Assembly: GCA_049325595.1 (NCBI GenBank)
Contig: JBMOLF010000010.1
Location: 64,001-128,000 of the forward strand
Length of the DNA stretch: 64,000 nucleotides
Reading direction: 5' to 3'
Source of the DNA: Candidatus Babelota bacterium
GTDB lineage: Bacteria; Babelota; Babeliae; Babelales; Vermiphilaceae
This document shows positions 1-64,000 of the stretch, piece after piece. The notes below the pieces were generated by a model, which saw only the letters and a list, made by a program, of their open reading frames with translations, was not told where the DNA came from and made no database searches. The translations under genes were made by a program, and so were the position numbers. Numbering within the stretch: position 1 is the first letter of the stretch; every line of letters starts with the position of its first letter.

Positions 1-317
1 AAAGTCTGGAGAAAATTTTCGTAAGTTTATCTGTATTTGCACCACATGCAGGATCTGAATTGCTTGAGCAACAACTTAATAAGAAATTGAGCGATTGTTG
101 TTGGCCTTCATTTGATCCAACATTAGCTGCAGATGATATTATTACAATAGTAGTTCAAGTAAATGGTAAAGTACGTGCAAATATTAATGCTAAACCGGGG
201 GCATTACAGCCTGAAGTTGAAACTCTTGCCAAGGAAGCGGTAGAAAAATGGCTTGAGGGTAAAGCAATTAAGAAAGTTGTTTTTGTAAAAGATAAATTAA
301 TTAGTTTTGTTATTTAA
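1..317 (+). CDS. leuS: Leucyl-tRNA synthetase, C-terminal fragment (runs off window start)
   Basis: Frame open from position 3: ...FAPHAGSEL...WP...IVVQVNGKVR...IKKVVFVKDKLISFVI, the typical LeuS C-terminus. Confidence 0.93.
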   Translation, partial: SLEKIFVSLSVFAPHAGSELLEQQLNKKLSDCCWPSFDPTLAADDIITIVVQVNGKVRANINAKPGALQPEVETLAKEAVEKWLEGKAIKKVVFVKDKLISFVI

Positions 318-365
318 AAATTTGCTTTCTTGTATAAACAATAAAAACAAACCTAAGGAGAATTT

Positions 366-773
366 ATGAAATTAGTACGCATTGCTGCTCTCGCTGCTTT
401 AACAGCATCATTAGCACAAGCAACCACACAATTAGATTTTGCATTAAAACTTAATGAAGAAGTTCTTGCAAAAGATACCGTTATTGTAAGCTCAGAAAAT
501 TCAGTTGCAGTAGGTACCACAACAGGTTTAACCGTGGTAGTCAATGTAGTTGAAGAAACTGAAGAAGCAGTAACTCTTAAATTTGATGTAGTACAAGATG
601 ATAAAGTAGTTTGTACTCCTGAGGCTGTTGTTACCTTTGGTGCTGATCAAGCAACTATTACCTGCCAAGGGCCAGTAAACTACGAATTAACTTTATCGGC
701 TCAAAAAGTAGTTGAAGTAGCACAATCAGAAGAAGCTGTGGTTGACCCAGTAGAAACTGAAGTAGCTGAATAA
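366..773 (+). CDS. Secreted acidic hypothetical protein
   Basis: AAGGAG RBS, signal peptide (AQA), Val/Glu-rich, followed by terminator. Confidence 0.8.
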   Translation: MKLVRIAALAALTASLAQATTQLDFALKLNEEVLAKDTVIVSSENSVAVGTTTGLTVVVNVVEETEEAVTLKFDVVQDDKVVCTPEAVVTFGADQATITCQGPVNYELTLSAQKVVEVAQSEEAVVDPVETEVAE

Positions 774-817
774 TTAAAAAGTGATGGGTGTATGAAGCTT
801 TCTTAATACAAGGAAGC

Positions 818-852
818 AAAAAAAGTGGGTCTTTTTATGACCCACTTTTTAT
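818..852. terminator. Bidirectional intrinsic terminator
   Basis: AAAAGTGGGTC-TTTTTAT-GACCCACTTTT between convergent genes. Confidence 0.85.
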
Positions 853-853
853 T

Positions 854-2188
854 TTAAAATAATCTACGACGAGTATTATATTTTTTTTCAGAAAAACTAT
901 CTTTTTCTTTGGTTTCTTCACCAGTAAAAGCGGCATTGTATTTACGTTTTGCACTAACTTTTTTTGGTGAGGGGCTTAAAGTTTCTTTTTCAGGACTAGT
1001 AATAGATTTTTTTTCTTCCGATTCTTTTTTTTCTACTTTTTTGTAGAGCGTACATTCTGATTTTAAGTTATCAAATGTTGCAACTAAATTTTTATATGAT
1101 TCAGGACTATAATTTGGATTAATACATGCTTGATTATACTCTGTTTCATTAAACTCAGTAGCATTACCGGTATATGCCATGACCAAATTATCTTTATCTC
1201 TAAGTATTAATTTTTCATGCATAATGTTTGGCATTAGACCATGCTTTTTAGTATTACCTTCATTGTATATAAAGGTGTTAATATTTTTGTACTCTACTAG
1301 CTCATTAAGTATTTGTTTTTGTTTATCACTAGTCGGATTGTTAATAATAATTTCAAATTCAGTTCCCTGTTTTGCTTGTTCTTTAATTTGATTGATAATA
1401 TCGGGAGCTGTCAGATTCATTGTAGCAATGCGTACTTTTTTACCGGTCAAACGATCAGCAGTGATTTTGTTTAATTTATGTTTTAATGAATCAAGAAAAG
1501 TAATTTTTTGCGGTGTACATGGAATAGTTTCTTTTTGTTCATCAATTTTTTTTGTTTCAGGACTTTTATCACCTGCCAATGGTACGCAAGTTTTTTTTAA
1601 ATTTTCAAATGATTTTATGGCATCGCAAACGACTTCGCTATTTTTTATTTTTTCCACAAATTCTACATTATGATAAGCATGACCTGAAAGATTACGTGAA
1701 CCCATGACTAAAATATGTTCTTTATCAAGATTGGTTAGTTTATCAACACTTTGTGAACGAGGACGTCTTTTTGCAATTACCGTTTTAGCATGCACGGGCA
1801 TAATGTGAGCTAAATGTACTGAAACTTTAGGATTTTCTTTGGCTATTTCTTCAGCGGCTTTTTTGTTGCGATTGGTGTCATCTAAAATAATTTCTGTTGA
1901 AGCTTTTGTGCTTTTTAATGCATCTATGAACCATTTATCAGTAAGGTGAGATGCTATTATTTTTAATTCGTCGCCTTTTTCTAAAGATGAAATTGTTGAT
2001 TTTTGTGGTTTATGAGGGCCACCTTTTTTGGCTGAAAAAACAAATTTTGTCTCAGCTTTTTTCTTGATTGGTGTGGAAATTGGAGTTGCTATTGGTGTTG
2101 ATGGATTGGTATTAGTATTATTTTCCATCCCAATAACCGGAAAAGCCATAAGAGATACAAAAACTATAATTTTTAGAATATTTTTCAT
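854..2188 (-). CDS. Secreted phospholipase D superfamily (Nuc-like) protein with two HxK motifs
   Basis: Signal peptide; HAK...GSRNLS and HEKLILRD...YTGNAT motifs; basic low-complexity tails. Confidence 0.8.
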   Translation of the reverse strand: MKNILKIIVFVSLMAFPVIGMENNTNTNPSTPIATPISTPIKKKAETKFVFSAKKGGPHKPQKSTISSLEKGDELKIIASHLTDKWFIDALKSTKASTEIILDDTNRNKKAAEEIAKENPKVSVHLAHIMPVHAKTVIAKRRPRSQSVDKLTNLDKEHILVMGSRNLSGHAYHNVEFVEKIKNSEVVCDAIKSFENLKKTCVPLAGDKSPETKKIDEQKETIPCTPQKITFLDSLKHKLNKITADRLTGKKVRIATMNLTAPDIINQIKEQAKQGTEFEIIINNPTSDKQKQILNELVEYKNINTFIYNEGNTKKHGLMPNIMHEKLILRDKDNLVMAYTGNATEFNETEYNQACINPNYSPESYKNLVATFDNLKSECTLYKKVEKKESEEKKSITSPEKETLSPSPKKVSAKRKYNAAFTGEETKEKDSFSEKKYNTRRRLF

Positions 2189-2372
2189 TAGGATTTAATC
2201 CTCCACGAGATTTTAATTTAAGTATCGCATAAATTGACAATATGTCAATATATGCCCTGGCAAATTATAATTATTATTTTGAATAATTATTCTATTTGCA
2301 AACAATTGGTTTGTTGAGTTTTATTCTTTAAAAAAGTTAATCTAAAAAAAGAATTTTAGGGGGATAAGCTAC

Positions 2373-2786
2373 ATGATAAAATACATTGCACTATTGATTT
2401 GTTTTAACCTATATGGTTACAAAAAAGACTGTTGGCAAGAAAGAAATAACCAAGATTCGGTAACTAGCTATTACAATTATACTTATTATCCCTATCGATC
2501 TCGTTATATTGGTTTGCCATTTAAACAACGTTGTGGGGTAAATTTAACTGATCAGGAAATCATAGAGATCGAAACAGAACTTGCTCAATTTAATCCACTT
2601 ACTCCTATTACTGATAGTTTTATCTATTTATACAGAGAAACCGTTACTGGTAAGATATTAAAAGATTTGTACGATAATCGCATGGCGACTATTGTAGGTG
2701 AAGCATTACGCATTATTCAAGAAAGTCATGCAGCTCAAACAAGAAGACAAAAAACGAGTGAATTTGATAGTGATGGTGTTTTATAA
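2373..2786 (+). CDS. Hypothetical protein, probable signal peptide
   Basis: GGGG RBS, hydrophobic N-terminus, no recognised domain. Confidence 0.65.
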   Translation: MIKYIALLICFNLYGYKKDCWQERNNQDSVTSYYNYTYYPYRSRYIGLPFKQRCGVNLTDQEIIEIETELAQFNPLTPITDSFIYLYRETVTGKILKDLYDNRMATIVGEALRIIQESHAAQTRRQKTSEFDSDGVL

Positions 2787-2803
2787 TACTAAAGGAGTGT
2801 AGC

Positions 2804-3937
2804 GTGCGCATTGCTATGGTATCAAACAACTATACTCCTTATTCAGGGGGAGTGGTAAGTTCACTTAATGCTATTGTACCTCAGCTGCAGGCGCTTGGTC
2901 ATGAAGTAATTATTGTAACATTAGATTTTACAGGTGATCATTGCGATCCTGACTATGTTATTCGTATAAAAACATGCCTCAAATTTTTATATAAAAATAA
3001 TCATATGGCATTACCCTGGCGGCTGCATCAGCAACTTCAACAGATTTTAATAAATTATAATCCGGATATTATTCATATTCATCATCCTTTTTTATTAGGA
3101 GCTGCGGCGGTCAGGATAGCAAAAAAACTACAAAAAAAAGTTATTTTTACGCATCACACGCTCTATCATGCGTATGCTCATTACATTCCCTTTGCGCCCA
3201 TTGCTCTTACTCAAAAATGTATCAATGCATTAGTAACATCGTTATGCAATAAAGTTGATGGAATAGTTATACCAACATTTGATGTAATGCAATTTTTAAT
3301 CCCCGCTATACATTACAAAACAATAGTATTGCCAAGCCCGCTACAATCACACTTTTTAAACAATCAATTTATACCAAAAAACAAAGAGTCTAAATTTCGG
3401 TTACTCACCATTGGGCGTATGGTTCCCGAAAAAAATGTAAAATGGCTTTTAGAGATGTTTACTGGTTTAAATCCTGAATTATTTGAGTTTACTCTTGTTG
3501 GATATGGTTCTAGTTATAACGAATTGCAAACCTATGCGTACGATCTATTAAAATTATCTTCAACAACAGTAAAATTTGTTCATAAACCGGATAAAGAATT
3601 ACTTAAACTTTTTTATCGTAATGCTGATTTATTTATTTTTGCAAGCCAAACTGATACACAGGCTTTAGTCTTAGCCGAGAGTATGGCATTTGGTACACCA
3701 GTTATTGCCCTTGATGGTGTTGGACAACGACACATCGTGGAACAGGGCTATAATGGCTATCTAGTACATTCTCATCATGAAATGCGATTACTAATACAAG
3801 CGTTAGCCAATGATGCAGATCATCATATGTATTTACAAAAAAATGCTTTTCAAACGAGTCTTGGTTATCATCCAGCTGTATTAGCAGAAAAATTGATTAC
3901 TTTTTATCTAAAGACTGGCTGCAATACTGTTTGTTAA
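2804..3937 (+). CDS. GT4 family glycosyltransferase
   Basis: MRIAMVSNNYTPYSGGV, HIHHPF, GRMVPEKN, DTQALVLAESMAFGTPVI motifs. Confidence 0.92.
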   Translation: MRIAMVSNNYTPYSGGVVSSLNAIVPQLQALGHEVIIVTLDFTGDHCDPDYVIRIKTCLKFLYKNNHMALPWRLHQQLQQILINYNPDIIHIHHPFLLGAAAVRIAKKLQKKVIFTHHTLYHAYAHYIPFAPIALTQKCINALVTSLCNKVDGIVIPTFDVMQFLIPAIHYKTIVLPSPLQSHFLNNQFIPKNKESKFRLLTIGRMVPEKNVKWLLEMFTGLNPELFEFTLVGYGSSYNELQTYAYDLLKLSSTTVKFVHKPDKELLKLFYRNADLFIFASQTDTQALVLAESMAFGTPVIALDGVGQRHIVEQGYNGYLVHSHHEMRLLIQALANDADHHMYLQKNAFQTSLGYHPAVLAEKLITFYLKTGCNTVC

Positions 3938-4451
3938 ATCTTGCAATATAAAAATGTATTGCTTTTTTCTCTAGCGGATCAATAATGTCATTAATTGAAT
4001 AATCACTTTCGTAGCTTTCACTACTGTCACTTTCTGAATCTGTTTCATTGGCTTGATAAGCAACTTGTGTTTGCAAGAGCAATGGCTTATAAGTTTTTTC
4101 TAATTTATTTTGATCTTTACGAACAATTTCAATGGTATACTCATAGCATTGAATAATATTTTGTGAGCTTTGGGTTATTGGGTTCATCAAATAGCTACGA
4201 CCGATTGGTTGTAAAATAGTGAGTACCGTTTGTAAAACCTTAATTTTTTCATCAGGAGTTTCAACAAAATTATATTTTTCCAAACTATTTTTAGCTTCGA
4301 TTGCCTTTGTTTCTAAGAGAGAAAAAGGAGTATCGGCTTGGTGAAGCATTTTTCTTAGATTTTCAATTTGATTGTTTATCTTAATAAAGTTTGCTTGTGT
4401 TAACTGGGTGAGGAATATTAACAAAAGAACTACAGTTTTTTTCATATTCAA
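3897..4451 (-). CDS. Secreted hypothetical protein with acidic Ser-rich patch
   Basis: MKK signal peptide (TQA), ETDSESDSSESYESD. Confidence 0.65.
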   Translation of the reverse strand: MNMKKTVVLLLIFLTQLTQANFIKINNQIENLRKMLHQADTPFSLLETKAIEAKNSLEKYNFVETPDEKIKVLQTVLTILQPIGRSYLMNPITQSSQNIIQCYEYTIEIVRKDQNKLEKTYKPLLLQTQVAYQANETDSESDSSESYESDYSINDIIDPLEKKAIHFYIARFNKQYCSQSLDKK

Positions 4452-4665
4452 GCGCTTTATTTTTTTATTTTTGAACTGAGTTTAGTCTAATTCTATTGTA
4501 AAGCAGAAAAACAGATAATTAAAATTTTATATTTTTAAACATATAAATTCTATAATTATTCAAAAATTAAGAGAGACTATCAAATAAGGTAGACGGTAAA
4601 GGTATATACAAAAAAACAAACTTGTATTACAATTGTAAAATGTTTTAAAAATAAAAAGGGCAAAA

Positions 4666-6636
4666 ATGGACAAATTATTCAAACTTCATGCTCCTTTTCC
4701 GCCAGCCGGCAGCCAACCTGAAGCTATCAAACAACTTGTCCAAGGCAGACCCGGTAAATCTACCTTAGTTGGGGTAACTGGATCAGGAAAAACTTTTACT
4801 ATGGCAAATGTCATAGCACAACAAAACAAGCCCGTGCTTATTTTGGCTCCTAATAAAACACTGGCAGCGCAGCTCTATGAAGAATTTTCCTTATTCTTCC
4901 CAGAAAATAAAGTTTGTTATTTTGTAAGTTATTATGATTACTATCAACCAGAATCATACTTGCCCGCTACCGATGTATATGTTGCAAAAGAAACAAAAGT
5001 TAACAGTGAAATTGAGCGATTACGTGTCGAAGCTACTGCATCTATTTTACAACGTAAAGATGTAATTATTATTGCATCGGTATCCTGTATATATGGATTA
5101 GGTAATCCCCATGATTATAAATATCTTGCGTTTCCTATAGCAGTAGGCCAGGAAATGAGCCGTGCAGAAATTGTTCGAAAGTTAATTTCAATTCAGTATG
5201 AGCGTAACGAGATAGATAAAAAACCAGGAAGTTTTCAGGTTCTTGGTAACACCATTGAGGTGCAACTTCCGTATAGTAAGGAAAAATTGCGTATTGAATT
5301 GTTTGGCAATATGATTGAAAGCCTGCAATGGGTCAGCAAGCTCAACAACACCGTTGTCGCACAATCGGATGCTACTATAATATTCCCTGCAAAACACTTT
5401 GTGACCACTGAAGAACGCCAAAAAGCAGCGCTTGTAAGTATTCAACAAGAATTAGAGTTATGGGCACCACAGTTGCAAAATCCCATTTACAAAGAACGAA
5501 TTGAAAAACGGGTGGCTCATGATCTTGAAATGCTCAAAGAAGTAGGGTATTGTACCGGTATTGAAAATTATTCAGCACATTTTGATGGTCGTAGTGCAGG
5601 TGAACCGCCATATTGTTTATTTGATTACTTTCAAGATGATTTTTTGTTAATAGTTGATGAGTCGCACATTGCTATTCCTCAGTTGCGTGGTATGTATGCT
5701 GGTGACAAAGCACGTAAAAAATCGTTAATTGAGTTTGGTTTTAGATTGCCATCAGCCTCTGATAACAGACCGTTAAAATTTGAAGAGATCGAACGTTATT
5801 TTAATGACGTGGTGTTTGTTTCTGCAACACCGGGATCTTATGAACTAGAAAAATCAGATATGATTGTTGAGCAAATTATTCGCCCAACCGGTTTGCTTGA
5901 TCCAAAAATTGAGATTCATTCTCGTAATGGGCAACTTGATCATCTTATTGAACAAATCAAATCAACGACCGATAAAGGTTTCCGTACATTGGTAACGGTG
6001 CTTACAAAAAAAATGGCAGAAGACCTAGCGCGCTATCTTGAAGAGCGTCAAATAAAAGTATGCTATTTACACAGCGAACTTAAAACTCCGCAAAGAACAG
6101 AGTTAATACAAAAATTACGATTGGGTATTTTTGATTGTTTGGTCGGTGTTAATCTTCTTCGTGAAGGGCTTGATATTCCAGAAGTGGCATTGGTTGCTAT
6201 TATGGATGCTGATATTGAAAGTTATTTGCGTGATAAACGATCGTTGATACAGATTATTGGTCGCGCAGCACGTAATACTAATTCGCGGGTATTATTGTAT
6301 TCAGATAAAATGACCGATTCAATGCGTAACGCGATTGATGAAACTAATCGACGTCGAGCATTACAAGAAGCTTATAATCAAGCTCATGGCATTGTACCTA
6401 AAACGGTAAAACGTGAGGTTACCAAAACTATTACTGATATTCAAAAAGCAATTGCACAAGCTTCAGAGAAAAAGCGAAGCAAGAAAAAATCTGCCGAATT
6501 AACAACACCAGATCAAATCAGACAGCGTATGGCTGATATTGAGCAAGCCATGGCAATAGCGGCAGAAGAGCTTGATTTTGAAAAAGCAATTTCTTTGCGT
6601 GATGAATGGTTTGAGTTAAAAAAGAAATTGGAATAA
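4666..6636 (+). CDS. uvrB: Excinuclease ABC subunit B
   Basis: GVTGSGKT, FVSYYDYYQPE, DESH, NLLREGLD, GRAARN, C-terminal UVR domain. Confidence 0.99.
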   Translation: MDKLFKLHAPFPPAGSQPEAIKQLVQGRPGKSTLVGVTGSGKTFTMANVIAQQNKPVLILAPNKTLAAQLYEEFSLFFPENKVCYFVSYYDYYQPESYLPATDVYVAKETKVNSEIERLRVEATASILQRKDVIIIASVSCIYGLGNPHDYKYLAFPIAVGQEMSRAEIVRKLISIQYERNEIDKKPGSFQVLGNTIEVQLPYSKEKLRIELFGNMIESLQWVSKLNNTVVAQSDATIIFPAKHFVTTEERQKAALVSIQQELELWAPQLQNPIYKERIEKRVAHDLEMLKEVGYCTGIENYSAHFDGRSAGEPPYCLFDYFQDDFLLIVDESHIAIPQLRGMYAGDKARKKSLIEFGFRLPSASDNRPLKFEEIERYFNDVVFVSATPGSYELEKSDMIVEQIIRPTGLLDPKIEIHSRNGQLDHLIEQIKSTTDKGFRTLVTVLTKKMAEDLARYLEERQIKVCYLHSELKTPQRTELIQKLRLGIFDCLVGVNLLREGLDIPEVALVAIMDADIESYLRDKRSLIQIIGRAARNTNSRVLLYSDKMTDSMRNAIDETNRRRALQEAYNQAHGIVPKTVKREVTKTITDIQKAIAQASEKKRSKKKSAELTTPDQIRQRMADIEQAMAIAAEELDFEKAISLRDEWFELKKKLE

Positions 6637-6665
6637 TATCCATTTATAACAAGACTAAAATGTTT

Positions 6666-6699
6666 AAGATAGCGCAATACCTGCGCTATCTTTTTTTTT
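6666..6699 (+). terminator. Intrinsic terminator after uvrB
   Basis: AAGATAGCGCA-ATACC-TGCGCTATCTT followed by T run. Confidence 0.88.
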
Positions 6700-6754
6700 A
6701 TCATTACTGCTAGACTTGGAAGCAAAAAAACAGCATTTTAATCAAAGGAGTATA

Positions 6755-8833
6755 ATGATAAATAATCGTATTGTTTTTGGACTTGTCGCTATAGCGTTAT
6801 CAGTCCTATTCATTGTTAATATTTTACCAGGTAAATCGCTTATGCATGTAAATTCAATTAAAGATATTGAACAGTTGTTTTCTAAATCACCAGACCAATA
6901 TCGTTCACAGGTGCAAAAATATTATGAAGAATTAAAAAAAACTATTGCTCAAATAATTGCTATTCCACGTCACGAGCGTACCTTTGCAAATACCGCTTTG
7001 GCTCTTGATCATGCTCTTGCATTTTCTAATCTTGCAATTACTAGAAATATTTTACAGGTGCTCGATTTAACCACTACTGATAAACAAATGCGAGAAACAG
7101 CACAAGATTTGTCGGTAAAAATTGAAGCAATGTATGTAGATGAAATTGCCAGCAACAAAGCTTTATACCAAGCATTTAAAGATTATGTACAACACAATGC
7201 AACCAAAGAAGAGCTTACCAAAGAGCAGCGCTATTATCTTGATGAAACAATGCATTCTTTTCAGCGTGAAGGCTTAGAATTACCCGATGAAAAACTTGAG
7301 CAAGTTAAACAATTAAAAAAAGAATTAGCAGCTCTTACTATTGAATATGATAGTAATATCGCAAAAGATGCGACTACTATACCCGCAACTAAAGAAGATC
7401 TAAAGGGCTTGCCAGAAGATTTTATTAATGCTCTTAAAAAAACTGATGACGGGAAATACTTACTTACGCTCGATTACCCAACCTATTTTACGGTTATGGA
7501 AAATAGTGAGGTAAGTGAGACGCGAAAAAAAATGCGTTCTGCATTTAACAATCGTGCATATCCTGCGAATAAAGCAATTCTTGAAAAAGTTATTGAAAAA
7601 CGCGATCAGTTAGCAAAACTTCTTGGTTATGATAGTTATGCAAATTATGATACATCTGATCAAATGGTAAAAAATGCCGATCGTGCGTATGAATTTGTTT
7701 CTTCGATAGTTACCAAAGCACAAGATAAAGCACGCAAAGAATTTGAAAACTATACAGCAAAATTACCTGATTCAGTAACATTAGATCCGCAAGGTCGCAT
7801 TTATCCATGGGATGAAGCATATGCACGAAATGTGTATAAAAAAAGCTATGACATTGACGAGTTAAAGATAGCTGAATATTTTCCGATGGAAAAAACAGTT
7901 AAAGGATTGTTTGATATTTATCAAAAATTTTTCGATCTAGTTTTTGTCCAAAAACCCATAAGTGTGTGGCATGAAGATGTGTCGGTTATTGAAGTTTCTC
8001 ACAAAGATGGTGCATTCATTGGATATTTGATTTTAGATTTGCATCCTCGTCCTAATAAATATACCCATGCGTGTGAAGCAACTATTATTCCAGCAACCTA
8101 TGTTAATGGAAAACCAAATAAAGCAGTATCTGTCGTTCTTGCGAATTTTCCAAAATCAACACCGACTAAACCTTCGTTATTAAAACGTTCTGATGTAAAA
8201 ACATTTTTCCACGAATTTGGCCATGCCTTGCATGATCTTCTTGGTCGTAGTCTTTTAGTGACTATGGCAGGAACCAATGTTAAACGTGATTTTGTAGAAT
8301 TGCCTTCACAGATGCTTGAAAATTGGTTAAATGATCGCCAAATTTTAAAAATGGTAAGTAGCCATTACCAAACAGGTGAGCCGTTGCCAGACGGAACACT
8401 CGATGCAATTATAAAAATAAAAAACTTGTTTAGTGGTACTAATACGCTGGTACAAATGATCTATGCATCGTTGTCACTTGATTATTTCAAGCCGGGTGCG
8501 CAAAAAGATGTTGATGCTATTCAACGTAAAATTTATGAATCAATTCGTCCTTACGTTGTATATGATGAAAATGATCGTAGTTATGCATCATTTGGCCATT
8601 TAATGGGTTATGGTGCTAAATATTATGGCTACATGTGGTCTAACGTATTTGCACTCGATCTTTTTGAACAGATCAAAAAAGCCGGTTTGTTAAATCCTGA
8701 AATTGGTAAAAAATATGTTGAAGCCGTTATAGGTCGTGGTGGTACTGCTGATCCCGATGAATTGCTTTACGACTTTTTAGGACGTCAACCGACGGAAGAT
8801 GCGTTCTTGCGTGACATGGGATTAAAAGAGTAA
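6755..8833 (+). CDS. M3A family oligopeptidase (thimet oligopeptidase/OpdA-like) with N-terminal anchor
   Basis: LDLHPRPNKYTHA, FFHEFGHALH, DFVELPSQMLENW, YYGYMWS; AAGGAG RBS before ATG 6755. Confidence 0.95.
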   Translation: MINNRIVFGLVAIALSVLFIVNILPGKSLMHVNSIKDIEQLFSKSPDQYRSQVQKYYEELKKTIAQIIAIPRHERTFANTALALDHALAFSNLAITRNILQVLDLTTTDKQMRETAQDLSVKIEAMYVDEIASNKALYQAFKDYVQHNATKEELTKEQRYYLDETMHSFQREGLELPDEKLEQVKQLKKELAALTIEYDSNIAKDATTIPATKEDLKGLPEDFINALKKTDDGKYLLTLDYPTYFTVMENSEVSETRKKMRSAFNNRAYPANKAILEKVIEKRDQLAKLLGYDSYANYDTSDQMVKNADRAYEFVSSIVTKAQDKARKEFENYTAKLPDSVTLDPQGRIYPWDEAYARNVYKKSYDIDELKIAEYFPMEKTVKGLFDIYQKFFDLVFVQKPISVWHEDVSVIEVSHKDGAFIGYLILDLHPRPNKYTHACEATIIPATYVNGKPNKAVSVVLANFPKSTPTKPSLLKRSDVKTFFHEFGHALHDLLGRSLLVTMAGTNVKRDFVELPSQMLENWLNDRQILKMVSSHYQTGEPLPDGTLDAIIKIKNLFSGTNTLVQMIYASLSLDYFKPGAQKDVDAIQRKIYESIRPYVVYDENDRSYASFGHLMGYGAKYYGYMWSNVFALDLFEQIKKAGLLNPEIGKKYVEAVIGRGGTADPDELLYDFLGRQPTEDAFLRDMGLKE

Positions 8834-8854
8834 ATAACATACTTTTTTTGATAC

Positions 8855-8890
8855 AATAGGTCCTGAATTTTATTTCAGGACCTATTTTTG
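8855..8890 (+). terminator. Intrinsic terminator
   Basis: AATAGGTCCTGAA-N6-TTCAGGACCTATT perfect stem then T run. Confidence 0.88.
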
Positions 8891-8901
8891 TTTGGAGAAT
8901 T

Positions 8902-10221
8902 GTGAAGAAATTATTTTGCTTGTTTTTTATATCGATGTCGATTGGTGCAATGGAAGAAAAAGATAAGCCAATTGTTTTGCGCAGTTTGTCCGAACTTCTT
9001 TCACAAAAAAATATAAAAAAAGACTTCAGCATTAATTTAGTTTCGGAAGGTTTAACATCATTAGAAGGTATTGCTAATGCACGATTTATTAATAAATCAA
9101 AAAAATTTTGGAAAGAGGAAGTTCATTTATTGTTCATATCACACAATTTTATTAGTCATCTTCCTGATGAAATTGGGGAGTTTGTCGCATTAACAAATCT
9201 TTGGGCTACGCATAATTGTATAAATAACATGAGCCCTCAAATAAGTAGGTTAACCAATTTAGAACACATAAATCTTAACTATAATCGACTCGAGGAGTTA
9301 CCCATATCAGCTGGATTTGGATTCCTAAAAGAGTTAGGATTACAAAATAATTTATTAAAAAAGTTACCAGATTTATCATATTGTAGTCGCCTAGAAGTTC
9401 TTCATTTAAACCATAATAACTTATGTAATTTAACTGATGAAAAAGGCAATATTATTTTACCAGTTAGTCTTATTAGTTTGAGTGTAAGCAACAATAAGAT
9501 AACTAGTTTACCAAAAGATATAACGCAATTATCGAGGTTAATGTTTATAGATATTTCCTATAATCCACTTAATGAACTTTCTATTGATGGTGAAAGTTTT
9601 ACTAGATTGTCTAATTTAAATTTTAGCAATTGTTGCATAAAGAAGCTATCTAAGAGTTTTGGTAATATACAATATGATGGTGATAATTTTTTGCCTTTTA
9701 TTATAAACTTATCGGCAAATCAGCTGTCGGCAATGCCAGCTAATTTTGATAAAATATCTGGAAAGTTTCTTGTTAGTTTAGAAAAAAATTGTTTTACAAG
9801 AATAGGAAAGAGTTTATGCAAAAAGTTAAAATACGTAACACATTTGAATTTGGCTCTTAATCCCATTTATGAAATAAGCTTAGCAATTGAATTACTTCAA
9901 CGATTGATTTATTTAGACTTAAGTAATTGTCAGATTAAGAAGCTGCCACGCGAATTAAATTTATGTCAGTTGGATACTTTTAAGCTAAATAATAATCAGC
10001 TCATGGAATTGCCAGATGCTATTACACAATTAACAAATTTAAATTCACTTCAAATATTAGATAATCATCAACAATTACTAACATATATTTTTGATGATAA
10101 AAATAATAAAGCCATATTTAATTTTATCCAACGTTTACGTAAACAAAAAAATGTTCAATATGGCAATCCATTACGCCAATTACCTACTGATATGAAACGA
10201 GAAATTTATAAACATCTTTAG
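8902..10221 (+). CDS. Secreted leucine-rich repeat protein with C-terminal F-box-like motif
   Basis: Signal peptide, repeated LxxLxLxxNxLxxLP; ends LRQLPTDMKREIYKHL. Confidence 0.88.
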   Translation: MKKLFCLFFISMSIGAMEEKDKPIVLRSLSELLSQKNIKKDFSINLVSEGLTSLEGIANARFINKSKKFWKEEVHLLFISHNFISHLPDEIGEFVALTNLWATHNCINNMSPQISRLTNLEHINLNYNRLEELPISAGFGFLKELGLQNNLLKKLPDLSYCSRLEVLHLNHNNLCNLTDEKGNIILPVSLISLSVSNNKITSLPKDITQLSRLMFIDISYNPLNELSIDGESFTRLSNLNFSNCCIKKLSKSFGNIQYDGDNFLPFIINLSANQLSAMPANFDKISGKFLVSLEKNCFTRIGKSLCKKLKYVTHLNLALNPIYEISLAIELLQRLIYLDLSNCQIKKLPRELNLCQLDTFKLNNNQLMELPDAITQLTNLNSLQILDNHQQLLTYIFDDKNNKAIFNFIQRLRKQKNVQYGNPLRQLPTDMKREIYKHL

Positions 10222-10231
10222 GAAAATAATT

Positions 10232-21073: not shown

Positions 21074-22378
21074 TTAAAAAAAGTATGAACAACTCATTAA
21101 AAATCGATAATTAGTTACTGGCACACCATTAATAACTTTGCCCGTGTTAGAAATATCGCCATAACTGGCTTGAGTAATTTCTAATTCAACACCTGCTTCA
21201 ATTTGATTAATATGCCACTTGAAGCGAGGAGCAATGCGGAATGCATAATCAATATTTACAAAAAAGCCATAAACTAACAAAACTGGCTGACCATCAATTA
21301 TTGTGCAAGGGATAATGGTTTTGTTTGCGCCCAAATTTTTACTGTAGCCAACAAACAATCCAGGTTGAATTGGTGCGTCATAATAAAAATCTGCACAAAC
21401 AGCAATCGTATTTAAAGGAGTATACGTTCTTTTATCGGTGATAGGATCAATTGAAGTAACGGCATAACCCCCTTGTACCATATAAGGAGCAGCATCTTGC
21501 AGCCAACTAAGTTTTGCAAGCCCACCAAATTTTCCGTAGAGCCATTCACCAAATACTGTCCATGAAACATTAAATTCTTTTTCTACTACTTTTATATCTC
21601 GATCTGTTTTAATGCGTGGTACAAGTCGACGGGTATTTACGCCAGCTCCGACATAATTACACTCATCATTAGGTACTTTAATTTGTACATAAAATTTTGG
21701 TGTCATTGAATTACGCAAAAATAACGAGCTTCGTTCTTCAGGGCCTGTTGGAGAAGTAAGATTAGGACCAAAAGTACGAACTTCATTGCCACCCATCATA
21801 GCCATCATCAGCTCTACTTGTGGGCGATGAAAGATGAGTCTAAATTGTGGATCACGTGCATAAGGTACAAAAGGAACACCGTTGGTATAGGGTATTGTGT
21901 CGATATTATATCCGGGTGTTATAATTGGGTCCCATGTTTGTCCAGCAAGAAAAGAAATATATTCACCATCAATTTTAAAATAACCATGTCGCATACGTGC
22001 TAATAGCATGGTTTCATTAAAGAACTGGCGTCCAAAAAAATCGGTTTCAAGAAAAATAGATGTTTTTGCATTACGAATATCAGGACCATGTATAGTGAGC
22101 CATAGTTTATTTTCTACCGACCACATATTAAATTGGCCGCGATGATTAATATCGCGATCAAATATATCGGGCAATCTTCTTTCAGGATAGAAAAGAAAAT
22201 CCCCTTCACGGTCATTAACAATTTGCCGGGTATCAAAAGCTGCGTCAGTTTTAAAATAACCATTTAGCTCAATACGAGCAGGAAATTTATCAAAATCAAA
22301 ATAAGGATTCGTGTTATATCCATATGCCAATAATTCAAGCAAACCTATCATTACTACTGTGTATTTGAAAATGCGCAT
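21074..22378 (-). CDS. Outer membrane beta-barrel, DcaP-like porin
   Basis: GYFKTD, FLETDFFG, RMRHGYF, LAGQTW, terminal YFF. Confidence 0.75.
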   Translation of the reverse strand: MRIFKYTVVMIGLLELLAYGYNTNPYFDFDKFPARIELNGYFKTDAAFDTRQIVNDREGDFLFYPERRLPDIFDRDINHRGQFNMWSVENKLWLTIHGPDIRNAKTSIFLETDFFGRQFFNETMLLARMRHGYFKIDGEYISFLAGQTWDPIITPGYNIDTIPYTNGVPFVPYARDPQFRLIFHRPQVELMMAMMGGNEVRTFGPNLTSPTGPEERSSLFLRNSMTPKFYVQIKVPNDECNYVGAGVNTRRLVPRIKTDRDIKVVEKEFNVSWTVFGEWLYGKFGGLAKLSWLQDAAPYMVQGGYAVTSIDPITDKRTYTPLNTIAVCADFYYDAPIQPGLFVGYSKNLGANKTIIPCTIIDGQPVLLVYGFFVNIDYAFRIAPRFKWHINQIEAGVELEITQASYGDISNTGKVINGVPVTNYRFLMSCSYFF

Positions 22379-22480
22379 GATATCCTTTTTTGATAAAAAC
22401 TATTGACAGCATTGATTGGCTTTTTCTACCATAAAAAATTTTATTTTACAAGGATCAAAAGCTTACTTGATGAACAATCG

Positions 22481-23032
22481 TTAGGTGTTTAAAAAGCCAT
22501 AGAGTGGCCATGGATGAGAAAAATCTAATTCTGCATCATTTAAAGGTTTGTAATGCGCTAAAAACAAAATATCATTAACTTTGATATTATTTTCACGCAA
22601 TGTTTTTAAGATTGATTCGATTAACATTAATTTGCCAAAAGTGTTACTTTTTTTGCTCAGTGGATTTCTATCAAATGAAATGAGTGCTTGGCTGTCATGA
22701 GCGGTTAATACTACTTGTTCAATAGCTATTTGTTTATCAGTCAGATGTTCCTGTTCAAAAATATCTAATAATTGTTTTACCAATTGTCGTATAACATCTG
22801 CCGTATCATCAGATTGTAAGACAAAACTTTTTTCAGTATGCCAGCTATTGTTATTCCAAAAATGTAAAACAACAGGACATGATTTCTTTTTAAAATGAGT
22901 AAGAGCGTATTCAGATTGTTTGGGTGACATTGAAAAATTAAAAATGATGTAATGATTGTATATAAAAAAAGAGATAAGCCCGATTGGAATAAAAAGCATT
23001 AATGGTAAAAAATATTTGGTATGCATTTTCAT
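22481..23032 (-). CDS. Membrane-anchored GerMN-like protein
   Basis: N-terminal TM, ALISFD, IESILKTL...ILFL pattern; adjacent to amidase. Confidence 0.55.
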   Translation of the reverse strand: MKMHTKYFLPLMLFIPIGLISFFIYNHYIIFNFSMSPKQSEYALTHFKKKSCPVVLHFWNNNSWHTEKSFVLQSDDTADVIRQLVKQLLDIFEQEHLTDKQIAIEQVVLTAHDSQALISFDRNPLSKKSNTFGKLMLIESILKTLRENNIKVNDILFLAHYKPLNDAELDFSHPWPLYGFLNT

Positions 23033-23033
23033 A

Positions 23034-23717
23034 TTAATTAATAGTAATGGTGTTTTTTATTACCGATTCAATACTAAGAACTAAAGCTTGTTTTATCATA
23101 TGCCAGTCTTTTTTTTGAGCTAATCCAATTTCCAAAGCAAAAGCTGGACCGCTAATACCTAGTAATGGTGCAAATGGTAGTGAGATAATATCTTTAACGG
23201 CACAAACACGTTTATAGGAATCATTTTTCATGTGCTGCAAAAAAAAGTTAGCTAATTCTGAAGATTTTTTTTTATTAGCTAAATGTGCTTGATCATATTT
23301 ATACAAGCTTAGATCAGATGTTGGTGTAAAAAAATTATTGCCTAAAGAAAAAGTGTAAATGTACATTTGCGGAATTGGTTTTTTTTCTTCGTAACAATGA
23401 AGACTTATATATAAAAAAGGTGATATTCGATTTGCACATTGTGCATTATGTAATGGTTCTATTATTTCTCCCGGCATTCGTGTGAGTAAAACCGAAACAT
23501 AGGGATTTCGTTCTTCAAGTACCACTTTTAAATATTCGGCAATTTGTAAGGTAATGCCACGTTCAAAGCTATCTTGTATAAGACGACCAGCGTGAGCAGC
23601 ATCTCCAGCAGGATTAATCATGATAATAATGCGTGAAGATTTGCTATAGTTTGAAAACCAATTACTAAAGCTTTGAGTAGTAAAACAACATAATAAAAAA
23701 AATAAGATAATGCGCAT
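23034..23717 (-). CDS. N-acetylmuramoyl-L-alanine amidase (Amidase_3), first Zn ligand altered
   Basis: IMINPAG, ERGITLQIA, VLLTR, YISLH, PAFALEIG. Confidence 0.8.
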   Translation of the reverse strand: MRIILFFLLCCFTTQSFSNWFSNYSKSSRIIIMINPAGDAAHAGRLIQDSFERGITLQIAEYLKVVLEERNPYVSVLLTRMPGEIIEPLHNAQCANRISPFLYISLHCYEEKKPIPQMYIYTFSLGNNFFTPTSDLSLYKYDQAHLANKKKSSELANFFLQHMKNDSYKRVCAVKDIISLPFAPLLGISGPAFALEIGLAQKKDWHMIKQALVLSIESVIKNTITIN

Positions 23718-23787
23718 AATAGAACTTTTCTGCAAGAGATTACGAGCCAAAAGTGTATCATTTTTTTGTGTGCATCACTAGGCTAAT

Positions 23788-25965
23788 TTACCGGCATTGT
23801 AAATCAGTTGTCAGGTATTGTTTTAAAAAAGTAGTGCGAATAGTTTGTTTATTGTTAGTAACAGCCATACCAACTGCTTTTGATTGCCCAATGACAATGC
23901 ATAATTTTTTTGCACGTGTAATGGCTGTGTACAATAAATTACGGGCAAGCAAAGTAAAGTGCTGCATAAACAAACAAATAATTACCGCGCTATATTCTGA
24001 GCCTTGGCTTTTGTGAATAGAAATAGCATAAGCAAGAACTAATTCATCAAGTTCAGTTGATTCATACAGAACCATTTTGTCAACAAAATTCACCGCAATG
24101 GTTCGTTCTGGAGCATTCACTTCTTGTACAATGCCAATATCACCATTAAACACATGTTTATCATAATTATTTTTGATTTGCATTACTCGATCACCCACAC
24201 CAAAACGCGTGCCATGATGGAGCAAAGAAACTGTCGGGTCACTGTTTAAAAATTGTTGTAATGTATTATTGATTGATTGTGTTCCGACAGAGCCACGATT
24301 CATGGGAACAAGTACCATAGCATCATCAGCATCAATGCCGTATGATTTTAATTTTTTTCGATAAATTTCTTGTAAATGATTATTTACTTGTAAAGGGTCA
24401 TCTTCTTTTATAAAGATAAAATCACGTTTTGCGTCAGGCAAAAAAGCTACTGGAAATTCACCATTATTAACGCGGTGAGCATTAACAATAATAAGACTAT
24501 CTTGTGCCTGTCTAAAAATTTCTTTAAGTCGCACGCAGGCAACTTTTTCACTGGCAATGATGTCATTTAAAAAATTACCAGCTCCTACGGAAGGTAATTG
24601 ATCAATATCGCCTATAAATACCACATGGGCATGAAATGGCAATGCTTTAAGAACAGCATGAGCAAGAAAAATATCAATCATAGATGCTTCGTCTATAATC
24701 AAAAAATCAAGCTTAAGAGCATTTTTTTCATGGTGAGTAAAATTACGTGTGGTAAAATCAAATTCAAGCAATCGATGCAATGTTAATGCGGTACGTCCTG
24801 TTCCTTGGGTAATGCGCTTTGCTGCTCTGCCGGTAGGTGCTGCTAGTCGATACTGTAATTTATGTTCATCCAAAATTGAGAGTAATTTTTTAATGAGAGT
24901 TGTTTTACCTGTTCCCGGTCCGCCGGTAATAACACTTATTTTGTGTTGTAGGCATGTTAATATTCCGCGTTGTTGATCGTCGTTGAGATTGATTTTATCG
25001 TTAGCCGTGCGAAGCAGATTATATATTTTATCGATATCAAATGAGTGGAGTGAGGGTTGTTCTTGTAAATTTTTTATTTTTTGTGCAACCCCAAACTCTG
25101 AAAAATAATAAGATGATAAGGTAAGATAATGCTGGTTGTGTGTGCTTATAAGTTTTATTTTTTCTGTTGCATATAAATCGTGTAATGCCAGTTTAGTAGG
25201 ATTTTCAATTTCGCCTAATTCTTTTTCGAGTAATTCGCTTACTTTATCTTTCAAATCATTAAGTTCGACATACAAATGGCCATTAGATAGTTGTGTAGTA
25301 ATGATATGAATAAGGGCAGCTTTTATTCGTTGCGGAGAATTTAAGGGAATACCAATACGCTGTGCCAAGGTATCGGCCATTTTAAAGCCTACACCCCAAA
25401 TATCTTCAGCAATTTTATAGGGATTTTCTTGCAAAATTAAAAATGAATTATGGCGATAGGTTTTATATATTTTTGTAGCAAGCGCTGGCGAAACACCGCG
25501 TTCCTGCAAAAAAATCATAAGTTGAGAAATTTCTTTTTGGTCTTGCCAGGCTTGTACAATACTTTCAATTCGTTTTGTACCAATGCCTTCTACCCGTGCT
25601 AATTTTTCAGGTGTTTTATCAATAACCTCTAGTATGGAAGATCCAAAAGCATTGATTAATTTTTCTGCGTAGGAAGGTCCAATACCTTTAATTAGGCCTG
25701 AACCTAAATATTTTTTTAAGCCAACAAGAGTGGTTGGTAATTGTATTATGGCATGCTGAGCTTCAAATTGTTTACCAAATTTTGGATGATTTACCCACGC
25801 GCCTGTCACCTGTACTTGTTGGCCTTGTGTTATAGTGGGAAGATAGCCGCGAACAATAATGTGGGTATTTGATGAAACTGATAATTGAAAAACATAAAAA
25901 CCTGCTTCTGGTTGACTAAATAGCAGCCGTTCCACAGTACCTGATAATTGTTCTTGGTTATTCAT
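23788..25965 (-). CDS. recD2: ATP-dependent RecD2-type DNA helicase
   Basis: HPKFGKQF, HhH repeats, GGPGTGKTT, APTGRAAKR, DEASM, YAISIHKSQGSE. Confidence 0.97.
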   Translation of the reverse strand: MNNQEQLSGTVERLLFSQPEAGFYVFQLSVSSNTHIIVRGYLPTITQGQQVQVTGAWVNHPKFGKQFEAQHAIIQLPTTLVGLKKYLGSGLIKGIGPSYAEKLINAFGSSILEVIDKTPEKLARVEGIGTKRIESIVQAWQDQKEISQLMIFLQERGVSPALATKIYKTYRHNSFLILQENPYKIAEDIWGVGFKMADTLAQRIGIPLNSPQRIKAALIHIITTQLSNGHLYVELNDLKDKVSELLEKELGEIENPTKLALHDLYATEKIKLISTHNQHYLTLSSYYFSEFGVAQKIKNLQEQPSLHSFDIDKIYNLLRTANDKINLNDDQQRGILTCLQHKISVITGGPGTGKTTLIKKLLSILDEHKLQYRLAAPTGRAAKRITQGTGRTALTLHRLLEFDFTTRNFTHHEKNALKLDFLIIDEASMIDIFLAHAVLKALPFHAHVVFIGDIDQLPSVGAGNFLNDIIASEKVACVRLKEIFRQAQDSLIIVNAHRVNNGEFPVAFLPDAKRDFIFIKEDDPLQVNNHLQEIYRKKLKSYGIDADDAMVLVPMNRGSVGTQSINNTLQQFLNSDPTVSLLHHGTRFGVGDRVMQIKNNYDKHVFNGDIGIVQEVNAPERTIAVNFVDKMVLYESTELDELVLAYAISIHKSQGSEYSAVIICLFMQHFTLLARNLLYTAITRAKKLCIVIGQSKAVGMAVTNNKQTIRTTFLKQYLTTDLQCR

Positions 25966-25968
25966 AAG

Positions 25969-26649
25969 TTAGTAATTTTTTTGTTGTTGTTTTTTTAAAA
26001 AATCTTTAAATGATTCACATGCTTTAGGACAGCTTTTAATGAGAGTTTCTAAAAAGTGAATAAGATCATGTGCAAAAATTTTGAATAATTTTAAATTTGT
26101 TACATTTTGCTCAAAATAGGCAGTTTCTTCACCTTCTTTTGCAGTGCTCCAGTTAAGGATATAACTATCTTCTCTATGTGTTTTTAACGCCCATTCTCTC
26201 ATAAGGACGATCATAGGTTGTTTTGCTCCTTGCGCATCTTCCATTAAGGGCTTTGATTTTTCTAGAAAATCTTTTTTAGCATGTTCTAATACGGTTTTTA
26301 TATTAACCAATTGTACATGTTCTTGCTCAGATAATTTTTGTTGGGCTAATAATTTTTGTTCTAATTCAATTAATTCATCGATGCAGGCTTTACCAGAGCC
26401 AAAATTATACAAACCCGTTACAACACCGTGCTCATTTTTTACGCCATGGAGCATATTTTTAAGACTTTGACGTAAATTCAAAAATTTAAGAATTGCTTGT
26501 ACATCAATGCCTAACGGAAAATTATCAATAATTTTAATAACATCAGAAGATAAAGTTACGTCAGGAAAATCAGGTATGGTTGTATTGATTGAATTGCTTA
26601 GTAATAACGATCCTGCTGTTGCAAGTAATAATAACTGTTTTCTTTTCAT
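25969..26649 (-). CDS. Secreted helical hypothetical protein
   Basis: AGGAG RBS before ATG 26649, signal peptide. Confidence 0.75.
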   Translation of the reverse strand: MKRKQLLLLATAGSLLLSNSINTTIPDFPDVTLSSDVIKIIDNFPLGIDVQAILKFLNLRQSLKNMLHGVKNEHGVVTGLYNFGSGKACIDELIELEQKLLAQQKLSEQEHVQLVNIKTVLEHAKKDFLEKSKPLMEDAQGAKQPMIVLMREWALKTHREDSYILNWSTAKEGEETAYFEQNVTNLKLFKIFAHDLIHFLETLIKSCPKACESFKDFLKKQQQKNY

Positions 26650-26665
26650 TTGTTTTAAACTCCTA

Positions 26666-28303
26666 TTAAAAACATACATCACATTTAAAAGTTGCCATGT
26701 AATCAGGGCCTATTCCTGAAGTTGTCCATGTTGAATCAAGATTTAATGAAAATACCCAAGAACGATTTAATTGTTTATGTTTCCAGAAAAATGAACCATA
26801 TAACTTACTTTGATACACCAAGGGTTTGGTAGCAACTTTTTTGTTAAGAGGAGTTTCTAATTGATCACAAATTTTTATATTGTGCAAGCGTTCTGCTAAT
26901 TTTACATAAGTATCAGTTCCTAATGCAAATCCACCCTTTTTACGCTCATAGGTGAAATTAGATGTTGATCTAAAAATAAACCCGGGATGAACGGTTGCAT
27001 AATATGCATAAGGATATAAACGCTCAGTAAGCTTACGAGTTAAAAAATCAAAATTGCTATTTGCTTGATTGGGATTGGTAAAATCTCTTGTGTCAAATTC
27101 ATTTTCGTCATTACAAGTGATAAAAAAACGTTGTTCTTGCTTTGGAAACAAATATTCGATTGACATAAAACTGTTCCAAGTAAAATGTTTAGTCCACCAC
27201 AAATTAACCCAATTGCGTAAAGGAGTAGCGCTTCTGCTATATACCGCAACACCAAGATGACCGCCATTTCCTATTGGTTCTTCCAAAATCATTGCACCCA
27301 GATTATCAAGTGCGCCGAGTATGAAATTGTAAATTTCAGTTTCCGTAAAATCACCAGCATTTAATGCTTGATTAATAAGATCAAGAAGATTTACCGTAGG
27401 ACGTATAACTGGTGGTTTAAAATTATTCCCTTTTAAACCTTTGGTCATACAAAAAGCACTGGGGATAGTAAAATAAGTACCAATACGTAATTCCCAATCT
27501 CGTTTTTCAATCCATGGCATGTCAATCATAATTCGAGAATCGCCTAACCCAAATTTGTCGCTAATTAAATGAAGATCTTGAAATTGTTCAACCGCATCAT
27601 TGCATACCGATTCAGGTGAAGGGGCTTGGCCACTTATTCGTTTTTGTGCATCAGCAATAGTTTCTTCAATAATATCTTGTTGTGCTTGATCTACAAAATG
27701 ATTGCGTTCTAAATAATACCAGGGAACCATAACCGTAATTTGATACTTATCAACATGTTTAGTCCCATAAAACATTAAACCAAAACGGCGTTCTTCTACC
27801 GTAAAATTTTCAAAAAGAAGCGGAAGTGTACTAAAAAATTCTGGATCAAAATTAGGTAATAGGTCTTTTAATTGAGTAAAAATATTTTCAAGTGCAGAAA
27901 TAAAACCTTCGCCTGTTATATTTAAATAGGAAGAAATATTAGAACTATCTTTATTAAAGAATTTGCGTGCTGTAACATTATAAAAAAGGTCGATACCCAA
28001 GCATCTTTTAGGTTTTTTAAATCGCAAGAACAAGGGGTAATCAAGAAGACTACGAGTATTTAATTTGTTAGTCCTCAGAAAGATAGGTTGTTTAAGAAGA
28101 TTAATTGCCCCAATGTCAAGTAAAAGGGTAATAATATCTTGTTTGTCGGTTTGTCGGGTTATATTTAAGTTAGTTTCTTGATTGAGTAATGCATTTATTT
28201 CAGGGTCATCAAAATCAAAAGGAGCGCTTGTGCTTGTTAGCATGCACGAGTGCGTAGCAACTAGAGCGGTAAAACAAGCAAAAATGAGACAATATAATTT
28301 CAT
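26666..28303 (-). CDS. Secreted hypothetical protein, possible outer membrane beta-barrel
   Basis: Signal peptide, alternating amphipathic strands, terminal Phe. Confidence 0.65.
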   Translation of the reverse strand: MKLYCLIFACFTALVATHSCMLTSTSAPFDFDDPEINALLNQETNLNITRQTDKQDIITLLLDIGAINLLKQPIFLRTNKLNTRSLLDYPLFLRFKKPKRCLGIDLFYNVTARKFFNKDSSNISSYLNITGEGFISALENIFTQLKDLLPNFDPEFFSTLPLLFENFTVEERRFGLMFYGTKHVDKYQITVMVPWYYLERNHFVDQAQQDIIEETIADAQKRISGQAPSPESVCNDAVEQFQDLHLISDKFGLGDSRIMIDMPWIEKRDWELRIGTYFTIPSAFCMTKGLKGNNFKPPVIRPTVNLLDLINQALNAGDFTETEIYNFILGALDNLGAMILEEPIGNGGHLGVAVYSRSATPLRNWVNLWWTKHFTWNSFMSIEYLFPKQEQRFFITCNDENEFDTRDFTNPNQANSNFDFLTRKLTERLYPYAYYATVHPGFIFRSTSNFTYERKKGGFALGTDTYVKLAERLHNIKICDQLETPLNKKVATKPLVYQSKLYGSFFWKHKQLNRSWVFSLNLDSTWTTSGIGPDYMATFKCDVCF

Positions 28304-28540
28304 AGATTACAACACCATACTGGTTATCAGCTTGCACGTTTTCAAATTTACATAGTGAAAATAGAATAATAAAAATAATATCGTTGAATTTTCATTTTAT
28401 CGTAATCGCATTGGTATGACAAATTGTCGCATAATTCATGAGCGGTAATTGATCTATCTGATATACTTTTTGCCAATTTCATATACATGCGGTTAAATTG
28501 GTTAAAAAACAACTTCTTTTTATGAAGGCATATTATTGCA

Positions 28541-29365
28541 TTAGGATTTCAAATAGCCATCAGCTAATTCAATAATAGTTTTATTAAATTTTTCACGTTC
28601 GTCATAAAAAAGACCGTGACCACTTTTTTCAAAGGGAATAAGAGTAGAATTTTTGATTCCTTTATGCATAATTTGTGCAAAATCAAAAGGACAAATTTTG
28701 TCGTGAGTTCCATGCAAGATAGCTGTTGGAATGGTAATTTTTGCCATTTCATTTCGCAAGTCGGTGTCACGTAGTGCTATCATACACATAGCTGTTGCAT
28801 AGGGTGAAGCGTCCATAGCAATTGAGTGGAACCATTGGGAAAGTGCGGACGAAAGAGCATTTGGTGTGACAAAAAAATCCCTACCGAAATTTTCCAATAA
28901 TTGAGCACGGTCTGAATAACAAAGATCAAGCATTTTATTGATAGCTTCTTTAGTAAATCCATAAGGATAATCAGGCCGCTGGGTCCAGATTGGTGCTGCT
29001 GCACCGCATAAAGTGAGCTGAGAAACGTGCTTGCTACCATGACGAGCAACATAATGCATACTAATAGCACCGCCCATTGAGTGCCCTATGAGCATAGCGT
29101 TTTTTATTTTTAATTCTTCAAGCACTTTATGAATGTCATCGGCAAAAATATCGTAATTGTAGTGTCCCCAGGGACGATCAGAGTTACCATAGCCGCGCAT
29201 GTCAATACCAATACAGCGAAACCCATGTTGTGTTAGTTGAGTAAATTGATACTCATAGCAGCGATGATCAAAAGGCCAACCAGGTATAAAGACAAGAGGT
29301 TTTCCCGAGCCCCAGTCTTGAGCGAAAATCTTAATATTTTCTGCAACCGTAATATAATGACTCAT
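28541..29365 (-). CDS. Alpha/beta hydrolase (non-heme haloperoxidase/arylesterase type)
   Basis: DWGSGKPLVFIPGWP, GHSMGG, HGTHD, SGHG. Confidence 0.93.
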   Translation of the reverse strand: MSHYITVAENIKIFAQDWGSGKPLVFIPGWPFDHRCYEYQFTQLTQHGFRCIGIDMRGYGNSDRPWGHYNYDIFADDIHKVLEELKIKNAMLIGHSMGGAISMHYVARHGSKHVSQLTLCGAAAPIWTQRPDYPYGFTKEAINKMLDLCYSDRAQLLENFGRDFFVTPNALSSALSQWFHSIAMDASPYATAMCMIALRDTDLRNEMAKITIPTAILHGTHDKICPFDFAQIMHKGIKNSTLIPFEKSGHGLFYDEREKFNKTIIELADGYLKS

Positions 29366-29665
29366 TACTACTCCCTAAAAAGGATCTATTTTCCAATTTT
29401 TATCTTGTAGTAGTAATGGCATATCCAAAAGTTATTTGTCAAATATTGAACAGGTAAAGCAGAGAATTAAAAAGTTCATTATATGAGAATTGTTGAGATT
29501 TTTTTTAAAAAATACTATAAACATGCTAATTCTGTGCTTTTTTTAGATAAATAGTGCTTGAAAAAAATAAAAAAACTGCGTTACAATTAAAAATAACTAT
29601 TAAAAGAAGAAAAAGTACGAAGCGCTTGAAATCAACTATCCTTAAAAATCTTAGAAAGGCAAGTC

Positions 29666-29923
29666 ATGGTAGATGGTATCTTTTATGCCAAAGCTGCTGC
29701 ATGTATAGGTGCTTCTATTTGTATGGGCATCGGCGTAGTAGGACCTGCATTAGGTCAAGGATTTATTGGTATGAAAGCGTGTGAAAATATAGGTAAATAT
29801 CCAGAAAGTGCGGGTAAAATACGTACCGCAATGTTTTTGAGTATGGGTATTGTTGAGACAGGATTGTTGTGGGCAGGGCTTGTATCGGGCGGGTTGCTTT
29901 ATCTTGCGTATAGTTTTGCATAA
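29666..29923 (+). CDS. atpE: F0 ATP synthase subunit c
   Basis: Hairpin of two TM helices, GPALGQG, conserved Glu in IVETG. Confidence 0.92.
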   Translation: MVDGIFYAKAAACIGASICMGIGVVGPALGQGFIGMKACENIGKYPESAGKIRTAMFLSMGIVETGLLWAGLVSGGLLYLAYSFA

Positions 29924-29941
29924 TACTTTAATGAGTAAACG

Positions 29942-30316
29942 ATGTCTCTTGTTAATTTGACGCTTGGTGTGCAAGCTATTAATTTTTTTTTGGCCTATCT
30001 TATTTTAAAATATTTTCTTTTAAAGCCTGCAATAATGGCCATTCAATCTGAAGATACTCTTCAACAGCACTTGATTGCTAAAGTTCACCAAAGCCATAAA
30101 CGCATTAGTGATAAGCAACGAGAAATACAAGAAAAATGGCAAGAGTGTCAGAAAGAATTTGCCGACAATGCTCCTTTATTAGAAGTCAATCAGTTTGTAA
30201 CCCGGTCAACTACCAAAGCGTTATCATTAGCACCTATAAATGAGCAAGAAGTAATGCACAAAGCTCAAGAAATAGAGCATGAATTGATCAAGAAAGTAGC
30301 GCATGTACGACATTAA
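29942..30316 (+). CDS. F0 subunit b'-like protein
   Basis: NLTLGVQAINFFLAYLILKYFLLKP b-type N-terminus; position in operon. Confidence 0.8.
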   Translation: MSLVNLTLGVQAINFFLAYLILKYFLLKPAIMAIQSEDTLQQHLIAKVHQSHKRISDKQREIQEKWQECQKEFADNAPLLEVNQFVTRSTTKALSLAPINEQEVMHKAQEIEHELIKKVAHVRH

Positions 30317-30809
30317 TTCTCTTATAGCAATACTGTTTAGGATTATTAACTTTTGTTTTTTTGTCGGTATTGCTATTTATTTTTTTAAGAAAAAGGTTCT
30401 TACTGCTACTAAACAAAAAATAAATGAAAATGAGGTATACCAAAAAAGCTTACAAGAGCAAGAGCGTATGCTAGAAAATCAATATTTTCGTTTAGATGAT
30501 CAGTTACGTGCACAAAATGAAAAATGTCATCGTTTATTGTCAAAAGTTACGCTTTGGAAAGTAGCAAGTGATGCTTTGCACGCAAAAAAAAATCAAGAGT
30601 GCCATCGTAATAAAGAGCGTATGGCTGTTCGCAATGATCTTATTCAAACTCTGATTAATAACCAACGATTTGAAAAAGAAGCATTGCAAAAAGCGCTTAG
30701 TAAAACAAAGCAAGATTTGCAAAAAAAATTTTCTGATGAGTCGGTTAGTAGATCATTTATACACGATATTATTATGAATCTTGATAGGAAAACCGATGAC
30801 CGAACGTAA
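30303..30809 (+). CDS. atpF: F0 subunit b
   Basis: FRIINF single TM plus coiled coil; between b' and delta. Confidence 0.75.
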   Translation: MYDINSLIAILFRIINFCFFVGIAIYFFKKKVLTATKQKINENEVYQKSLQEQERMLENQYFRLDDQLRAQNEKCHRLLSKVTLWKVASDALHAKKNQECHRNKERMAVRNDLIQTLINNQRFEKEALQKALSKTKQDLQKKFSDESVSRSFIHDIIMNLDRKTDDRT

Positions 30810-31344
30810 TAATCGGGTTATAGCGCGTCGGTATGCGCAAGCATATTATAATATATTTGGTTCGAGTATTACTTTTGTAGCATTTCAAGCAATTCAATCA
30901 GCTGAACAATTTTTGCATGAACACAAGGAATTTATTTCATGGCTTAAAGTTCCTGCAATGCCAGATGAGGTAAAGCATAAGGTTTTAGTTCAATTATTGT
31001 TAAAAAAATATGCCGGACCTTCTTCACTTGAACAGCTTATTAGGGTGCTCATTCAAGATAATCGTTCTTATTTAATAGGTTTAACGCTTCAAGAAATTGC
31101 AGATATTTACCAAGAGCGAAGTGGATTGCATTTGTTTACCGTTTCCAGCTCACATGCATTATCGCAAGAAGATGTTGCTGTTTTAGAAAATTTTTTAAAG
31201 CAAAAAAAAACGGGAGCAGTATTGTATCGGCAGGTAGTCGATAAAGATCTTATTGCAGGTATATGCATGCAAAGTAACTTAGAATTATGGGAATACTCGG
31301 TACGCAAGGATTTACGTGCTATTGAGTTATCGCTTAAGAAATAG
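30796..31344 (+). CDS. atpH: F1 subunit delta
   Basis: IARRYAQA, VDKDLIAGI motifs. Confidence 0.85.
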   Translation: MTERNNRVIARRYAQAYYNIFGSSITFVAFQAIQSAEQFLHEHKEFISWLKVPAMPDEVKHKVLVQLLLKKYAGPSSLEQLIRVLIQDNRSYLIGLTLQEIADIYQERSGLHLFTVSSSHALSQEDVAVLENFLKQKKTGAVLYRQVVDKDLIAGICMQSNLELWEYSVRKDLRAIELSLKK

Positions 31345-31357
31345 CAAAGGATAGAGC

Positions 31358-32860
31358 ATGGAAATAAAAAGTACCGATTTAGTATCGCTTTTTGAAAAAG
31401 CACTCAAAGGGTTACCCGAAGAACAATTTGATCAAATTGGTATTGTAGTAAAAGTTGGCGATAATATTTGTTCAGTTCATGGATTGACTGATGCAGTATA
31501 TGGCGAGTTAATAACATTTGATGGCGGTAATAGAGGTATTATTTTTAATCTCGATGAAGATGCCGTAGCTATATTTTTACTTGATAGTAATATTCCCGTT
31601 GCCGAACTTGAAGTAGCTCGTAGAACCGGACATGTATTTAAAGTTCCAGTAAGTTCTGCAATGCTTGGTCGTGTCATTGATGTATTGGGAAATCCTATTG
31701 ATGGGCTTGGAGCTATTGAACCAAGTGAATGGCGCTCAATAGAAACAACGATTCCACAAATTATTGAACGTAGTCCCGTTAACGAATCATTGGAAACAGG
31801 AATTCTTGCTATTGATGCTTTGGTGCCAATTGGTAAAGGTCAACGTGAATTATTGATTGGTAATCGCAATACTGGTAAAACAACAGCAGTTCTTGATACC
31901 ATTATTCACCAAAAGGGTAAAAATGTTCTGTGTATTTATGTATCAATTGGTCAACGACAAGCAAACTTAGCCAATATAGTACAAATATTGGAACAAAATA
32001 ATGCATTGGAATACACGGTTATTGTTAGTGCTGACTCAAGCGAAGCGGTGTTAAATCAATATTTAGCACCATATGTTGGGTGTACCATTGGTGAATTTTT
32101 CCGAGACCAGCAAAAAGATGTGTTAATTGTATATGATGATCTATCCAATCATGCAATTGCATTCCGTGAAATGTCTTTACTGTTGCGCCGAGCGCCGGGT
32201 CGCGAGGCATATCCAGGTGATGTGTTCTATCTGCACTCTCGTTTATTAGAACGTGCTGGTAAGATGGCAAGCGGTGGATCGTTAACGGCATTGCCTATTG
32301 TACAAATACAAAGCGATGATATTACTGCTTATATTCCTACTAATTTAATATCAATTACTGACGGTCAAATTTTTTTAGATACCCGCTTATTTAATCAAGG
32401 AATCAGGCCAGCAGTAAATATTGAATTGTCAGTATCTCGAGTAGGTGGTGCTGCACAAACTGCTGCAATAAAAAAAGTTACTAAGGCGTTGCGCTTAGAA
32501 CTTGCTCAATATAATGAATTGTTAGATTTTGCTCAGTTTGGTACCGAACTTGACGAAGTTTCTCGTAATAAATTAGCCCGTGGCGAACGAGCAGTAGCAC
32601 TGTTAAAACAAGAGGCAGGTGTTACTTATTCATTTGTTGATCAAAGTTTGATGCTTTTCTTGCTTAAAGAAAACTTTTTGGATGTATTAGCTCCTAAGCA
32701 TGTGCGTGAGTTTGCCTTACAATTTGTGAGCTATGTTAAAAATGTATACCATGATGTGTATGCTATGATTTATGATACCCAAGATATGCCTGATGATATA
32801 AAAGATCATCTTATTATTATCGCAAAGGAATTTAGCTCAGTTTTTGTGCCTAAAGAATAA
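31358..32860 (+). CDS. atpA: F1 subunit alpha
   Basis: GKGQRELLIG..TGKT, PGREAYPGDVFYLHSRLLER, SVSRVGGAAQ. Confidence 0.99.
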   Translation: MEIKSTDLVSLFEKALKGLPEEQFDQIGIVVKVGDNICSVHGLTDAVYGELITFDGGNRGIIFNLDEDAVAIFLLDSNIPVAELEVARRTGHVFKVPVSSAMLGRVIDVLGNPIDGLGAIEPSEWRSIETTIPQIIERSPVNESLETGILAIDALVPIGKGQRELLIGNRNTGKTTAVLDTIIHQKGKNVLCIYVSIGQRQANLANIVQILEQNNALEYTVIVSADSSEAVLNQYLAPYVGCTIGEFFRDQQKDVLIVYDDLSNHAIAFREMSLLLRRAPGREAYPGDVFYLHSRLLERAGKMASGGSLTALPIVQIQSDDITAYIPTNLISITDGQIFLDTRLFNQGIRPAVNIELSVSRVGGAAQTAAIKKVTKALRLELAQYNELLDFAQFGTELDEVSRNKLARGERAVALLKQEAGVTYSFVDQSLMLFLLKENFLDVLAPKHVREFALQFVSYVKNVYHDVYAMIYDTQDMPDDIKDHLIIIAKEFSSVFVPKE

Positions 32861-32866
32861 AAGAAC

Positions 32867-32900
32867 AACAGCCTCTTTGATAAAAGAGGCTGTTACTTTT
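32867..32900. terminator. Bidirectional terminator ending the atp cluster
   Basis: AACAGCCTCTTT-GAT-AAAAGAGGCTGTT. Confidence 0.88.
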
Positions 32901-33850
32901 TACAGTCCTTTTTTCATGTGCAATAAATATTTTATTTCTTGAGAAGTTTTTGCACCCTTATTAATAAGAAATTTTTTAGTTTGTGCAGTTACCTTAAGAT
33001 CATCTTCTATTAAATCGAGCACAGTTAGTTCGTCATCGTTAAATTGATTTATATTAGCACCATTATCAAGCAGGGCTTGTATTGCTCTTATATTATTTTG
33101 TGTTGCATGATGTGCAAGTGCTGTGTATCCTTCATTGTTTTCGTGGGTTATTGATGCACCTTTGTTAATGAAAAATTTAATTAAGACCGGATCTTCTTCA
33201 TAAAAAAGAATTGAAGAGCCAGTATTATCGGTATGGTTTATATTAGCATTATGATCCAAAAGCAGTTGTGCAATCTTAATATTTGGTGCAAAAAAAAGTG
33301 CCGTTAATCCTTGGGTATCTGTAGCATTAACAAAAACACCGAGTGATAATAATTTTTTAATTAAGCTATAACGATTTTCATTTACCGCTTTCATAAGCAA
33401 AGTGCTTTTTTTATTACATAATTGTGCATTAGGTCCTGCAACTAAATATGAGACACGTGGGCCTTCGTGAACAATTTTTAATGCGTTAAGAAATTTTTCT
33501 TTTATAAAATATAAGTTATCAAGATCTTCTTTTGAAATAAGGTTTTTTGGTGCTATATGTTCTTCATCAGTTTGTGAAATTGCACGACTAGGGCTTTTTA
33601 GATAACCATCTAAAATAGCTTCACGTTCGGTGATAGTATATACCTTGCTGCTTAGCAACAGTGAATACAATAGATCCAATCCTGCTGTAACCGGTAGATT
33701 GAGTATTAAATGTATCGCTTTTTTAACAGAGTGTTCTTTTTCGATCTGGTCTAAATTTGCTTTGAGTGATTTTTGGTAATGACTCAGGCCATGAATAGTA
33801 TGGCTTGCCAGTAGGTAAAAAATAGTAGCTAGTATTGATACATAGTTCAT
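32900..33850 (-). CDS. Secreted ankyrin repeat protein
   Basis: AAGGAG RBS, signal peptide, GLTALFFA...LLDHNANIN, GYTALAHHA...LLDNGANIN. Confidence 0.9.
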   Translation of the reverse strand: MNYVSILATIFYLLASHTIHGLSHYQKSLKANLDQIEKEHSVKKAIHLILNLPVTAGLDLLYSLLLSSKVYTITEREAILDGYLKSPSRAISQTDEEHIAPKNLISKEDLDNLYFIKEKFLNALKIVHEGPRVSYLVAGPNAQLCNKKSTLLMKAVNENRYSLIKKLLSLGVFVNATDTQGLTALFFAPNIKIAQLLLDHNANINHTDNTGSSILFYEEDPVLIKFFINKGASITHENNEGYTALAHHATQNNIRAIQALLDNGANINQFNDDELTVLDLIEDDLKVTAQTKKFLINKGAKTSQEIKYLLHMKKGL

Positions 33851-33936
33851 ATAATCTCTCCTTTTTATCACCAGCTTAACAATCTTTTATAACTCAATTG
33901 AATACTTGATTACTTAGAGTGGTAAATTTGAAGATT

Positions 33937-34650
33937 TTAGTGTGTAAATTCTTTATAGCAATTAGTTTGGTATTGGGATGGCGTAGCAGTAAATATGAGT
34001 TTGGGATCAACCCCATTTACTTCTAAATCTTCATAACATATTAAATTTTCAATACCCATTTCATCAGGTTTATTTAAAATTCCTAATTCGTAATAATTTA
34101 ATTCTTCATTATCACTAGCATTCTCGATAATAGTTTCTGCGGTATCAGATGATTCAGATGATTCTAACGAATAGGATAATTCTGATGAGAGATTAGATAG
34201 ATCAATTTTTTTACACGATTTAATATGCGCTAATAAGCTTGATATAAGAGTATATTTAATCCCACATGAACATTGAAAAAAATCATTAGCATAATGACCT
34301 AAAAAGCATGAAGCAACACCGACAGCATTTGCTTTGCTTGTGGTTTTGCAATCAGGGTAAGGGCAATGATACTGAATAGCTTTACGTCCATCAGGTCTAA
34401 CCGTATAGCTTGTTTCTCCACCTTTAATATAATCTTTAATCGATTCAAACGTGGTGAATTGTTCAAATTTATTTGCAAAAAATTGAGTAATTCTACTATC
34501 AACTTGTGCCTTAACAAAGTTTTTAACATCAAATTCACTATACGAATTACCTTCTAATGATTGGCAACTATTTCTTATACTTTTATGGCTCATAGCATGA
34601 ATCGATTGAGTAATACATAAGAGTAATAATTTTAATATAATTTTTTTCAT
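33937..34650 (-). CDS. Secreted zinc-finger protein (paralog 1)
   Basis: MKK signal peptide; Cx4Cx13Cx3H and CxCx12Hx3C; acidic Ser-rich tail. Confidence 0.82.
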   Translation of the reverse strand: MKKIILKLLLLCITQSIHAMSHKSIRNSCQSLEGNSYSEFDVKNFVKAQVDSRITQFFANKFEQFTTFESIKDYIKGGETSYTVRPDGRKAIQYHCPYPDCKTTSKANAVGVASCFLGHYANDFFQCSCGIKYTLISSLLAHIKSCKKIDLSNLSSELSYSLESSESSDTAETIIENASDNEELNYYELGILNKPDEMGIENLICYEDLEVNGVDPKLIFTATPSQYQTNCYKEFTH

Positions 34651-34663
34651 ATAGTTTACTCGG

Positions 34664-35380
34664 TTAAAAGCTTGAATTTTCATAGCCATTTAAAGAATCA
34701 AATTGAAAAGATGTAATCTGTTCGATTTGATTTTCAATAGCATCAAAATCAGTCTTTTTAGAAGCGCAGATATTTAATGGTGATTGATAGTTATTTATAA
34801 TAAGTTTTGGCAGCTTATATAATTGATCTGTAGATGGTTGATTTTTTAATTTGATAATTATCGATGGTATTGGTATTGCCACATTGTTTTCGGTGGTGTT
34901 ATTGAGAGGTTGAGAAAATTGTCTTTGTTTTTTGCAAGACTTTTTTATGTGAGACCATAAGCGTTCTATATTTTTGATTGATTTATCGCACTGAGGGCAA
35001 TGAAAAAAATGATCATAGTGAGAAAGAAAGCAGGAAGCAACTTCGTTGATATTTTTTTCTCTGATTGTTTGACAATTCTTATATGGGCAGTGATATTGAA
35101 TTATTGTTTCTGAATTTTTCTTAACATAGGTTTTTACCCCATTTTTAACATGCTCCCTAACTGCAGCAAAACTAGTAAGTTGAGGATATTCATCAGCAAA
35201 AAAATTACTAATTTTATTGTTAACAAGTTCCATAACGCTACATTTAATTGTTGTAAAATCTGTCTCAGAAAATTTTTTGTTCTTGATTATGCGGTTATGT
35301 GTTATTGGGGTGCTATTCTCCATTGGGTAAAGAAATGAATACATGACTAATGCAAGCGCGACAGATAAAATTTTTTTCAT
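34664..35380 (-). CDS. Secreted zinc-finger protein (paralog 2)
   Basis: MKK signal peptide; Cx4Cx13Cx3H and Cx2Cx12Hx4C. Confidence 0.82.
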   Translation of the reverse strand: MKKILSVALALVMYSFLYPMENSTPITHNRIIKNKKFSETDFTTIKCSVMELVNNKISNFFADEYPQLTSFAAVREHVKNGVKTYVKKNSETIIQYHCPYKNCQTIREKNINEVASCFLSHYDHFFHCPQCDKSIKNIERLWSHIKKSCKKQRQFSQPLNNTTENNVAIPIPSIIIKLKNQPSTDQLYKLPKLIINNYQSPLNICASKKTDFDAIENQIEQITSFQFDSLNGYENSSF

Positions 35381-35638
35381 AAAAATGCCTTTATATAATG
35401 ATAATCATTAAAAATTAAAATATATTCGGACAGCAAATTTCTGTAAAGCTTTTTAGGTATTGGCAAGGAGGAATTTTGTGTTAAAAAAGCTACTTAGTTA
35501 AAAGATGTGCGATCATTAATCCTAGACGAGCTTACGCTTTGATCGAAGGGATATCTGATTGTTTTATAGGAAAAAATATCTTTTAATATTGAGAATTTTT
35601 AAAAAAATGATAAGCTACAGAATAATCTTTTCTAAATT

Positions 35639-35715
35639 GTGCCTGTAGCTCAGCTGGATAGAGCAACGGATTTCTAATCCGTAGGTCATAGGTTCGAATC
35701 CTATCAGGCACACCA
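35639..35715 (+). tRNA. tRNA-Arg (anticodon TCT), CCA encoded
   Basis: GTGCCTG/CAGGCAC acceptor stem, D arm GCTC/GAGC, ACGGA-TTTCTAA-TCCGT, ATAGG-TTCGAAT-CCTAT. Confidence 0.98.
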
Positions 35716-37161
35716 AGTTTGACGTTCCGAACAATTTAAGATCAAATCAAATGGCTTTTGCGCCTCGTAGACGATGTTTTCACCATCCACCTGTAAGTTC
35801 GATAGTACGAGCTTAATTAATTGCCGTTTTTCTGTAACTTCAGAACTTTTAAAAATATCATAGGCGTGATTTGTCAGATCTAGTATGTATTTTGCGGTAA
35901 TATAGTAGTTATCTTCTGCCTCTTGTAAGCGCTCTAATTTGAGGGTTACTTCGGCAAGCTGATCTCTAAATGATTGGTAAAATTTGTCATACGCGCTCTC
36001 AGTAATTCTCCCTTTGAGTTTATCAAGGTATAAATTGTCCATCATTTTGGTCAGGGATTGGTGTTGGCCCGTAAGCTCTTTGTATTGTTTCGTTTGAAAA
36101 TCCATCTTATATTGGTGGACTTCATCCAGCGTTTGCTTGATAGTGGCTGCTACGTTGGCTGGCATTTGGAGATTCTTAAAAACTTGGCTGAGCTTTTCGG
36201 TTATTGTTTCTTCACGTAACCAGGCTGCACCATGCTTGCCGTTGTATTGGGTGCAATGGTAATACACAAAACCTTTATGCTTTTCTGGGGTGATTGCCAA
36301 TCCGCAGGTAGCGCATCGAAACATACCTCGATAGATATAGGGCAATCCGGCAAACTTGGCAGGCTTCTTTTTATAGCTTGCTTTTACTTCTTGCACTCGA
36401 TCAAAAAGAGTTTTGGGGATAAGTGGTGGATAACGATGGGGATAAAATTTATCATTTCTTTCCATCACCCCGTAATAGAAATGATTTTTGAGAATATGAT
36501 CGGTAAAGCCTTTAGACCAGGTAACGTTATAATCTTCTTTGAGCTTTGCCCGTAATAAATCCATGGAGTAAACCCCAGTGCCATACAGCTCAAATGCTTT
36601 TTGAACAATATAGGCCTTGTGATCATCAATGATAATATCTTTTTTACCATCCGGTGTTTTTATATTTTTGTATCCTAATGGCGCTTTACCAGGCAACTCG
36701 CCTTTGCGTAGCTTTTGCTCATTGGCACGGCGCACATTGTCGCTAATAGCATCAGAGTAATATTTGGCCAACCCTAAGCTGATGTTAAATTGAAACTTTT
36801 CAGTAGCGGATATCCTACTATTGATAACCTGCCCTTCTGAGACAAAGTGAAGCTCAATCTGATCACACAATGCTTTTTCGTATAATAAAGAAATACGCTT
36901 ATCAAATACATTACGGGAAAGCCGATCAACCTTATCGCAACATACGATAACTTTTTCTTTTTGACTCAAAATTAAATCGATAATGCGATCAAACTCAGAG
37001 CGCTCTAATGAGTAAGCGCTTTCATCAAAACTACAGATGTTTAAAATGGGGTAGCCTTTTTGCTCACAATAGCGCTCAAGGCGGGCAATCTGCGCAGGTA
37101 ATGAGTTACCGGCTTCTCGTTGTTCTTCAGTACTCACGCGGGCAATAAGAATGGCTTTCAT
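35704..37161 (-). CDS. Large serine recombinase (integrase)
   Basis: ARVSTEEQ catalytic Ser, DRLSR, APLGY, CATCG...YYHC zinc ribbon, coiled coil, EKRQLIKLVL. Confidence 0.96.
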   Translation of the reverse strand: MKAILIARVSTEEQREAGNSLPAQIARLERYCEQKGYPILNICSFDESAYSLERSEFDRIIDLILSQKEKVIVCCDKVDRLSRNVFDKRISLLYEKALCDQIELHFVSEGQVINSRISATEKFQFNISLGLAKYYSDAISDNVRRANEQKLRKGELPGKAPLGYKNIKTPDGKKDIIIDDHKAYIVQKAFELYGTGVYSMDLLRAKLKEDYNVTWSKGFTDHILKNHFYYGVMERNDKFYPHRYPPLIPKTLFDRVQEVKASYKKKPAKFAGLPYIYRGMFRCATCGLAITPEKHKGFVYYHCTQYNGKHGAAWLREETITEKLSQVFKNLQMPANVAATIKQTLDEVHQYKMDFQTKQYKELTGQHQSLTKMMDNLYLDKLKGRITESAYDKFYQSFRDQLAEVTLKLERLQEAEDNYYITAKYILDLTNHAYDIFKSSEVTEKRQLIKLVLSNLQVDGENIVYEAQKPFDLILNCSERQTWCA

Positions 37162-37266
37162 GGTGGTCTCTGCTTAGTTGAAATTTTTAAATCCTTAGCA
37201 GTTTAGTGATTCATGAAAATATTTCTAGAGTTAATGACAGGGGCGTATGAAAAAAGTATCGTACCA

Positions 37267-37295
37267 TAGACAATGTATCATGATCGTGATACGAT
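37267..37295 (+). promoter_or_regulatory. Sigma70 promoter with overlapping palindromic operator for the TA operon
   Basis: TAGACA-17bp-TACGAT; GTATCA-TGATCG-TGATAC palindrome in the spacer. Confidence 0.7.
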
Positions 37296-37320
37296 AAGAT
37301 ATAAAAGTCTGGAGAAGTAA

Positions 37321-37704
37321 ATGTCTAAAAGTTATATAGTATATGAAGGCGAACAATTTACCATAGAATGGTATTTTGACAGCCGTGGAACAAGTCGGGC
37401 TCGGGAATATTTTAATGAATTATCACATGATAGAAAAAATAAATTTTCCTATCTGCTTTTTCTTCTTGCTAATAGAGGGAAAATATTCAACCAAGAAAAA
37501 TTTCGTTATGAAGGTGATCAGATATATGCTTTAAAGCCAACACCGGATCGGTTCTTATGCTTTTTCTATGATGGTTCAAAAATAATAATTACTAATGCAT
37601 ATGAAAAGAAAACAGCAAAGATGCCGGTGCGTGAGAAAGAAAGAGCATTAAAGGCAAAAGCTGATTATATAAAAAGATGTCAAGGAGGAACCTATTATGA
37701 CTAA
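37321..37704 (+). CDS. RelE/ParE superfamily toxin (Gp49/HigB-like)
   Basis: IYALKPTPDRFLCFF...IIITNAYEKKTAKMP..EKERA; precedes and overlaps HTH gene. Confidence 0.85.
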   Translation: MSKSYIVYEGEQFTIEWYFDSRGTSRAREYFNELSHDRKNKFSYLLFLLANRGKIFNQEKFRYEGDQIYALKPTPDRFLCFFYDGSKIIITNAYEKKTAKMPVREKERALKAKADYIKRCQGGTYYD

Positions 37705-38029
37705 AAAAAAGATGAAATCTACTCTTGAGGAACATATTGAATCAATGACGCCAAAACAACGAAGAGAGTTTGAAGCTGAATATCAAGAGCTTTTATTGTC
37801 TGAATTGCTTTTAGCTGCTATGGCCAAAGATGAAGTTTCAGTAAGAGAGCTGGCTAGAATGGCTGGTGTATCGCCTACGGTAGTGCAAGCAATGCGCACG
37901 GGAACAAAAAAAGATTTTAGCATGCAGAGCTTTTTTAAAGTGTTAAAAGGTCTTGGTTGTAAAAAAATAATGGTAGAGCTTAATGGTCAATTAATCCCAT
38001 TAGATATATCTCAATCAATTAAAAAATAA
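37697..38029 (+). CDS. XRE-type HTH antitoxin
   Basis: VSVRELARMAGVSPTVVQAMRTG HTH; coupled to toxin. Confidence 0.85.
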   Translation: MTKKKMKSTLEEHIESMTPKQRREFEAEYQELLLSELLLAAMAKDEVSVRELARMAGVSPTVVQAMRTGTKKDFSMQSFFKVLKGLGCKKIMVELNGQLIPLDISQSIKK

Positions 38030-38205
38030 TGGCAAGAAGTAGAAATTATAAAGATCTATTAATTGAATCATTAAAAGATCCTACAGAAGCAGTAGGTTAT
38101 CTAAATGCCATTCTTGAAGACTACAAAGATAATGATGAAAAATCACAAATAGTATTGCAAGTAGTACTAAAAGATATCGCGCAAGCACAAAAAAATTATC
38201 GTTAA
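38029..38205 (+). pseudogene. Truncated addiction-module antidote-like ORF (58 aa, lacks HTH)
   Basis: Not in ORF track; MARSRNYKDLLIESLKDPTEAVGYLNAILED...VLKDIAQAQ then stop; TAATG overlap with antitoxin. Confidence 0.6.
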
Positions 38206-38281
38206 TGATACAGAGAGGAGCACTACAGAAATGTGGTGCTCGTTTAATTACAACTTTTCAAGAGAGTTGCATGAGCTTAAA

Positions 38282-38905
38282 ATGAGTAAAATACGCTGCT
38301 TATTAAAATATTGCGGGAAGTATTATTTAATCTGCTTTATTAGATTTGTGAAAGACAAGGTTTTAGTAAGCTTTACAAGTTCTCATTGGTCAGAAATATT
38401 TGGTTTGGAAATTGAACATCATTTTAATTATCCTAGTAATGGAAAATTACATAGCACTTACAATCATTTTGACAAGACTAATGATTCAGATAATTTTTTC
38501 ATTCATGCCTATAGCAATAAAATAGTTACTAAATCTTTTAAAAATGGCCAACAAAAAAAAGATGAACGCAACGGTAAAGAATTATTAAATCACTTTATTA
38601 ATAATAATTGTAGACCATTATCTGAATATGAAACTACAAGTACTTTTTTTGATTTTCCATGTATTGGATTTGCAATTTGCTCAATTCCAGAAGAGCAATT
38701 TAAAAAATTTCAAGCTTCATTCCCCAAAGAAAATGATGTGATAATTGACGCAGAGTTATGGAATGGTACTTGTGTGACTATAACGCCATATGTTGCAAAC
38801 AAAGAATATGAACTTTCTTTTTTTCCTTTTGCTATAAAAAGTGAAATCGACTGTGGAAAATTAAAAATTGGTATACGTGTAAGCCTCAATAAGCAAAATG
38901 TTTAA
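38282..38905 (+). CDS. Hypothetical cargo protein
   Basis: Long AT-rich ORF without recognised domain; start uncertain (38231 alternative). Confidence 0.6.
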   Translation: MSKIRCLLKYCGKYYLICFIRFVKDKVLVSFTSSHWSEIFGLEIEHHFNYPSNGKLHSTYNHFDKTNDSDNFFIHAYSNKIVTKSFKNGQQKKDERNGKELLNHFINNNCRPLSEYETTSTFFDFPCIGFAICSIPEEQFKKFQASFPKENDVIIDAELWNGTCVTITPYVANKEYELSFFPFAIKSEIDCGKLKIGIRVSLNKQNV

Positions 38906-40046
38906 GGTTTATTGGTTTAAATTTCTTTAAACATTCGCGCACCGTTTCAAATGGGCTTTGGGTACCAACTATTTTTACTTTTTGTACATCTTTAATAAGC
39001 CGATACCAGCTGCGTTGATTGCATTTGGCAAATAGCGCTCTTAGTTCCCGTATATTTACGACATCTAATGCTTTTGATAAGCCATAGGTAATTAAAATTT
39101 GCTTAGGGCTTAGTTCAGGATTGTTAATAATTAATGAAGCTAGCAATGCTTTATCGACCTGTCCTTCGTAGCCTTGGCGGAGTAGGATGGGTGCTTTGTA
39201 ATCCAAGATTGCTAATCGTGCCCTTTCAATCTCATCAAGATAATGTAAAAGAACTTTTTTAGAGATGGTTGGTTTGAATAAGCTTTTAAAAGAAAGATCT
39301 GATGGTATATGCAAAACTTTAAAAAGCTGTTTAATTTTGTGCCGTTTATTTAAACGTACTTCCATGCGCAAGATTTCAAGTTTGTTGCGATTATTAAATC
39401 TATCAAGAAAGTTTAATTGTAATTCGTTATCTTTTTCTAATGCACGTTTGCTGCTCGCTTGTGCTTTCTCAAGATCTTTTATTTTGTCATAGAATACCAC
39501 TTCATATGAGTTGCAATGCCATTTGTAGCTGTGGCCTTCATTGCGATAATCAGTTTGATTTACATCAAGAGTAAGCTTAGTGTTTGCTTCTTTAATTTTG
39601 TTTATGTAGTGGTAAGGTGTTGAGCCATCAGTTAGTGGAATATTTTTTGAGTAGTGGATAGCTGATAGCGGTGCTTTTGCTAATGTTGCTGGTGTTGTGT
39701 GTATGCCCATGTTTGCAAGCACCTGTGCAAGCTTATGAGTAAGTGCTGCAAAATCTTTGGCGCGTAATTCTTGAAAATTGTTACCAAACATGAGCTTTGG
39801 CAATGATAACTCAATTTTGAGCGACACTGTTGAACCACCTAATGGGTTGATGCGGTGAGCGAGAGTAAGGCATGGTTTGTAAATACCCAATGCAAATTCC
39901 CTTTTGGTGGGATTTTGTTTTGATTGGATGCCGTGCGATTGGTTCGTGTAAGGTTGTAAAACCCATTGCGCTGATGGTGAAAATAATTCAGGATCAGTGA
40001 GCGTAAATTGGTCTTTGCGTAAAAGAATTACTACCGTGTCTATCAT
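38886..40046 (-). CDS. Phage/plasmid replication initiator, gene II/X-like (rolling-circle)
   Basis: MIDT start, IELSLPKLMFGNN, VFYDK, ILRMEVR motifs. Confidence 0.75.
   Translation of the reverse strand: MIDTVVILLRKDQFTLTDPELFSPSAQWVLQPYTNQSHGIQSKQNPTKREFALGIYKPCLTLAHRINPLGGSTVSLKIELSLPKLMFGNNFQELRAKDFAALTHKLAQVLANMGIHTTPATLAKAPLSAIHYSKNIPLTDGSTPYHYINKIKEANTKLTLDVNQTDYRNEGHSYKWHCNSYEVVFYDKIKDLEKAQASSKRALEKDNELQLNFLDRFNNRNKLEILRMEVRLNKRHKIKQLFKVLHIPSDLSFKSLFKPTISKKVLLHYLDEIERARLAILDYKAPILLRQGYEGQVDKALLASLIINNPELSPKQILITYGLSKALDVVNIRELRALFAKCNQRSWYRLIKDVQKVKIVGTQSPFETVRECLKKFKPINLKHFAY
39156..39190. repeat. GC-rich REP-like palindrome inserted in frame in rep
   Basis: GACCTGTCCTTCGTAGCCTTGGCGGAGTAGGATGG, encodes ILLRQGYEGQV, contains GTAG twice. 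Confidence 0.6.
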
Positions 40047-40302
40047 ACAACACATACCTCAAACAAACGAATAAGCAATTGCTTAAAGATAATGCGGCAG
40101 CTAAAAAAGACAAGACCTGGTTTTTAATCCAGGCCTTACTTACTTCTTTTGATCGTACTTTTTTTGCACGACGACATATATTGGTTCGTTGATCAACTTG
40201 ATGCAGCAATGATATAAATGCTACAAGCTGTTGCAAATCTGATGGTGACAACGCAAATGTCTGCGCTCGTGTACGCGTACGAGTAGTTTTCTTTAATGTC
40301 AT
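39994..40302 (-). CDS. Small basic hypothetical protein upstream of rep
   Basis: ORF overlapping rep start; basic N-terminus. Confidence 0.5.
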   Translation of the reverse strand: MTLKKTTRTRTRAQTFALSPSDLQQLVAFISLLHQVDQRTNICRRAKKVRSKEVSKAWIKNQVLSFLAAALSLSNCLFVCLRYVLYDRHGSNSFTQRPIYAH

Positions 40303-40528
40303 AAAATTTCTGTTCTAACAATGAGTTGAATATATGAAGATTGCTTGCTTAGTAGGCAAATTGTTTTTGAGGATGATTATGCCTGGATTCAGATAACCAT
40401 AATGCATAATCAATAATATAGAACAGATTCATGGGTTTCTCTTGTGAGAATAAAGTTTGCTTTATTACAACGAGAAGCAAGTATAAATAGTTTGATATGG
40501 ATTGCAAGAAGATAACATTCTTTAAAAT

Positions 40529-40570
40529 AAAAATAGGTGCAGATTTAATTGGCTACACCTATTTTAGAAT
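40529..40570 (-). terminator. Intrinsic terminator after cargo gene
   Basis: AAAATAGGTG...CACCTATTTT stem. Confidence 0.7.
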
Positions 40571-40584
40571 AGATTTGGGAGAGA

Positions 40585-41136
40585 TTATCGTACTTCTGCA
40601 GTAACATCAAGAAGTGATTCAGATAAATCATTGCCTTTAAGATCTAAATTAATACCAAGGCCTATTTTCTTCTGATTAACTAAATCAATATTCTCTGACC
40701 AGTACGTTATGATGCCTGGGCCTGTACGTATTGAATTGAACATAACCCTAATACCATCTAAATCTGCAGGATTAATCCTTGGTCTTATAGTAATAAATAG
40801 AGCGCCTCTAACATTATTTCTTTCATCAGATACTTTAATTGTAGCATCTCTAATTATCGCATCTCCTGAACGTACTGGGCGCAAGGTTATTGGCACATTT
40901 TTTACTGTTTTTCCAGGTTTTAATAAGATTAATCTTATTTCTTCTTTAGAATAAACATCGCCAGGTAAATCACCGACAGCTTCAGACAAGAAAAGATCCT
41001 GATGAGTGTGATTAGTCACTTGAGCATAGTAGGCAAAAACTTTATCAAGATTGTTTTGGTGTGGTTCTGCAGGCTGCATTGCATTTACAATTCCTAAAAC
41101 AGTGAATGTGAATATCATTTTCTTCATTAAATTCAT
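40585..41136 (-). CDS. Secreted cargo protein of the element
   Basis: AAGGG RBS, MKK signal peptide ending VNA-MQ; beta-rich. Confidence 0.75.
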   Translation of the reverse strand: MNLMKKMIFTFTVLGIVNAMQPAEPHQNNLDKVFAYYAQVTNHTHQDLFLSEAVGDLPGDVYSKEEIRLILLKPGKTVKNVPITLRPVRSGDAIIRDATIKVSDERNNVRGALFITIRPRINPADLDGIRVMFNSIRTGPGIITYWSENIDLVNQKKIGLGINLDLKGNDLSESLLDVTAEVR

Positions 41137-41651
41137 TTGGAATTTCCCTTAAAAAAATTTATTAACCTATACTAAGAATAACAAAAGAGATATTCTAATA
41201 GCAATAAATCGCAGGGAAAAGATGAATAAAAAATCTGTAATTTTACATTTATATAAATAATCAAACTTAAGTATTCAAACTAAGACCTACTTCCGAAAAT
41301 AACGTTTGCAGGTTTATTAAGCTCACGGTAAACTCAATTTCGCCGTTCCTGAACATATCTATAAAGTGATGATGTATGTAGTTGATATGGCTGCACTGCA
41401 AAATATAATAGCTTATGGAGCAAAAAAATTAGTTTAAAATTGATTAATTTTTGCACTGCATATTGCATGTAGCGGCTTGTAAAAGAACGTTATGAATGAT
41501 CAATCTGAGTGAGCACACATTATTGCTCAAAAATCTGTGTAATTAGAAATAGATTTTCTTGAGGCGTATCTCTTGGTACCATTAGAGCTACATTATATTT
41601 GTATATATTTTGTATTATGAAATTGTATTTTAAAGGTTTTAAAAAAGATTC

Positions 41652-42509
41652 ATGAAAATTAGATTTTTCCTATTTTTTTATTTGTTATTTTCACAAACCA
41701 GTTATTCCATGGATTTAATGGAAATGTGTGTTAGTGATAGTGATGCGACTACAACAGATATATTTGATAATTTTTCAGATGATTATTTATCTGAAGAAAT
41801 AAGTACGTGTGATATTCCTAAACAACTCAGCGAAATTACTGAAGCATACAACGGTTATTTTACAAACATTTATAATTCTTATGTTTTAGATGCTCAGCAA
41901 ACAGCTACTCAATTTTTTTCAAATAAAATGAATGAGATGATTTGTTGCTCAGCATTGCTCAAGAGTTGCAACCACAATACCAATAAAATTGAGTTATCTC
42001 TTGAACAGATGTCTTGCTCTGAAGAATCTGAATTAGATAATGCCCCATCAAAAAATAATAGCAAAGCTTATGAAACCACATATACCTACGAAGATGATTA
42101 CAAATATCAACCATCACAAGATATAGTTAATGATCCAGTAAAGCTTGAACGGTATGATAGATTTCATACATTGATCAATCTGCGCTATAAAGAAGCAAAA
42201 AAGCTATGTTGTAGCCAATCATTTAAAACGATCAGAGCATTTAAAAAACATGTTACTGAACACCATGTAACCTGTGTTAAACAAAATAATAAAACAATTT
42301 CGCAATATCACTGTAGTGATTCTGTATGTCAGGAATGTCCTTATAAATCGGCTGATGCGGCAATAAGCCATTTTTTACACAAACAAAATCCAAAGTTATT
42401 TTGGTGCCCAGAGTGTCCTTGGAAAATAAAAAGTTATACGGCATTTTACCGCCATTATAATTTTAATTGTCCCACATTAAAAAAATCTTGCACTGCCAAA
42501 ATAAAATAA
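41652..42509 (+). CDS. Secreted zinc-finger protein (paralog 3)
   Basis: Signal peptide, acidic N-region, CCx12Hx3H, Cx4Cx13Hx2H, Cx2Cx12Hx4C. Confidence 0.85.
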   Translation: MKIRFFLFFYLLFSQTSYSMDLMEMCVSDSDATTTDIFDNFSDDYLSEEISTCDIPKQLSEITEAYNGYFTNIYNSYVLDAQQTATQFFSNKMNEMICCSALLKSCNHNTNKIELSLEQMSCSEESELDNAPSKNNSKAYETTYTYEDDYKYQPSQDIVNDPVKLERYDRFHTLINLRYKEAKKLCCSQSFKTIRAFKKHVTEHHVTCVKQNNKTISQYHCSDSVCQECPYKSADAAISHFLHKQNPKLFWCPECPWKIKSYTAFYRHYNFNCPTLKKSCTAKIK

Positions 42510-42524
42510 TTAGAGGTAATTGTT

Positions 42525-43496
42525 TTAGAAATCATTAAAATTCATCTCTTCTAAATAGTTTTGAGATTCATCGTATGAGCATTGATTAAGTTGGTAAGCA
42601 TAATAATTTTCTGGTGATTGTGTTATGTCATTAAGAGCGATTACATTGGGCCTTATACCCGGCTGATATGAAGCGACAATTTTTTGTACAGGTGTTTTTA
42701 GTTGACTGTTTTCTAATTCACTGTTGTAAAGAGCACATTCATTAAGGTAATGATCTTTAAGGATTTTATATTTTTCAAATTTTTCCTTGCATCTAGGACA
42801 AGTAAAAAAAATTTTATCAAAATGTTTTACATAACAGTTTGCTACTGAATCTATTTGCCGGTCGTCACAAAAAGAACAAAATTTATAAGGACAATGATAA
42901 AATCTATCTAGATCACGATTAAACTTAATACATTGTTTTAATTGTTCCCAAGTTTTGATATGCAATTTATTGGGTTGATTAGGATTACCAAAATTTTTTT
43001 CAATTTGTTGATCAATGTATGAATCAAAATATTTTTTATGATCAAAATCATTGCTTTCTAATTTATTACTCTCAATTTCTTGATACGAATTGTTTTGCTC
43101 AACTCTTTTGTTCTCGCTCTCAATTGGCGTTGATTGCTGTAATTGAGCAATTTGTTTATCGTCATTATCATCTTCGATAATGATGATATTGTTGTTCTGA
43201 TTTAATTTGTTACGGCCAGTAAAAAAAATGAGTTTAGGGGTTTTAGGTTGAGTTGGCTTTATAATAATGCGAGGAGTCTTATTACTGGGTTTTTTATCAA
43301 AAAGAATATTATCAGGCTGTGTATTTACACGAATGCGTAAATGTTGATTGCGGTGAGGTTTGTTGTACTTTATGGAAAAATCTGGCTGTTTGCTGGTGTT
43401 ATCCATTGCGTGTATGACAGCATTAATAATAAACAAACAACAAACTCGGTATTGTTTTGATGTTTTGCTTGATTGATTGTTTATATACTGAGCCAT
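42525..43496 (-). CDS. Zinc-finger protein (paralog 4), probably secreted
   Basis: VIHA-MD, N/Q-rich region, Cx4Cx13Cx3H and Cx2Cx12Hx4C. Confidence 0.8.
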   Translation of the reverse strand: MAQYINNQSSKTSKQYRVCCLFIINAVIHAMDNTSKQPDFSIKYNKPHRNQHLRIRVNTQPDNILFDKKPSNKTPRIIIKPTQPKTPKLIFFTGRNKLNQNNNIIIIEDDNDDKQIAQLQQSTPIESENKRVEQNNSYQEIESNKLESNDFDHKKYFDSYIDQQIEKNFGNPNQPNKLHIKTWEQLKQCIKFNRDLDRFYHCPYKFCSFCDDRQIDSVANCYVKHFDKIFFTCPRCKEKFEKYKILKDHYLNECALYNSELENSQLKTPVQKIVASYQPGIRPNVIALNDITQSPENYYAYQLNQCSYDESQNYLEEMNFNDF

Positions 43497-43643
43497 TTCT
43501 ATGCACCATTCATTTTAAATTAATTACTTATTTTTTGAGCATACTATGCTGTTTGAATCCAGTTGCAAATGTTTTTATTTCTATTGATATTTTTTTGATT
43601 TCAAACAGAATAATATAATAAACTTTTTTATGTTTGGATTATT

Positions 43644-44453
43644 ATGTCTTATATAATTGTTGTGGCTTTAATGTATATTGTACAAGCAGCATCTTTGGTA
43701 ATTGCTTGTGATAAACTCAACTCATCAAATGAATTTGAATTTGATTTAGGAATTCTTAACAAATCAGAAGAATTTCCCGTGCAGGAGTGGTATGAGATTC
43801 CTAACAATCAGTTCATTGACTCAAATGGTGCTATTGATCAACCTACTATACAACCAATACCAGTTCCTATGGCAGTATCGAACGATTATTACCAGCAGCT
43901 TGTCTATTCCAATTATCAAATTAATGTTATTGCACCACTCGTGATTCAACAATTAGTAGTTAACAATAATGTTATCTGTTCACCTAATGCCGATAACAAA
44001 CAATGCCATTATAATTTTATACCCTATGATCCTGTTAAAAATATAAGGAAAACTAGGAATACTCATCAAAAGAATAAGTTTACAAAAGTGATAGGTAAAG
44101 CAGCGACATCAAACCCAAATCAAAAAATTACTGATATTAAAAAAATCGTAGAAAAACGATTAAAGCGCATTCCCAAGCAATGCCATAAGACTACTTTTAA
44201 TACTATAAACGAGTTATATCGACATTTAAAACAAGATCATCAAACGCCACTAGGATTTAAATGCGGATATGTAAACACAGATCAAGATGGTAATGAATTA
44301 AATACATGCCAAGAAATTTATTTAACTGAAAATGGATTTAAAAATCATTTCATTACGCATTTATCACCAAATGCTTTTGAATGCCCTGCTTGCGCTTTTC
44401 GTTTCTCTTGTAGAAACAGTTTATATGTTCATTACCAAAATAAACATCTTTAA
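43644..44453 (+). CDS. Secreted C2H2 zinc-finger protein (paralog 5)
   Basis: Hydrophobic N-terminus; three fingers ending in canonical FECPACAFRFSCRNSLYVHYQNKH. Confidence 0.85.
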   Translation: MSYIIVVALMYIVQAASLVIACDKLNSSNEFEFDLGILNKSEEFPVQEWYEIPNNQFIDSNGAIDQPTIQPIPVPMAVSNDYYQQLVYSNYQINVIAPLVIQQLVVNNNVICSPNADNKQCHYNFIPYDPVKNIRKTRNTHQKNKFTKVIGKAATSNPNQKITDIKKIVEKRLKRIPKQCHKTTFNTINELYRHLKQDHQTPLGFKCGYVNTDQDGNELNTCQEIYLTENGFKNHFITHLSPNAFECPACAFRFSCRNSLYVHYQNKHL

Positions 44454-44644
44454 TTTTAAAAATAAAGTTATTCAACATAGAAAATTCATATAAATATTTT
44501 TTCCCTGAGATACTTATTTGTCTAAAGATATTTATTGAATGTTGTATAGGAAAAGAATTATCAATAATAATTGAGTGAGCCTGACACTTTAATAAAAATT
44601 ATTTGTGTTAAAAAGGGGGCTTATTATCTAAAAGGAAGTAAATT

Positions 44645-45205
44645 ATGAATCGAATGGCGACTCTTTTACTTATTTTTTATAGTTATTTGTTATATCCAGT
44701 AGTTACTCCTTTAACTGTTGAGCGGGTTTTTACTGACTTATTGGTTGAAGAAGAAGAATTATTTGTTCGCGCTTTTGTACAAGGTTTTAAAGATATTCCC
44801 CACGACATTTTAAAAATATATGATATTCCTGCGCGTGCACGTTTTGTATTTGAGGACGAGCGCAAACAACTGCATGATAAAACAAAAGAAATTTTCTTCT
44901 TGCGTGCAATAAAAGATAATCAATTAGTAGGATTAATTACCTTTCAAACTTATGGATCTGACCAGATTGTTTATATTCGTGCGTTAGCGGTTGACCCAGC
45001 ACACATGCGTACCGGTGTGGGTACATTTTTGGTAAGTCAATGTAAAGAATTTATACCTAGCGCTAAAGAATTAGTATTAGCAACCCGTAGTTGCAATTAT
45101 GGCGCTATTGCTTTTTACAAAGCGCTTGGCTTTTTCGAGTATGATGAAGTTCCGTATGGTTGGGATCCAACTTTGTTTATTGGTTTGAAATATCAAATTT
45201 ATTAA
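44645..45205 (+). CDS. GNAT acetyltransferase with signal-like N-terminus
   Basis: LAVDPAHMRTGVGTFL, NYGAIAFYKALGF. Confidence 0.9.
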   Translation: MNRMATLLLIFYSYLLYPVVTPLTVERVFTDLLVEEEELFVRAFVQGFKDIPHDILKIYDIPARARFVFEDERKQLHDKTKEIFFLRAIKDNQLVGLITFQTYGSDQIVYIRALAVDPAHMRTGVGTFLVSQCKEFIPSAKELVLATRSCNYGAIAFYKALGFFEYDEVPYGWDPTLFIGLKYQIY

Positions 45206-45524
45206 GCTGTTATTAGAAATAATCATCTTTAAAAAAGTCTGTAAGTTGTTGGTAATTCACGCTAAAAATTTAGTATCAACTAAAATGACGATAGAAGAGA
45301 AATTTTAAATTATAATAGGAGTAAGTATATTAATCTTATTTGTATAGTATAAAAGATCGTAAAGAAATGTTACGATTGAGTTTATTAATGTATCGAGCGT
45401 TGAATATGATTTTTGATGTGTTAAAAACAATTCAAAATTATTGGATAATAAAAATGAAAAAAATTCTTAAGATAATTTGCTCTTGCTTAATGTACATTAT
45501 TGAGGGTTTACTATTTCCTTAAAA

Positions 45525-45956
45525 TTATTCTTCAAATATTTTCTTGCTGCGCATTTTCTTGATTGAGGCACGGCGTGTTTTTTGTTGCAAGCGTGCTTCC
45601 TTTGCAGTTTTAGGCTCTTTAGTCTTAATTCGTTTTTTAGGTACAATTAATGCTTTGCGAACAGTTTCAGCCAATGTATTGAGCGCTGCTTTTTTATTAT
45701 GTTCTTGGCTACGAGAAACGCTACTATGCACAATTAAATCGCCATCCTCTGTTAATCGTGATTGAAGTTTTTCTAATAATCTTGCTTTTTGTTCATCAGA
45801 AAGAGCAGTACTTTTTTTTACATTCCAACGAATGGTAATGCGCGTTTCAGTTTTATTAACATGTTGGCCACCGGCGCCGCCAGAACGACTGGTTGAAATT
45901 TCTAGTTCATGTTCTGGTATTACAACGCCATTTTTTATGGATAGATCGTACTTCAT
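45525..45956 (-). CDS. arfB: Alternative ribosome rescue factor B (peptidyl-tRNA hydrolase)
   Basis: SRSGGAGGQHVNK, RSQEHNK, basic C-tail. Confidence 0.95.
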   Translation of the reverse strand: MKYDLSIKNGVVIPEHELEISTSRSGGAGGQHVNKTETRITIRWNVKKSTALSDEQKARLLEKLQSRLTEDGDLIVHSSVSRSQEHNKKAALNTLAETVRKALIVPKKRIKTKEPKTAKEARLQQKTRRASIKKMRSKKIFEE

Positions 45957-46032
45957 AACATTCCAGTTTTTTAAGAATGATTACTCTTAACAATGATTCT
46001 AGATTAACAGATATTGCATGAGCAATTAAAAC

Positions 46033-47163
46033 TTATGTTCCAAAAAATAAATGAGCTCGCTCTAGTAACCGATCAAACTCATGCTGATTATTGGTGAGTG
46101 AATCTTGACCCCGAATAAACGTAATTCCCAAAATGCCCTCATTTTTTGGTGCAAAATAAAGTAATTCATCGCGCAAATAATTACCTTTTGCTGCTGGCAT
46201 CGTGACTTTAAAATTAATTAAATATTGTAACTGTTCAATTGGCTGCTGTTGCAGAGTAATTAAATGTCCTTGTACGGGAATGAGTCGTAGATCGTTAGTT
46301 AATTTTTTTGCACCAAGACCCGCGCAATTAAAAATAATTGATTCATCAAGATCATCAAATTTTTCGATTTCTTGTTTTACAATTGGTATCCTCAGCTGCT
46401 TGATTAAATACGTAAGTTCATCCATGAGCGCAGCCGGATTTATAAAAAGTGTTTCATATTGGTGTGCCGGATATTTTTTGCCATTACCAAAGTCAATTGT
46501 TATTGTTTGAGGAGGGGTTACGAGTTTATGAGCTACATAAGGCGTAAAACCAGGATCGATATTAATGTCATAATAGGCAGGTAGTAATTTTGGTCCATGA
46601 GTTATAAAAGGATGAGAGCCTTTAATTATTGATAAATAGGTTTGATAAGACTCTATACCCCGTGCATGAAAAATAGCAGTTTCTAGTTCGTTTGATACTT
46701 TACGGGGTCGGGGAAAGAAAAATCCAGCAGCTTTATGTGACGAAATATCCGTTTGCTCTCGAGCAACAATATGCACATTATAGTCTCGGCGTACTAATTC
46801 TATTGCCGTTAACAGGCCATAGCATCCTGCGCCAATTACCGTAATGGCTTGTTTTTTTAGTGAAGGGTGATGAGCAACTTGTTGTTCAAATTGTCGCAGT
46901 GATTCATTTACGCAGCCAAAAAGAAAGGTCCAGCCTGCTCCACCATGACCATAGTTGTGGAAAACAAATTGATTGTTTATTTGCTCGTATGAAATATTGA
47001 ACATGCGCTCGCGGTGGCCACGAATACATATAATTTTTTCTTTAATTGCTTGATCGCTTAATTGAGGTGGAACAAGATTTACTACTTTTGTATACATTTT
47101 CTGAAAGATTAAATTGTGGCAAAATGAAAATTTAATATTAAAATAATATTGTTTAAATGACAA
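46033..47163 (-). CDS. FAD-dependent D-amino acid oxidase-like protein (permuted motif order); start may be 47097
   Basis: HNYGHGGAGWT, VIGAGCYGL, IFNCAGLGA, PVQGHL. Confidence 0.85.
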   Translation of the reverse strand: MSFKQYYFNIKFSFCHNLIFQKMYTKVVNLVPPQLSDQAIKEKIICIRGHRERMFNISYEQINNQFVFHNYGHGGAGWTFLFGCVNESLRQFEQQVAHHPSLKKQAITVIGAGCYGLLTAIELVRRDYNVHIVAREQTDISSHKAAGFFFPRPRKVSNELETAIFHARGIESYQTYLSIIKGSHPFITHGPKLLPAYYDINIDPGFTPYVAHKLVTPPQTITIDFGNGKKYPAHQYETLFINPAALMDELTYLIKQLRIPIVKQEIEKFDDLDESIIFNCAGLGAKKLTNDLRLIPVQGHLITLQQQPIEQLQYLINFKVTMPAAKGNYLRDELLYFAPKNEGILGITFIRGQDSLTNNQHEFDRLLERAHLFFGT

Positions 47164-47194
47164 AATTCAAAAATATATTATTCAAAAGGATATC

Positions 47195-47800
47195 ATGAAA
47201 AGGTTAATTATCATATCGTTATTCTCGTGCTTAGGGTATGCGTCAGAAAACCAGAATATTGCGATCTTTGATTCTATTATCAAAAACGGCTTTACAGAGG
47301 TTCCTGCGTTGCGCCACCAAGTTTTAACGCCTGAAGGACGAGTAGAAATCTTGCGAAACCGAGCGTCTGAGCGGTTAAATCAAATAACCTTTAATCGAGC
47401 TTTAAAAGGTATTACTCCGTATCAGGTAGAAACGAGTCGTTATTATCAAGCGAAGTTAGAAAGTGTTCAAGCTACTTTTATGGTTCCTGAAAGTTCATTA
47501 CTTTATAGCATTAAAAATCATTTTCTTACTCTTGTTGCATCTGGCATCGTAGCTAATGAAATGGCATTGATAAAAGGACATTTAGATGAAGAAAAGGTTA
47601 AAAAATTTGAATATGATCGTCTTCACGATTTATGCTTACTATCATTGCTTCTAAGTGCGGATAAAAATAAATTTAATATTTCTGATCTCTCTGAATTGTT
47701 GCCTATGCTTGAAGAAACTCATCAATCATGGCCGCCGATAAAATTTTTACACCTCGTTAATAAACAGTCTGGCTATAAAACCATAAAAGAGCTGTTGTAG
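47195..47800 (+). CDS. Secreted hypothetical protein
   Basis: AAGGA RBS, signal peptide (GYA). Confidence 0.72.
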   Translation: MKRLIIISLFSCLGYASENQNIAIFDSIIKNGFTEVPALRHQVLTPEGRVEILRNRASERLNQITFNRALKGITPYQVETSRYYQAKLESVQATFMVPESSLLYSIKNHFLTLVASGIVANEMALIKGHLDEEKVKKFEYDRLHDLCLLSLLLSADKNKFNISDLSELLPMLEETHQSWPPIKFLHLVNKQSGYKTIKELL

Positions 47801-47937
47801 CATTGATTAGAGTCTTTAGGATAGGACAATGCAAATCAATGATTAATTTAGATGAATAATCAAGAATCTGATAAGTAAACTTTTTTTCTATTTCTGATAC
47901 GTTTAACAACGTAGTGTTTAATACGAAAGGAAAGTGC

Positions 47938-48384
47938 ATGAAGAAATTATTTATAGGATTATTGCTTTTAACAGTTAGTGTAGTTGCAATACGCTGCAAA
48001 CCATTAATCAAACAAGGAACAACTATGTCATCACGCCAAAAGACTGATTCAGGATTAGAATACGAAATTTTACAAGAAGGTACTGGTGCTAGTCCAAAAC
48101 GAGGACAACATGTTACCGTGCATTATACCGGTTGGTTGCCTTCAAATGGCCCAGAAAAACCCTTTGATAGCAGTGTAAAACGTGGCACACCATTTACCTT
48201 TATTCTTGGTGTTGGCCAAGTAATTAAAGGATGGGACGAAGGTGTTGCTGGTATGAAAGTGGGCGAAAAACGTCGCTTGTACATTCCATCAAAACTTGGC
48301 TACGGTGCATATGGTGCAGGTAATTTAATACCGCCACACTCGGCATTAGTGTTTGATGTTGAGTTACTTGGTATTTCAAATTAA
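47938..48384 (+). CDS. FKBP-type peptidyl-prolyl isomerase with signal peptide
   Basis: VTVHYTGWL, FDSS, GQVIKGWDEG, LVFDVELL. Confidence 0.96.
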   Translation: MKKLFIGLLLLTVSVVAIRCKPLIKQGTTMSSRQKTDSGLEYEILQEGTGASPKRGQHVTVHYTGWLPSNGPEKPFDSSVKRGTPFTFILGVGQVIKGWDEGVAGMKVGEKRRLYIPSKLGYGAYGAGNLIPPHSALVFDVELLGISN

Positions 48385-48397
48385 AGCTTGGTTTATT

Positions 48398-48433
48398 AAA
48401 AAAGTCCTCAGCAACTGCTGGGGATTTTTTTTT
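48398..48433 (+). terminator. Intrinsic terminator
   Basis: GTCCTCAGCA-AC-TGCTGGGGAT then T run. Confidence 0.75.
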
Positions 48434-48435
48434 GC

Positions 48436-48466
48436 TTGACTCTTACGTTGCGTAATACTTTATTCT
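48436..48466 (+). promoter_or_regulatory. MerR-type promoter with 19-bp spacer and dyad
   Basis: TTGACT-19bp-TATTCT with TTACG-TTG-CGTAA in the spacer, directly before a MerR gene. Confidence 0.85.
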
Positions 48467-48499
48467 CTTTTGCATAGTTTAATGGTAAGGAATTTACTA

Positions 48500-49267
48500 A
48501 TGTATTATTCAGTGAGTGAATTGGCAAAAATTTCTGGTGTTAGTATACGCACTCTTCATTATTATGATGAAATTGGATTACTTAAACCTTGTTACATAAA
48601 CGAAGCGGGTTATCGTTTTTATAACCAAAAACAACTCTTACTTTTACAACAAATTTTATTTTACAAAGAACTAGGCTTTGAATTAAAACAAATTAAGACC
48701 ATTCTTACCAATCCAAATTTTGACGTAATCACATCACTAAAATCCCAAAAGCAGCTACTCACTGATAAACGTGCAAAGACAGATCAACTTATCAATACAC
48801 TAGAAAAAACAATTACCCATCTTGAAAGGCAAAAAATCATGCAAGAACACGAACTATTTTGGGGATTTAGTAAAGAGAAGCAAGCGGCTTACGAAAAAGA
48901 AATGATTGAAAAATATGGCCCTGAAATTGAAGAGCATATTAACCAAAGTTATAAAAAAATGAAAAATTGGACTAAGGCTGATTGGGACCAAATAAAACAA
49001 GAAGCTGATAATATTAACAGAGATTTAGTTGTATTATTACTCAACAACGTTTCTGTTGATGATAAACAGGTGCAATTGGTCATTGCCCGACATTATCAAT
49101 GGACTTGCAAATTTTGGCAACCAAATGCACTATCATATGCAGGGCTTGCGGATTTATACACGCAACACCCTGATTTTAAAAAATTATATGATGGTTACCA
49201 CAAAGACTTAGCTGAATATATTGCAACAGCAATGAAATATTTTGCTCATAATAAATTAAGGCAATAA
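48500..49267 (+). CDS. MerR family regulator, TipA/Mta type
   Basis: SVSELAKISGVSIRTLHYYDEIGLL; C-terminal TipAS-like domain (YAGLADLY..HPDF). Confidence 0.95.
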   Translation: MYYSVSELAKISGVSIRTLHYYDEIGLLKPCYINEAGYRFYNQKQLLLLQQILFYKELGFELKQIKTILTNPNFDVITSLKSQKQLLTDKRAKTDQLINTLEKTITHLERQKIMQEHELFWGFSKEKQAAYEKEMIEKYGPEIEEHINQSYKKMKNWTKADWDQIKQEADNINRDLVVLLLNNVSVDDKQVQLVIARHYQWTCKFWQPNALSYAGLADLYTQHPDFKKLYDGYHKDLAEYIATAMKYFAHNKLRQ

Positions 49268-49394
49268 CTTTTAAAACATTTTTTTAAAAAATTACAACAA
49301 TATCTAGCAACAGAATTATCAGTCTATTATAGTGCGACTTAGAATCTTATTTTTTGTTTTATTAAAACTAATTTTTAAAAAAGAGGAGTAAGGC

Positions 49395-50141
49395 ATGAAA
49401 AAGATATTCCACATGTTTATGCTAGTGAGTTTATTGCCTATGCATTGTTTAGCGAGTGAACTAACAGAAACGCGTAGTAAATGCAAAGACTACAAACTTT
49501 TGAAAGTATGTTCGCTGCTTGCAAATTGCGTGAATATTAATGGGACGCTTACTCTTAATGGTACAAACATTAATAATTTAATTAACATATCAAATATTAT
49601 TAGTTCAGGTAGTCCCCTAGTAAATTCATTGGTACCTTTTTCTTCGGGTCTTTTAACATTGGGTGTTGATTTGCCTTTAGGATTACCAACAACAGGTATC
49701 TTACTTGGATTTGGTTCAAGCAATTTAGCAGATTTGGTTGATCCGGGGCTTACCGTTACTAATACTGGATACGCTTTTTCTGTTCCACGTGCAGGTACTT
49801 TGCATGATTTAAGAGTAAGTGTAGATTCTGTTTATGCAATTGGGGCACCTTCTACACCATTTAGTCTTACCTTCACTATTATTGTATCTAGCTGTACGGC
49901 AGGTACATTAACTCCTTATACAGCTACTGCATTAGCAGCTACAGCTACAACAACCGCGCCAGCACAACCCATTACAATATTAACAGCCGGTGGAGCTGGT
50001 TGTGGATCAAGTGCAACATCAATTCCAGTTGCTGCAGGTGACCGTGTTGCATTATTGGTAACCCCAAACATTGCTATTCCAATTACTACTTTAGCAACTC
50101 TCTCATTAAGCGCGGGTGTACTTTATAGTCCTGCTTTATAA
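49395..50141 (+). CDS. Secreted protein with BclB C-terminal-like domain
   Basis: VPFSSG, LLGFGSS, YAFSVPRAGTL, IPVAAGDR, SAGV motifs. Confidence 0.7.
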   Translation: MKKIFHMFMLVSLLPMHCLASELTETRSKCKDYKLLKVCSLLANCVNINGTLTLNGTNINNLINISNIISSGSPLVNSLVPFSSGLLTLGVDLPLGLPTTGILLGFGSSNLADLVDPGLTVTNTGYAFSVPRAGTLHDLRVSVDSVYAIGAPSTPFSLTFTIIVSSCTAGTLTPYTATALAATATTTAPAQPITILTAGGAGCGSSATSIPVAAGDRVALLVTPNIAIPITTLATLSLSAGVLYSPAL

Positions 50142-50147
50142 TAGTTA

Positions 50148-50180
50148 TAAGGATCTCATTACCTTTGAGATCCTTTTTTT
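50148..50180. terminator. Terminator between convergent genes
   Basis: AAGGATCTCA-TTACCTT-TGAGATCCTT then T run. Confidence 0.8.
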
Positions 50181-52353
50181 ATATTTTTGACATTGCAATG
50201 TCTTGATATTCCAACTGTTGTTCAAGAAAGTTTGCAGGCCATTCGGCATTAATATCTATTATAATACCTTTTGATGAAGTAACAGGAACAAGTCGGGGGA
50301 AAATCTCTGCAACTTCTTTTAATTCTCCTTGGATAGCTTGACGGTTCGATTTTAAAATGGTGATAAATTCTGGGTTGCGTACGCAGGATCCATATGTTTT
50401 CATTAAATTTTCAAGGGCAACGCCGTCGGCAGTTGATTTAATACGTTGTACTTCTATAGTTAAATCTTTAATGGCTTGCTTTGCTTTATTTATATCAGTG
50501 ATTCCAACATCAATTACGGTATGTGGTTTATTGCCAACATTAAATGTTTCTTGTACTATCTTGAGTCCGCCATGATCGAGCAAGTAATTTAAAATTGCGG
50601 TATTTGCTTGCGCATGTGCTTGTACAATTTCTGTAGCATGTTCTTTTTGCGAAAGCAAACGCCGTAATCCTTGTTGGGCCATGTGTGTTATAAACCATTC
50701 AATTAATTTTTCCCTGCCTATTTTTTTTGGCCAATCTTTGTAAACACCGGCTTGTGCAAGCTGGTCAAAATTATAAATGCTGGTATACAATGCAATAATT
50801 TCAGCGCGTAATTCTTCTAAGCCATCACTGTATTTACCTATAAATTCGTTGATGTTGGCTTTGGTAAGCTCTATTGTTTGACCTACTTTGTAGGTTTTAC
50901 CATCAATCATGAGTGGATCACCTTCAACAAACGTATGGTAAGCAAGTTTGCCACTACCATGCCCAAGTGTTTCGTGAAGCAGCGTGAGAATGTCCCATAA
51001 ATCGTTGTTCAACATGCCTTGAGGATCATGTTGTTCTAGCCAATCAGCATGTTCTTTGCTCATAAATAACCGTAATGCGAGCCCAGGGTTTAAAAGTTGT
51101 CCCAGACCCTTTCCTTGTTGATAGATTATTTGCTTTGAGCCGTATTGTGAGCGAATATCGTTATAATTTGGCAGACAATAAGCGGCAGTTATTCTTACCG
51201 GTCCTGCATCACCCGAACCAAAAAGTTTAGCATTCACCGAAGCATTAGGAAGGGCAGTTACATCGTGTAAATTTGACCGCATAAACTCGCTCGGGAAAGG
51301 AAGTTGCGCTTCAAGAGATGGTAACAGGGCATTAAGTGTTGCCATATCAACTACTTTGATAGTGACATCGGCTTCAAATGATCCGCGGTATTTTTTAGGG
51401 TCTTGGTATACTTCAACAAATCCAAAATTAAAATCAATACGACTATTTGTTTTTAGCCATTCGATTGAAAATTTTCTAAAATCCTCTTCATTGCCTGATT
51501 CAAGATAACGAATTAAATGTTCAAGGCTTGCAGGAATATGATTATCAAAAATAGTAGAATGTTGTACGGCGAAATTTTTAGCTTGGGTAAGCCAATAATG
51601 TGCTACTTCAAGCTCGGCAGAATATTTACCACCTATTTTGTAGGTTGCTGCCCGCGCAATTCGTTTGCCTGTCGCATTGTCTATGTATAAATAATTATTA
51701 AGCGCAGCACGTTCTTGTAGCGGTAGGGACATAAAATCATCTTCAGTAAAATCGGCGCTATAAAAATTGCCTGCGCTTTTTTCAATGCTGCCGCTTACGG
51801 TGAGTGTTGGTTCAATTGTAGCTACAAAAAGAGAATCATGTAATTGTGCAATGAGATCTGATGCATTTTTTTTGCCGATAGATTGTGCGGCTAGTATAAG
51901 ATTTTCTGGTGTGAGAGTTTTGAGATTAAGTCGTTCAGGTGTTCGCTTGTGATCTTCAAACTCTTTTAAAAAATATTGTCCATGATGAGCATGAAGATAC
52001 ACTAAAAATAATTGTGCTTCTTTTATAAATTGCTCTATTGTCTCTTTGTCGCTGAAAGAAATTAAATGTTTATTGCGTACAATCGTTTCAAAAAGATCAA
52101 TTAAATCCAAAGCATGTCGATGTACTTGATCTGCATAAATTTTATTTCCGGGCAAACTGGCCCGAAACATATAATAAGCAAAAATCCGTTCTTCAGGTTT
52201 TAAATTATTCCAAAGATCAGGTAGTTGGTCGTTATATTGTGTTGCTATTTCACTATATTGTTCGATTTTTGTTGGTGCTTTTTGCAAAGCAATTATGGTT
52301 TGAGCTGCGTGAAGAACAGTAGCGATCATGAGTGCTCCAATTATAAGATACAT
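50179..52353 (-). CDS. Dipeptidyl peptidase III (M49 family), secreted
   Basis: GFVEVYQDP, LPNY, HETLGHGSGK hexapeptide Zn motif, EELRAE, QAHAQA. Confidence 0.93.
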   Translation of the reverse strand: MYLIIGALMIATVLHAAQTIIALQKAPTKIEQYSEIATQYNDQLPDLWNNLKPEERIFAYYMFRASLPGNKIYADQVHRHALDLIDLFETIVRNKHLISFSDKETIEQFIKEAQLFLVYLHAHHGQYFLKEFEDHKRTPERLNLKTLTPENLILAAQSIGKKNASDLIAQLHDSLFVATIEPTLTVSGSIEKSAGNFYSADFTEDDFMSLPLQERAALNNYLYIDNATGKRIARAATYKIGGKYSAELEVAHYWLTQAKNFAVQHSTIFDNHIPASLEHLIRYLESGNEEDFRKFSIEWLKTNSRIDFNFGFVEVYQDPKKYRGSFEADVTIKVVDMATLNALLPSLEAQLPFPSEFMRSNLHDVTALPNASVNAKLFGSGDAGPVRITAAYCLPNYNDIRSQYGSKQIIYQQGKGLGQLLNPGLALRLFMSKEHADWLEQHDPQGMLNNDLWDILTLLHETLGHGSGKLAYHTFVEGDPLMIDGKTYKVGQTIELTKANINEFIGKYSDGLEELRAEIIALYTSIYNFDQLAQAGVYKDWPKKIGREKLIEWFITHMAQQGLRRLLSQKEHATEIVQAHAQANTAILNYLLDHGGLKIVQETFNVGNKPHTVIDVGITDINKAKQAIKDLTIEVQRIKSTADGVALENLMKTYGSCVRNPEFITILKSNRQAIQGELKEVAEIFPRLVPVTSSKGIIIDINAEWPANFLEQQLEYQDIAMSKI

Positions 52354-52401
52354 TTTTATCCAAGTGTAAAAGGTTGGCCGACGAATAACAAATCGACATG
52401 A

Positions 52402-53394
52402 TTAATTTTTTTGTGAATTTTCAAATAATTTTTTAAATTCGCTGTATCCTTCCTTGTCTAAATCCTCTAAAGGAATAAAGCGAAGAGCTGCAGAATTAAT
52501 GCAATATCGTTTACCTATCGGGGCAGGGCCATCATCAAAAACATGTCCTAAATGTGAGTTGCCGTTAGCGCTTTTTACCTCAGTGCGCACGATGGGTAGG
52601 GTGGTATCATCTTTGTAAATAATATTTTCAGCTATCAAAGGTTTAGTAAAACTTGGCCATCCCGTTCCTGAATCATATTTATCAAGTGAACTAAATAGGG
52701 GTTCTCCGGTAACAATATCAACATATATTCCCGGCTTTTTGTTATCCCAATATTCATTCTGGAAGGGTTTTTCTGTAACACTGCATTGCGTGACTTGGTA
52801 TTGCAAAGGAGTTAATTTTTTTTTTAGTTCTTGATCACTTGGTTTGTTAAATTTTTGCACCGGATTATGCCAAATTTTTTTCAAAAATTGATCACGGCCT
52901 GAACTTTGTCGATACAATTTATAGTGAGTAGGATTGTTTTGAGCATAATTTTGATGATATCCTTCAGCGAGATAAAACGTAGTATAAGGGAGTATTTCGG
53001 TTACAATTGGCTTATTAAATCTACCAGATTGATTTAAATTTTTTTTTGATTCTTCAGCTAACTTTTTTTGTTCTAGATTGTGGTAGTAAATTGCTGAACT
53101 ATAATGAGGACCCCGATCAATAAATTGGCCACCAGAATCGGTTGGATCGATTTGTTGCCAAAACGTATCTAATAATGTTTGATAACTAACTTTATGTGGA
53201 TCATAGGTAATTTGTACCGCTTCTTTGTAGCCTAATGATGCATAATTTTGATATGTGGGATTTTCTCCACTACCACCAGCATAACCAGCATAAACAGTTT
53301 CTACGCCAGATAATTGTTCAAATGGCGATTGCATGCACCAAAAGCATCCACCTGCAAAAGTTGCTACTTCTTTTTGTGAGAGTTGATTTTGCAT
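52402..53394 (-). CDS. msrAB: Bifunctional methionine sulfoxide reductase MsrA/MsrB
   Basis: [38 protein letters not shown]. Confidence 0.96.
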
Positions 53395-53540
53395 TATGGT
53401 TCCATTTCATATAGATTTTTTGTTCTTATCAGCTTTGCAAAGTGATGTTGATATGCTCAATAGTTTTTACAGATTCATATTCTTGCACTATTTACATAAT
53501 TGCCTATGCTAGAGGTGGTTTTTTTAATTAGAGGTTTACT

Positions 53541-54308
53541 ATGAAAAAAATCATTCTTATTTTGATATTCTCTATCCATTCATTGATATCGGGTAATTAT
53601 TCGTTGTATGACATTAATTCACTTTCTGAAGTGATATCTTGTGTTGATAATAATACTTTAGTAATTTTTGATATTGATAATACTTTACTACACCCGGCCA
53701 CAGATCTTGGCTCTGATCAATGGTTTTATCATAAAGTACAAGAACTGATGCTCGATGGTATTGATCATCAAAAAGCTTTACAAGAAATGCTGCCTATCTA
53801 TTTTCATATCAATCACCATATACATTTAGTGCCTACCGAAGCTGATGCGTTAGAAATTGTAAAACAGATTCAACAAAAAACAGATTTTGTTATGTGTTTA
53901 ACAGCTCGTTCATTGTCTCTGATAAGAGTTACCCAGGAGCAATTGCGGAAAAATAATTTTAGTTTCAAATTGTTTGATTTAAAACATCATGAATTTCACC
54001 TTACGTATCCCTGTTGTTATAGTGATGGTGTTTTATTTTGCGCAAGTAACGATAAAGGAATAGCGCTGTTTGCATTACTTGATCATGTAGGATTTACGCC
54101 AGGTAAAATTATTATTATTGATGATAAAGAAAAAAATTTGCACGCTTTGATACATGCGGCACAAAAAAGAAAAATTCCATGCATTGGATTACGCTATGCC
54201 GGATGTGATCATCGAGTGGTGAACTTTGATAAGCATCGTACACAAGTTGAGTTTGAAGATTTTATTAGCAAACATCCATTGGCAACTAATTTAGGGGAGA
54301 ATAAATGA
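53541..54308 (+). CDS. Secreted HAD-like hydrolase (DUF2608-like)
   Basis: VIFDIDNTL, LTAR, KG, IIIIDD. Confidence 0.85.
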   Translation: MKKIILILIFSIHSLISGNYSLYDINSLSEVISCVDNNTLVIFDIDNTLLHPATDLGSDQWFYHKVQELMLDGIDHQKALQEMLPIYFHINHHIHLVPTEADALEIVKQIQQKTDFVMCLTARSLSLIRVTQEQLRKNNFSFKLFDLKHHEFHLTYPCCYSDGVLFCASNDKGIALFALLDHVGFTPGKIIIIDDKEKNLHALIHAAQKRKIPCIGLRYAGCDHRVVNFDKHRTQVEFEDFISKHPLATNLGENK

Positions 54309-54877
54309 TAAAAGATTTGTATTATGTCACGGGCAATCAGGGCAAATATGAAATGGTAAAAAATTATTTGGCTGCCTATGCATCGGTTACCATCAAAAAT
54401 ATCGATTTAGATTTATTTGAAGAGCAAACGTTGGACTTGCAAAAAATAGCCATTTCTAAAGCTGAGCAGGCGTGGTCAAAAGTGGGCAAGCCAGTTCTTG
54501 TTGATGATTCGGGAATTTTTTTTAAACAATATAATCAATTTCCTGGCGTAATGACAAAATTTGTTTTTCAAGCATTGGGGTTTGAGGGGTTGTTTCGGTT
54601 ATATGATGAAGGTGACGAAGCAGAATTTGTTACGTATCTTGGATTTAAAGTAAGCGATAGCCAAACAAAAATTTTTGAAGGATGTGTTAGAGGCACGCTT
54701 ATAAAACCACACAATTATGATAAGCAAACTGACCTGCCCTATCAGCATATTTTAGTTCCTTACGGCCAGGAAAAAACTTTATTTGAACTCACTAAAATTA
54801 TGGGTTATTCAGAATTTAATCCGCGTATTATTGCATTGCAAAAATTAATCGATTATCTAAAGCTTGATCAAGCCTAA
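54305..54877 (+). CDS. Non-canonical purine NTP pyrophosphatase (Ham1/ITPase family)
   Basis: YVTGNQGK, VDDSG, FPGVMTK. Confidence 0.9.
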   Translation: MIKDLYYVTGNQGKYEMVKNYLAAYASVTIKNIDLDLFEEQTLDLQKIAISKAEQAWSKVGKPVLVDDSGIFFKQYNQFPGVMTKFVFQALGFEGLFRLYDEGDEAEFVTYLGFKVSDSQTKIFEGCVRGTLIKPHNYDKQTDLPYQHILVPYGQEKTLFELTKIMGYSEFNPRIIALQKLIDYLKLDQA

Positions 54878-54945
54878 TTTTATTGACTATTTGTACAAAA
54901 AATATAAAGTTATACTATATCAAATTGGATGTGGAGGTTTATCCG

Positions 54946-55689
54946 ATGAAATTACTTTATATTACTCTTTTGATTGGTATTTATTCAGGTTTTCAAGCGA
55001 ACGGATCTTTTTTTAGTTCTCAATCAAACTATTTTGATTATAGCCAACCATTACCTGCTCATCTCAAACAAATACTTGATCAGAATTATCAACAGATAAA
55101 AGAGCATGCAAAACCATTGACTGGTGCTGTTACTTTTAAATTTTTACCAAATTGGTATGTAAAAAATAGCGCAGAAGCTCGTCTAAATGGTGCTAAAAAA
55201 TTAGCTGCTGCAATTCAAACTACTAATAAGAGTGATCTTTTTATTTTGCCAAGAAAATATCTTTATGAAGGTATAAACAATCGAACATATGCTATTGCCG
55301 AACATATTGAAAAAAAAGATGATATTTTCTCACAAGATGAGATAAAAGAAATAATACGAGTAGCAAAAAATAGTAAGTGGTATGATTGCCACTCAGGAAA
55401 CTTTTTTAGAACCCCATCTGGTAAAATAGCTATTATTGATACCGAAAGTAGTAATGCCGATAATATTACCAACGAATATGAATTGAAATTTATAATTGTT
55501 CATAAACTACTCACTAAAAGTAATCCAAAAATTTTTACTCCAGAAACAAAAAATTATTTAGAAAAAAAATATAAAGATTATATCGATTGGCCAAAAGATA
55601 GTCATATAGCCTATTTAAAAAAACGAAAAGATATTAAAAACCGATGTCAGCGTGTTAGTAATCAATTACATGAGTTTATGGGATTTTAA
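54946..55689 (+). CDS. Secreted protein with atypical kinase-like motifs
   Basis: GGAGG RBS, signal peptide, WYVK, IAEHI, DCHSGN, IAIIDTE. Confidence 0.65.
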   Translation: MKLLYITLLIGIYSGFQANGSFFSSQSNYFDYSQPLPAHLKQILDQNYQQIKEHAKPLTGAVTFKFLPNWYVKNSAEARLNGAKKLAAAIQTTNKSDLFILPRKYLYEGINNRTYAIAEHIEKKDDIFSQDEIKEIIRVAKNSKWYDCHSGNFFRTPSGKIAIIDTESSNADNITNEYELKFIIVHKLLTKSNPKIFTPETKNYLEKKYKDYIDWPKDSHIAYLKKRKDIKNRCQRVSNQLHEFMGF

Positions 55690-55710
55690 TTAACCAAAAT
55701 TTAACATATT

Positions 55711-55745
55711 AAAAAAGCGTACTGCAATTGGTACGCTTTTTTATT
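55711..55745. terminator. Bidirectional terminator
   Basis: AAAAAAGCGTAC-TGCAATTG-GTACGCTTTTTT. Confidence 0.88.
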
Positions 55746-55759
55746 GCACAAAATTTCAA

Positions 55760-56560
55760 TTATTGTTTGGTTGCACGGTAACGCTCAAGTTGAGTTTGAG
55801 GGTTATAATCTAACCACAATTTGCCTTTTAATCGATACCATTGATACATAAGCCAAGAACAACTACGTTTGCCCCAATGTATTTGTTTTTCCTTGATAGC
55901 GATCCAATTTTCAGATCCGATTTTATCAACGGCTGCAATTTCATTTTGGGTAATATCTTTATGTGTTTTAACAATGAATGCTGTTTTTGCTGCATATAAA
56001 GCGGCAAGATAACTGCCAATAATTAATGCTAATTTAGACTGTGTTGCTTTTTTAATATAAGGGGTTACCGTTTGGGTTAGAGCGCTTAACTCTTTTCTAT
56101 AGAGGATGCTTGCTATGCCAATTGTTGTCCATAAACTGAATTTTTCAAATGATTTTAAATGGTTCCATGCGTTATTTTTTGATAAAATTTCCGGATTGCT
56201 ATTGTTTTGAATGCGTTGTAATTGAACAGCAATCTCAGCAGCTTGTTCTTCTTCGGAAAGATAGAGAAAAAAATTAGGACGCAATAGAATGATTTTGTTG
56301 CCCACTTTTTTTACAAAACGATTCATTCTTGTTGCGGTATAAAACTGAACATCATTTTCAGTTAATCCAAAGTTTTGAAGTACGTTTTTCACTGCTTCTG
56401 GTAATTGATCGGTATAAGGCATTACTTCATTATATGAGTCATACAAGATTGCTTCATACGCTTTTTCATTACGATAATCTTGCTTGTAGTTATCATTTGA
56501 AGATGCTTCTTCTGTGTAAATAGCAAAAGTAGTAAGAAGTAACGCTAATAATAATTGCAT
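55760..56560 (-). CDS. Hypothetical membrane protein, loosely M48-like without HExxH
   Basis: AAGGAG RBS, signal peptide, two TM segments, LSEEEQAA, YNPQTQLER. Confidence 0.6.
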   Translation of the reverse strand: MQLLLALLLTTFAIYTEEASSNDNYKQDYRNEKAYEAILYDSYNEVMPYTDQLPEAVKNVLQNFGLTENDVQFYTATRMNRFVKKVGNKIILLRPNFFLYLSEEEQAAEIAVQLQRIQNNSNPEILSKNNAWNHLKSFEKFSLWTTIGIASILYRKELSALTQTVTPYIKKATQSKLALIIGSYLAALYAAKTAFIVKTHKDITQNEIAAVDKIGSENWIAIKEKQIHWGKRSCSWLMYQWYRLKGKLWLDYNPQTQLERYRATKQ

Positions 56561-56710
56561 GAAAAAACTCCTTTGATTTGTTGTAAAAAATTGTGGTAAC
56601 TCTAGCATATTTTGATAAATACACAACCGAGTAGCCATTCATCGAGTTTATAAATTAATTACCTATGTTACACTAAAAATATTCAATTGTTTGTTAATAA
56701 AGGATTAATA

Positions 56711-56917
56711 ATGCGTTATGCACAACCAAACTATTCTGGCATTCTCTATCTTTTGTTAGGTATTTTTCTTATTGCATGGTCAAGCGCTATTTTGCTCAGA
56801 ATTGCGGCATTTATTTGTGGCCTATTTTTAATTAACTCAGGGCTTAGTCTTTTAGGATATCGCAGCTTAACTTCATATGCATCTCCGTTATTTATGCGCG
56901 GTTTCAGAGGCTTCTAA
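56711..56917 (+). CDS. Small membrane protein
   Basis: AAGGA RBS, two hydrophobic helices. Confidence 0.65.
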   Translation: MRYAQPNYSGILYLLLGIFLIAWSSAILLRIAAFICGLFLINSGLSLLGYRSLTSYASPLFMRGFRGF

Positions 56918-56985
56918 TTTTAAATTTATTGCAACAATACTATAGGGCTTGTTAGGTTTTCTCAAACAAAGCAAGTGAGGTGCCT

Positions 56986-58182
56986 ATGAAAGCTGTTGTA
57001 TTTAAAGGAATTGGATCTATAGCTGTAGAAAATGTAGCTGATCCTGTTCTTGTCGATCAAAAAGATGCTATTGTGAAAATAACCACTAGTGCTATTTGTG
57101 GAACTGATTTACATTTTGTTCGTGGAACTATTGCAGGCATGAAGCCTGATACGGCCTTAGGACATGAAGCCGTAGGGGTTATTGAGCAGGTCGGTGATAA
57201 GGTTAAAGAATTTAAAGTTGGTGATCGGGTAATTGTGCCCTCAACTATTGGCTGTGGTATTTGTAGCTATTGTCAAAAAAAATTATTTGCTCAATGTGAT
57301 AATGCTAATCCTCATGGACCTCATGCAGGTACTGCTTTTTACGGAGGTCCAGCAGACAGTGGTCCTTTCCAAGGCATGCAAGCTGAAAAAGTACGTGTGC
57401 CATATGCAGATGTTAATTTAATTAAAATTCCCGACTCATTGACTGATGATCAAGTTATTTTGTTATCTGACATTTTACCAACTGCCTATATGGCGGTTGA
57501 AATGGTAGATGTTAAACCCACTGATTCGGTTGCTGTATTTGGCTGCGGTCCTGTGGGTCAACTGGTAATTTTATGCCTCAAGCAATTAGGCGTTAAAACT
57601 ATATTTGCGATTGATCGAGTGCCCTATCGTTTACTCAAAGCACAATCGCAAGGTGCTCATATTTTAAATTTTGATCTTGTTGATCCGGTTATTGAATTGC
57701 TTAAACTTACTAATAATCAAGGGCCCGATAGAGTAATTGACGCGGTTGGCGTTGATGCTGAGCGTCCGGTTTGGTGTACTCAAGAAGAGGCAAAAAAATT
57801 TGATGAAGAGGTACAAGAAGTTGCCCCAAAAACAAACATAAAAGATGGCAACTGGATTCCTGGCTCAGGTCCATCACAAGCACTTGATTGGGCCGTTAAG
57901 TCAGTAGCTAAATGTGGAACAGTTTCAATTATTGGCGTGTATGCGGATGCCTCAAAAAAATTTTTAATTGGCGATGCAATGAACAAGAATGTAGTAGTTC
58001 GCATGGGTAATTGTAATCACCGAGCTTATTTTCCAAAATTATTAGATTGGGTACAAAATAAACAGGTTGATTTAACTGCTTTTATATCTCATAAAATACC
58101 ACTTGATCAAGCTCTAGATGCTTATAAGCATTTTGATAAGCGCGAAGAAGGGTGGTTAAAAGTAGTTTTAAAAATTGTCTGA
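56986..58182 (+). CDS. Zinc-dependent alcohol/formaldehyde dehydrogenase (MDR family)
   Basis: ICGTDLH, GHE, CGICSYC..C, LSDILPT, GCGPVG. Confidence 0.95.
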   Translation: MKAVVFKGIGSIAVENVADPVLVDQKDAIVKITTSAICGTDLHFVRGTIAGMKPDTALGHEAVGVIEQVGDKVKEFKVGDRVIVPSTIGCGICSYCQKKLFAQCDNANPHGPHAGTAFYGGPADSGPFQGMQAEKVRVPYADVNLIKIPDSLTDDQVILLSDILPTAYMAVEMVDVKPTDSVAVFGCGPVGQLVILCLKQLGVKTIFAIDRVPYRLLKAQSQGAHILNFDLVDPVIELLKLTNNQGPDRVIDAVGVDAERPVWCTQEEAKKFDEEVQEVAPKTNIKDGNWIPGSGPSQALDWAVKSVAKCGTVSIIGVYADASKKFLIGDAMNKNVVVRMGNCNHRAYFPKLLDWVQNKQVDLTAFISHKIPLDQALDAYKHFDKREEGWLKVVLKIV

Positions 58183-58266
58183 TCTAACCCTAATTTTTAC
58201 AAAATGCTCAAATAAGGTAAACTTTTTAAAAAAACCGTGCAAATGTACTCTTTTGCGGTATTGATT

Positions 58267-59304
58267 ATGAAATATGGTTTATTGTTAATTTCGTTTATTG
58301 TAATGAAGATACATACAAAAAATGACTATGAATGGGTAAATTTAAATTCTTTGGCTATTCAAACGATTTTTTATCAAGGAATGCTTTCATCACAAGTTCA
58401 AGCAGCACGTTATACTAGTGAACAAGGTTTTATTGCAACCACTGGTGAACATGTGCATTGCAAGCATGGAATTGATATTATCAATAATCTCTATATTGGC
58501 GATGAAATAGACGAAGTAGTTCCTTGGCGTGCTCCGCACTACAAAAAATCTTTTTGGAAATCGATAAAAGCTCGTTTTCACAAATTAATAAGTCGCGCTG
58601 CAAATAAACGTGATGGTATTCATATTGTTGCTAATAGTAATGGTCCTAGTTTGCAAGCGCACATTGTTAAATTTAAAAAAGTTAATATCGCCCAAAACAA
58701 TGATTTAGTTAATCACAAACACAAATACGAGTTATGCTGCAAAGAATTTCCAGAACAAAAATTGGGCTTTTTTGGTGTTTCGCGAGGTGCCGCAACTACG
58801 TTTATTGCATTGGCTTGTAATAACTATGATTTATCAAAAATCAAGTTTGTTATTCTCGAAGGCTGTTTTGATGCGATTGAGCATTTAATTAAATTGCGTG
58901 TGCCGGTTCTTGGAAGCTACGGGTGGAGTAGAACGTTGCTCAATAAACTATTGTATTCAGTTTTTGGTGATTATCGTTTTGATGGAATCAGCCCATTATC
59001 AGTTGTTGAGCAATTTCCTCATTCTATTCCTGTGCTTTTTGTTACCTCAAAAAAAGATAAAAATGTGCCTTATGAATCTACTATGAACTTAGCCCATCAT
59101 CTTGCTAAATCGGGCCATCCACATGTTTATGTTTTAGTGCTCTCAAATTCGGGGCATAATGGCTATTATAAAGATAGTCTTGATGACCGATATCTTTACC
59201 GATGCTGCGTTCATGCTTTTTACAAAAAACTCAATTTACCTCATATTCCTTTCTATGCTGAACAAGGTAAAGAGTTGTTAAATTCATGCAAATTAAACGT
59301 CTAA
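58267..59304 (+). CDS. Secreted alpha/beta hydrolase
   Basis: GVSRG nucleophile elbow, KDKNVP, SGHN. Confidence 0.8.
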   Translation: MKYGLLLISFIVMKIHTKNDYEWVNLNSLAIQTIFYQGMLSSQVQAARYTSEQGFIATTGEHVHCKHGIDIINNLYIGDEIDEVVPWRAPHYKKSFWKSIKARFHKLISRAANKRDGIHIVANSNGPSLQAHIVKFKKVNIAQNNDLVNHKHKYELCCKEFPEQKLGFFGVSRGAATTFIALACNNYDLSKIKFVILEGCFDAIEHLIKLRVPVLGSYGWSRTLLNKLLYSVFGDYRFDGISPLSVVEQFPHSIPVLFVTSKKDKNVPYESTMNLAHHLAKSGHPHVYVLVLSNSGHNGYYKDSLDDRYLYRCCVHAFYKKLNLPHIPFYAEQGKELLNSCKLNV

Positions 59305-59446
59305 TTATTCAAAAACGGTTATTTTTTTGATAAACTGCGAAAATTCGGCCTTTGCTTGATCCAAATAGAAACTTTTATTGACTTTGTTTTGTATTGAGCT
59401 ATTCTGATAGTAGATTTAAAAACGAAATTTAATGGAGGAAATTCGT

Positions 59447-60193
59447 ATGAAATCTATAAAAACAATATCTTTATCATTGTTGTCATTGGTTGTGGTTGGT
59501 TCACAGCTTAATGCAATGAATATTCCAACCAAAGTTGGACCACATGCAACATTTATTGCTCGCATTACACCTAAAAGACAACCGGTTAATTTTTTTGCAC
59601 CGGTGGTAAATGTTGAACCTGCTATTAATGTTGAAGATCCATATGCGATCGCAACACAGCAAGAATTATTAGATCAATCGGCAGGATTACCTGCGCAAGA
59701 AGTTGTAGCCTCAGTATCATTTGCACAACGTGCACAACAATTTGCAAAAAATGCTTTTAATGCTGCATCTGAAAAAGCACAAACTTTTAAAACAGCAGTA
59801 GCTGAAAAAGCAAAAAATGCTTATAACAGTGAAATGGTTCAAAAAGGTTTTGCAAAATTAGCAAACGTACATGAATTTGCAGTAACACAAGGTAAAGTTG
59901 TTGCAGCTAAGGTATCTGAAAAAGCAACCCAAGCTATGGAATTTGTAAAAGAAAATCCAAAATTAGTTGCTGGTGTAGCAGCTGGTTTAATTGCTACTTA
60001 TGGTGTATACAAAGTTGTTACTGATTTGCTTAAGCAAAGAGACAGCGATGTTGTTGTAGATGAAAAAAAAGAACAACATTTTAGTGAATTAACTCCCGAA
60101 GAAGCTCAGAAGCTTATAGGTATGGGTAATGGCATGGAAGAATCTATCATAGATCCAGAACATGCAGCACAAATGGAAGCAAATAGACAATAA
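59447..60193 (+). CDS. Secreted/membrane protein with Ala/Lys-rich helices and C-proximal TM
   Basis: GGAGG RBS, signal peptide, KENPKLVAGVAAGLIATYGVYK. Confidence 0.8.
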   Translation: MKSIKTISLSLLSLVVVGSQLNAMNIPTKVGPHATFIARITPKRQPVNFFAPVVNVEPAINVEDPYAIATQQELLDQSAGLPAQEVVASVSFAQRAQQFAKNAFNAASEKAQTFKTAVAEKAKNAYNSEMVQKGFAKLANVHEFAVTQGKVVAAKVSEKATQAMEFVKENPKLVAGVAAGLIATYGVYKVVTDLLKQRDSDVVVDEKKEQHFSELTPEEAQKLIGMGNGMEESIIDPEHAAQMEANRQ

Positions 60194-60211
60194 GAACTTC
60201 TTTGAAGATGT

Positions 60212-60240
60212 AATCCCTCTCTTACGAGAGGGATTTTTTA
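60212..60240 (+). terminator. Intrinsic terminator
   Basis: AATCCCTCTC-TTAC-GAGAGGGATT then T run. Confidence 0.9.
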
Positions 60241-60331
60241 TGCAAAAAATTGAATAAAAATTGTTTGTTTAATTTGCTATTTTCGCCCGATATGATATTC
60301 TATTAGTAATAAATTTGTGGAGGTTAAAACT

Positions 60332-61093
60332 ATGAAAATATTACAATCAATTATAATAGGTTTAGCTGTTTTGGTGGGCTCAGCTCAAGCAGATTGGACT
60401 TCTGTTAAATTTATCGATCGCGTAAATACCGCGGTTAAAAATGGCAATGTTGGTCCTCAATGGGTACCAGTTGCTCCAAAAATTAATCCAGCGCCGTCTG
60501 GTTGGACCTCGCCTAAGTTTATTGACCGTGTAAATGCGTGGCAAGAACGTATGCCAAAGCGTGAACTTACATCGGTAACTGAAGTTATTCAACCGAAAGA
60601 AATTGTATCAATGCAGCAAGAAGCGGTTAATTTTACAGAAGTTGAAAAAAATTCATTAGCTGAAAAAGCAAAATGGCTTGTTAATAACGCAAAAGATGTT
60701 GCTTCTAACTTGATTAAAAATGTATACGATAATGCAACAATGCAAAATGTATTAACAAAAGCTCAGGATAACAAAAAAGTTATTACTGGTGTTGCTCTTG
60801 GTGCAGCAGTGTTGTATGGTGGTTATAAATTATATTCATATATAACAAAACCAAGTAAATCTATTGTTTATGACACTGACAATAATGCACAAGAAGAGGC
60901 ATTTCAAAAGAGGTACGAACAATTAACTCACAAGCAAGAAGTGGTATCAAGTAATAAAGCTACCCAAATTGTGAGTTCTATGAATCAACAAGCGCAAATG
61001 CCAGCTATGATGAAAAATGTGAATGGTATACTCACAGAACAATCACGTTTGCAAAACTATCATGCAAAACCGAGTAATGTAAAATTATTTTAA
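60332..61093 (+). CDS. Secreted/membrane protein, paralog-like of 59447..60193, with internal repeat
   Basis: GGAGG RBS, signal peptide, WTSxKFIDRVN twice, ITGVALGAAVLYGGYK. Confidence 0.8.
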   Translation: MKILQSIIIGLAVLVGSAQADWTSVKFIDRVNTAVKNGNVGPQWVPVAPKINPAPSGWTSPKFIDRVNAWQERMPKRELTSVTEVIQPKEIVSMQQEAVNFTEVEKNSLAEKAKWLVNNAKDVASNLIKNVYDNATMQNVLTKAQDNKKVITGVALGAAVLYGGYKLYSYITKPSKSIVYDTDNNAQEEAFQKRYEQLTHKQEVVSSNKATQIVSSMNQQAQMPAMMKNVNGILTEQSRLQNYHAKPSNVKLF

Positions 61094-61118
61094 AAAGTAT
61101 AACTCTATTACTATATTT

Positions 61119-61160
61119 AAAAAGGCATGTTGTTGTTAAATCAGTGACATGCCTTTTTGT
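61119..61160 (+). terminator. Intrinsic terminator
   Basis: AAAAAGGCATGT...ACATGCCTTTTT. Confidence 0.8.
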
Positions 61161-61248
61161 TTTTTTCTACCTGGACAATTTTAGAAATATTGGTAGATTT
61201 ATACGCAGTTTATAATCTTCAATATATTTACTACATGGAGTCTTTCGT

Positions 61249-61710
61249 ATGAAATACTTACTTTCTTTATTTATGTTGTTATCTATTGTTTCAGTAAACG
61301 CAATGGAAAATAATTTATCACGTTCTGAGTCAGACAGTTTTGTATCAGCTGAATCTTCATGTGAAGAAACAAAATCATTTGTAACAACTGCAATGGCTTC
61401 AGCTACCGAAAAGGTTGGAGAAGTTGTTGAGGCAGCTAAACAAAATGCAGAAGAAGCAGTAACAAAAGTTGAAGGTAAGTGTGCTAAATTTGGTAAATCA
61501 GTAAAAGCTAAATTTGCATCATTGCGTGGAAAAACTCCAACTTTTGCATCAATCAAATCTGGTATTAAAGCTGGTGCAAAAAATATAGCTGCTAAAATTA
61601 AAAATAATCCAAAAAAATCAGCAGCAATCGTTGCAGCAACTGTAGTGACTGTTGCCGCTATAGTTGTTTGTGTAAAAAAATATAAAGAAAAAAAAGCTAA
61701 AGTTGCTTAA
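61249..61710 (+). CDS. Secreted/membrane protein with C-terminal TM and Lys tail
   Basis: Signal peptide NA-ME, KNNPKKSAAIVAATVVTVAAIVVCVKKYKEKK. Confidence 0.8.
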   Translation: MKYLLSLFMLLSIVSVNAMENNLSRSESDSFVSAESSCEETKSFVTTAMASATEKVGEVVEAAKQNAEEAVTKVEGKCAKFGKSVKAKFASLRGKTPTFASIKSGIKAGAKNIAAKIKNNPKKSAAIVAATVVTVAAIVVCVKKYKEKKAKVA

Positions 61711-61729
61711 TTTACACACAAAAAATCTT

Positions 61730-61758
61730 TAAAGCCCGGTATGTCCGGGCTTTTTTTA
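61730..61758 (+). terminator. Intrinsic terminator
   Basis: AAAGCCCGG-TATGT-CCGGGCTTT then T run. Confidence 0.9.
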
Positions 61759-61904
61759 TATCGTTTAGTATTGTTATACTCAATTTTATTCGTTTCTTGT
61801 TAATTTTTATAAAAAATAAGGCTCATTTTTTTTCTAAGTTGTTCAATTTTTCCACGATGCTACACTAATAAATAAAAGCCTATTTTATCTGTGGAGGTCG
61901 TTTT

Positions 61905-62396
61905 ATGAACCCGTCTTATACGGTAAAAAAAGTTTCGATGTTGCTGCTGTTGCAGCCAGACTTAGAAAAAGCGGTAGCTTTTTACCAAAAGCTAGGACTA
62001 AAGCTTGTGTTTCATCTCAAAGATCGCTGGGCTGAGTTTGTTTTAGGTTCTATTCAAATTGGATTATGTCCAACAAGCCAAGCACTACCTGAACGTCATA
62101 CCGGAATTGTTTTTCAGGTTGATGATGTATATCAAATGTACAATGCGCTTGGACATGAGATCACTTTTATGGCATCGCCTCAAGAAGCATTACACGGGAT
62201 TATGGCAAGCATAAAAGATCCAGGTAATAACATTATTGATATCTATCAGCCAACTCCCGAAAAACTTCATGATTTGGTAGAAAAAGTCAAAAATGAAGAA
62301 CAAAAATGCTGCAAAGATAATGCAACTGTGGTAGAAGATTCAGTAAAACAAGGTTGTTGCAAGAACGATTCTGCAAAATCTGAAGGATGCTGCTAA
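61905..62396 (+). CDS. VOC/glyoxalase family protein with Cys-Cys-rich tail
   Basis: DLEKAVAFYQKLGL, IVFQVDDV, KDPGNNII; three CC pairs at C-terminus. Confidence 0.88.
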   Translation: MNPSYTVKKVSMLLLLQPDLEKAVAFYQKLGLKLVFHLKDRWAEFVLGSIQIGLCPTSQALPERHTGIVFQVDDVYQMYNALGHEITFMASPQEALHGIMASIKDPGNNIIDIYQPTPEKLHDLVEKVKNEEQKCCKDNATVVEDSVKQGCCKNDSAKSEGCC

Positions 62397-62573
62397 ATAC
62401 GCATTTTTTGGTTATTTGCTGCAAACTATTTTTAAGAAAATATGAGTCTGGTAATATCAAGTAAAATTAGTTGAAATTTTTAGATTATTTTCTATAATAC
62501 GATTAACTTAATCGTCATAAAAAGCGATGGAAAAGAAAAAATCAAACCAGTATAAGAATGTATAGGAGGCGCA

Positions 62574-62852
62574 ATGATTGATACATTAAAACCACTTGGT
62601 GATCGTGTATTAGTTAAACGAATTGAAGAGCAAGAAAAAACCGCTGGTGGAATTTATATTCCTGATGCGGCCAAAGAAAAGGGTCAAATGGGCGCGGTAG
62701 TTGCCGTTGGTCAAGGCCGTGTAGATAAAGGAACAGTAGTCCCTCTTCAAGTAAAAGTTGGTGATAAAGTAATTTTTGGCAAATATGCTGGAACCGAAGT
62801 AGCCGACAATCATATTATTATTCGTGAAGATGAAATTTTAGGTACTTTTTAA
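62574..62852 (+). CDS. groES: Co-chaperonin GroES
   Basis: [25 protein letters not shown]. Confidence 0.98.
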
Positions 62853-62867
62853 GTACACAATAGATAG

Positions 62868-64000
<1,133 letters not shown>

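Follow-up and report, generated by a model that had tools for sequence, protein, structure and literature searches.

Methionine directly behind predicted signal peptides of fast-evolving, eukaryote-like proteins in a Babelota genome

Introduction

Dependentiae (Babeliales), the source lineage of this genome, are intracellular bacteria of protists, amoebae among them. The 64,000-nucleotide stretch analyzed here (the window) encodes leucine-rich-repeat (LRR) and orphan proteins in which a predicted signal peptide is followed immediately by methionine, usually with Asp, Glu, Asn or Gln next. The locus raises the question of whether this Met at the first mature position (+1) is an accident of gene structure or a feature that serves export or life in the host.

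Results

All 11 signal-peptide/Met junctions reported in the preliminary description are present in the sequence (Table 1), although 854, 33937, 34664, 40585 and 42525, the positions attached to five of them, mark the lowest coordinates of ORFs on the minus strand and not the junctions themselves. That the predicted cut falls directly before the Met held for nine of the 11 sites under our own +1-blind rule; for 19559 the rule places the cut seven residues upstream of the Met, and the atypical leader of 42525 was left unscored by it. Full-length homologues of the PLD-like protein have Met-Glu in four of five cases and Ser-Glu in the remaining one, and the structural look-alikes of the 19559 protein are elongin C/Skp1 (TM 0.65). 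Four envelope proteins named as controls (13112, 15534, 50179 and 21074) indeed lack the +1 Met; Pfam supports the phosphodiesterase 13112, the MscS protein 15534 and the M49 peptidase 50179, and 21074 has no family match, its C-terminal Phe being its sole feature. Two effector-like proteins of the window are also Met-less, the LRR protein 10896 and the ankyrin protein 32900, which has no Met after its leader.

Table 1. Features of the window and the candidate acetyltransferase encoded elsewhere in the genome (arrow, signal-peptide junction)
Feature	Coordinates	Strand	Details
PLD-like protein (PF13091)	854..2188	-	leader 2188-2129; +1 Met codon 2128-2126 (Met21, IG↓ME)
LRR protein, GTG start	8902..10221	+	+1 Met codon 8950-8952 (GA↓ME)
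LRR protein	10232..10891	+	+1 Met codon 10283-10285 (FS↓ME); G001 orthologue retains Met
LRR protein without Met, alternative start Ala-Glu	10896..12542	+	adjoins LRR genes 8902..10221 and 10232..10891
Skp1/BTB-like domain plus LRR	19559..20974	+	Met codon 19628-19630 (NT↓ME)
Orphan protein, likely start 34650	33937..34650	-	+1 Met codon 34593-34591 (HA↓MS); no Pfam
Orphan protein	34664..35380	-	+1 Met codon 35323-35321 (YP↓ME); unusual Pro at -1
Orphan protein	40585..41127	-	+1 Met codon 41079-41077 (NA↓MQ); Met not retained in G001 orthologue
Orphan protein	41652..42509	+	+1 Met codon 41709-41711 (YS↓MD)
Orphan protein, long atypical leader	42525..43496	-	Met31 codon 43406-43404 (HA↓MD)
Orphan protein, Ser-Glu variant	47195..47800	+	YA↓SE
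Orphan protein, Ser-Glu variant	49395..50141	+	LA↓SE
Orphan protein	59447..60193	+	+1 Met codon 59516-59518 (NA↓MN); G001 orthologue retains Met
Orphan protein	61249..61710	+	+1 Met codon 61303-61305 (NA↓ME)
Candidate RimI/NatC-like acetyltransferase, single-copy, predicted inner-membrane-anchored	G000:C11:28741-29316		just after truA

Across the genome, signal-like proteins and their cleavage sites were called by a heuristic of our own, not by SignalP or proteomics. Of 596 signal-like proteins, 96 carry the pattern [AGSTCP]-M-[DE] with its Met at 14-32, against 1/596, 3/594 and 3/579 when the pattern was counted in the next three position ranges further along the proteins (Fisher p about 3e-51), which bears out the predicted genome-wide enrichment. 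When the cleavage site was picked blind to Met, the +1 residue was Met in 108 of 588 signal proteins (about 18%, against a Met background of 1.5%) and Gln in 42 of 588. Position +2 of the 108 +1-Met proteins is Asp, Glu, Asn or Gln in 83 cases and Asp or Glu in 70, as compared with Asp or Glu at residue 2 in 46 of 559 ordinary starts.

The leaders are of the Sec type, with a basic n-region, a hydrophobic h-region, A/G/S/T/C at -1 and L/I/A/S/T/V at -3, and the genome encodes SecA and LepB. It carries one gene for signal peptidase I; no further, dedicated enzyme of this kind turned up in this genome, and two copies were seen in two other genomes (G019 and G021). Since the hydrophobic stretch lies ahead of the site, a prepilin-type cut was rejected, and expansion of a single family was discarded as well, the 144 Met-class proteins being spread over 109 families. 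A position table from -7 to +9 around the cut displays no Arg preference, and cysteine parity, a sign of a reducing compartment, did not differ significantly (even in 45/98 versus 145/254, p 0.07). A DNA proxy for Ser proved too noisy and was dropped.

Orthologues share the +1 Met in 19 of 23 pairs, against 49 of 135 for other Mets, while the leaders diverge; as far as such sequence comparison can tell, the +1 Met is under selection. By the Met-blind pick it is present in 28 of 129 divergent signal proteins versus 4 of 85 conserved ones (p 0.0007), and the tagged classes are fast-evolving orphan, ankyrin, LRR and F-box-like proteins. Within families Met-Glu interchanges with Ser-Glu/Asp, and by eye Ser is favoured in other families (G058, G023 and G030) and Ala in ankyrin-like proteins of G059. 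Among the 42 ankyrin/LRR/WD40 proteins, read by eye, the first mature residue is Met in 17 and M, S, A or G in 29. The suggested link with effector-like, fast-evolving proteins is supported; 25 of the 42 repeat proteins do without the Met. It is also found on two conserved proteins that end in Phe and are possibly outer-membrane barrels. On the evidence of sequence, leaders of fast-evolving, eukaryote-like and orphan proteins appear to end just before Met, or less often before Ser or Ala, usually then followed by Glu or Asp.

In Babela, +1 Met was found in 19 of the 21 ankyrin rows examined, in 2/2 F-box and 3/5 WD40 rows, and in none of the 7 rows labelled 'periplasmic' or the 3 labelled 'outer membrane'; 17 of the 19 Met-ankyrins have a published SignalP flag of 1 or more. 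Their +2 residue is Asp, Glu, Asn or Gln in just 11 of 19, Met-Ile, Met-Tyr, Met-Arg and Met-Lys also being used in Babela, and Val, Ile or Gln follows the Met in G065. Met is the constant element and +2 is variable, with Ser or Ala as substitutes in some families. Since +2 varies and Ser or Ala can replace Met, a strict reading of Met-[DENQ] as an N-terminus of the type acetylated by NatB is supported in part: it agrees with the 83 of 108 proteins here, in part with the Babela ankyrins, and not with G065. N-terminal acetyltransferases work mainly co-translationally, on ribosomes (PMC3104970, partial text).

Discussion

It is most improbable that the Met is a relic, left where leaders were grafted at the start codon of existing genes or where an internal ATG acts as a second start. 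In a GDP-fucose-synthase-like gene, a Met that looks old does lie a few residues after the leader, and Met-class genes are somewhat clustered, the next gene also being Met-class in 29 of 144 cases against 112 of 1126. However, a Shine-Dalgarno motif accompanies the leader start in 58 of 98 genes, the ATG of the +1 Met in 1 of 98 and random internal ATGs in 14 of 400, so that the internal Met is not the true start codon. GTG and TTG are not in excess at +1, the acidic bias at +2 is foreign to residue 2 of ordinary starts (see above), unrelated families share no long leader DNA, and the evidently grafted enzymes Gmd and uridine kinase lack the +1 Met. The graft or second-start reading has thus already been largely refuted, and signal peptides grafted onto pre-existing genes, an origin considered in the preliminary description, are rejected as the main cause because the Met has no Shine-Dalgarno motif and is kept while leaders turn over. 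We also regard as very unlikely that Met and an acidic +2 merely speed signal-peptidase or Sec cleavage of mediocre leaders: Glu or Asp at +2 is raised after a non-Met +1 too (124/480) and Gly or Thr at -1 is commoner at Met sites (31/108 versus 49/380), yet with one signal peptidase I gene the Met is rare in conserved envelope proteins (4/85).

The +1 Met probably helps exported proteins to survive in, or to reach, the host cell. As the best explanation we tentatively favour a rule for the N-terminus after cleavage, quite possible in our judgement, by which effectors secreted through the type II system are protected in the host by a eukaryote-style N-terminus. Cleavage before the Met would be the work of the single signal peptidase I, a twin-secretin type II system would move the cleaved protein through the outer membrane and into the cytoplasm of the protist, and there a Met-, Ser- or Ala-start resembling that of a host cytosolic protein might escape N-degron and aminopeptidase turnover; an enzyme of the host or of the bacterium may then acetylate this terminus, though protection in the host does not need it. 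Methionine aminopeptidase leaves Met before a bulky or acidic residue, and Ser and Ala are non-destabilising in the Arg/N-degron pathway. Met plus a hydrophobic residue is a known degron; such starts make up just 11 of the 108 +1-Met proteins, which was counted for stability. Babelota have been seen in the host cytoplasm (PMC12172432, in excerpt). Against protection by stability, Ala, Ser and Gly are equally non-destabilising, so that stability alone does not account for the preference for Met. Also counted against it were the 13 of 42 repeat proteins whose first mature residue is Q, L, I, Y, K, R, N or D, the three Babela ubiquitin hydrolases, which are expected to act in the host and have the Met in 0/3, the Met-Ile/Tyr/Arg/Lys starts of Babela, and the two barrel-like proteins with Met.

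A possible, if doubtful, alternative is that the type II apparatus, or an adaptor in the periplasm, would recognise an exposed Met-(Glu/Asp) followed by a loose spacer, by analogy with PTEX reading xE/D/Q after PEXEL cleavage. Because the Met-class is spread over 109 families, a portable linear tag would be economical; if true, the type II system could handle more than a hundred substrates that are unrelated and short-lived. A GspC/D/D/L/M-like locus and a GspE-like ATPase are encoded, two or more secretins occur in 71/71 genomes, no FlhA/SctV or VirB4 match was obtained in this 95% complete genome, and type II is the sole system detected in Babela (PMC4378268, partial text). The second-step export tag proposed earlier thus has a type II secretion system at hand, the tag role of the Met being a proposal. 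Type II systems are thought to read folded surfaces; moreover, secretins are universal whereas the DNA proxy count ranges over 0-40 per genome, Met and Ser are chemically unlike, and both the Met-less majority of repeat proteins and the two Met-bearing barrel-like proteins speak against a tag. It is unlikely that an anchored, periplasm-facing acetyltransferase N-alpha-acetylates the Met, Ser or Ala termini left by signal peptidase before export, as an analogue of the Bacteroidetes Q-rule. A candidate (Table 1) is present in 61 of 71 genomes, including Babela (BAB00528), and in 15/15 genomes with 15 or more proxy matches; 57 of 59 homologues have an N-terminal hydrophobic helix, 51 of these 57 being more positive before it than after, and leaders are present on other cofactor-dependent enzymes in this genome. 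By profile, most of its closest solved relatives are enzymes that acetylate protein N-termini (Naa30, Ard1, RimI, Naa50), and RimI is the best fold match (Z 19.0, rmsd 2.0 over 138 residues), but small-molecule GNATs are tied within 1 Z, and the score against the rimI profile is 61.9 bits at a cut-off of 86.4, with RimI/Ard1/Naa as top matches. Periplasmic topology is suggested by charges only, no AT-1/AmpG acetyl-CoA transporter match was obtained, 21 of the genomes that have the enzyme show no more than 6 proxy matches, and Met-started examples occur in G059 and G061, both without it. The ten genomes that lack the enzyme, sampled thinly at 15-80 kb each, are spread over five families and do not count as independent (a median of 5.2 proxy matches per Mb against 8.0; uncorrected p 0.03).

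The Q-rule likewise sets a lineage-wide preferred residue directly after the signal peptidase I site, where a membrane-bound enzyme caps the +1 residue and the cap stabilises the protein (PMC5837995, PMC10653852, both in part). Here the residue is Met (or Ser/Ala), not Gln, the rule covers about 18% of signal proteins with a host-directed bias instead of most substrates, and the modifying enzyme is a candidate only; a search confined to the glutaminyl cyclase family PF05096 gave no match in the 95% complete genome. In the Plasmodium PEXEL motif (RxL↓xE/D/Q), proteolysis likewise gives effectors of a parasite living inside host cells an x-Glu/Asp end, and the new N-terminus is acetylated and read for export (PMC10952997, PMC10038149, partial texts). 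The preference for an acidic or amide +2 is shared, more weakly in Babela; unlike PEXEL, there is no RxL, a Sec leader and signal peptidase I replace plasmepsin V, and the fixed position is +1 instead of +2. Listeriolysin O (LLO) and ActA of Listeria are reportedly under N-end-rule control, a precedent for protection by stability; there too it is the +1 residue through which a bacterial protein exported by Sec encounters the N-degron pathways of the host, but these are single proteins of a Gram-positive pathogen as opposed to a proteome-wide rule. The same protein class and route are known from the secreted ankyrins and type II systems of Babela, Chromulinavorax and TM6, Babela having signal peptides on 79 of 126 ankyrins and two gspD copies; the available passages of these papers do not mention +1 Met (PMC4378268, PMC6561590, PMC4776705), 'methionine' having 0 occurrences in PMC6561590. 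A +1 Met rule on host-directed Dependentiae proteins is apparently undescribed so far, no description of the motif having been found in the literature covered, though subscription journals and bioRxiv supplements, outside this coverage, could hold one.

More speculatively, and with considerable doubt, a PEXEL-like bacterial pathway in Dependentiae might be envisaged, in which signal peptidase would expose a linear Met/Ser/Ala-(Glu/Asp) end that a dedicated, membrane-anchored enzyme might acetylate in the periplasm; this end would be read by the twin-secretin type II system as the address of hundreds of effectors finished like host proteins. A single residue, the +1 Met, can serve as a marker of the effectors of an intracellular phylum, most of which are orphans, and makes testable how a type II system might select many unrelated substrates and whether bacterial effectors fit host N-degron rules proteome-wide. 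If the anchored acetyltransferase is involved, bacteria would have an extracytoplasmic step of protein N-terminal acetylation, a counterpart of the Q-rule and of PEXEL processing. Some leaders of Holosporales may end in a similar way.

Methionine at the leader end

The window lies at G000:C10:64001-128000 in the source genome. This genome (1.29 Mb, ~34% GC) encodes an ATP synthase alpha subunit whose nearest named relatives are labelled Dependentiae, Babeliales, TM6 or Vermiphilus, the closest being 'Ca. Dependentiae bacterium Noda2021' (89%; L005). The leader finder and cleavage rule were written for this analysis and use only the -3/-2/-1 residues and hydrophobicity; 596 of 1,294 ORFs were leader-like without additional membrane helices, although the finder is loose and also picks some non-secreted proteins, e.g., SecA. 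All 11 leader|Met junctions listed in the preliminary description are present in the window, and the enrichment extends genome-wide: [AGSTCP]-M-[DE], with M at positions 14–32, occurs in 96/596 leader-like proteins versus 1/596, 3/594 and 3/579 in downstream windows. The same motif was found in 15 of 559 proteins without a leader call (6, 4 and 5 downstream), which are probably missed leaders. Under a cleavage rule blind to residue +1, Met occupied +1 in 108/588 leader proteins, against a 1.5% background, and was followed by D/E at +2 in 70/108 cases versus 124/480 after other residues. For small-X-[DE] at positions 15–28, X was Met in 94 cases, Ser in 52, Gln in 44 and Ala in 22; a control window of three times the length gave 5, 58, 60 and 57, respectively. 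Met is thus enriched ~55-fold and Ser and Gln two- to three-fold, with almost no enrichment for Ala.

The internal Met is not the real start codon, a possibility raised in the preliminary description, since 58/98 leader starts have a Shine-Dalgarno motif ahead of them, compared with 1/98 of the internal ATGs (14/400 for internal ATGs chosen at random), and +1 shows no excess of GTG/TTG. A single expanded family was likewise rejected as the source, as the 144 leader-like proteins with Met at the predicted leader end (Met-class) form 109 families, 59 of these with Met-Asp/Glu. In a genome of the same genus (G001; 800 kb of 1.22 Mb compared), the motif count was 49/339 versus 3. The Met itself is under selection: 23 of the 25 Met-D/E/N/Q orthologue pairs could be called, and 19 of these, judged by eye, retain it despite differing leaders, versus 49/135 for other Mets. 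Automatic alignment scored Met as kept in just 14/33, because N-termini misalign. Of the full-length proteins homologous to PLD protein 854, four begin with Met-Glu and one with Ser-Glu.

Proteins carrying the motif

Pfam was run on 143 of the 144 Met-class proteins together with two ORFs of the window, 145 in all, and on 150 of the other 291. No family was assigned to 105 of the 145; ankyrin and LRR were the most frequent matches. All 42 ankyrin, LRR or WD40 proteins found by models have leader-like starts, their predicted mature residue, by eye, being Met in 17, Ser/Ala/Gly in 12 and another in 13, with D/E at +2 in 31. Window protein 19559 has a Skp1/elongin-C-like domain. Orthologue identity is ~40% for Met-D/E/N/Q and [SAG]-[DE] proteins alike, unlike Gln-starting and other leader proteins (58–60%).

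The proposed tie to effector-like proteins stands as a bias: +1 Met (Met-blind) marks 28/129 divergent versus 4/85 conserved leader proteins, and a loose F-box-like motif matched 20 leader-like proteins, 18 of them Met-class. Exclusivity does not stand, as +1 Met also occurs on one glycoside hydrolase and on two conserved, Phe-ended proteins (L113:7201-8445 and L084:17809-19113; 78–82% to G001), which have no Pfam or NCBIfam match and are possibly lineage-specific outer-membrane barrels. Two leader proteins (L087:18571-19383, L100:10880-11989) have a predicted Met-Gly start, a possible myristoylation start; their paralogues have Met-Asp or Met-Trp.

Range across Dependentiae

The +1 Met rule is real and phylum-scale. 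Among atpA neighbourhoods of Dependentiae-like origin (58, after exclusion of four unrelated ones), the motif count is 36/407 versus 6. Ten genomes of other families were sampled at 61–80 kb each: the motif is evident in f11 and was not seen in f4 or f7, f3 and f5 have Met with a non-acidic +2, and f6 and f13 have Ser in place of Met. Most ankyrin-like proteins of an f12 genome (G059) start with Ala. A DNA proxy (MKK start, 36–66 nt, then small-Met-[DE]) gave 33 matches in the source genome (32 on script recount, 29 of them in frame) and 0–40 over 71 genomes, with noise of about 3–6 per genome, judged by inspection. E. coli gave 4, none on a hydrophobic leader, and three unrelated genomes 8, 1 and 6; the Vermiphilus genome had 6, roughly half of them on leaders.

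In the published Babela annotation (41 rows of supplement 9, PMC4378268), 19 of 21 ankyrin rows have a small residue and Met at the leader end, one with a truncated leader; of the remaining two, one is ambiguous and one lacks a leader. D/E/N/Q follows in 11/19. Met also occurs in F-box (2/2) and WD40 (3/5) rows, and in 0/3 ubiquitin hydrolase, 0/7 'periplasmic' and 0/3 'outer membrane' rows, several of these controls being anchored proteins or lipoproteins. Published work already describes secreted ankyrins and a type II system for the phylum (PMC4378268, PMC6561590, PMC4776705). No description of the +1 Met rule was found in the open literature, and it is apparently undescribed so far. It works like the Q-rule and PEXEL but belongs to neither (PMC5837995, PMC10653852; PMC10952997, PMC10038149).

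Export machinery and possible roles

The genome holds a Sec and type II gene set, with one signal peptidase I, a GspE-like ATPase and a type II locus (L080:8565-16795) of GspC, two GspD, GspL and GspM-like genes, named by Pfam for one secretin and by our own reading for the others. The secretins are long and tandem (787 and 857 aa); at least two occur in each of 71 genomes, some families having a third, shorter one; multiple secretins had been reported before (PMC4776705). A type III and type IV marker search of the source genome gave no match. Members of the phylum inhabit protist cytoplasm (PMC12172432). Signal cleavage would fall directly before Met, and the resulting proteins would be exported via the type II system and may act in the host.

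The preliminary description proposed NatB-like host mimicry, a second-step export tag or a grafting relic. Our tentative preference is that +1 Met protects exported proteins on the host side, because the phylum's alternatives, Met, Ser and Ala, are chemically unlike yet are the usual N-terminal residues of eukaryotic cytosolic proteins. A sorting tag read by the bacterium is a lesser possibility and could be combined with host-side protection. The same holds for acetyl-capping of the new termini by a bacterial enzyme, which we rate somewhat lower. Its candidate is an N-terminally anchored GNAT of 191 residues, whose catalytic domain is predicted to lie outside the cytoplasm. The structure model (pLDDT 84) matches RimI, Ard1 and NatC, tied with other GNATs, and the top solved matches in profile comparison are mostly protein N-terminal acetyltransferases. 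The gene directly follows truA in 12/12 loci inspected and is present in 61/71 Dependentiae genomes; the ten in which it was not found belong to f4, f7, f12, f14 and f15, and its association with the motif across genomes is loose. A signal peptidase preference is unlikely to explain +1 Met, and a relic is, if anything, unlikelier.

Coordinates of the acetyltransferase candidate and other leader-bearing or secreted proteins
Feature	Coordinates	Strand	Source
Membrane-anchored RimI/NatC-like acetyltransferase, single-copy	G000:C11:28741-29316 (L104:12421-12996)	minus	Pfam scan
Leader-bearing cytosolic-type enzymes	L098:7108-9240, L081:14562-15497, L089:17677-18456, L087:14150-14686, L121:80-760, window 44645-45205		
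Leader-bearing proteins with mitochondrial-carrier, RPE65, EndoU domains	L119:12126-12977, L099:18162-19766, L107:1640-5140, L116:4611-7535		
Secreted collagen-repeat proteins, several	L063:149-1039, L064:81-1397, L065:7306-9204, L116:16317-18076		

Other observations

Leaders also occur on usually cytosolic, mostly cofactor-dependent enzymes (Gmd, Fcl-like, RmlD-like, uridine kinase, SET domain, carbonic anhydrase, GNATs), which suggests that host cofactors are reachable outside the cytoplasm. At window 35639-41136, a serine recombinase gene overlaps a tRNA with its end; two small genes, a putative toxin-antitoxin pair by resemblance, and orphans follow. The region is likely an integrated element, and a Met-tagged gene sits at its edge.

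Follow-up and report, generated by a model that had tools for sequence, protein, structure and literature searches.

Genomic context and distribution of the family

The gene at positions 854..2188 on the reverse strand of the window (the whole stretch of 64,000 nt analysed here) raises the question of whether a bacterial parasite exports an enzyme destined for the nucleus of its host, as the initial annotation had combined a secreted phospholipase D (PLD)/Nuc-like enzyme with cyclin-dependent kinase (CDK) sites, a segment resembling a nuclear localisation signal (NLS) and a cyclin-docking-like C-terminus. All features described below are located on the reverse strand. The open reading frame starts with an ATG codon at 2188, ends with a stop codon at 854-856, and encodes a protein of 444 aa. 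It is preceded by the Shine-Dalgarno sequence GGAGG (2200..2204), 11 nt upstream of the ATG, and further upstream by a promoter-like site (2221..2248) consisting of TTGACA (2248-2243), a 16 nt spacer and GATACT (2226-2221), with 10/12 consensus matches and a TG ahead of the second hexamer. Taken alone this promoter-like site is weak, since there were 15 such sites in the region compared to 11.2 in shuffled sequences. Downstream of the gene, a terminator-like structure (818..845) comprises the hairpin GTGGGTC-ATAAAAA-GACCCAC (825-845), starting 9 nt past the stop codon, and a run of seven T residues (818-824); it was missed by the consensus scan and was, like the Shine-Dalgarno sequence, recognised by direct reading.

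The genome was placed in the Dependentiae, which are obligate parasites of amoebae. The protein belongs to a small family, with 18 matches among 1.84 billion representatives, and the two-domain form was detected in at least 29 of the 201 Dependentiae genomes; among the genomes searched, this fast-evolving family was restricted to the Dependentiae. Motif statistics were calculated over 46 non-redundant members, in which the motifs are retained in regions that otherwise do not align. One homolog is encoded by Noda2021, a cytopathic relative from the same genus whose host is Vermamoeba. A leader-bearing single-domain Nuc-like gene was found in 193/201 Dependentiae genomes, with any match counted, and the leader was present in all 20 single-domain proteins retrieved. 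The two-domain family is not described in the literature found on phospholipase D and nuclear localisation signals in Dependentiae or on the nucleases of Babela massiliensis, which included the consulted parts of PMC6561590 and PMC4378268.

Protein layout and predicted export

The first 20 residues (2129..2188) resemble a Sec-type signal peptide. By direct reading, the leader MKNILKIIVFVSLMAFPVIG|ME carries lysines at positions 2 and 6, followed by an uncharged hydrophobic core of 14 residues (I7-G20), and ends in VIG|ME, with V18 and G20 at the -3 and -1 positions and thus a small residue at -1. Residues 2-14 form a helix in the AF2 model. Hydrophobic leaders are present at the N-terminus of 46/46 family members, and in 30 of these the leader is followed by the pattern [GASC]-M-[EDQN], so that the signal peptide proposed in the initial annotation is probably genuine, judging from these features.

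The AF2 model (mean pLDDT 80.4, pTM 0.74) contains two alpha/beta domains joined and flanked by less regular segments. The leader is followed by a disordered segment (residues 21-46, 2051..2128; pLDDT <50 at 16-44) with three TP pairs, including TPIK, then by HKD domain 1 (residues 47-203, 1580..2050), which matches PF13091 and has pLDDT >90 except for one loop. An interdomain linker containing SPETKK and TPQK (residues 204-229, 1502..1579; pLDDT 86-94) leads to HKD domain 2 (residues 230-382, 1043..1501), with its best PF13091 stretch at 250-374, and the protein ends in a disordered basic tail (residues 383-444, 857..1042; pLDDT <50 at 389-444).

The genome, which is 95% complete, holds two secretins and two T2SS-E-type ATPases, and a secretin/T2SS-type route is proposed for the outer membrane, as this was the only such system found in the genome. 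No VirB4-family match was found in the genome, and since the protein also has an N-terminal leader, it is unlikely that the positively charged C-terminus functions as a T4SS signal. In Chromulinavorax, 44% of the CDS have signal peptides and secreted nucleases have been proposed, the host nucleus is degraded by ~12 hpi, and infected cells show extensive membrane disarray (PMC6561590, in the parts consulted). By analogy with other species, the enzyme may likewise be secreted past the periplasm.

Catalytic motifs and enzyme class

The protein matched PF13091 (PLDc_2) in two stretches, scoring 50.7 bits where the gathering threshold is 27, and in the genome search both halves were matched with 33.9 and 26.7 bits (27.1 for the second half including neighbours). 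Domain 1 contains the catalytic motifs H133-x-K135 (1784-1792) and G163-S-R-N166 (1691-1702), with H133, K135, S164 and N166 invariant in 20/20 aligned homologs, and domain 2 contains H324-x-K326 (1211-1219), followed by R330, and T340-G-N342 (1163-1171). H324, K326 and N342 are present in 46/46 members, and over both domains these seven residues are retained in 45-46/46. In the model, the two H-x-K motif sets would together build one active site. The canonical HxK(x)4D(x)6GSxN motif is not found in domain 1, where K140 takes the place of the Asp in a column that varies across the family, and where the distance to GSxN is 27 residues compared to the canonical 6. K140 leads into a basic loop, KRRPRSQSVDKLTNLDKEH (residues 140-158, 1715-1771; pLDDT <50 at 150-155), and both the lack of the Asp and the basic insertion reported in the initial annotation are confirmed. 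In domain 2, the position of the Asp is occupied by D331, with E or K in close homologs.

The highest ranking Foldseek match was the bacterial phospholipase D 7e0m (E 1.3e-19, TM 0.60/0.68), followed by the PLD3/PLD4 5′ exonucleases, vaccinia F13 and PssA, with PLD2 also among the matches. The family profile ranked the PDB sequences differently, with NucT (3.8e-11), Nuc (6.7e-9) and Zucchini/mitoPLD (1e-6) as best matches. Each half of the protein is nearest to NucT, Nuc and Zucchini by sequence profile, with NucT and Nuc being the best PDB matches for domain 2. The protein is related to the NucT/Nuc equivalogs without being a member, as it is a 444 aa tandem and its scores with the NCBIfam NucT models NF010492 and NF010491 (47.5 and 27.6 bits) are below their cut-offs of 297 and 225 bits. 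The PF13091 match, AF2 fold, Foldseek matches and nuclease-like profile matches all agree with a PLD/Nuc-like HKD enzyme. Neither the fold nor the motifs can tell a nuclease apart from a lipid phosphodiesterase, the best structural match being a phospholipase D, and it is solely the ranking of the sequence relatives that favours a nuclease as the probable activity.

Nuc (the pKM101/Salmonella endonuclease, 1byr) and NucT (Helicobacter pylori, 6ehi) have the HKD catalytic motif in common with the protein described here, and both are exported by a leader. However, these are single-domain homodimers of ~155-180 aa, whereas here two diverged halves are covalently linked in tandem, with a 26-residue motif-bearing linker, a 62-residue basic tail and K140 replacing the canonical Asp of HxK(x)4D in domain 1. 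The single-chain two-domain PLD fold is shared with 7e0m and with PLD3/PLD4 (E 1e-15 to 1e-19, TM 0.57-0.70), and the latter, which are lysosomal 5′ exonucleases, are examples of tandem HKD enzymes with nuclease activity. Sequence identity to these proteins is 11-15%, with PLD3/PLD4 lacking a detectable sequence relation; their cellular routes differ, and on cursory comparison they do not have the linker and tail motifs.

Kinase consensus sites in the flexible segments

The four full [ST]-P-x-[KR] sites listed in the initial annotation were all located by script, at residues 39 (TPIK, 39-42, 2063-2074), 225 (TPQK, 225-228, 1505-1516), 398 (SPEK, 398-401, 986-997) and 407 (SPKK). The linker sequence SPETKK (209-214, 1547-1564) is not a full S-P-x-K site, the SPEK that was meant being the one in the tail. 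There are nine [ST]P pairs in total (residues 31, 35, 39, 209, 225, 361, 398, 405 and 407), and these are indeed concentrated in the ends and the linker, with 8/9 outside the folded cores and residue 361 inside domain 2. Three of the full consensus sites are in segments with pLDDT <50, while T225 is located in the linker at pLDDT 94.

Over 1294 ORFs of the genome, obtained as a crude longest-ORF call rather than from a curated annotation, [ST]P.[KR] occurs at 0.049 per 100 aa, which gives an expectation of 0.22 in 444 aa, a Poisson P(≥4) of ~8e-5 and ~0.1 such protein per proteome. With its four sites the protein ranks first among these 1294 ORFs, with the runners-up having two, and a general feature of the secretome such as a glycosylation sequon was rejected as explanation, since no other ORF has more than two sites.

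T225 and P226 are invariant in 20/20 aligned homologs, and in the column ahead of domain 2 an [ST]P pair is present in 41/46 non-redundant members, 30 of which also carry K/R at +3. The full [ST]P.[KR] motif was found in 35/46 linkers compared to 4.9 in shuffles and none for the reversed motif. This excess is directional, the motif occurring 57 times and its reverse 0 times, and the linkers concerned are of mixed charge (E/K) rather than basic. Between leader and domain 1 the motif was found in 16/46 members compared to 1.9 in shuffles. The invariant TP always precedes a conserved Ser by 9 residues, and since the linker is confidently modelled (pLDDT 86-94), it may be a structural element, a role that suits these observations no less than that of a kinase site.

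Basic tail and possible import signals

The tail contains SPSPKKVSAKRK (residues 405-416, 941-976), and the NLS-like sequence PKKVSAKRK put forward in the initial annotation is present at residues 408-416. The pattern SPKK..KRK is retained in 6/7 close homologs. The classical 4-residue monopartite NLS pattern is absent from the protein, which has only a 5-of-8 basic cluster there, and the spacing of a classical bipartite NLS, reportedly given by Kosugi et al. in 2009 as KR-x10-12-K[KR]x[KR], is not found, since KRK (414-416) is separated from KK (435-436) by 18 residues and from RRR (440-442) by 23. Among the relatives, the strict pattern KR-x10-12-K[KR].. was found in 9/46 tails compared to 0.5 in shuffles, a number that was reached in 0/1000 shuffles.

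Within the last 45 aa, 17/46 members have a 5-of-8 basic window, versus 46/1294 genome ORFs, and within the final 60 aa 28/46 members have [KR]{3}, versus 128/1294. At least six members (L011, L012, L014, L016, L018 and L021) have long, helical, non-basic tails, and among the single-domain Nuc-like proteins of the phylum basic tails were found in 4/20 (5-of-8) and 9/20 ([KR]{3}). In a Lys-rich proteome (K 7.6%), the basic tails could serve to bind DNA. Composition alone was ruled out as source of the motifs by within-segment shuffles and reversed-motif controls, which leave the shared ancestry of the sequences in place.

The C-terminus and possible cyclin docking

The protein ends in RRRLF (residues 440-444, 857-871), and hence contains the terminal RRLF (R441-R442-L443-F444) named in the initial annotation. 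This fits the common cyclin-docking RxL (Cy) consensus [RK]xLx{0,1}[FL], of which RxLF and RxLxF are the optimal cores, whereas the strict consensus also asks for [EDST] within 0-3 residues beyond the hydrophobic position; of the peptides that match the strict consensus, less than 15% are cyclin binders (PMC12356897, in the parts consulted). The strict consensus is not matched here, because F444 is the last residue, and is matched in relatives ending in sequences such as RKRLIFDTSDE, RKRLLFDSPE and AKRLRFDT. With its optional spacer, the pattern [RK]xL(x)F covers RRRLF, RRKLF, AKRLF, RKRLLF, RKRLIF, AKRLRF, AKKLAF, AKKLKF and KKRLMF in the tails of the family, and was found in 14/46 tails compared to 2.0 in shuffles (reached in 0/1000), with the reversed motif in one.

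The RxLF label is scattered over a core-domain tree, with 9 changes of which at least 4 are forced by well-supported branches; on this tree, which is a quick tree only, the scatter suggests retention or regain in deep lineages. A lack of motif conservation among homologs, which the initial annotation had named as a refutation, was not observed: the TP of the linker (20/20), the [ST]P ahead of domain 2 (41/46) and SPKK..KRK (6/7) were retained, and NTRRRLF was kept in 5/7 close homologs. RxLF was absent from the same-genus homolog of Noda2021, which ends in ..KKSKIK. A C-terminal sorting signal common to the genome was rejected as explanation of RRRLF, with 12/1294 crude ORFs ending in LF and no other basic RxLF end.

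The regulatory region of papillomavirus E1 combines a bipartite NLS, CDK sites and a cyclin-binding RxL motif, which is the same trio of short motifs in a disordered region adjoining an enzyme that works on DNA. The RxL peptide of HPV-11 E1 binds cyclins E and A, and MuHV-1 M97 is another viral RxL mimic (PMC12356897, in the parts consulted). E1, a viral helicase, is synthesised in the cytoplasm of the host and has a demonstrated function, whereas the protein described here is a Sec-exported bacterial hydrolase whose function is predicted. A mechanistic model for kinase motifs beside an NLS and catalytic domains is provided by yeast Yen1, a host protein with the Rad2/XPG fold and unrelated in sequence, for which Cdk phosphorylation leads to nuclear exclusion and lower DNA binding (PMC3988869, in the parts consulted).

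No bacterial RxL mimic was found among the matches listed from the literature on effectors, cyclins and short linear motifs. CdtB is a nuclease, a toxin subunit that resembles DNase I and carries an NLS. Together with Cif it represents the nucleomodulins and cyclomodulins, bacterial proteins which enter the nucleus of the host and influence its cell cycle, and which differ from the protein described here in their folds and in their delivery by AB toxin or T3SS; the consulted part of PMC7819608 describes no member with S/T-P-x-K sites and an RxL motif.

Proposed function and alternative explanations

The leader, the fold and both H-x-K...S-x-N motif sets are present, and the family is confined to Dependentiae among the genomes searched. 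Since the flexible parts bear nuclear-import and cell-cycle-kinase signals, the enzyme probably acts on the host nucleus, and we propose that it is an HKD effector of the nuclease type, exported via Sec/T2SS and directed at that compartment, a reading to which we assign a probability of about one half. The product would be an exported two-domain HKD phosphodiesterase of the phospholipase D superfamily, catalytically intact as judged by its motifs, which would cross the inner membrane via Sec and the outer membrane via the secretin/T2SS-type machinery to arrive in the cytoplasm of the amoebal host. There, the host import machinery would read the basic C-terminal tail, in many relatives a classical bipartite KR-x10-12-KKxK, and carry the enzyme into the nucleus, where it would cut nucleic acid and so help to break down this nucleus and to supply nucleotides. 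With less certainty, the [ST]-P-x-[KR] sites, which are conserved before each catalytic domain and adjoining the basic cluster, and the terminal [RK]xLF may let proline-directed kinases of the host (cyclin-CDK) gate import or activity.

The same enzyme may instead be a periplasmic or extracellular nuclease that scavenges for a nucleotide-auxotrophic parasite, with arms and tail binding DNA or being structural and without host signalling. Nuc and NucT as closest sequence relatives, the confidently modelled linker and the leader-bearing single-domain Nuc-like gene in nearly all Dependentiae genomes, some with basic tails, are consistent with this, as is the SPKK motif, which is a binder of the DNA minor groove. 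However, scavenging leaves unexplained the exact 10-12 residue spacing of basic clusters in 9/46 tails, the directional [ST]P.[KR] excess in mixed-charge linkers, the F-COOH ends in several lineages, and the retention of a second, fast-diverging nuclease in addition to a near-universal single-domain one, and we consider it an unlikely explanation. Phospholipase D effectors have been reported from Rickettsia (Pld), Legionella (LpdA) and Chlamydia (the plasticity-zone PLDs), and a further possibility is an effector of this kind whose tail binds acidic phospholipids and which remodels or lyses host membranes. This would suit the top structural match with 7e0m, the presence of PssA and PLD2 among the other matches, and the membrane disarray in Chromulinavorax-infected cells (PMC6561590), but sequence profiles prefer nucleases, lipid binding does not explain the bipartite spacing and RxLF, and no PX, PH or C2 lipid-binding domain was found in the Pfam search of the protein, making such a role very improbable.

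Finally, the enzyme could be a client or competitor of cyclin-CDK itself, with RRRLF docking on the hydrophobic patch of a host cyclin and the bound CDK phosphorylating the S/T-P-x-K sites, so that either the effector is gated by the phase of the host cell cycle or cyclin substrates are blocked in a p21-like manner. This is suggested by the match of RRRLF to an optimal core and the known viral mimics (PMC12356897), by the single optional-spacer pattern that unites the tail variants and exceeds its shuffled frequency, by the scatter of RxLF over the tree and by the enrichment of full-consensus sites before both domains and beside the basic cluster. It is weakened by the low binding rate of even strict-consensus peptides, by the absence of the downstream [EDST] in a motif that terminates the protein, by the 32/46 tails without [RK]xL(x)F, including that of Noda2021, by the overlap of the motif with NLS-like clusters in basic tails that contain Leu and Phe, and by the possible structural role of the linker TP. 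We regard this alternative, and in general a coupling of the enzyme to cyclin-CDK as read from its motifs, as plausible but rather unlikely, and interference with the host cell cycle, as suggested in the initial annotation, would be a conjectural consequence of it. That the family has evolved the complete motif kit of a eukaryotic cyclin-CDK substrate (multiple S/T-P-x-K/R sites, an RxLF dock at the C-terminus and a bipartite NLS adjoining phosphorylation sites), with cell-cycle kinases of the host timing the entry or activity of a genome-degrading enzyme, or with cyclin docking jammed in the manner of p21, seems unlikely to us, and the nucleus-directed nuclease remains our preferred reading.

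Implications for the Dependentiae

The Dependentiae are a widespread and almost uncultured phylum of protist parasites, with a large signal-peptide secretome that is hardly characterised. The family described here is a concrete and testable candidate from this secretome, as the enzyme is small and amenable to simple assays, and a homolog is present in the same-genus isolate Noda2021, which can be cultivated in Vermamoeba. Should the motif reading prove wrong, the TPxK that is invariant ahead of each HKD domain would still be an undescribed conserved element of a subfamily of the PLD superfamily. If it is true, RxL mimicry, documented so far mainly in viruses, would extend to bacteria, and cyclin docking and import signals would be old enough for exploitation in amoebae; with the full cyclin-CDK kit, the protein would represent the first RxL mimic from a bacterium and the first bacterial nuclease effector gated by the cell cycle.

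A tandem HKD enzyme encoded by a stand-alone gene

The PLD protein (444 aa) is encoded on the minus strand (854–2188) by a stand-alone gene flanked by plus-strand genes. Consensus scanning and sequence reading located a promoter-like site (TTGACA, a 16 nt spacer with TG, and GATACT; 2248–2221, minus strand), and GGAGG is found on the same strand 11 nt ahead of the ATG. Directly 3′ of the stop codon, a hairpin followed by seven T residues (818–845, minus strand) was read in the sequence and missed by the terminator scan; since an A-run borders it on the opposite side, it may terminate both converging genes. Based on ORF sizes and order, the arrangement leuS, small ORF, PLD gene, 137 aa ORF, GT4 glycosyltransferase and uvrB is conserved in AP025250, the sequence of the same-genus relative 'Candidatus Dependentiae bacterium Noda2021'; the glycosyltransferase was assigned by Pfam, and the neighbours we take to be leuS and uvrB were named from their translations. 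No Pfam family was found for the flanking small ORFs (366–773, plus strand, 135 aa with a leader; 2373–2786, plus strand, 137 aa), and AP025250 has similar-sized ORFs at the matching positions. The source genome measures 1.29 Mb (24 contigs, 95% complete, ~33% GC). In the species-level genome collection, the single named relative of the PLD protein is that of Noda2021 (47% identity), an isolate that infects Vermamoeba vermiformis with cytopathic effects (PMC8812299).

The description of the product as a PLD/Nuc-like HKD enzyme in the initial annotation was upheld, as Pfam found PLDc_2 twice (50.7 bits, cut-off 27), Foldseek placed the AF2 model in the two-domain PLD fold (best match 7e0m, E 1.3e-19; further matches PLD3/PLD4 5′ exonucleases, vaccinia F13 and PssA), and the nearest solved proteins by sequence profile were NucT (3.8e-11) and Nuc (6.7e-9), followed by Zucchini/mitoPLD (~1e-6). 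The protein belongs to the PLD superfamily and falls outside the Nuc/NucT equivalogs on both score and architecture, with a partial match only to those of NCBIfam NucT (47.5 vs cut-off 297). The model, built from a 20-sequence alignment (mean pLDDT 80.4, pTM 0.74), has two alpha/beta domains (residues 47–203 and 230–382) joined by a confidently modelled linker (pLDDT 86–94), with residues 16–44, 150–155 and 389–444 predicted to be disordered. The catalytic residues H133, K135, S164, N166 and H324, K326, T/S340, N342 are kept in 45–46 of the 46 members, which are non-redundant two-domain homologs. Because both sets are intact and conserved, the protein is two Nuc-like halves joined covalently in tandem and is probably catalytically active; a nucleic-acid substrate is favoured on ancestry only.

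As previously noted, the first H-x-K lacks the canonical Asp, having K140 instead, followed by a 19-residue basic loop. This loop (residues 140–158; 1715–1771, minus strand), between H-x-K and GSRN, contains KRRPRSQSVD, kept as KRRxRSxSVD in 5/7 close homologs, which resembles a basophilic-kinase R-x-R-x-x-S site. The homolog P0005 has a ~30-residue insertion in the same loop, with additional TPQPKK and SPQK sites.

Distribution of the two-domain family

A word-indexed search returned six homologs (44–95% identity), and an exhaustive HMMER search over 1.84 billion representatives gave 18 matches, only three below 1e-30. The family profile matched 193/201 sampled Dependentiae genomes, mostly over one half only, these matches being single-domain Nuc-like genes (~210–300 aa). 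Full-length two-domain genes were present in at least 29/201 genomes among the matches listed, a census of 30 listed loci beside which 144 more matches exist. No description of the two-domain family was found in an open-access literature search. The 46 members derive from 50 sequences after removal of those >80% identical; P0018 and P0019 (short), L023 and L034 (truncated or single-domain) and L004 (same protein as L006) were left out. A quick core-domain tree had long branches (median 1.0 change per column), and the family evolves fast. Four genomes carry adjacent, strongly diverged paralog pairs of the gene (L019 in G137, L025 in G012, L028 in G011, and G004:C18:46567-49430). The source genome also encodes a single-domain, 247 aa Nuc-like HKD protein (G000:C7:12601-13344, minus strand; L001 1402..2145) with a hydrophobic leader and a basic tail (..KPKRNIMKVGLKQTTRARRKTQKKILT), homologs of which occur in nearly all sampled Dependentiae genomes, and an N-terminal FGKTHFIVG motif is common to many such proteins (L055–L074).

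Short motifs in linker and tail

The motifs that the initial annotation had read as CDK sites, NLS-like segment and cyclin dock are all present: four full S/T-P-x-K sites (TPIK 39, TPQK 225, SPEK 398, SPKK 407) within nine [ST]P pairs, eight of them outside the folded cores in the ends and linker, PKKVSAKRK at residues 408–416, and RRRLF as the final five residues. At the genome-wide [ST]P.[KR] rate of 0.049 per 100 aa (1294 crude ORFs), 0.22 sites were expected vs the four observed (Poisson P ~8e-5), which rank the protein top, all other crude ORFs having at most two; none of these others has a basic RxLF C-terminus. Against the motif reading, the protein fails strict bipartite spacing as well as the strict RxL consensus, which requires [EDST] after the motif.

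Conservation in homologs, by which the motifs were to stand or fall, favours them. An [ST]P precedes domain 2 in 41/46 members (37 T, 4 S), with K/R at +3 in 30 of the 41. With shuffle tests that ignore the common descent of the sequences, linker [ST]P.[KR] occurred in 35/46 (57 occurrences; shuffle mean 4.9, 0/1000 reaching 35; reversed motif 0), and between leader and domain 1 in 16/46 (shuffle mean 1.9; reversed motif 2). Only the catalytic residues, R330 and T225-P226 are invariant in the 20-sequence alignment, the latter lying in a Phi-x-x-T-P-x-K-x-T-Phi-Phi-x-S motif at constant distance to the first strand; the site between leader and domain 1 is often equally far from its first strand (e.g. 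SPQKAITLL, SPKKVKLYG). A structural role would suit the T225-P226 site, given its constant position and high-confidence modelling.

Beyond residue 383 the tails are unalignable, yet bear basic clusters. With the same disregard of kinship in the shuffles, strict KR-x10-12-K[KR].. spacing was found in 9/46 tails (mean 0.5; e.g. AKRKAEDVVKADRKKQK, EKKRLQSNDMSVDSKKVKL), loose bipartite spacing in 18/46 (mean 5.6) and [RK]xL(x)F in 14/46 (mean 2.0, maximum 7; reversed motif 1). Compared with genome ORFs, members were enriched in 5-of-8 basic windows in the last 45 aa (17/46 vs 46/1294), and in [KR]{3} (28/46 vs 128/1294) and [RK]xL.?F (12/46 vs 89/1294) in the last 60 aa. RxLF is scattered over the quick tree, needing nine changes, at least four forced by well-supported branches, and clusters no more strongly than shuffled labels (202/500 equally low); Phe is the exact C-terminal residue in six members. 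These counts, from tests blind to kinship, point to selection, across the whole family, for short motifs of three kinds in its flexible segments. Against the motif reading, the tails are long, helical and non-basic in at least six members, the Noda2021 homolog ends in ..KKSKIK without RxLF, 5-of-8 basic tails are also seen in 4/20 single-domain Nuc-like proteins, and <15% of strict-consensus RxL peptides bind a cyclin, according to PMC12356897.

NLS-like segments also occur in a leader-bearing 410 aa protein (G000:C15:236844-238076, plus strand; tail ..TKRPAQEQPEEQPEAKKQRTE, bipartite spacing) and a leader-bearing ankyrin protein (G000:C7:71198-72016, plus strand, L049; ..LKKKRKYRS..), both candidates for further nucleus-directed effectors.

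Leader type and export

The leader ends in G|ME, and [GASC]-M-[EDQN] follows the hydrophobic core in 69/520 leader-bearing crude ORFs vs 11/1112 at an internal control position, and in 30/46 family members. Among 25 signature-bearing proteins scanned in Pfam were four ankyrin, five LRR, one EndoU nuclease, one GH1 and 14 without family; as 9/25 are ankyrin/LRR proteins, the PLD protein shares its leader type with an effector-like part of the secretome. This signature may mark host-directed proteins whose mature N-terminus is Met followed by an acidic residue. Such leaders within the window include 8902–10218 (plus), 10232–10888 (plus), 40588–41136 (minus), 59432–60190 (plus) and 61249–61707 (plus). 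A 974 aa leader-bearing protein (L035; G000:C23:22388-25315, minus strand) has a C-terminal bacterial EndoU domain (PF14436, E 3.5e-14) in a polymorphic toxin-type layout.

Two secretins and two T2SS-E-type ATPases are encoded in the source genome, whose 95% complete assembly gave no match to VirB4. In Babela, T2SS was the sole secretion system detected, and ankyrin proteins with a signal peptide were judged secreted into the amoebal cytoplasm (PMC4378268).

Possible role in the host

The protein has a leader of exported type, and its two HKD halves, which share Nuc ancestry, are intact; it is, at a probability of roughly 0.9, an exported HKD phosphodiesterase. It is likely to act in or on the host, presumably carried there by Sec and T2SS, and nucleic acid is a somewhat better candidate substrate than lipid. 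As a system, nucleomodulins and cyclomodulins are closest, CdtB among them, and the motif layout resembles that of the papillomavirus E1 regulatory region. Another such system is Cif (PMC7819608). Host proline-directed kinases, docked via RxLF, might gate the enzyme, by analogy with the Yen1 nuclease, which Cdk controls by keeping it out of the nucleus and weakening its DNA binding (PMC3988869). Coupling to cyclin-CDK is possible but rather unlikely. Among the papers listed in the open-access literature search, none described a bacterial RxL mimic.

The chances that the nucleus is the target are about even. In Chromulinavorax, signal peptides occur on 44% of CDS, secreted nucleases were proposed, and the host nucleus degrades from ~12 hpi with mitochondria intact (PMC6561590). 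For the PLD protein, the basic tail would direct nuclear import, and cutting of nucleic acid in the nucleus would contribute to its breakdown and to the supply of nucleotides.

Follow-up and report, generated by a model that had tools for sequence, protein, structure and literature searches.

Five genes clustered around a tRNA-Arg(tct) gene in the window (the whole 64,000-nucleotide stretch of DNA analysed here) belong to a fast-evolving, lineage-specific family of zinc-finger proteins. We read their products as putative exported host-interaction effectors that bind nucleic acid, most likely nuclear DNA and possibly as transcription-factor mimics, and hold this reading at a little short of even confidence. 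The bacterium infects amoebae, and the proteins would probably be sent into such a host cell to bind DNA or RNA. Our literature search found no description of export-tagged eukaryote-style zinc-finger proteins from bacteria, and such a family is apparently undescribed there. The five genes (A to E) and their surroundings are as follows.

32900..33871 (-), ankyrin-repeat protein with a hydrophobic N-terminus (Pfam Ank_2, 1.4e-16)
33937..34650 (-), gene A, 237 aa from Met14, in an ORF open to 34689 (family profile E 6.8e-34)
34075..34092 (-), YELGIL(NK), a short linear motif of A's acidic tail (pattern match)
34195..34503 (-), module of A, three fingers, the first degenerate
34664..35380 (-), gene B, 238 aa (ORF, family profile E 8.7e-38)
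35639..35715 (+), tRNA-Arg(tct), mid-cluster (ARAGORN)
35704..40507 (no strand), inserted mobile element, right end approximate (Pfam domains; recombinase absent from the G246 island)
40585..41136 (-), 183-aa protein without known domain, N-terminus signal-peptide-like (ORF, Pfam scan)
41652..42509 (+), gene C, 285 aa (ORF, family profile E 8.4e-35)
42525..43496 (-), gene D, 323 aa (ORF, family profile E 8.8e-30)
43644..44453 (+), gene E, 269 aa (ORF, family profile E 9.1e-24)

All five ORFs are present where the initial annotation had placed them (33937, 34664, 41652, 42525 and 43644). The likely start of gene A is Met14, at 34650, within a full ORF of 33937-34689(-); its product has a signal-peptide-like N-terminus, a single three-finger module and an acidic Ser-rich tail, and is 80% identical (191/238) to P0003 of a related strain. 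Gene B encodes a signal-peptide-like N-terminus and one module (34916-35227), and shares 36% identity over 239 aligned residues with the syntenic ORF of the sister genome G246. Gene C, 92% identical (261/285) to P0001 of the related strain, adds an acidic region to its signal-peptide-like N-terminus and has one module (42144-42506) with all three fingers. In gene D, a signal-peptide-like N-terminus is accompanied by an N/Q/K-rich region and one module (42717-43031). The hydrophobic N-terminus of E ends in a lipobox-like VIA-C; after it come FDLGIL (43740-43757), a linker rich in Q, N and P, and a module (44124-44450) that closes with a canonical C2H2 finger. Two neighbours belong to the same island: the ankyrin-repeat protein, which is effector-like and 55% identical to a G246 island ORF, and the 183-aa protein, which is not a finger protein and is 32% identical to another ORF of that island.

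Alignment of A to E revealed invariant C, C, F, C, C and H columns. YHCPY..C, which the initial annotation had seen in three of the ORFs, is common to A, B and D (C has YHCSD instead), and the one protein noted to end in a canonical finger is E, with C-x2-C-x12-H-x4-H. In all five proteins the next element is F-x-C-x(1-2)-C-x12-H, after which comes C or H. When the 2,497 six-frame ORFs of the genome were searched with a profile of the shared region, the five ORFs were recovered at E 9e-24 to 9e-38 along with six more paralogues. An iterated profile search gave 11 genes with 18 modules for this 1.29 Mb Dependentiae genome, while G246 has at least 19 module matches and 11 family ORFs in the syntenic island; the proposal of an expanded family therefore holds. 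Each protein carries one to four modules, which are basic and about 100 residues long. A profile built from 17 modules found eukaryotic C2H2 arrays of known structure, among them CTCF (7.2e-22), TFIIIA and Zif268, and three fingers aligned in register, in line with the eukaryote-type tandem C2H2 identity first suggested. Given the invariant columns, the profile E-values and paralogues, and the match to solved C2H2 arrays, the motifs shared by the five ORFs are not due to chance. Among representative proteins the module profile gave 77,919 matches at E<=1e-3, and the top of this list consists mostly of multi-finger proteins, with 10-49 stretches matched and lengths of up to 5,807 aa.

The family escapes both Pfam and NCBIfam, although its own profile matches C2H2 arrays. 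None of the five proteins reached the Pfam C2H2 cut-off, the best match being zf-C2H2_4 in E (E 2.8e-4, 21.8 bits against a cut-off of 27), and the Pfam scan gave zero C2H2 matches in A and D. A six-frame search of the source genome with PF00096 returned 0 matches, and an NCBIfam scan of the five proteins returned nothing.

The module is predicted to open with an amphipathic helix and continue with three zinc fingers of the classical beta-beta-alpha type, with ligand sets CC-HH (adjacent cysteines), CC-(C/H)H and CC-HC. Across 37 modules, the ligands of finger 1 are C in 30, C in 27, H in 30 and H in 28; those of finger 2 are C in 36, C in 36, H/C in 34 and H in 29, the finger being CCHH in 17/37 and CCCH in another 17/37; and those of finger 3 are C in 36, C in 35, H in all 37 and C/H in 34, arranged as C-x2-C-x12-H-x3-5-C in 32/37. 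The family follows the classical ligand pattern C-x2-4-C-x12-H-x3-5-H with the exception of finger 1, whose adjacent cysteines are an unusual geometry and which is degenerate in A, B and D. In A the module keeps ligands in two fingers, C-x4-C-x12-C-x3-H in finger 2 and C-x1-C-x12-H-x3-C in finger 3; the Cys and His ligands of finger 1 are gone. Spacing from finger 2 to finger 3 is canonical (H, five residues, F-x-C), with a sequence that is not TGEKP, and spacing from finger 1 to finger 2 is variable.

AlphaFold, which the initial annotation had proposed as a check, modelled the module of C as one helix and three beta-beta-alpha units, one for each finger (pLDDT 91.4, pTM 0.76). This pTM suggests that the module is compact rather than beads on a string. 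In the full-length model of A, residues 38-150 have pLDDT 77-90 and the tail (155-237) about 25; the helix of finger 1 (H68-76) is still predicted despite the degeneracy of that finger. KKIVEKRLKR, previously described as a separate basic patch, is in fact part of the module, where it forms the conserved N-terminal helix. The top-ranked Foldseek rows are C2H2-DNA complexes but are weak (E>=0.07, TM 0.2-0.3). The module model superposes poorly on DNA-wrapped arrays (best VIA Z 4.0), and structural rows at Z<=4 are common by chance according to the tool's own remark.

Modules are strongly basic, with a median net charge of +6, a median pI of 9.04 and 33/37 above pI 8, compared to a median charge of 0 for random 105-residue windows of the proteome, 12.8% of which reach +6. 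The non-finger regions are acidic, polar and apparently disordered: outside the modules the summed charge is -66 over 1,977 residues and STNQ content is 31-40% (22% genome-wide), as expected from the earlier description of acidic, Ser- or N/Q-rich flanks. The short acidic-hydrophobic motif [FY][DE]LGIL[NSD] occurs in 2 of the 2,497 ORFs here, both of them family members (A and E), and two further cases lie in G246 family ORFs. NLS-like K[KR]x[KR] sequences were not convincingly enriched (2.20 against 1.25 per 1000 residues) and there are none in A, C or D.

C2H2 fingers are widespread in the phylum. In the survey of phylogenetic distribution that had been called for, PF00096 exceeded its cut-off in 59/261 phylum genomes and in 1/14 controls. 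A detailed look at the arrays of three genomes (G013, G055 and G056) revealed 18 adjacent paralogues, in which a signal peptide and an acidic stretch accompany 4-12 Krüppel-type fingers joined by HTGE(K/R)P linkers. Helix positions -1, +2, +3 and +6 are the DNA-reading residues of C2H2 fingers. The top per-position entropies of these arrays include helix -1, +3 and +6 (2.66, 2.96 and 2.83 bits in G013), and +2 is also raised. In these three genomes the canonical arrays thus vary in the pattern typical of DNA reading. The derived module of this genus is without that signature: in the 37 modules, positions -1, +2, +3 and +6 do not exceed other surface positions in variability, and finger 2 has mostly S/E/D at +6. 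The best explanation for the module is derivation from the Krüppel-type C2H2 arrays of this phylum.

The hydrophobic N-terminus reported for each ORF was recovered by hydropathy, with a best 10-residue Kyte-Doolittle window of 2.33-3.23 in the first 45 residues and no TM-like segment downstream of it in A to E. By a crude hydropathy rule and visual inspection, N-termini are signal-peptide-like in 11/11 family proteins here and in 11/11 proteins of the G246 island. The rule also called 546/1,230 ORFs of the genome (44%), so these N-termini discriminate weakly; 19/23 ankyrin ORFs have them. For C. destructans, the available part of PMC6561590 gives signal peptides on 44% of CDS and on 78% of ankyrin proteins, which are proposed effectors. 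The genome encodes Sec, signal peptidase I and LspA. Two secretins and two T2SSE ATPases scored over their cut-offs and could equally serve type IV pili, and no VirB4 (T4SS), FHIPEP (T3SS), DsbA or DsbB was found in the assembly, which is 95% complete. Type II secretion is the sole system found in Babela and two gspD genes occur in every TM6 genome studied, according to the available parts of PMC4378268 and PMC4776705, respectively.

If the five proteins are transcription-factor mimics, they would be exported by Sec, with cleavage of the signal peptide, and released through the secretin-based type II system, the sole secretion apparatus detected. They would then enter the host cytoplasm, the putative replication site of these bacteria, where folding would depend on zinc. 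Host nucleic acid would be bound, nuclear DNA being the likeliest target, and the acidic regions may recruit host factors. The original claim of exported DNA-binding effectors stands in part: signal-peptide-like N-termini and the variability of DNA-reading residues in G013, G055 and G056 favour it, whereas that variability is absent in this genus, the module is predicted to be compact and NLS-like sequences are not enriched. Because E carries a lipobox-like VIAC at the end of its hydrophobic N-terminus and LspA is present, E may be lipid-anchored and stay on a bacterial membrane, which counts against the effector reading.

The same sequences admit other readings. It is possible, if rather unlikely, that the proteins are exported effectors whose compact three-finger module binds host proteins as a scaffold, like the ankyrin-repeat effectors. 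The predicted compact domain (pTM 0.76) with its conserved packing helix is consistent with this, as are the lack of excess variability at DNA-reading positions, a conserved A-A/L-S/E-(C/H)-Y/F-L face on the finger 2 helix and a finger 1 that is degenerate in A, B and D yet still predicted to fold; the best structural rows also include non-DNA finger units from SERRATE (zinc-finger region, Z 4.0) and Zap1 (interacting finger pair, Z 3.7). However, the strongly basic modules (median +6, 33/37 above pI 8), their homology to DNA-binding arrays, the canonical spacing of fingers 2 and 3 (five residues plus F-x-C) included, and the DNA-reading signature of phylum relatives all argue against protein binding. 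Basic modules would also suit exported effectors directed not at nuclear promoters but at RNA or at nucleic acid of organelles (host mRNA, rRNA or mitochondrial DNA, for example), which we regard as improbable. Relatives are surrounded by remodelled host mitochondria as they replicate (PMC6561590, in its available part; PMC8812299), the proteins have no clear NLS, and there are weak structural rows to the RNA-related fingers of SERRATE, ARS2, TFIIIA-RNA and ZFa. These rows are all at Z<=4, however, a level common by chance, and the phylum-level variability fits DNA base reading.

A Sec signal alone gets a protein to the periplasm only, and there is a small chance that the family remains there or on the bacterial surface for the cell's own use, for instance to capture or store zinc or as an envelope component. 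The lipobox-like VIAC of E, with LspA in the genome, and the many putative Cys/His zinc sites would agree with such a role; with such N-termini on 44% of ORFs, many of these must be envelope proteins. Against this, the family diverges rapidly and has multiplied its paralogues in a variable island next to ankyrin genes, and its acidic, apparently disordered stretches carry a short conserved motif; the Krüppel-type arrays of relatives, with their hypervariable base-contact residues, fit metal storage poorly. We consider it very improbable that translation also, or only, begins past the hydrophobic segment to give cytoplasmic bacterial DNA-binding regulators. A Met does directly follow that segment in 7/11 family proteins here and 8/11 in the G246 island, and is invariant in 5/5 A/B orthologues. 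On the other hand, the upstream hydrophobic frame with its MKK-type start has stayed open in every paralogue although these are about 25% identical and the genome is AT-rich, the same succession of signal peptide and Met occurs in 89/546 signal-peptide-like ORFs of many kinds, and neither candidate start is preceded by a Shine-Dalgarno-like sequence.

Ros/MucR proteins have a bacterial Cys2His2-type zinc site that binds DNA; their one finger is embedded in a larger globular domain, and they are cytoplasmic without a signal peptide. The family differs in its three fingers per module and its signal-peptide-like N-termini, and the scan of A to E gave no Pfam match to ROS_MUCR at E<=1. Eukaryotic Krüppel/TFIIIA arrays (CTCF, Zif268/EGR1, TFIIIA, KRAB-ZNFs, PRDM9) share the finger pattern, the predicted beta-beta-alpha fold and the finger 2-3 spacing, CTCF matching the family profile at E 7e-22, and other Dependentiae relatives have the full HTGEKP-linked consensus with hypervariable -1/+2/+3/+6. 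Unlike these arrays, the family is encoded by a bacterium behind a signal-peptide-like N-terminus, is built of fixed units of a helix and three fingers with ligands CC(adjacent)-HH, CC-CH and CC-HC, has no TGEKP linker, falls below the Pfam threshold and is predicted to pack compactly.

TAL effectors read host DNA through 34-residue TAL repeats, are delivered by type III secretion, and have defined NLSs and an acidic activation region. Those of Xanthomonas and Ralstonia (PMC5570926, in its available part) are modular repeat arrays; the canonical Dependentiae arrays likewise vary in repeat number, with 4 to 12 fingers among adjacent paralogues, and at base-contact residues. TAL effectors differ in repeat fold, in the T3SS marker, which is absent here (the FHIPEP search of the 95% complete genome was empty), and in a clear NLS that is not seen here; 33-35-residue TAL repeats occur in none of A to E. 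By description only, in the available part of PMC12488382, the rice blast proteins MoHTR1 and MoHTR2 follow the same design logic: they are secreted effectors with a signal peptide and a C2H2 domain that act in the host nucleus. They are fungal, use a eukaryotic secretion route, and MoHTR2 has 110 aa and one finger region. Dependentiae ankyrin-repeat proteins share the genomes, the island, the type of N-terminus and the proposed Sec/T2SS route (available parts of PMC6561590 and PMC4378268) but have another eukaryote-like domain, and ankyrins bind proteins. The zinc-finger class is absent from the available parts of the Dependentiae papers PMC6561590, PMC4378268 and PMC4776705.

The mobile element, which is not part of the zinc-finger family, is inserted at the tRNA-Arg(tct) within the cluster. 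Its cargo comprises a large serine recombinase (35704-37161(-)), a Gp49-like / HTH pair (37321-38029(+)) and unknown ORFs (38029-40302), with Pfam matches to Resolvase (1.2e-19), Recombinase (8.3e-9), Gp49 (1.1e-10) and HTH_26 (5e-5). No long direct repeats were found, and a PHROGs search of the unknown ORFs gave no match. Similarity to G246 runs about 20 nt beyond the tRNA and then ends. That the genes form one cluster around the tRNA once the element is removed, as first suggested, agrees with the atpA-to-arfB interval of G246, where the same tRNA-Arg(tct) lies among 11 family genes and the recombinase of the window has no match. Family orthologues of this genome (G000) and G246 are about 30-40% identical, compared to 51-98% for nine flanking housekeeping ORFs; the family is fast-evolving, and its expanded paralogues share a variable island with ankyrin genes. 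The related strain has 2,735 other letters in place of 40507-41224.

The initial annotation had named five zinc-finger ORFs (A–E) around a tRNA gene, and all five are present where it placed them. They lie on contig C10 of an assembly (G000) of 1.29 Mb in 24 contigs that is 95% complete, and the window is AT-rich, with a G+C content of 30–39%. The cluster reads as follows.

32900–33871: ankyrin-repeat gene, flanking the cluster on one side together with atpA
33937–34689, minus strand: gene A, with Met14 as the likely start (MKKIIL...)
34664–35380, minus strand: gene B
35639–35715: tRNA-Arg(tct), between B and C
40585–41136: 183-aa protein, between B and C, signal-peptide-like at its N-terminus and without a known domain
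41652–42509, plus strand: gene C
42525–43496, minus strand: gene D
43644–44453, plus strand: gene E
Side opposite the ankyrin gene and atpA: GNAT acetyltransferase gene

The best match to the AtpA of the window, at 89% identity, is from Candidatus Dependentiae bacterium Noda2021. Among the 62 loci returned, the matches with taxon-naming titles are mostly Dependentiae, Babeliales or TM6, and the few matches in other phyla are weak (47–49% identity). The Noda2021 isolate multiplies in Vermamoeba vermiformis, with altered mitochondria surrounding the cells (PMC8812299).

Pfam returned sub-threshold C2H2 matches for B, C and E and no C2H2 match for A or D, and NCBIfam assigned 0 families to all five genes. 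The other proteins are only 21–29% identical to A; the Cys, Phe and His columns are invariant across A–E. We aligned 37 copies of the shared module, a basic unit of ~100 residues (17 from G000 and 20 from G246, a sister genome of the same genus), and counted the ligands at each position (out of 37).

Amphipathic helix, first part of the module: pattern h-h-x-x-R-h
Finger 1: x-C-C-x3-h-x5-h-x2-H-x4-H, with adjacent cysteines; C in 30, C in 27, H in 30, H in 28
Finger 2: C-x2/4-C-x12-(H or C)-x3/4-H; C in 36, C in 36, H in 17 and C in 17, H in 29
Spacer between fingers 2 and 3: five residues then F-x-C, the canonical spacing
Finger 3: C-x2-C-x12-H-x3-5-C; C in 36, C in 35, H in 37, C in 32 and H in 2

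The finger 1 ligands are lost in A, B and D. The paired cysteines of this finger (C-C at 42204–42212, in the same place in 27 of 37 modules) differ from the classical C-x2-4-C, and the other spacing is canonical. In A, finger 3 (34255–34275) reads Q-C-S-C, giving C-x1-C, and the 80%-identical protein of a related strain reads C-S-S-C, giving C-x2-C. Of four sequencing runs whose contigs were compared with the window, one (X4) contains this strain, and its contigs have small insertions at 34262–34265, within finger 3 of A. Among the runs listed, no RNA run covered the cluster.

Against solved structures, a 17-module profile matched CTCF with an E-value of 7.2e-22, and the best single CTCF stretch (i-E 4.2e-7) covered profile positions 20–96, which include all three fingers. 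The profile also matched TFIIIA, ZBTB24, ZFP568, PRDM9 and Zif268. In a search of 1.84 billion representative proteins, 77,919 matched at E<=1e-3. The best 150 of these are mostly multi-finger proteins with 10–49 matched stretches, and because such proteins dominate, the nearest donor lineage is not readable from them. At the level of sequence profiles, these computations indicate that the basic three-finger module is homologous to DNA-binding C2H2 arrays.

AlphaFold, given the 37-row alignment, modelled the C module with a pLDDT of 91.4 and a pTM of 0.76, predicting a helix (3–17) followed by three hairpin-plus-helix units. In A, B and C, fingers 1 and 2 are separated by an additional predicted beta-hairpin. 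For full-length A, modelled from five sequences only, residues 38–150 had a pLDDT of 77–90, with the helix of the ligand-less finger 1 modelled within this stretch, and the tail (155–237) scored ~25. Foldseek found no match to the module in the PDB at E<=0.001; its top rows were C2H2–DNA complexes (CTCF, ZBTB24, ZFP568, WT1, KLF4), but with E-values of at least 0.07 and TM of 0.2–0.3. In VIA-align wide, which is independent of Foldseek, Z did not exceed 4.0, and the matches (SERRATE, the Zap1 finger pair, Kaiso, Fzf1) were each about the size of two fingers. The fold searches are uninformative on the fold of the whole module. The single fingers look classical in the models, and their predicted mutual packing has no solved counterpart found by Foldseek or VIA-align. 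The ESM Atlas returned C2H2-named clusters at 0.91–0.93 with low shared-feature counts, which we treat as leads only, and its model of protein C was poor (pTM 0.37).

An iterated profile of the shared region, run over 2,497 six-frame ORFs of G000, converged on 11 proteins with 18 modules. The members outside the window are listed here.

C15:230232–231197: one family member
C17:5355–6638: one family member
C17:14096–14665: one family member
C23:27389–32951: three adjacent family genes, one of which encodes a four-module protein of 880 aa

G246 has 19 module matches genome-wide, and 11 family ORFs lie in its atpA-to-arfB interval, the island syntenic with the cluster. The family is thus expanded, as had been proposed from the five ORFs of the window. 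Family orthologues of G000 and G246 are ~30–40% identical, and nine flanking housekeeping ORFs are 51–98% identical. In the related strain, the protein matching C (P0001) is 92% identical (261/285) and that matching A (P0003) is 80% identical (191/238), with all zinc ligands kept; in atpA of this strain, 22 of 26 listed in-gene differences fall at third codon positions. A word-indexed protein search over 2,559 candidates yielded just 3 close proteins, including one from the window itself. Computed across these genomes, the family is paralogous and evolving fast.

Outside this genus, related proteins are found in part of the phylum. At E<=1e-5, the module profile matched 55 of 261 Dependentiae genomes (36 of 145 genera), and full-length module matches stronger than 1e-13 were confined to G000 and G246 among the 261 genomes. 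Pfam zf-C2H2 exceeded its cut-off in 59 of 261 Dependentiae genomes (81 at E<=1e-3) and in 1 of 14 control genomes, with 0 matches in G000; because genomes are related, these counts are not independent. As examples, we took 30 ORFs with at least two regex fingers from 12 other Dependentiae genomes. Twenty-two pass the strict N-terminal hydropathy rule, 6 more lie just below its threshold and are signal-peptide-like by eye, and in 2 no signal-peptide-like N-terminus was seen. Three of the genomes carry tandem clusters of canonical Krüppel arrays.

G013:C1:233000–243000 (L081): 7 adjacent paralogues
G055:C2:1–4500 (L082): 5 adjacent paralogues
G056:C28:2500–9000 (L086): 6 adjacent paralogues

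The product of each gene in these clusters has a signal peptide and an acidic stretch ahead of 4–12 fingers of exactly 28 residues joined by HTGE(K/R)P linkers, and finger number differs between neighbouring genes. The 28-residue consensus of G013 is a textbook Krüppel repeat with a TGEKP linker, and one canonical-array protein matched PF00096 at 1e-92 and zf-H2C2_2 at 7e-112. In solved C2H2–DNA complexes, helix positions -1, +2, +3 and +6 contact bases. We computed per-position entropy over 48, 21 and 40 repeats (G013, G055 and G056), and it is raised at repeat positions 12, 14, 15 and 18, which correspond to these four helix positions. The top three entropies in G013 are at -1 (2.66 bits), +3 (2.96 bits) and +6 (2.83 bits). 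Positions +3 and +6 also rank near the top in G055 and G056, where some other positions are similar. Judged from these repeats, the pattern is the one to be expected if arrays evolve new DNA specificities.

The regions outside the modules of the G000 family are acidic and polar, in line with the initial annotation. Modules carry a net charge of +96 over 1,775 residues and the remainder -66 over 1,977 residues, and S/T/N/Q make up 31–40% of the remainder compared to 22% genome-wide. The median module pI is 9.04, with 33 of 37 above 8 (proteome median 8.46), and random 105-residue windows have a median net charge of 0. The acidic regions are predicted to be disordered. Within such acidic, disordered context, the motif [FY][DE]LGIL[NSD] occurs in E (43740–43757, plus strand) and A (34075–34092, minus strand), the only 2 of the 2,497 ORFs to contain it. 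Two G246 family ORFs contain it as well (L016 7412–8119 and 9900–10643, both minus strand); one of them is the orthologue of A, where the motif occupies the same place in the tail. We take this motif to resemble the acidic-hydrophobic core of the VP16 activation domain and treat it as a lead only. Enrichment of classical NLS patterns was weak and not convincing, and none was found in A, C or D.

Signal-peptide calls were made by a hydropathy rule and inspection, and they agree with the hydrophobic N-terminus annotated for the five ORFs. All 11 family proteins of G000 carry a short hydrophobic stretch near the N-terminus, in many cases preceded by MKK, and all 11 G246 island proteins have the same kind of N-terminus by eye. 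The rule is crude, flagging 546 of 1,230 G000 ORFs of at least 100 aa. According to the available portions of a report on Chromulinavorax destructans, SignalP-type prediction finds a signal in 44% of its CDS, the same share as the rule flags in G000, and in 78% of its ankyrin proteins, which are proposed to be secreted effectors (PMC6561590). Among the ankyrin ORFs of G000, 19 of 23 are signal-peptide-like. The export components detected in G000 are as follows.

Signal peptidase I: present
LspA, C12:22939–23349: present
Secretins: two
T2SS-type ATPases: two

No match was found in the 95%-complete assembly for VirB4 (T4SS marker), FHIPEP (T3SS marker), DsbA or DsbB. A secretin-based secretion system is present, with no other system detected. 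In the available text on Babela, type II is the sole secretion system reported (PMC4378268). The two secretin genes lie ~4.5 kb apart (C9:48860–53923), in agreement with the two gspD copies described, in the accessible part of the source, for all TM6 genomes studied (PMC4776705). A lack of DsbA and DsbB would keep exported cysteines reduced and available for zinc.

We propose that the family consists of exported, host-directed, nucleic-acid-binding zinc-finger proteins, a tentative reading whose chances as a whole fall a little short of even. Sec would carry the proteins across the inner membrane, with loss of the signal peptide, and the type II system would release them into the host cytoplasm. 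There, they would fold around zinc and then bind host nucleic acid. Given mature forms of ~24–34 kDa by length for A–E, the proteins could diffuse into the nucleus, and the acidic regions would engage host factors. That these are exported C2H2 proteins is very probable and that they are host-directed is probable; nucleic-acid binding is evenly balanced, and transcription-factor mimicry proper, favoured by the initial annotation, is doubtful. A broader scenario, which we would not bet on, is that Dependentiae have phylum-wide, fast-diversifying Sec/T2SS-secreted Krüppel arrays acting as programmable DNA-reading effectors, a TAL counterpart on a C2H2 scaffold with variable finger number and hypervariable base-contact residues. 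In the window's genus, the array would have been remodelled into the compact helix-plus-three-finger module, fused to acidic VP16-like motifs that recruit amoeba transcription machinery.

Across the 37 modules of the window's family, all surface positions have similar entropy (3.0–3.7 bits), and position +6 of finger 2 is mostly S/E/D. Therefore, the DNA-reading signature is not visible in this family, and DNA reading would extend to it by homology only. Beside this even profile, and beside the homology of the module to DNA-binding arrays, stands the alternative that these are protein-binding effectors, which we consider unlikely. RNA or organellar targets for the same basic module seem improbable. 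As to location, none of the 11 G000 family proteins has a later TM-like segment. Protein E is an exception in the family, as its N-terminus (43644–43709) ends in a lipobox-like LVIA/C; with LspA present, E may be a lipoprotein and not freely secreted. That the proteins in general reside in the envelope is also improbable.

Many signal-peptide-like N-termini in G000 are directly followed by Met and an acidic or polar residue, in the form small residue/M-E/D/Q/N and often MEK. A strict rule for this arrangement fits 89 of the 546 signal-peptide-like ORFs (46 ME, 15 MD). By eye, it is present in 7 of the 11 zinc-finger proteins of G000 (for example, C 41652–41711 and D 43404–43496) and in 8 of the 11 encoded by the G246 island; zinc-finger proteins from other families of the phylum show it too. 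We rejected this methionine as a general effector flag, because the strict rule covers only 3 of 23 ankyrin ORFs. It might be an ancestral start codon that has been kept or a second site of initiation, or cleavage might leave it as a stable, host-like N-terminus. Neither the first nor the internal start codon is preceded by a Shine-Dalgarno-like sequence, and this feature is therefore no guide to which start is used. That the proteins are cytoplasmic regulators translated from the conserved internal Met is, in our judgement, very improbable, and we retain export as the preferred reading.

Among known systems, eukaryotic Krüppel-type arrays are closest to the family by homology, TAL effectors by logic and, as far as its available text goes, the fungal signal-peptide-plus-C2H2 nuclear effector MoHTR2 by design (PMC12488382). 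Ros/MucR has in common with the family only bacterial origin and ligand type. In the accessible part of one source, TAL effectors are the one bacterial effector family commonly credited with direct reading of host DNA (PMC5570926). The literature, as represented by available records and excerpts, yielded, among the papers listed, no relevant description of zinc-finger or C2H2 proteins of Dependentiae or TM6, nothing relevant on C2H2 in a symbiont/amoeba or Legionella context and, by titles and abstracts, no bacterial C2H2 nucleomodulin; no TGEKP fingers with bacterial HGT were found in the literature. The words 'zinc', 'finger' and 'C2H2' are absent from the main text of the Babela and TM6 comparative papers, whose supplementary tables might list such domains (PMC4378268, PMC4776705).

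If true, our reading would place a second DNA-reading scaffold, behind signal peptides, in roughly a quarter of the genomes of the phylum. It would change the view of how the little-known Dependentiae, parasites of protists, take over their hosts, and would be a clear instance of a eukaryotic domain captured by bacteria and then expanded in arms-race fashion. The C2H2 finger is the scaffold most used by eukaryotes for their own transcription factors, and its recognition rules are partly known, so host target sites would be predictable from sequence. The reading would also flag a protein class missed by standard annotation in the window's genus (no NCBIfam, sub-threshold Pfam).

Between B and C, the cluster contains an inserted element.

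35704–40507 (right end approximate): mobile element, directly 3' of tRNA-Arg(tct)
35704–37161: large serine recombinase (Resolvase 1.2e-19, Recombinase 8.3e-9)

Its cargo is a Gp49-like/HTH pair and several unknown ORFs, among them a 389-aa ORF without a family; PHROGs returned nothing for the unknown ORFs except one unknown-function family (E 0.004). No att direct repeats were found. In the G246 island, the orthologues of A and B keep their order and lie next to atpA, the ankyrin gene and tRNA-Arg(tct), as in G000. The atpA-to-arfB interval of G246 has no match to the recombinase or other element genes. Similarity between G000 and G246 ends ~20 nt past the tRNA, where the recombinase gene ends. 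Therefore, the element splits one cluster, as the initial annotation had held.

The recombinase ORF runs 12 nt into the 3' end of the tRNA, and the ORF end apparently lies within sequence common to the element-free G246. The recombinase is also present in the related strain of X4, where a contig break falls within it. In the same strain, 40507–41224, which holds the gene for the 183-aa signal-peptide protein, is replaced by 2,735 other letters, a replacement that shows ongoing gene turnover in the island.
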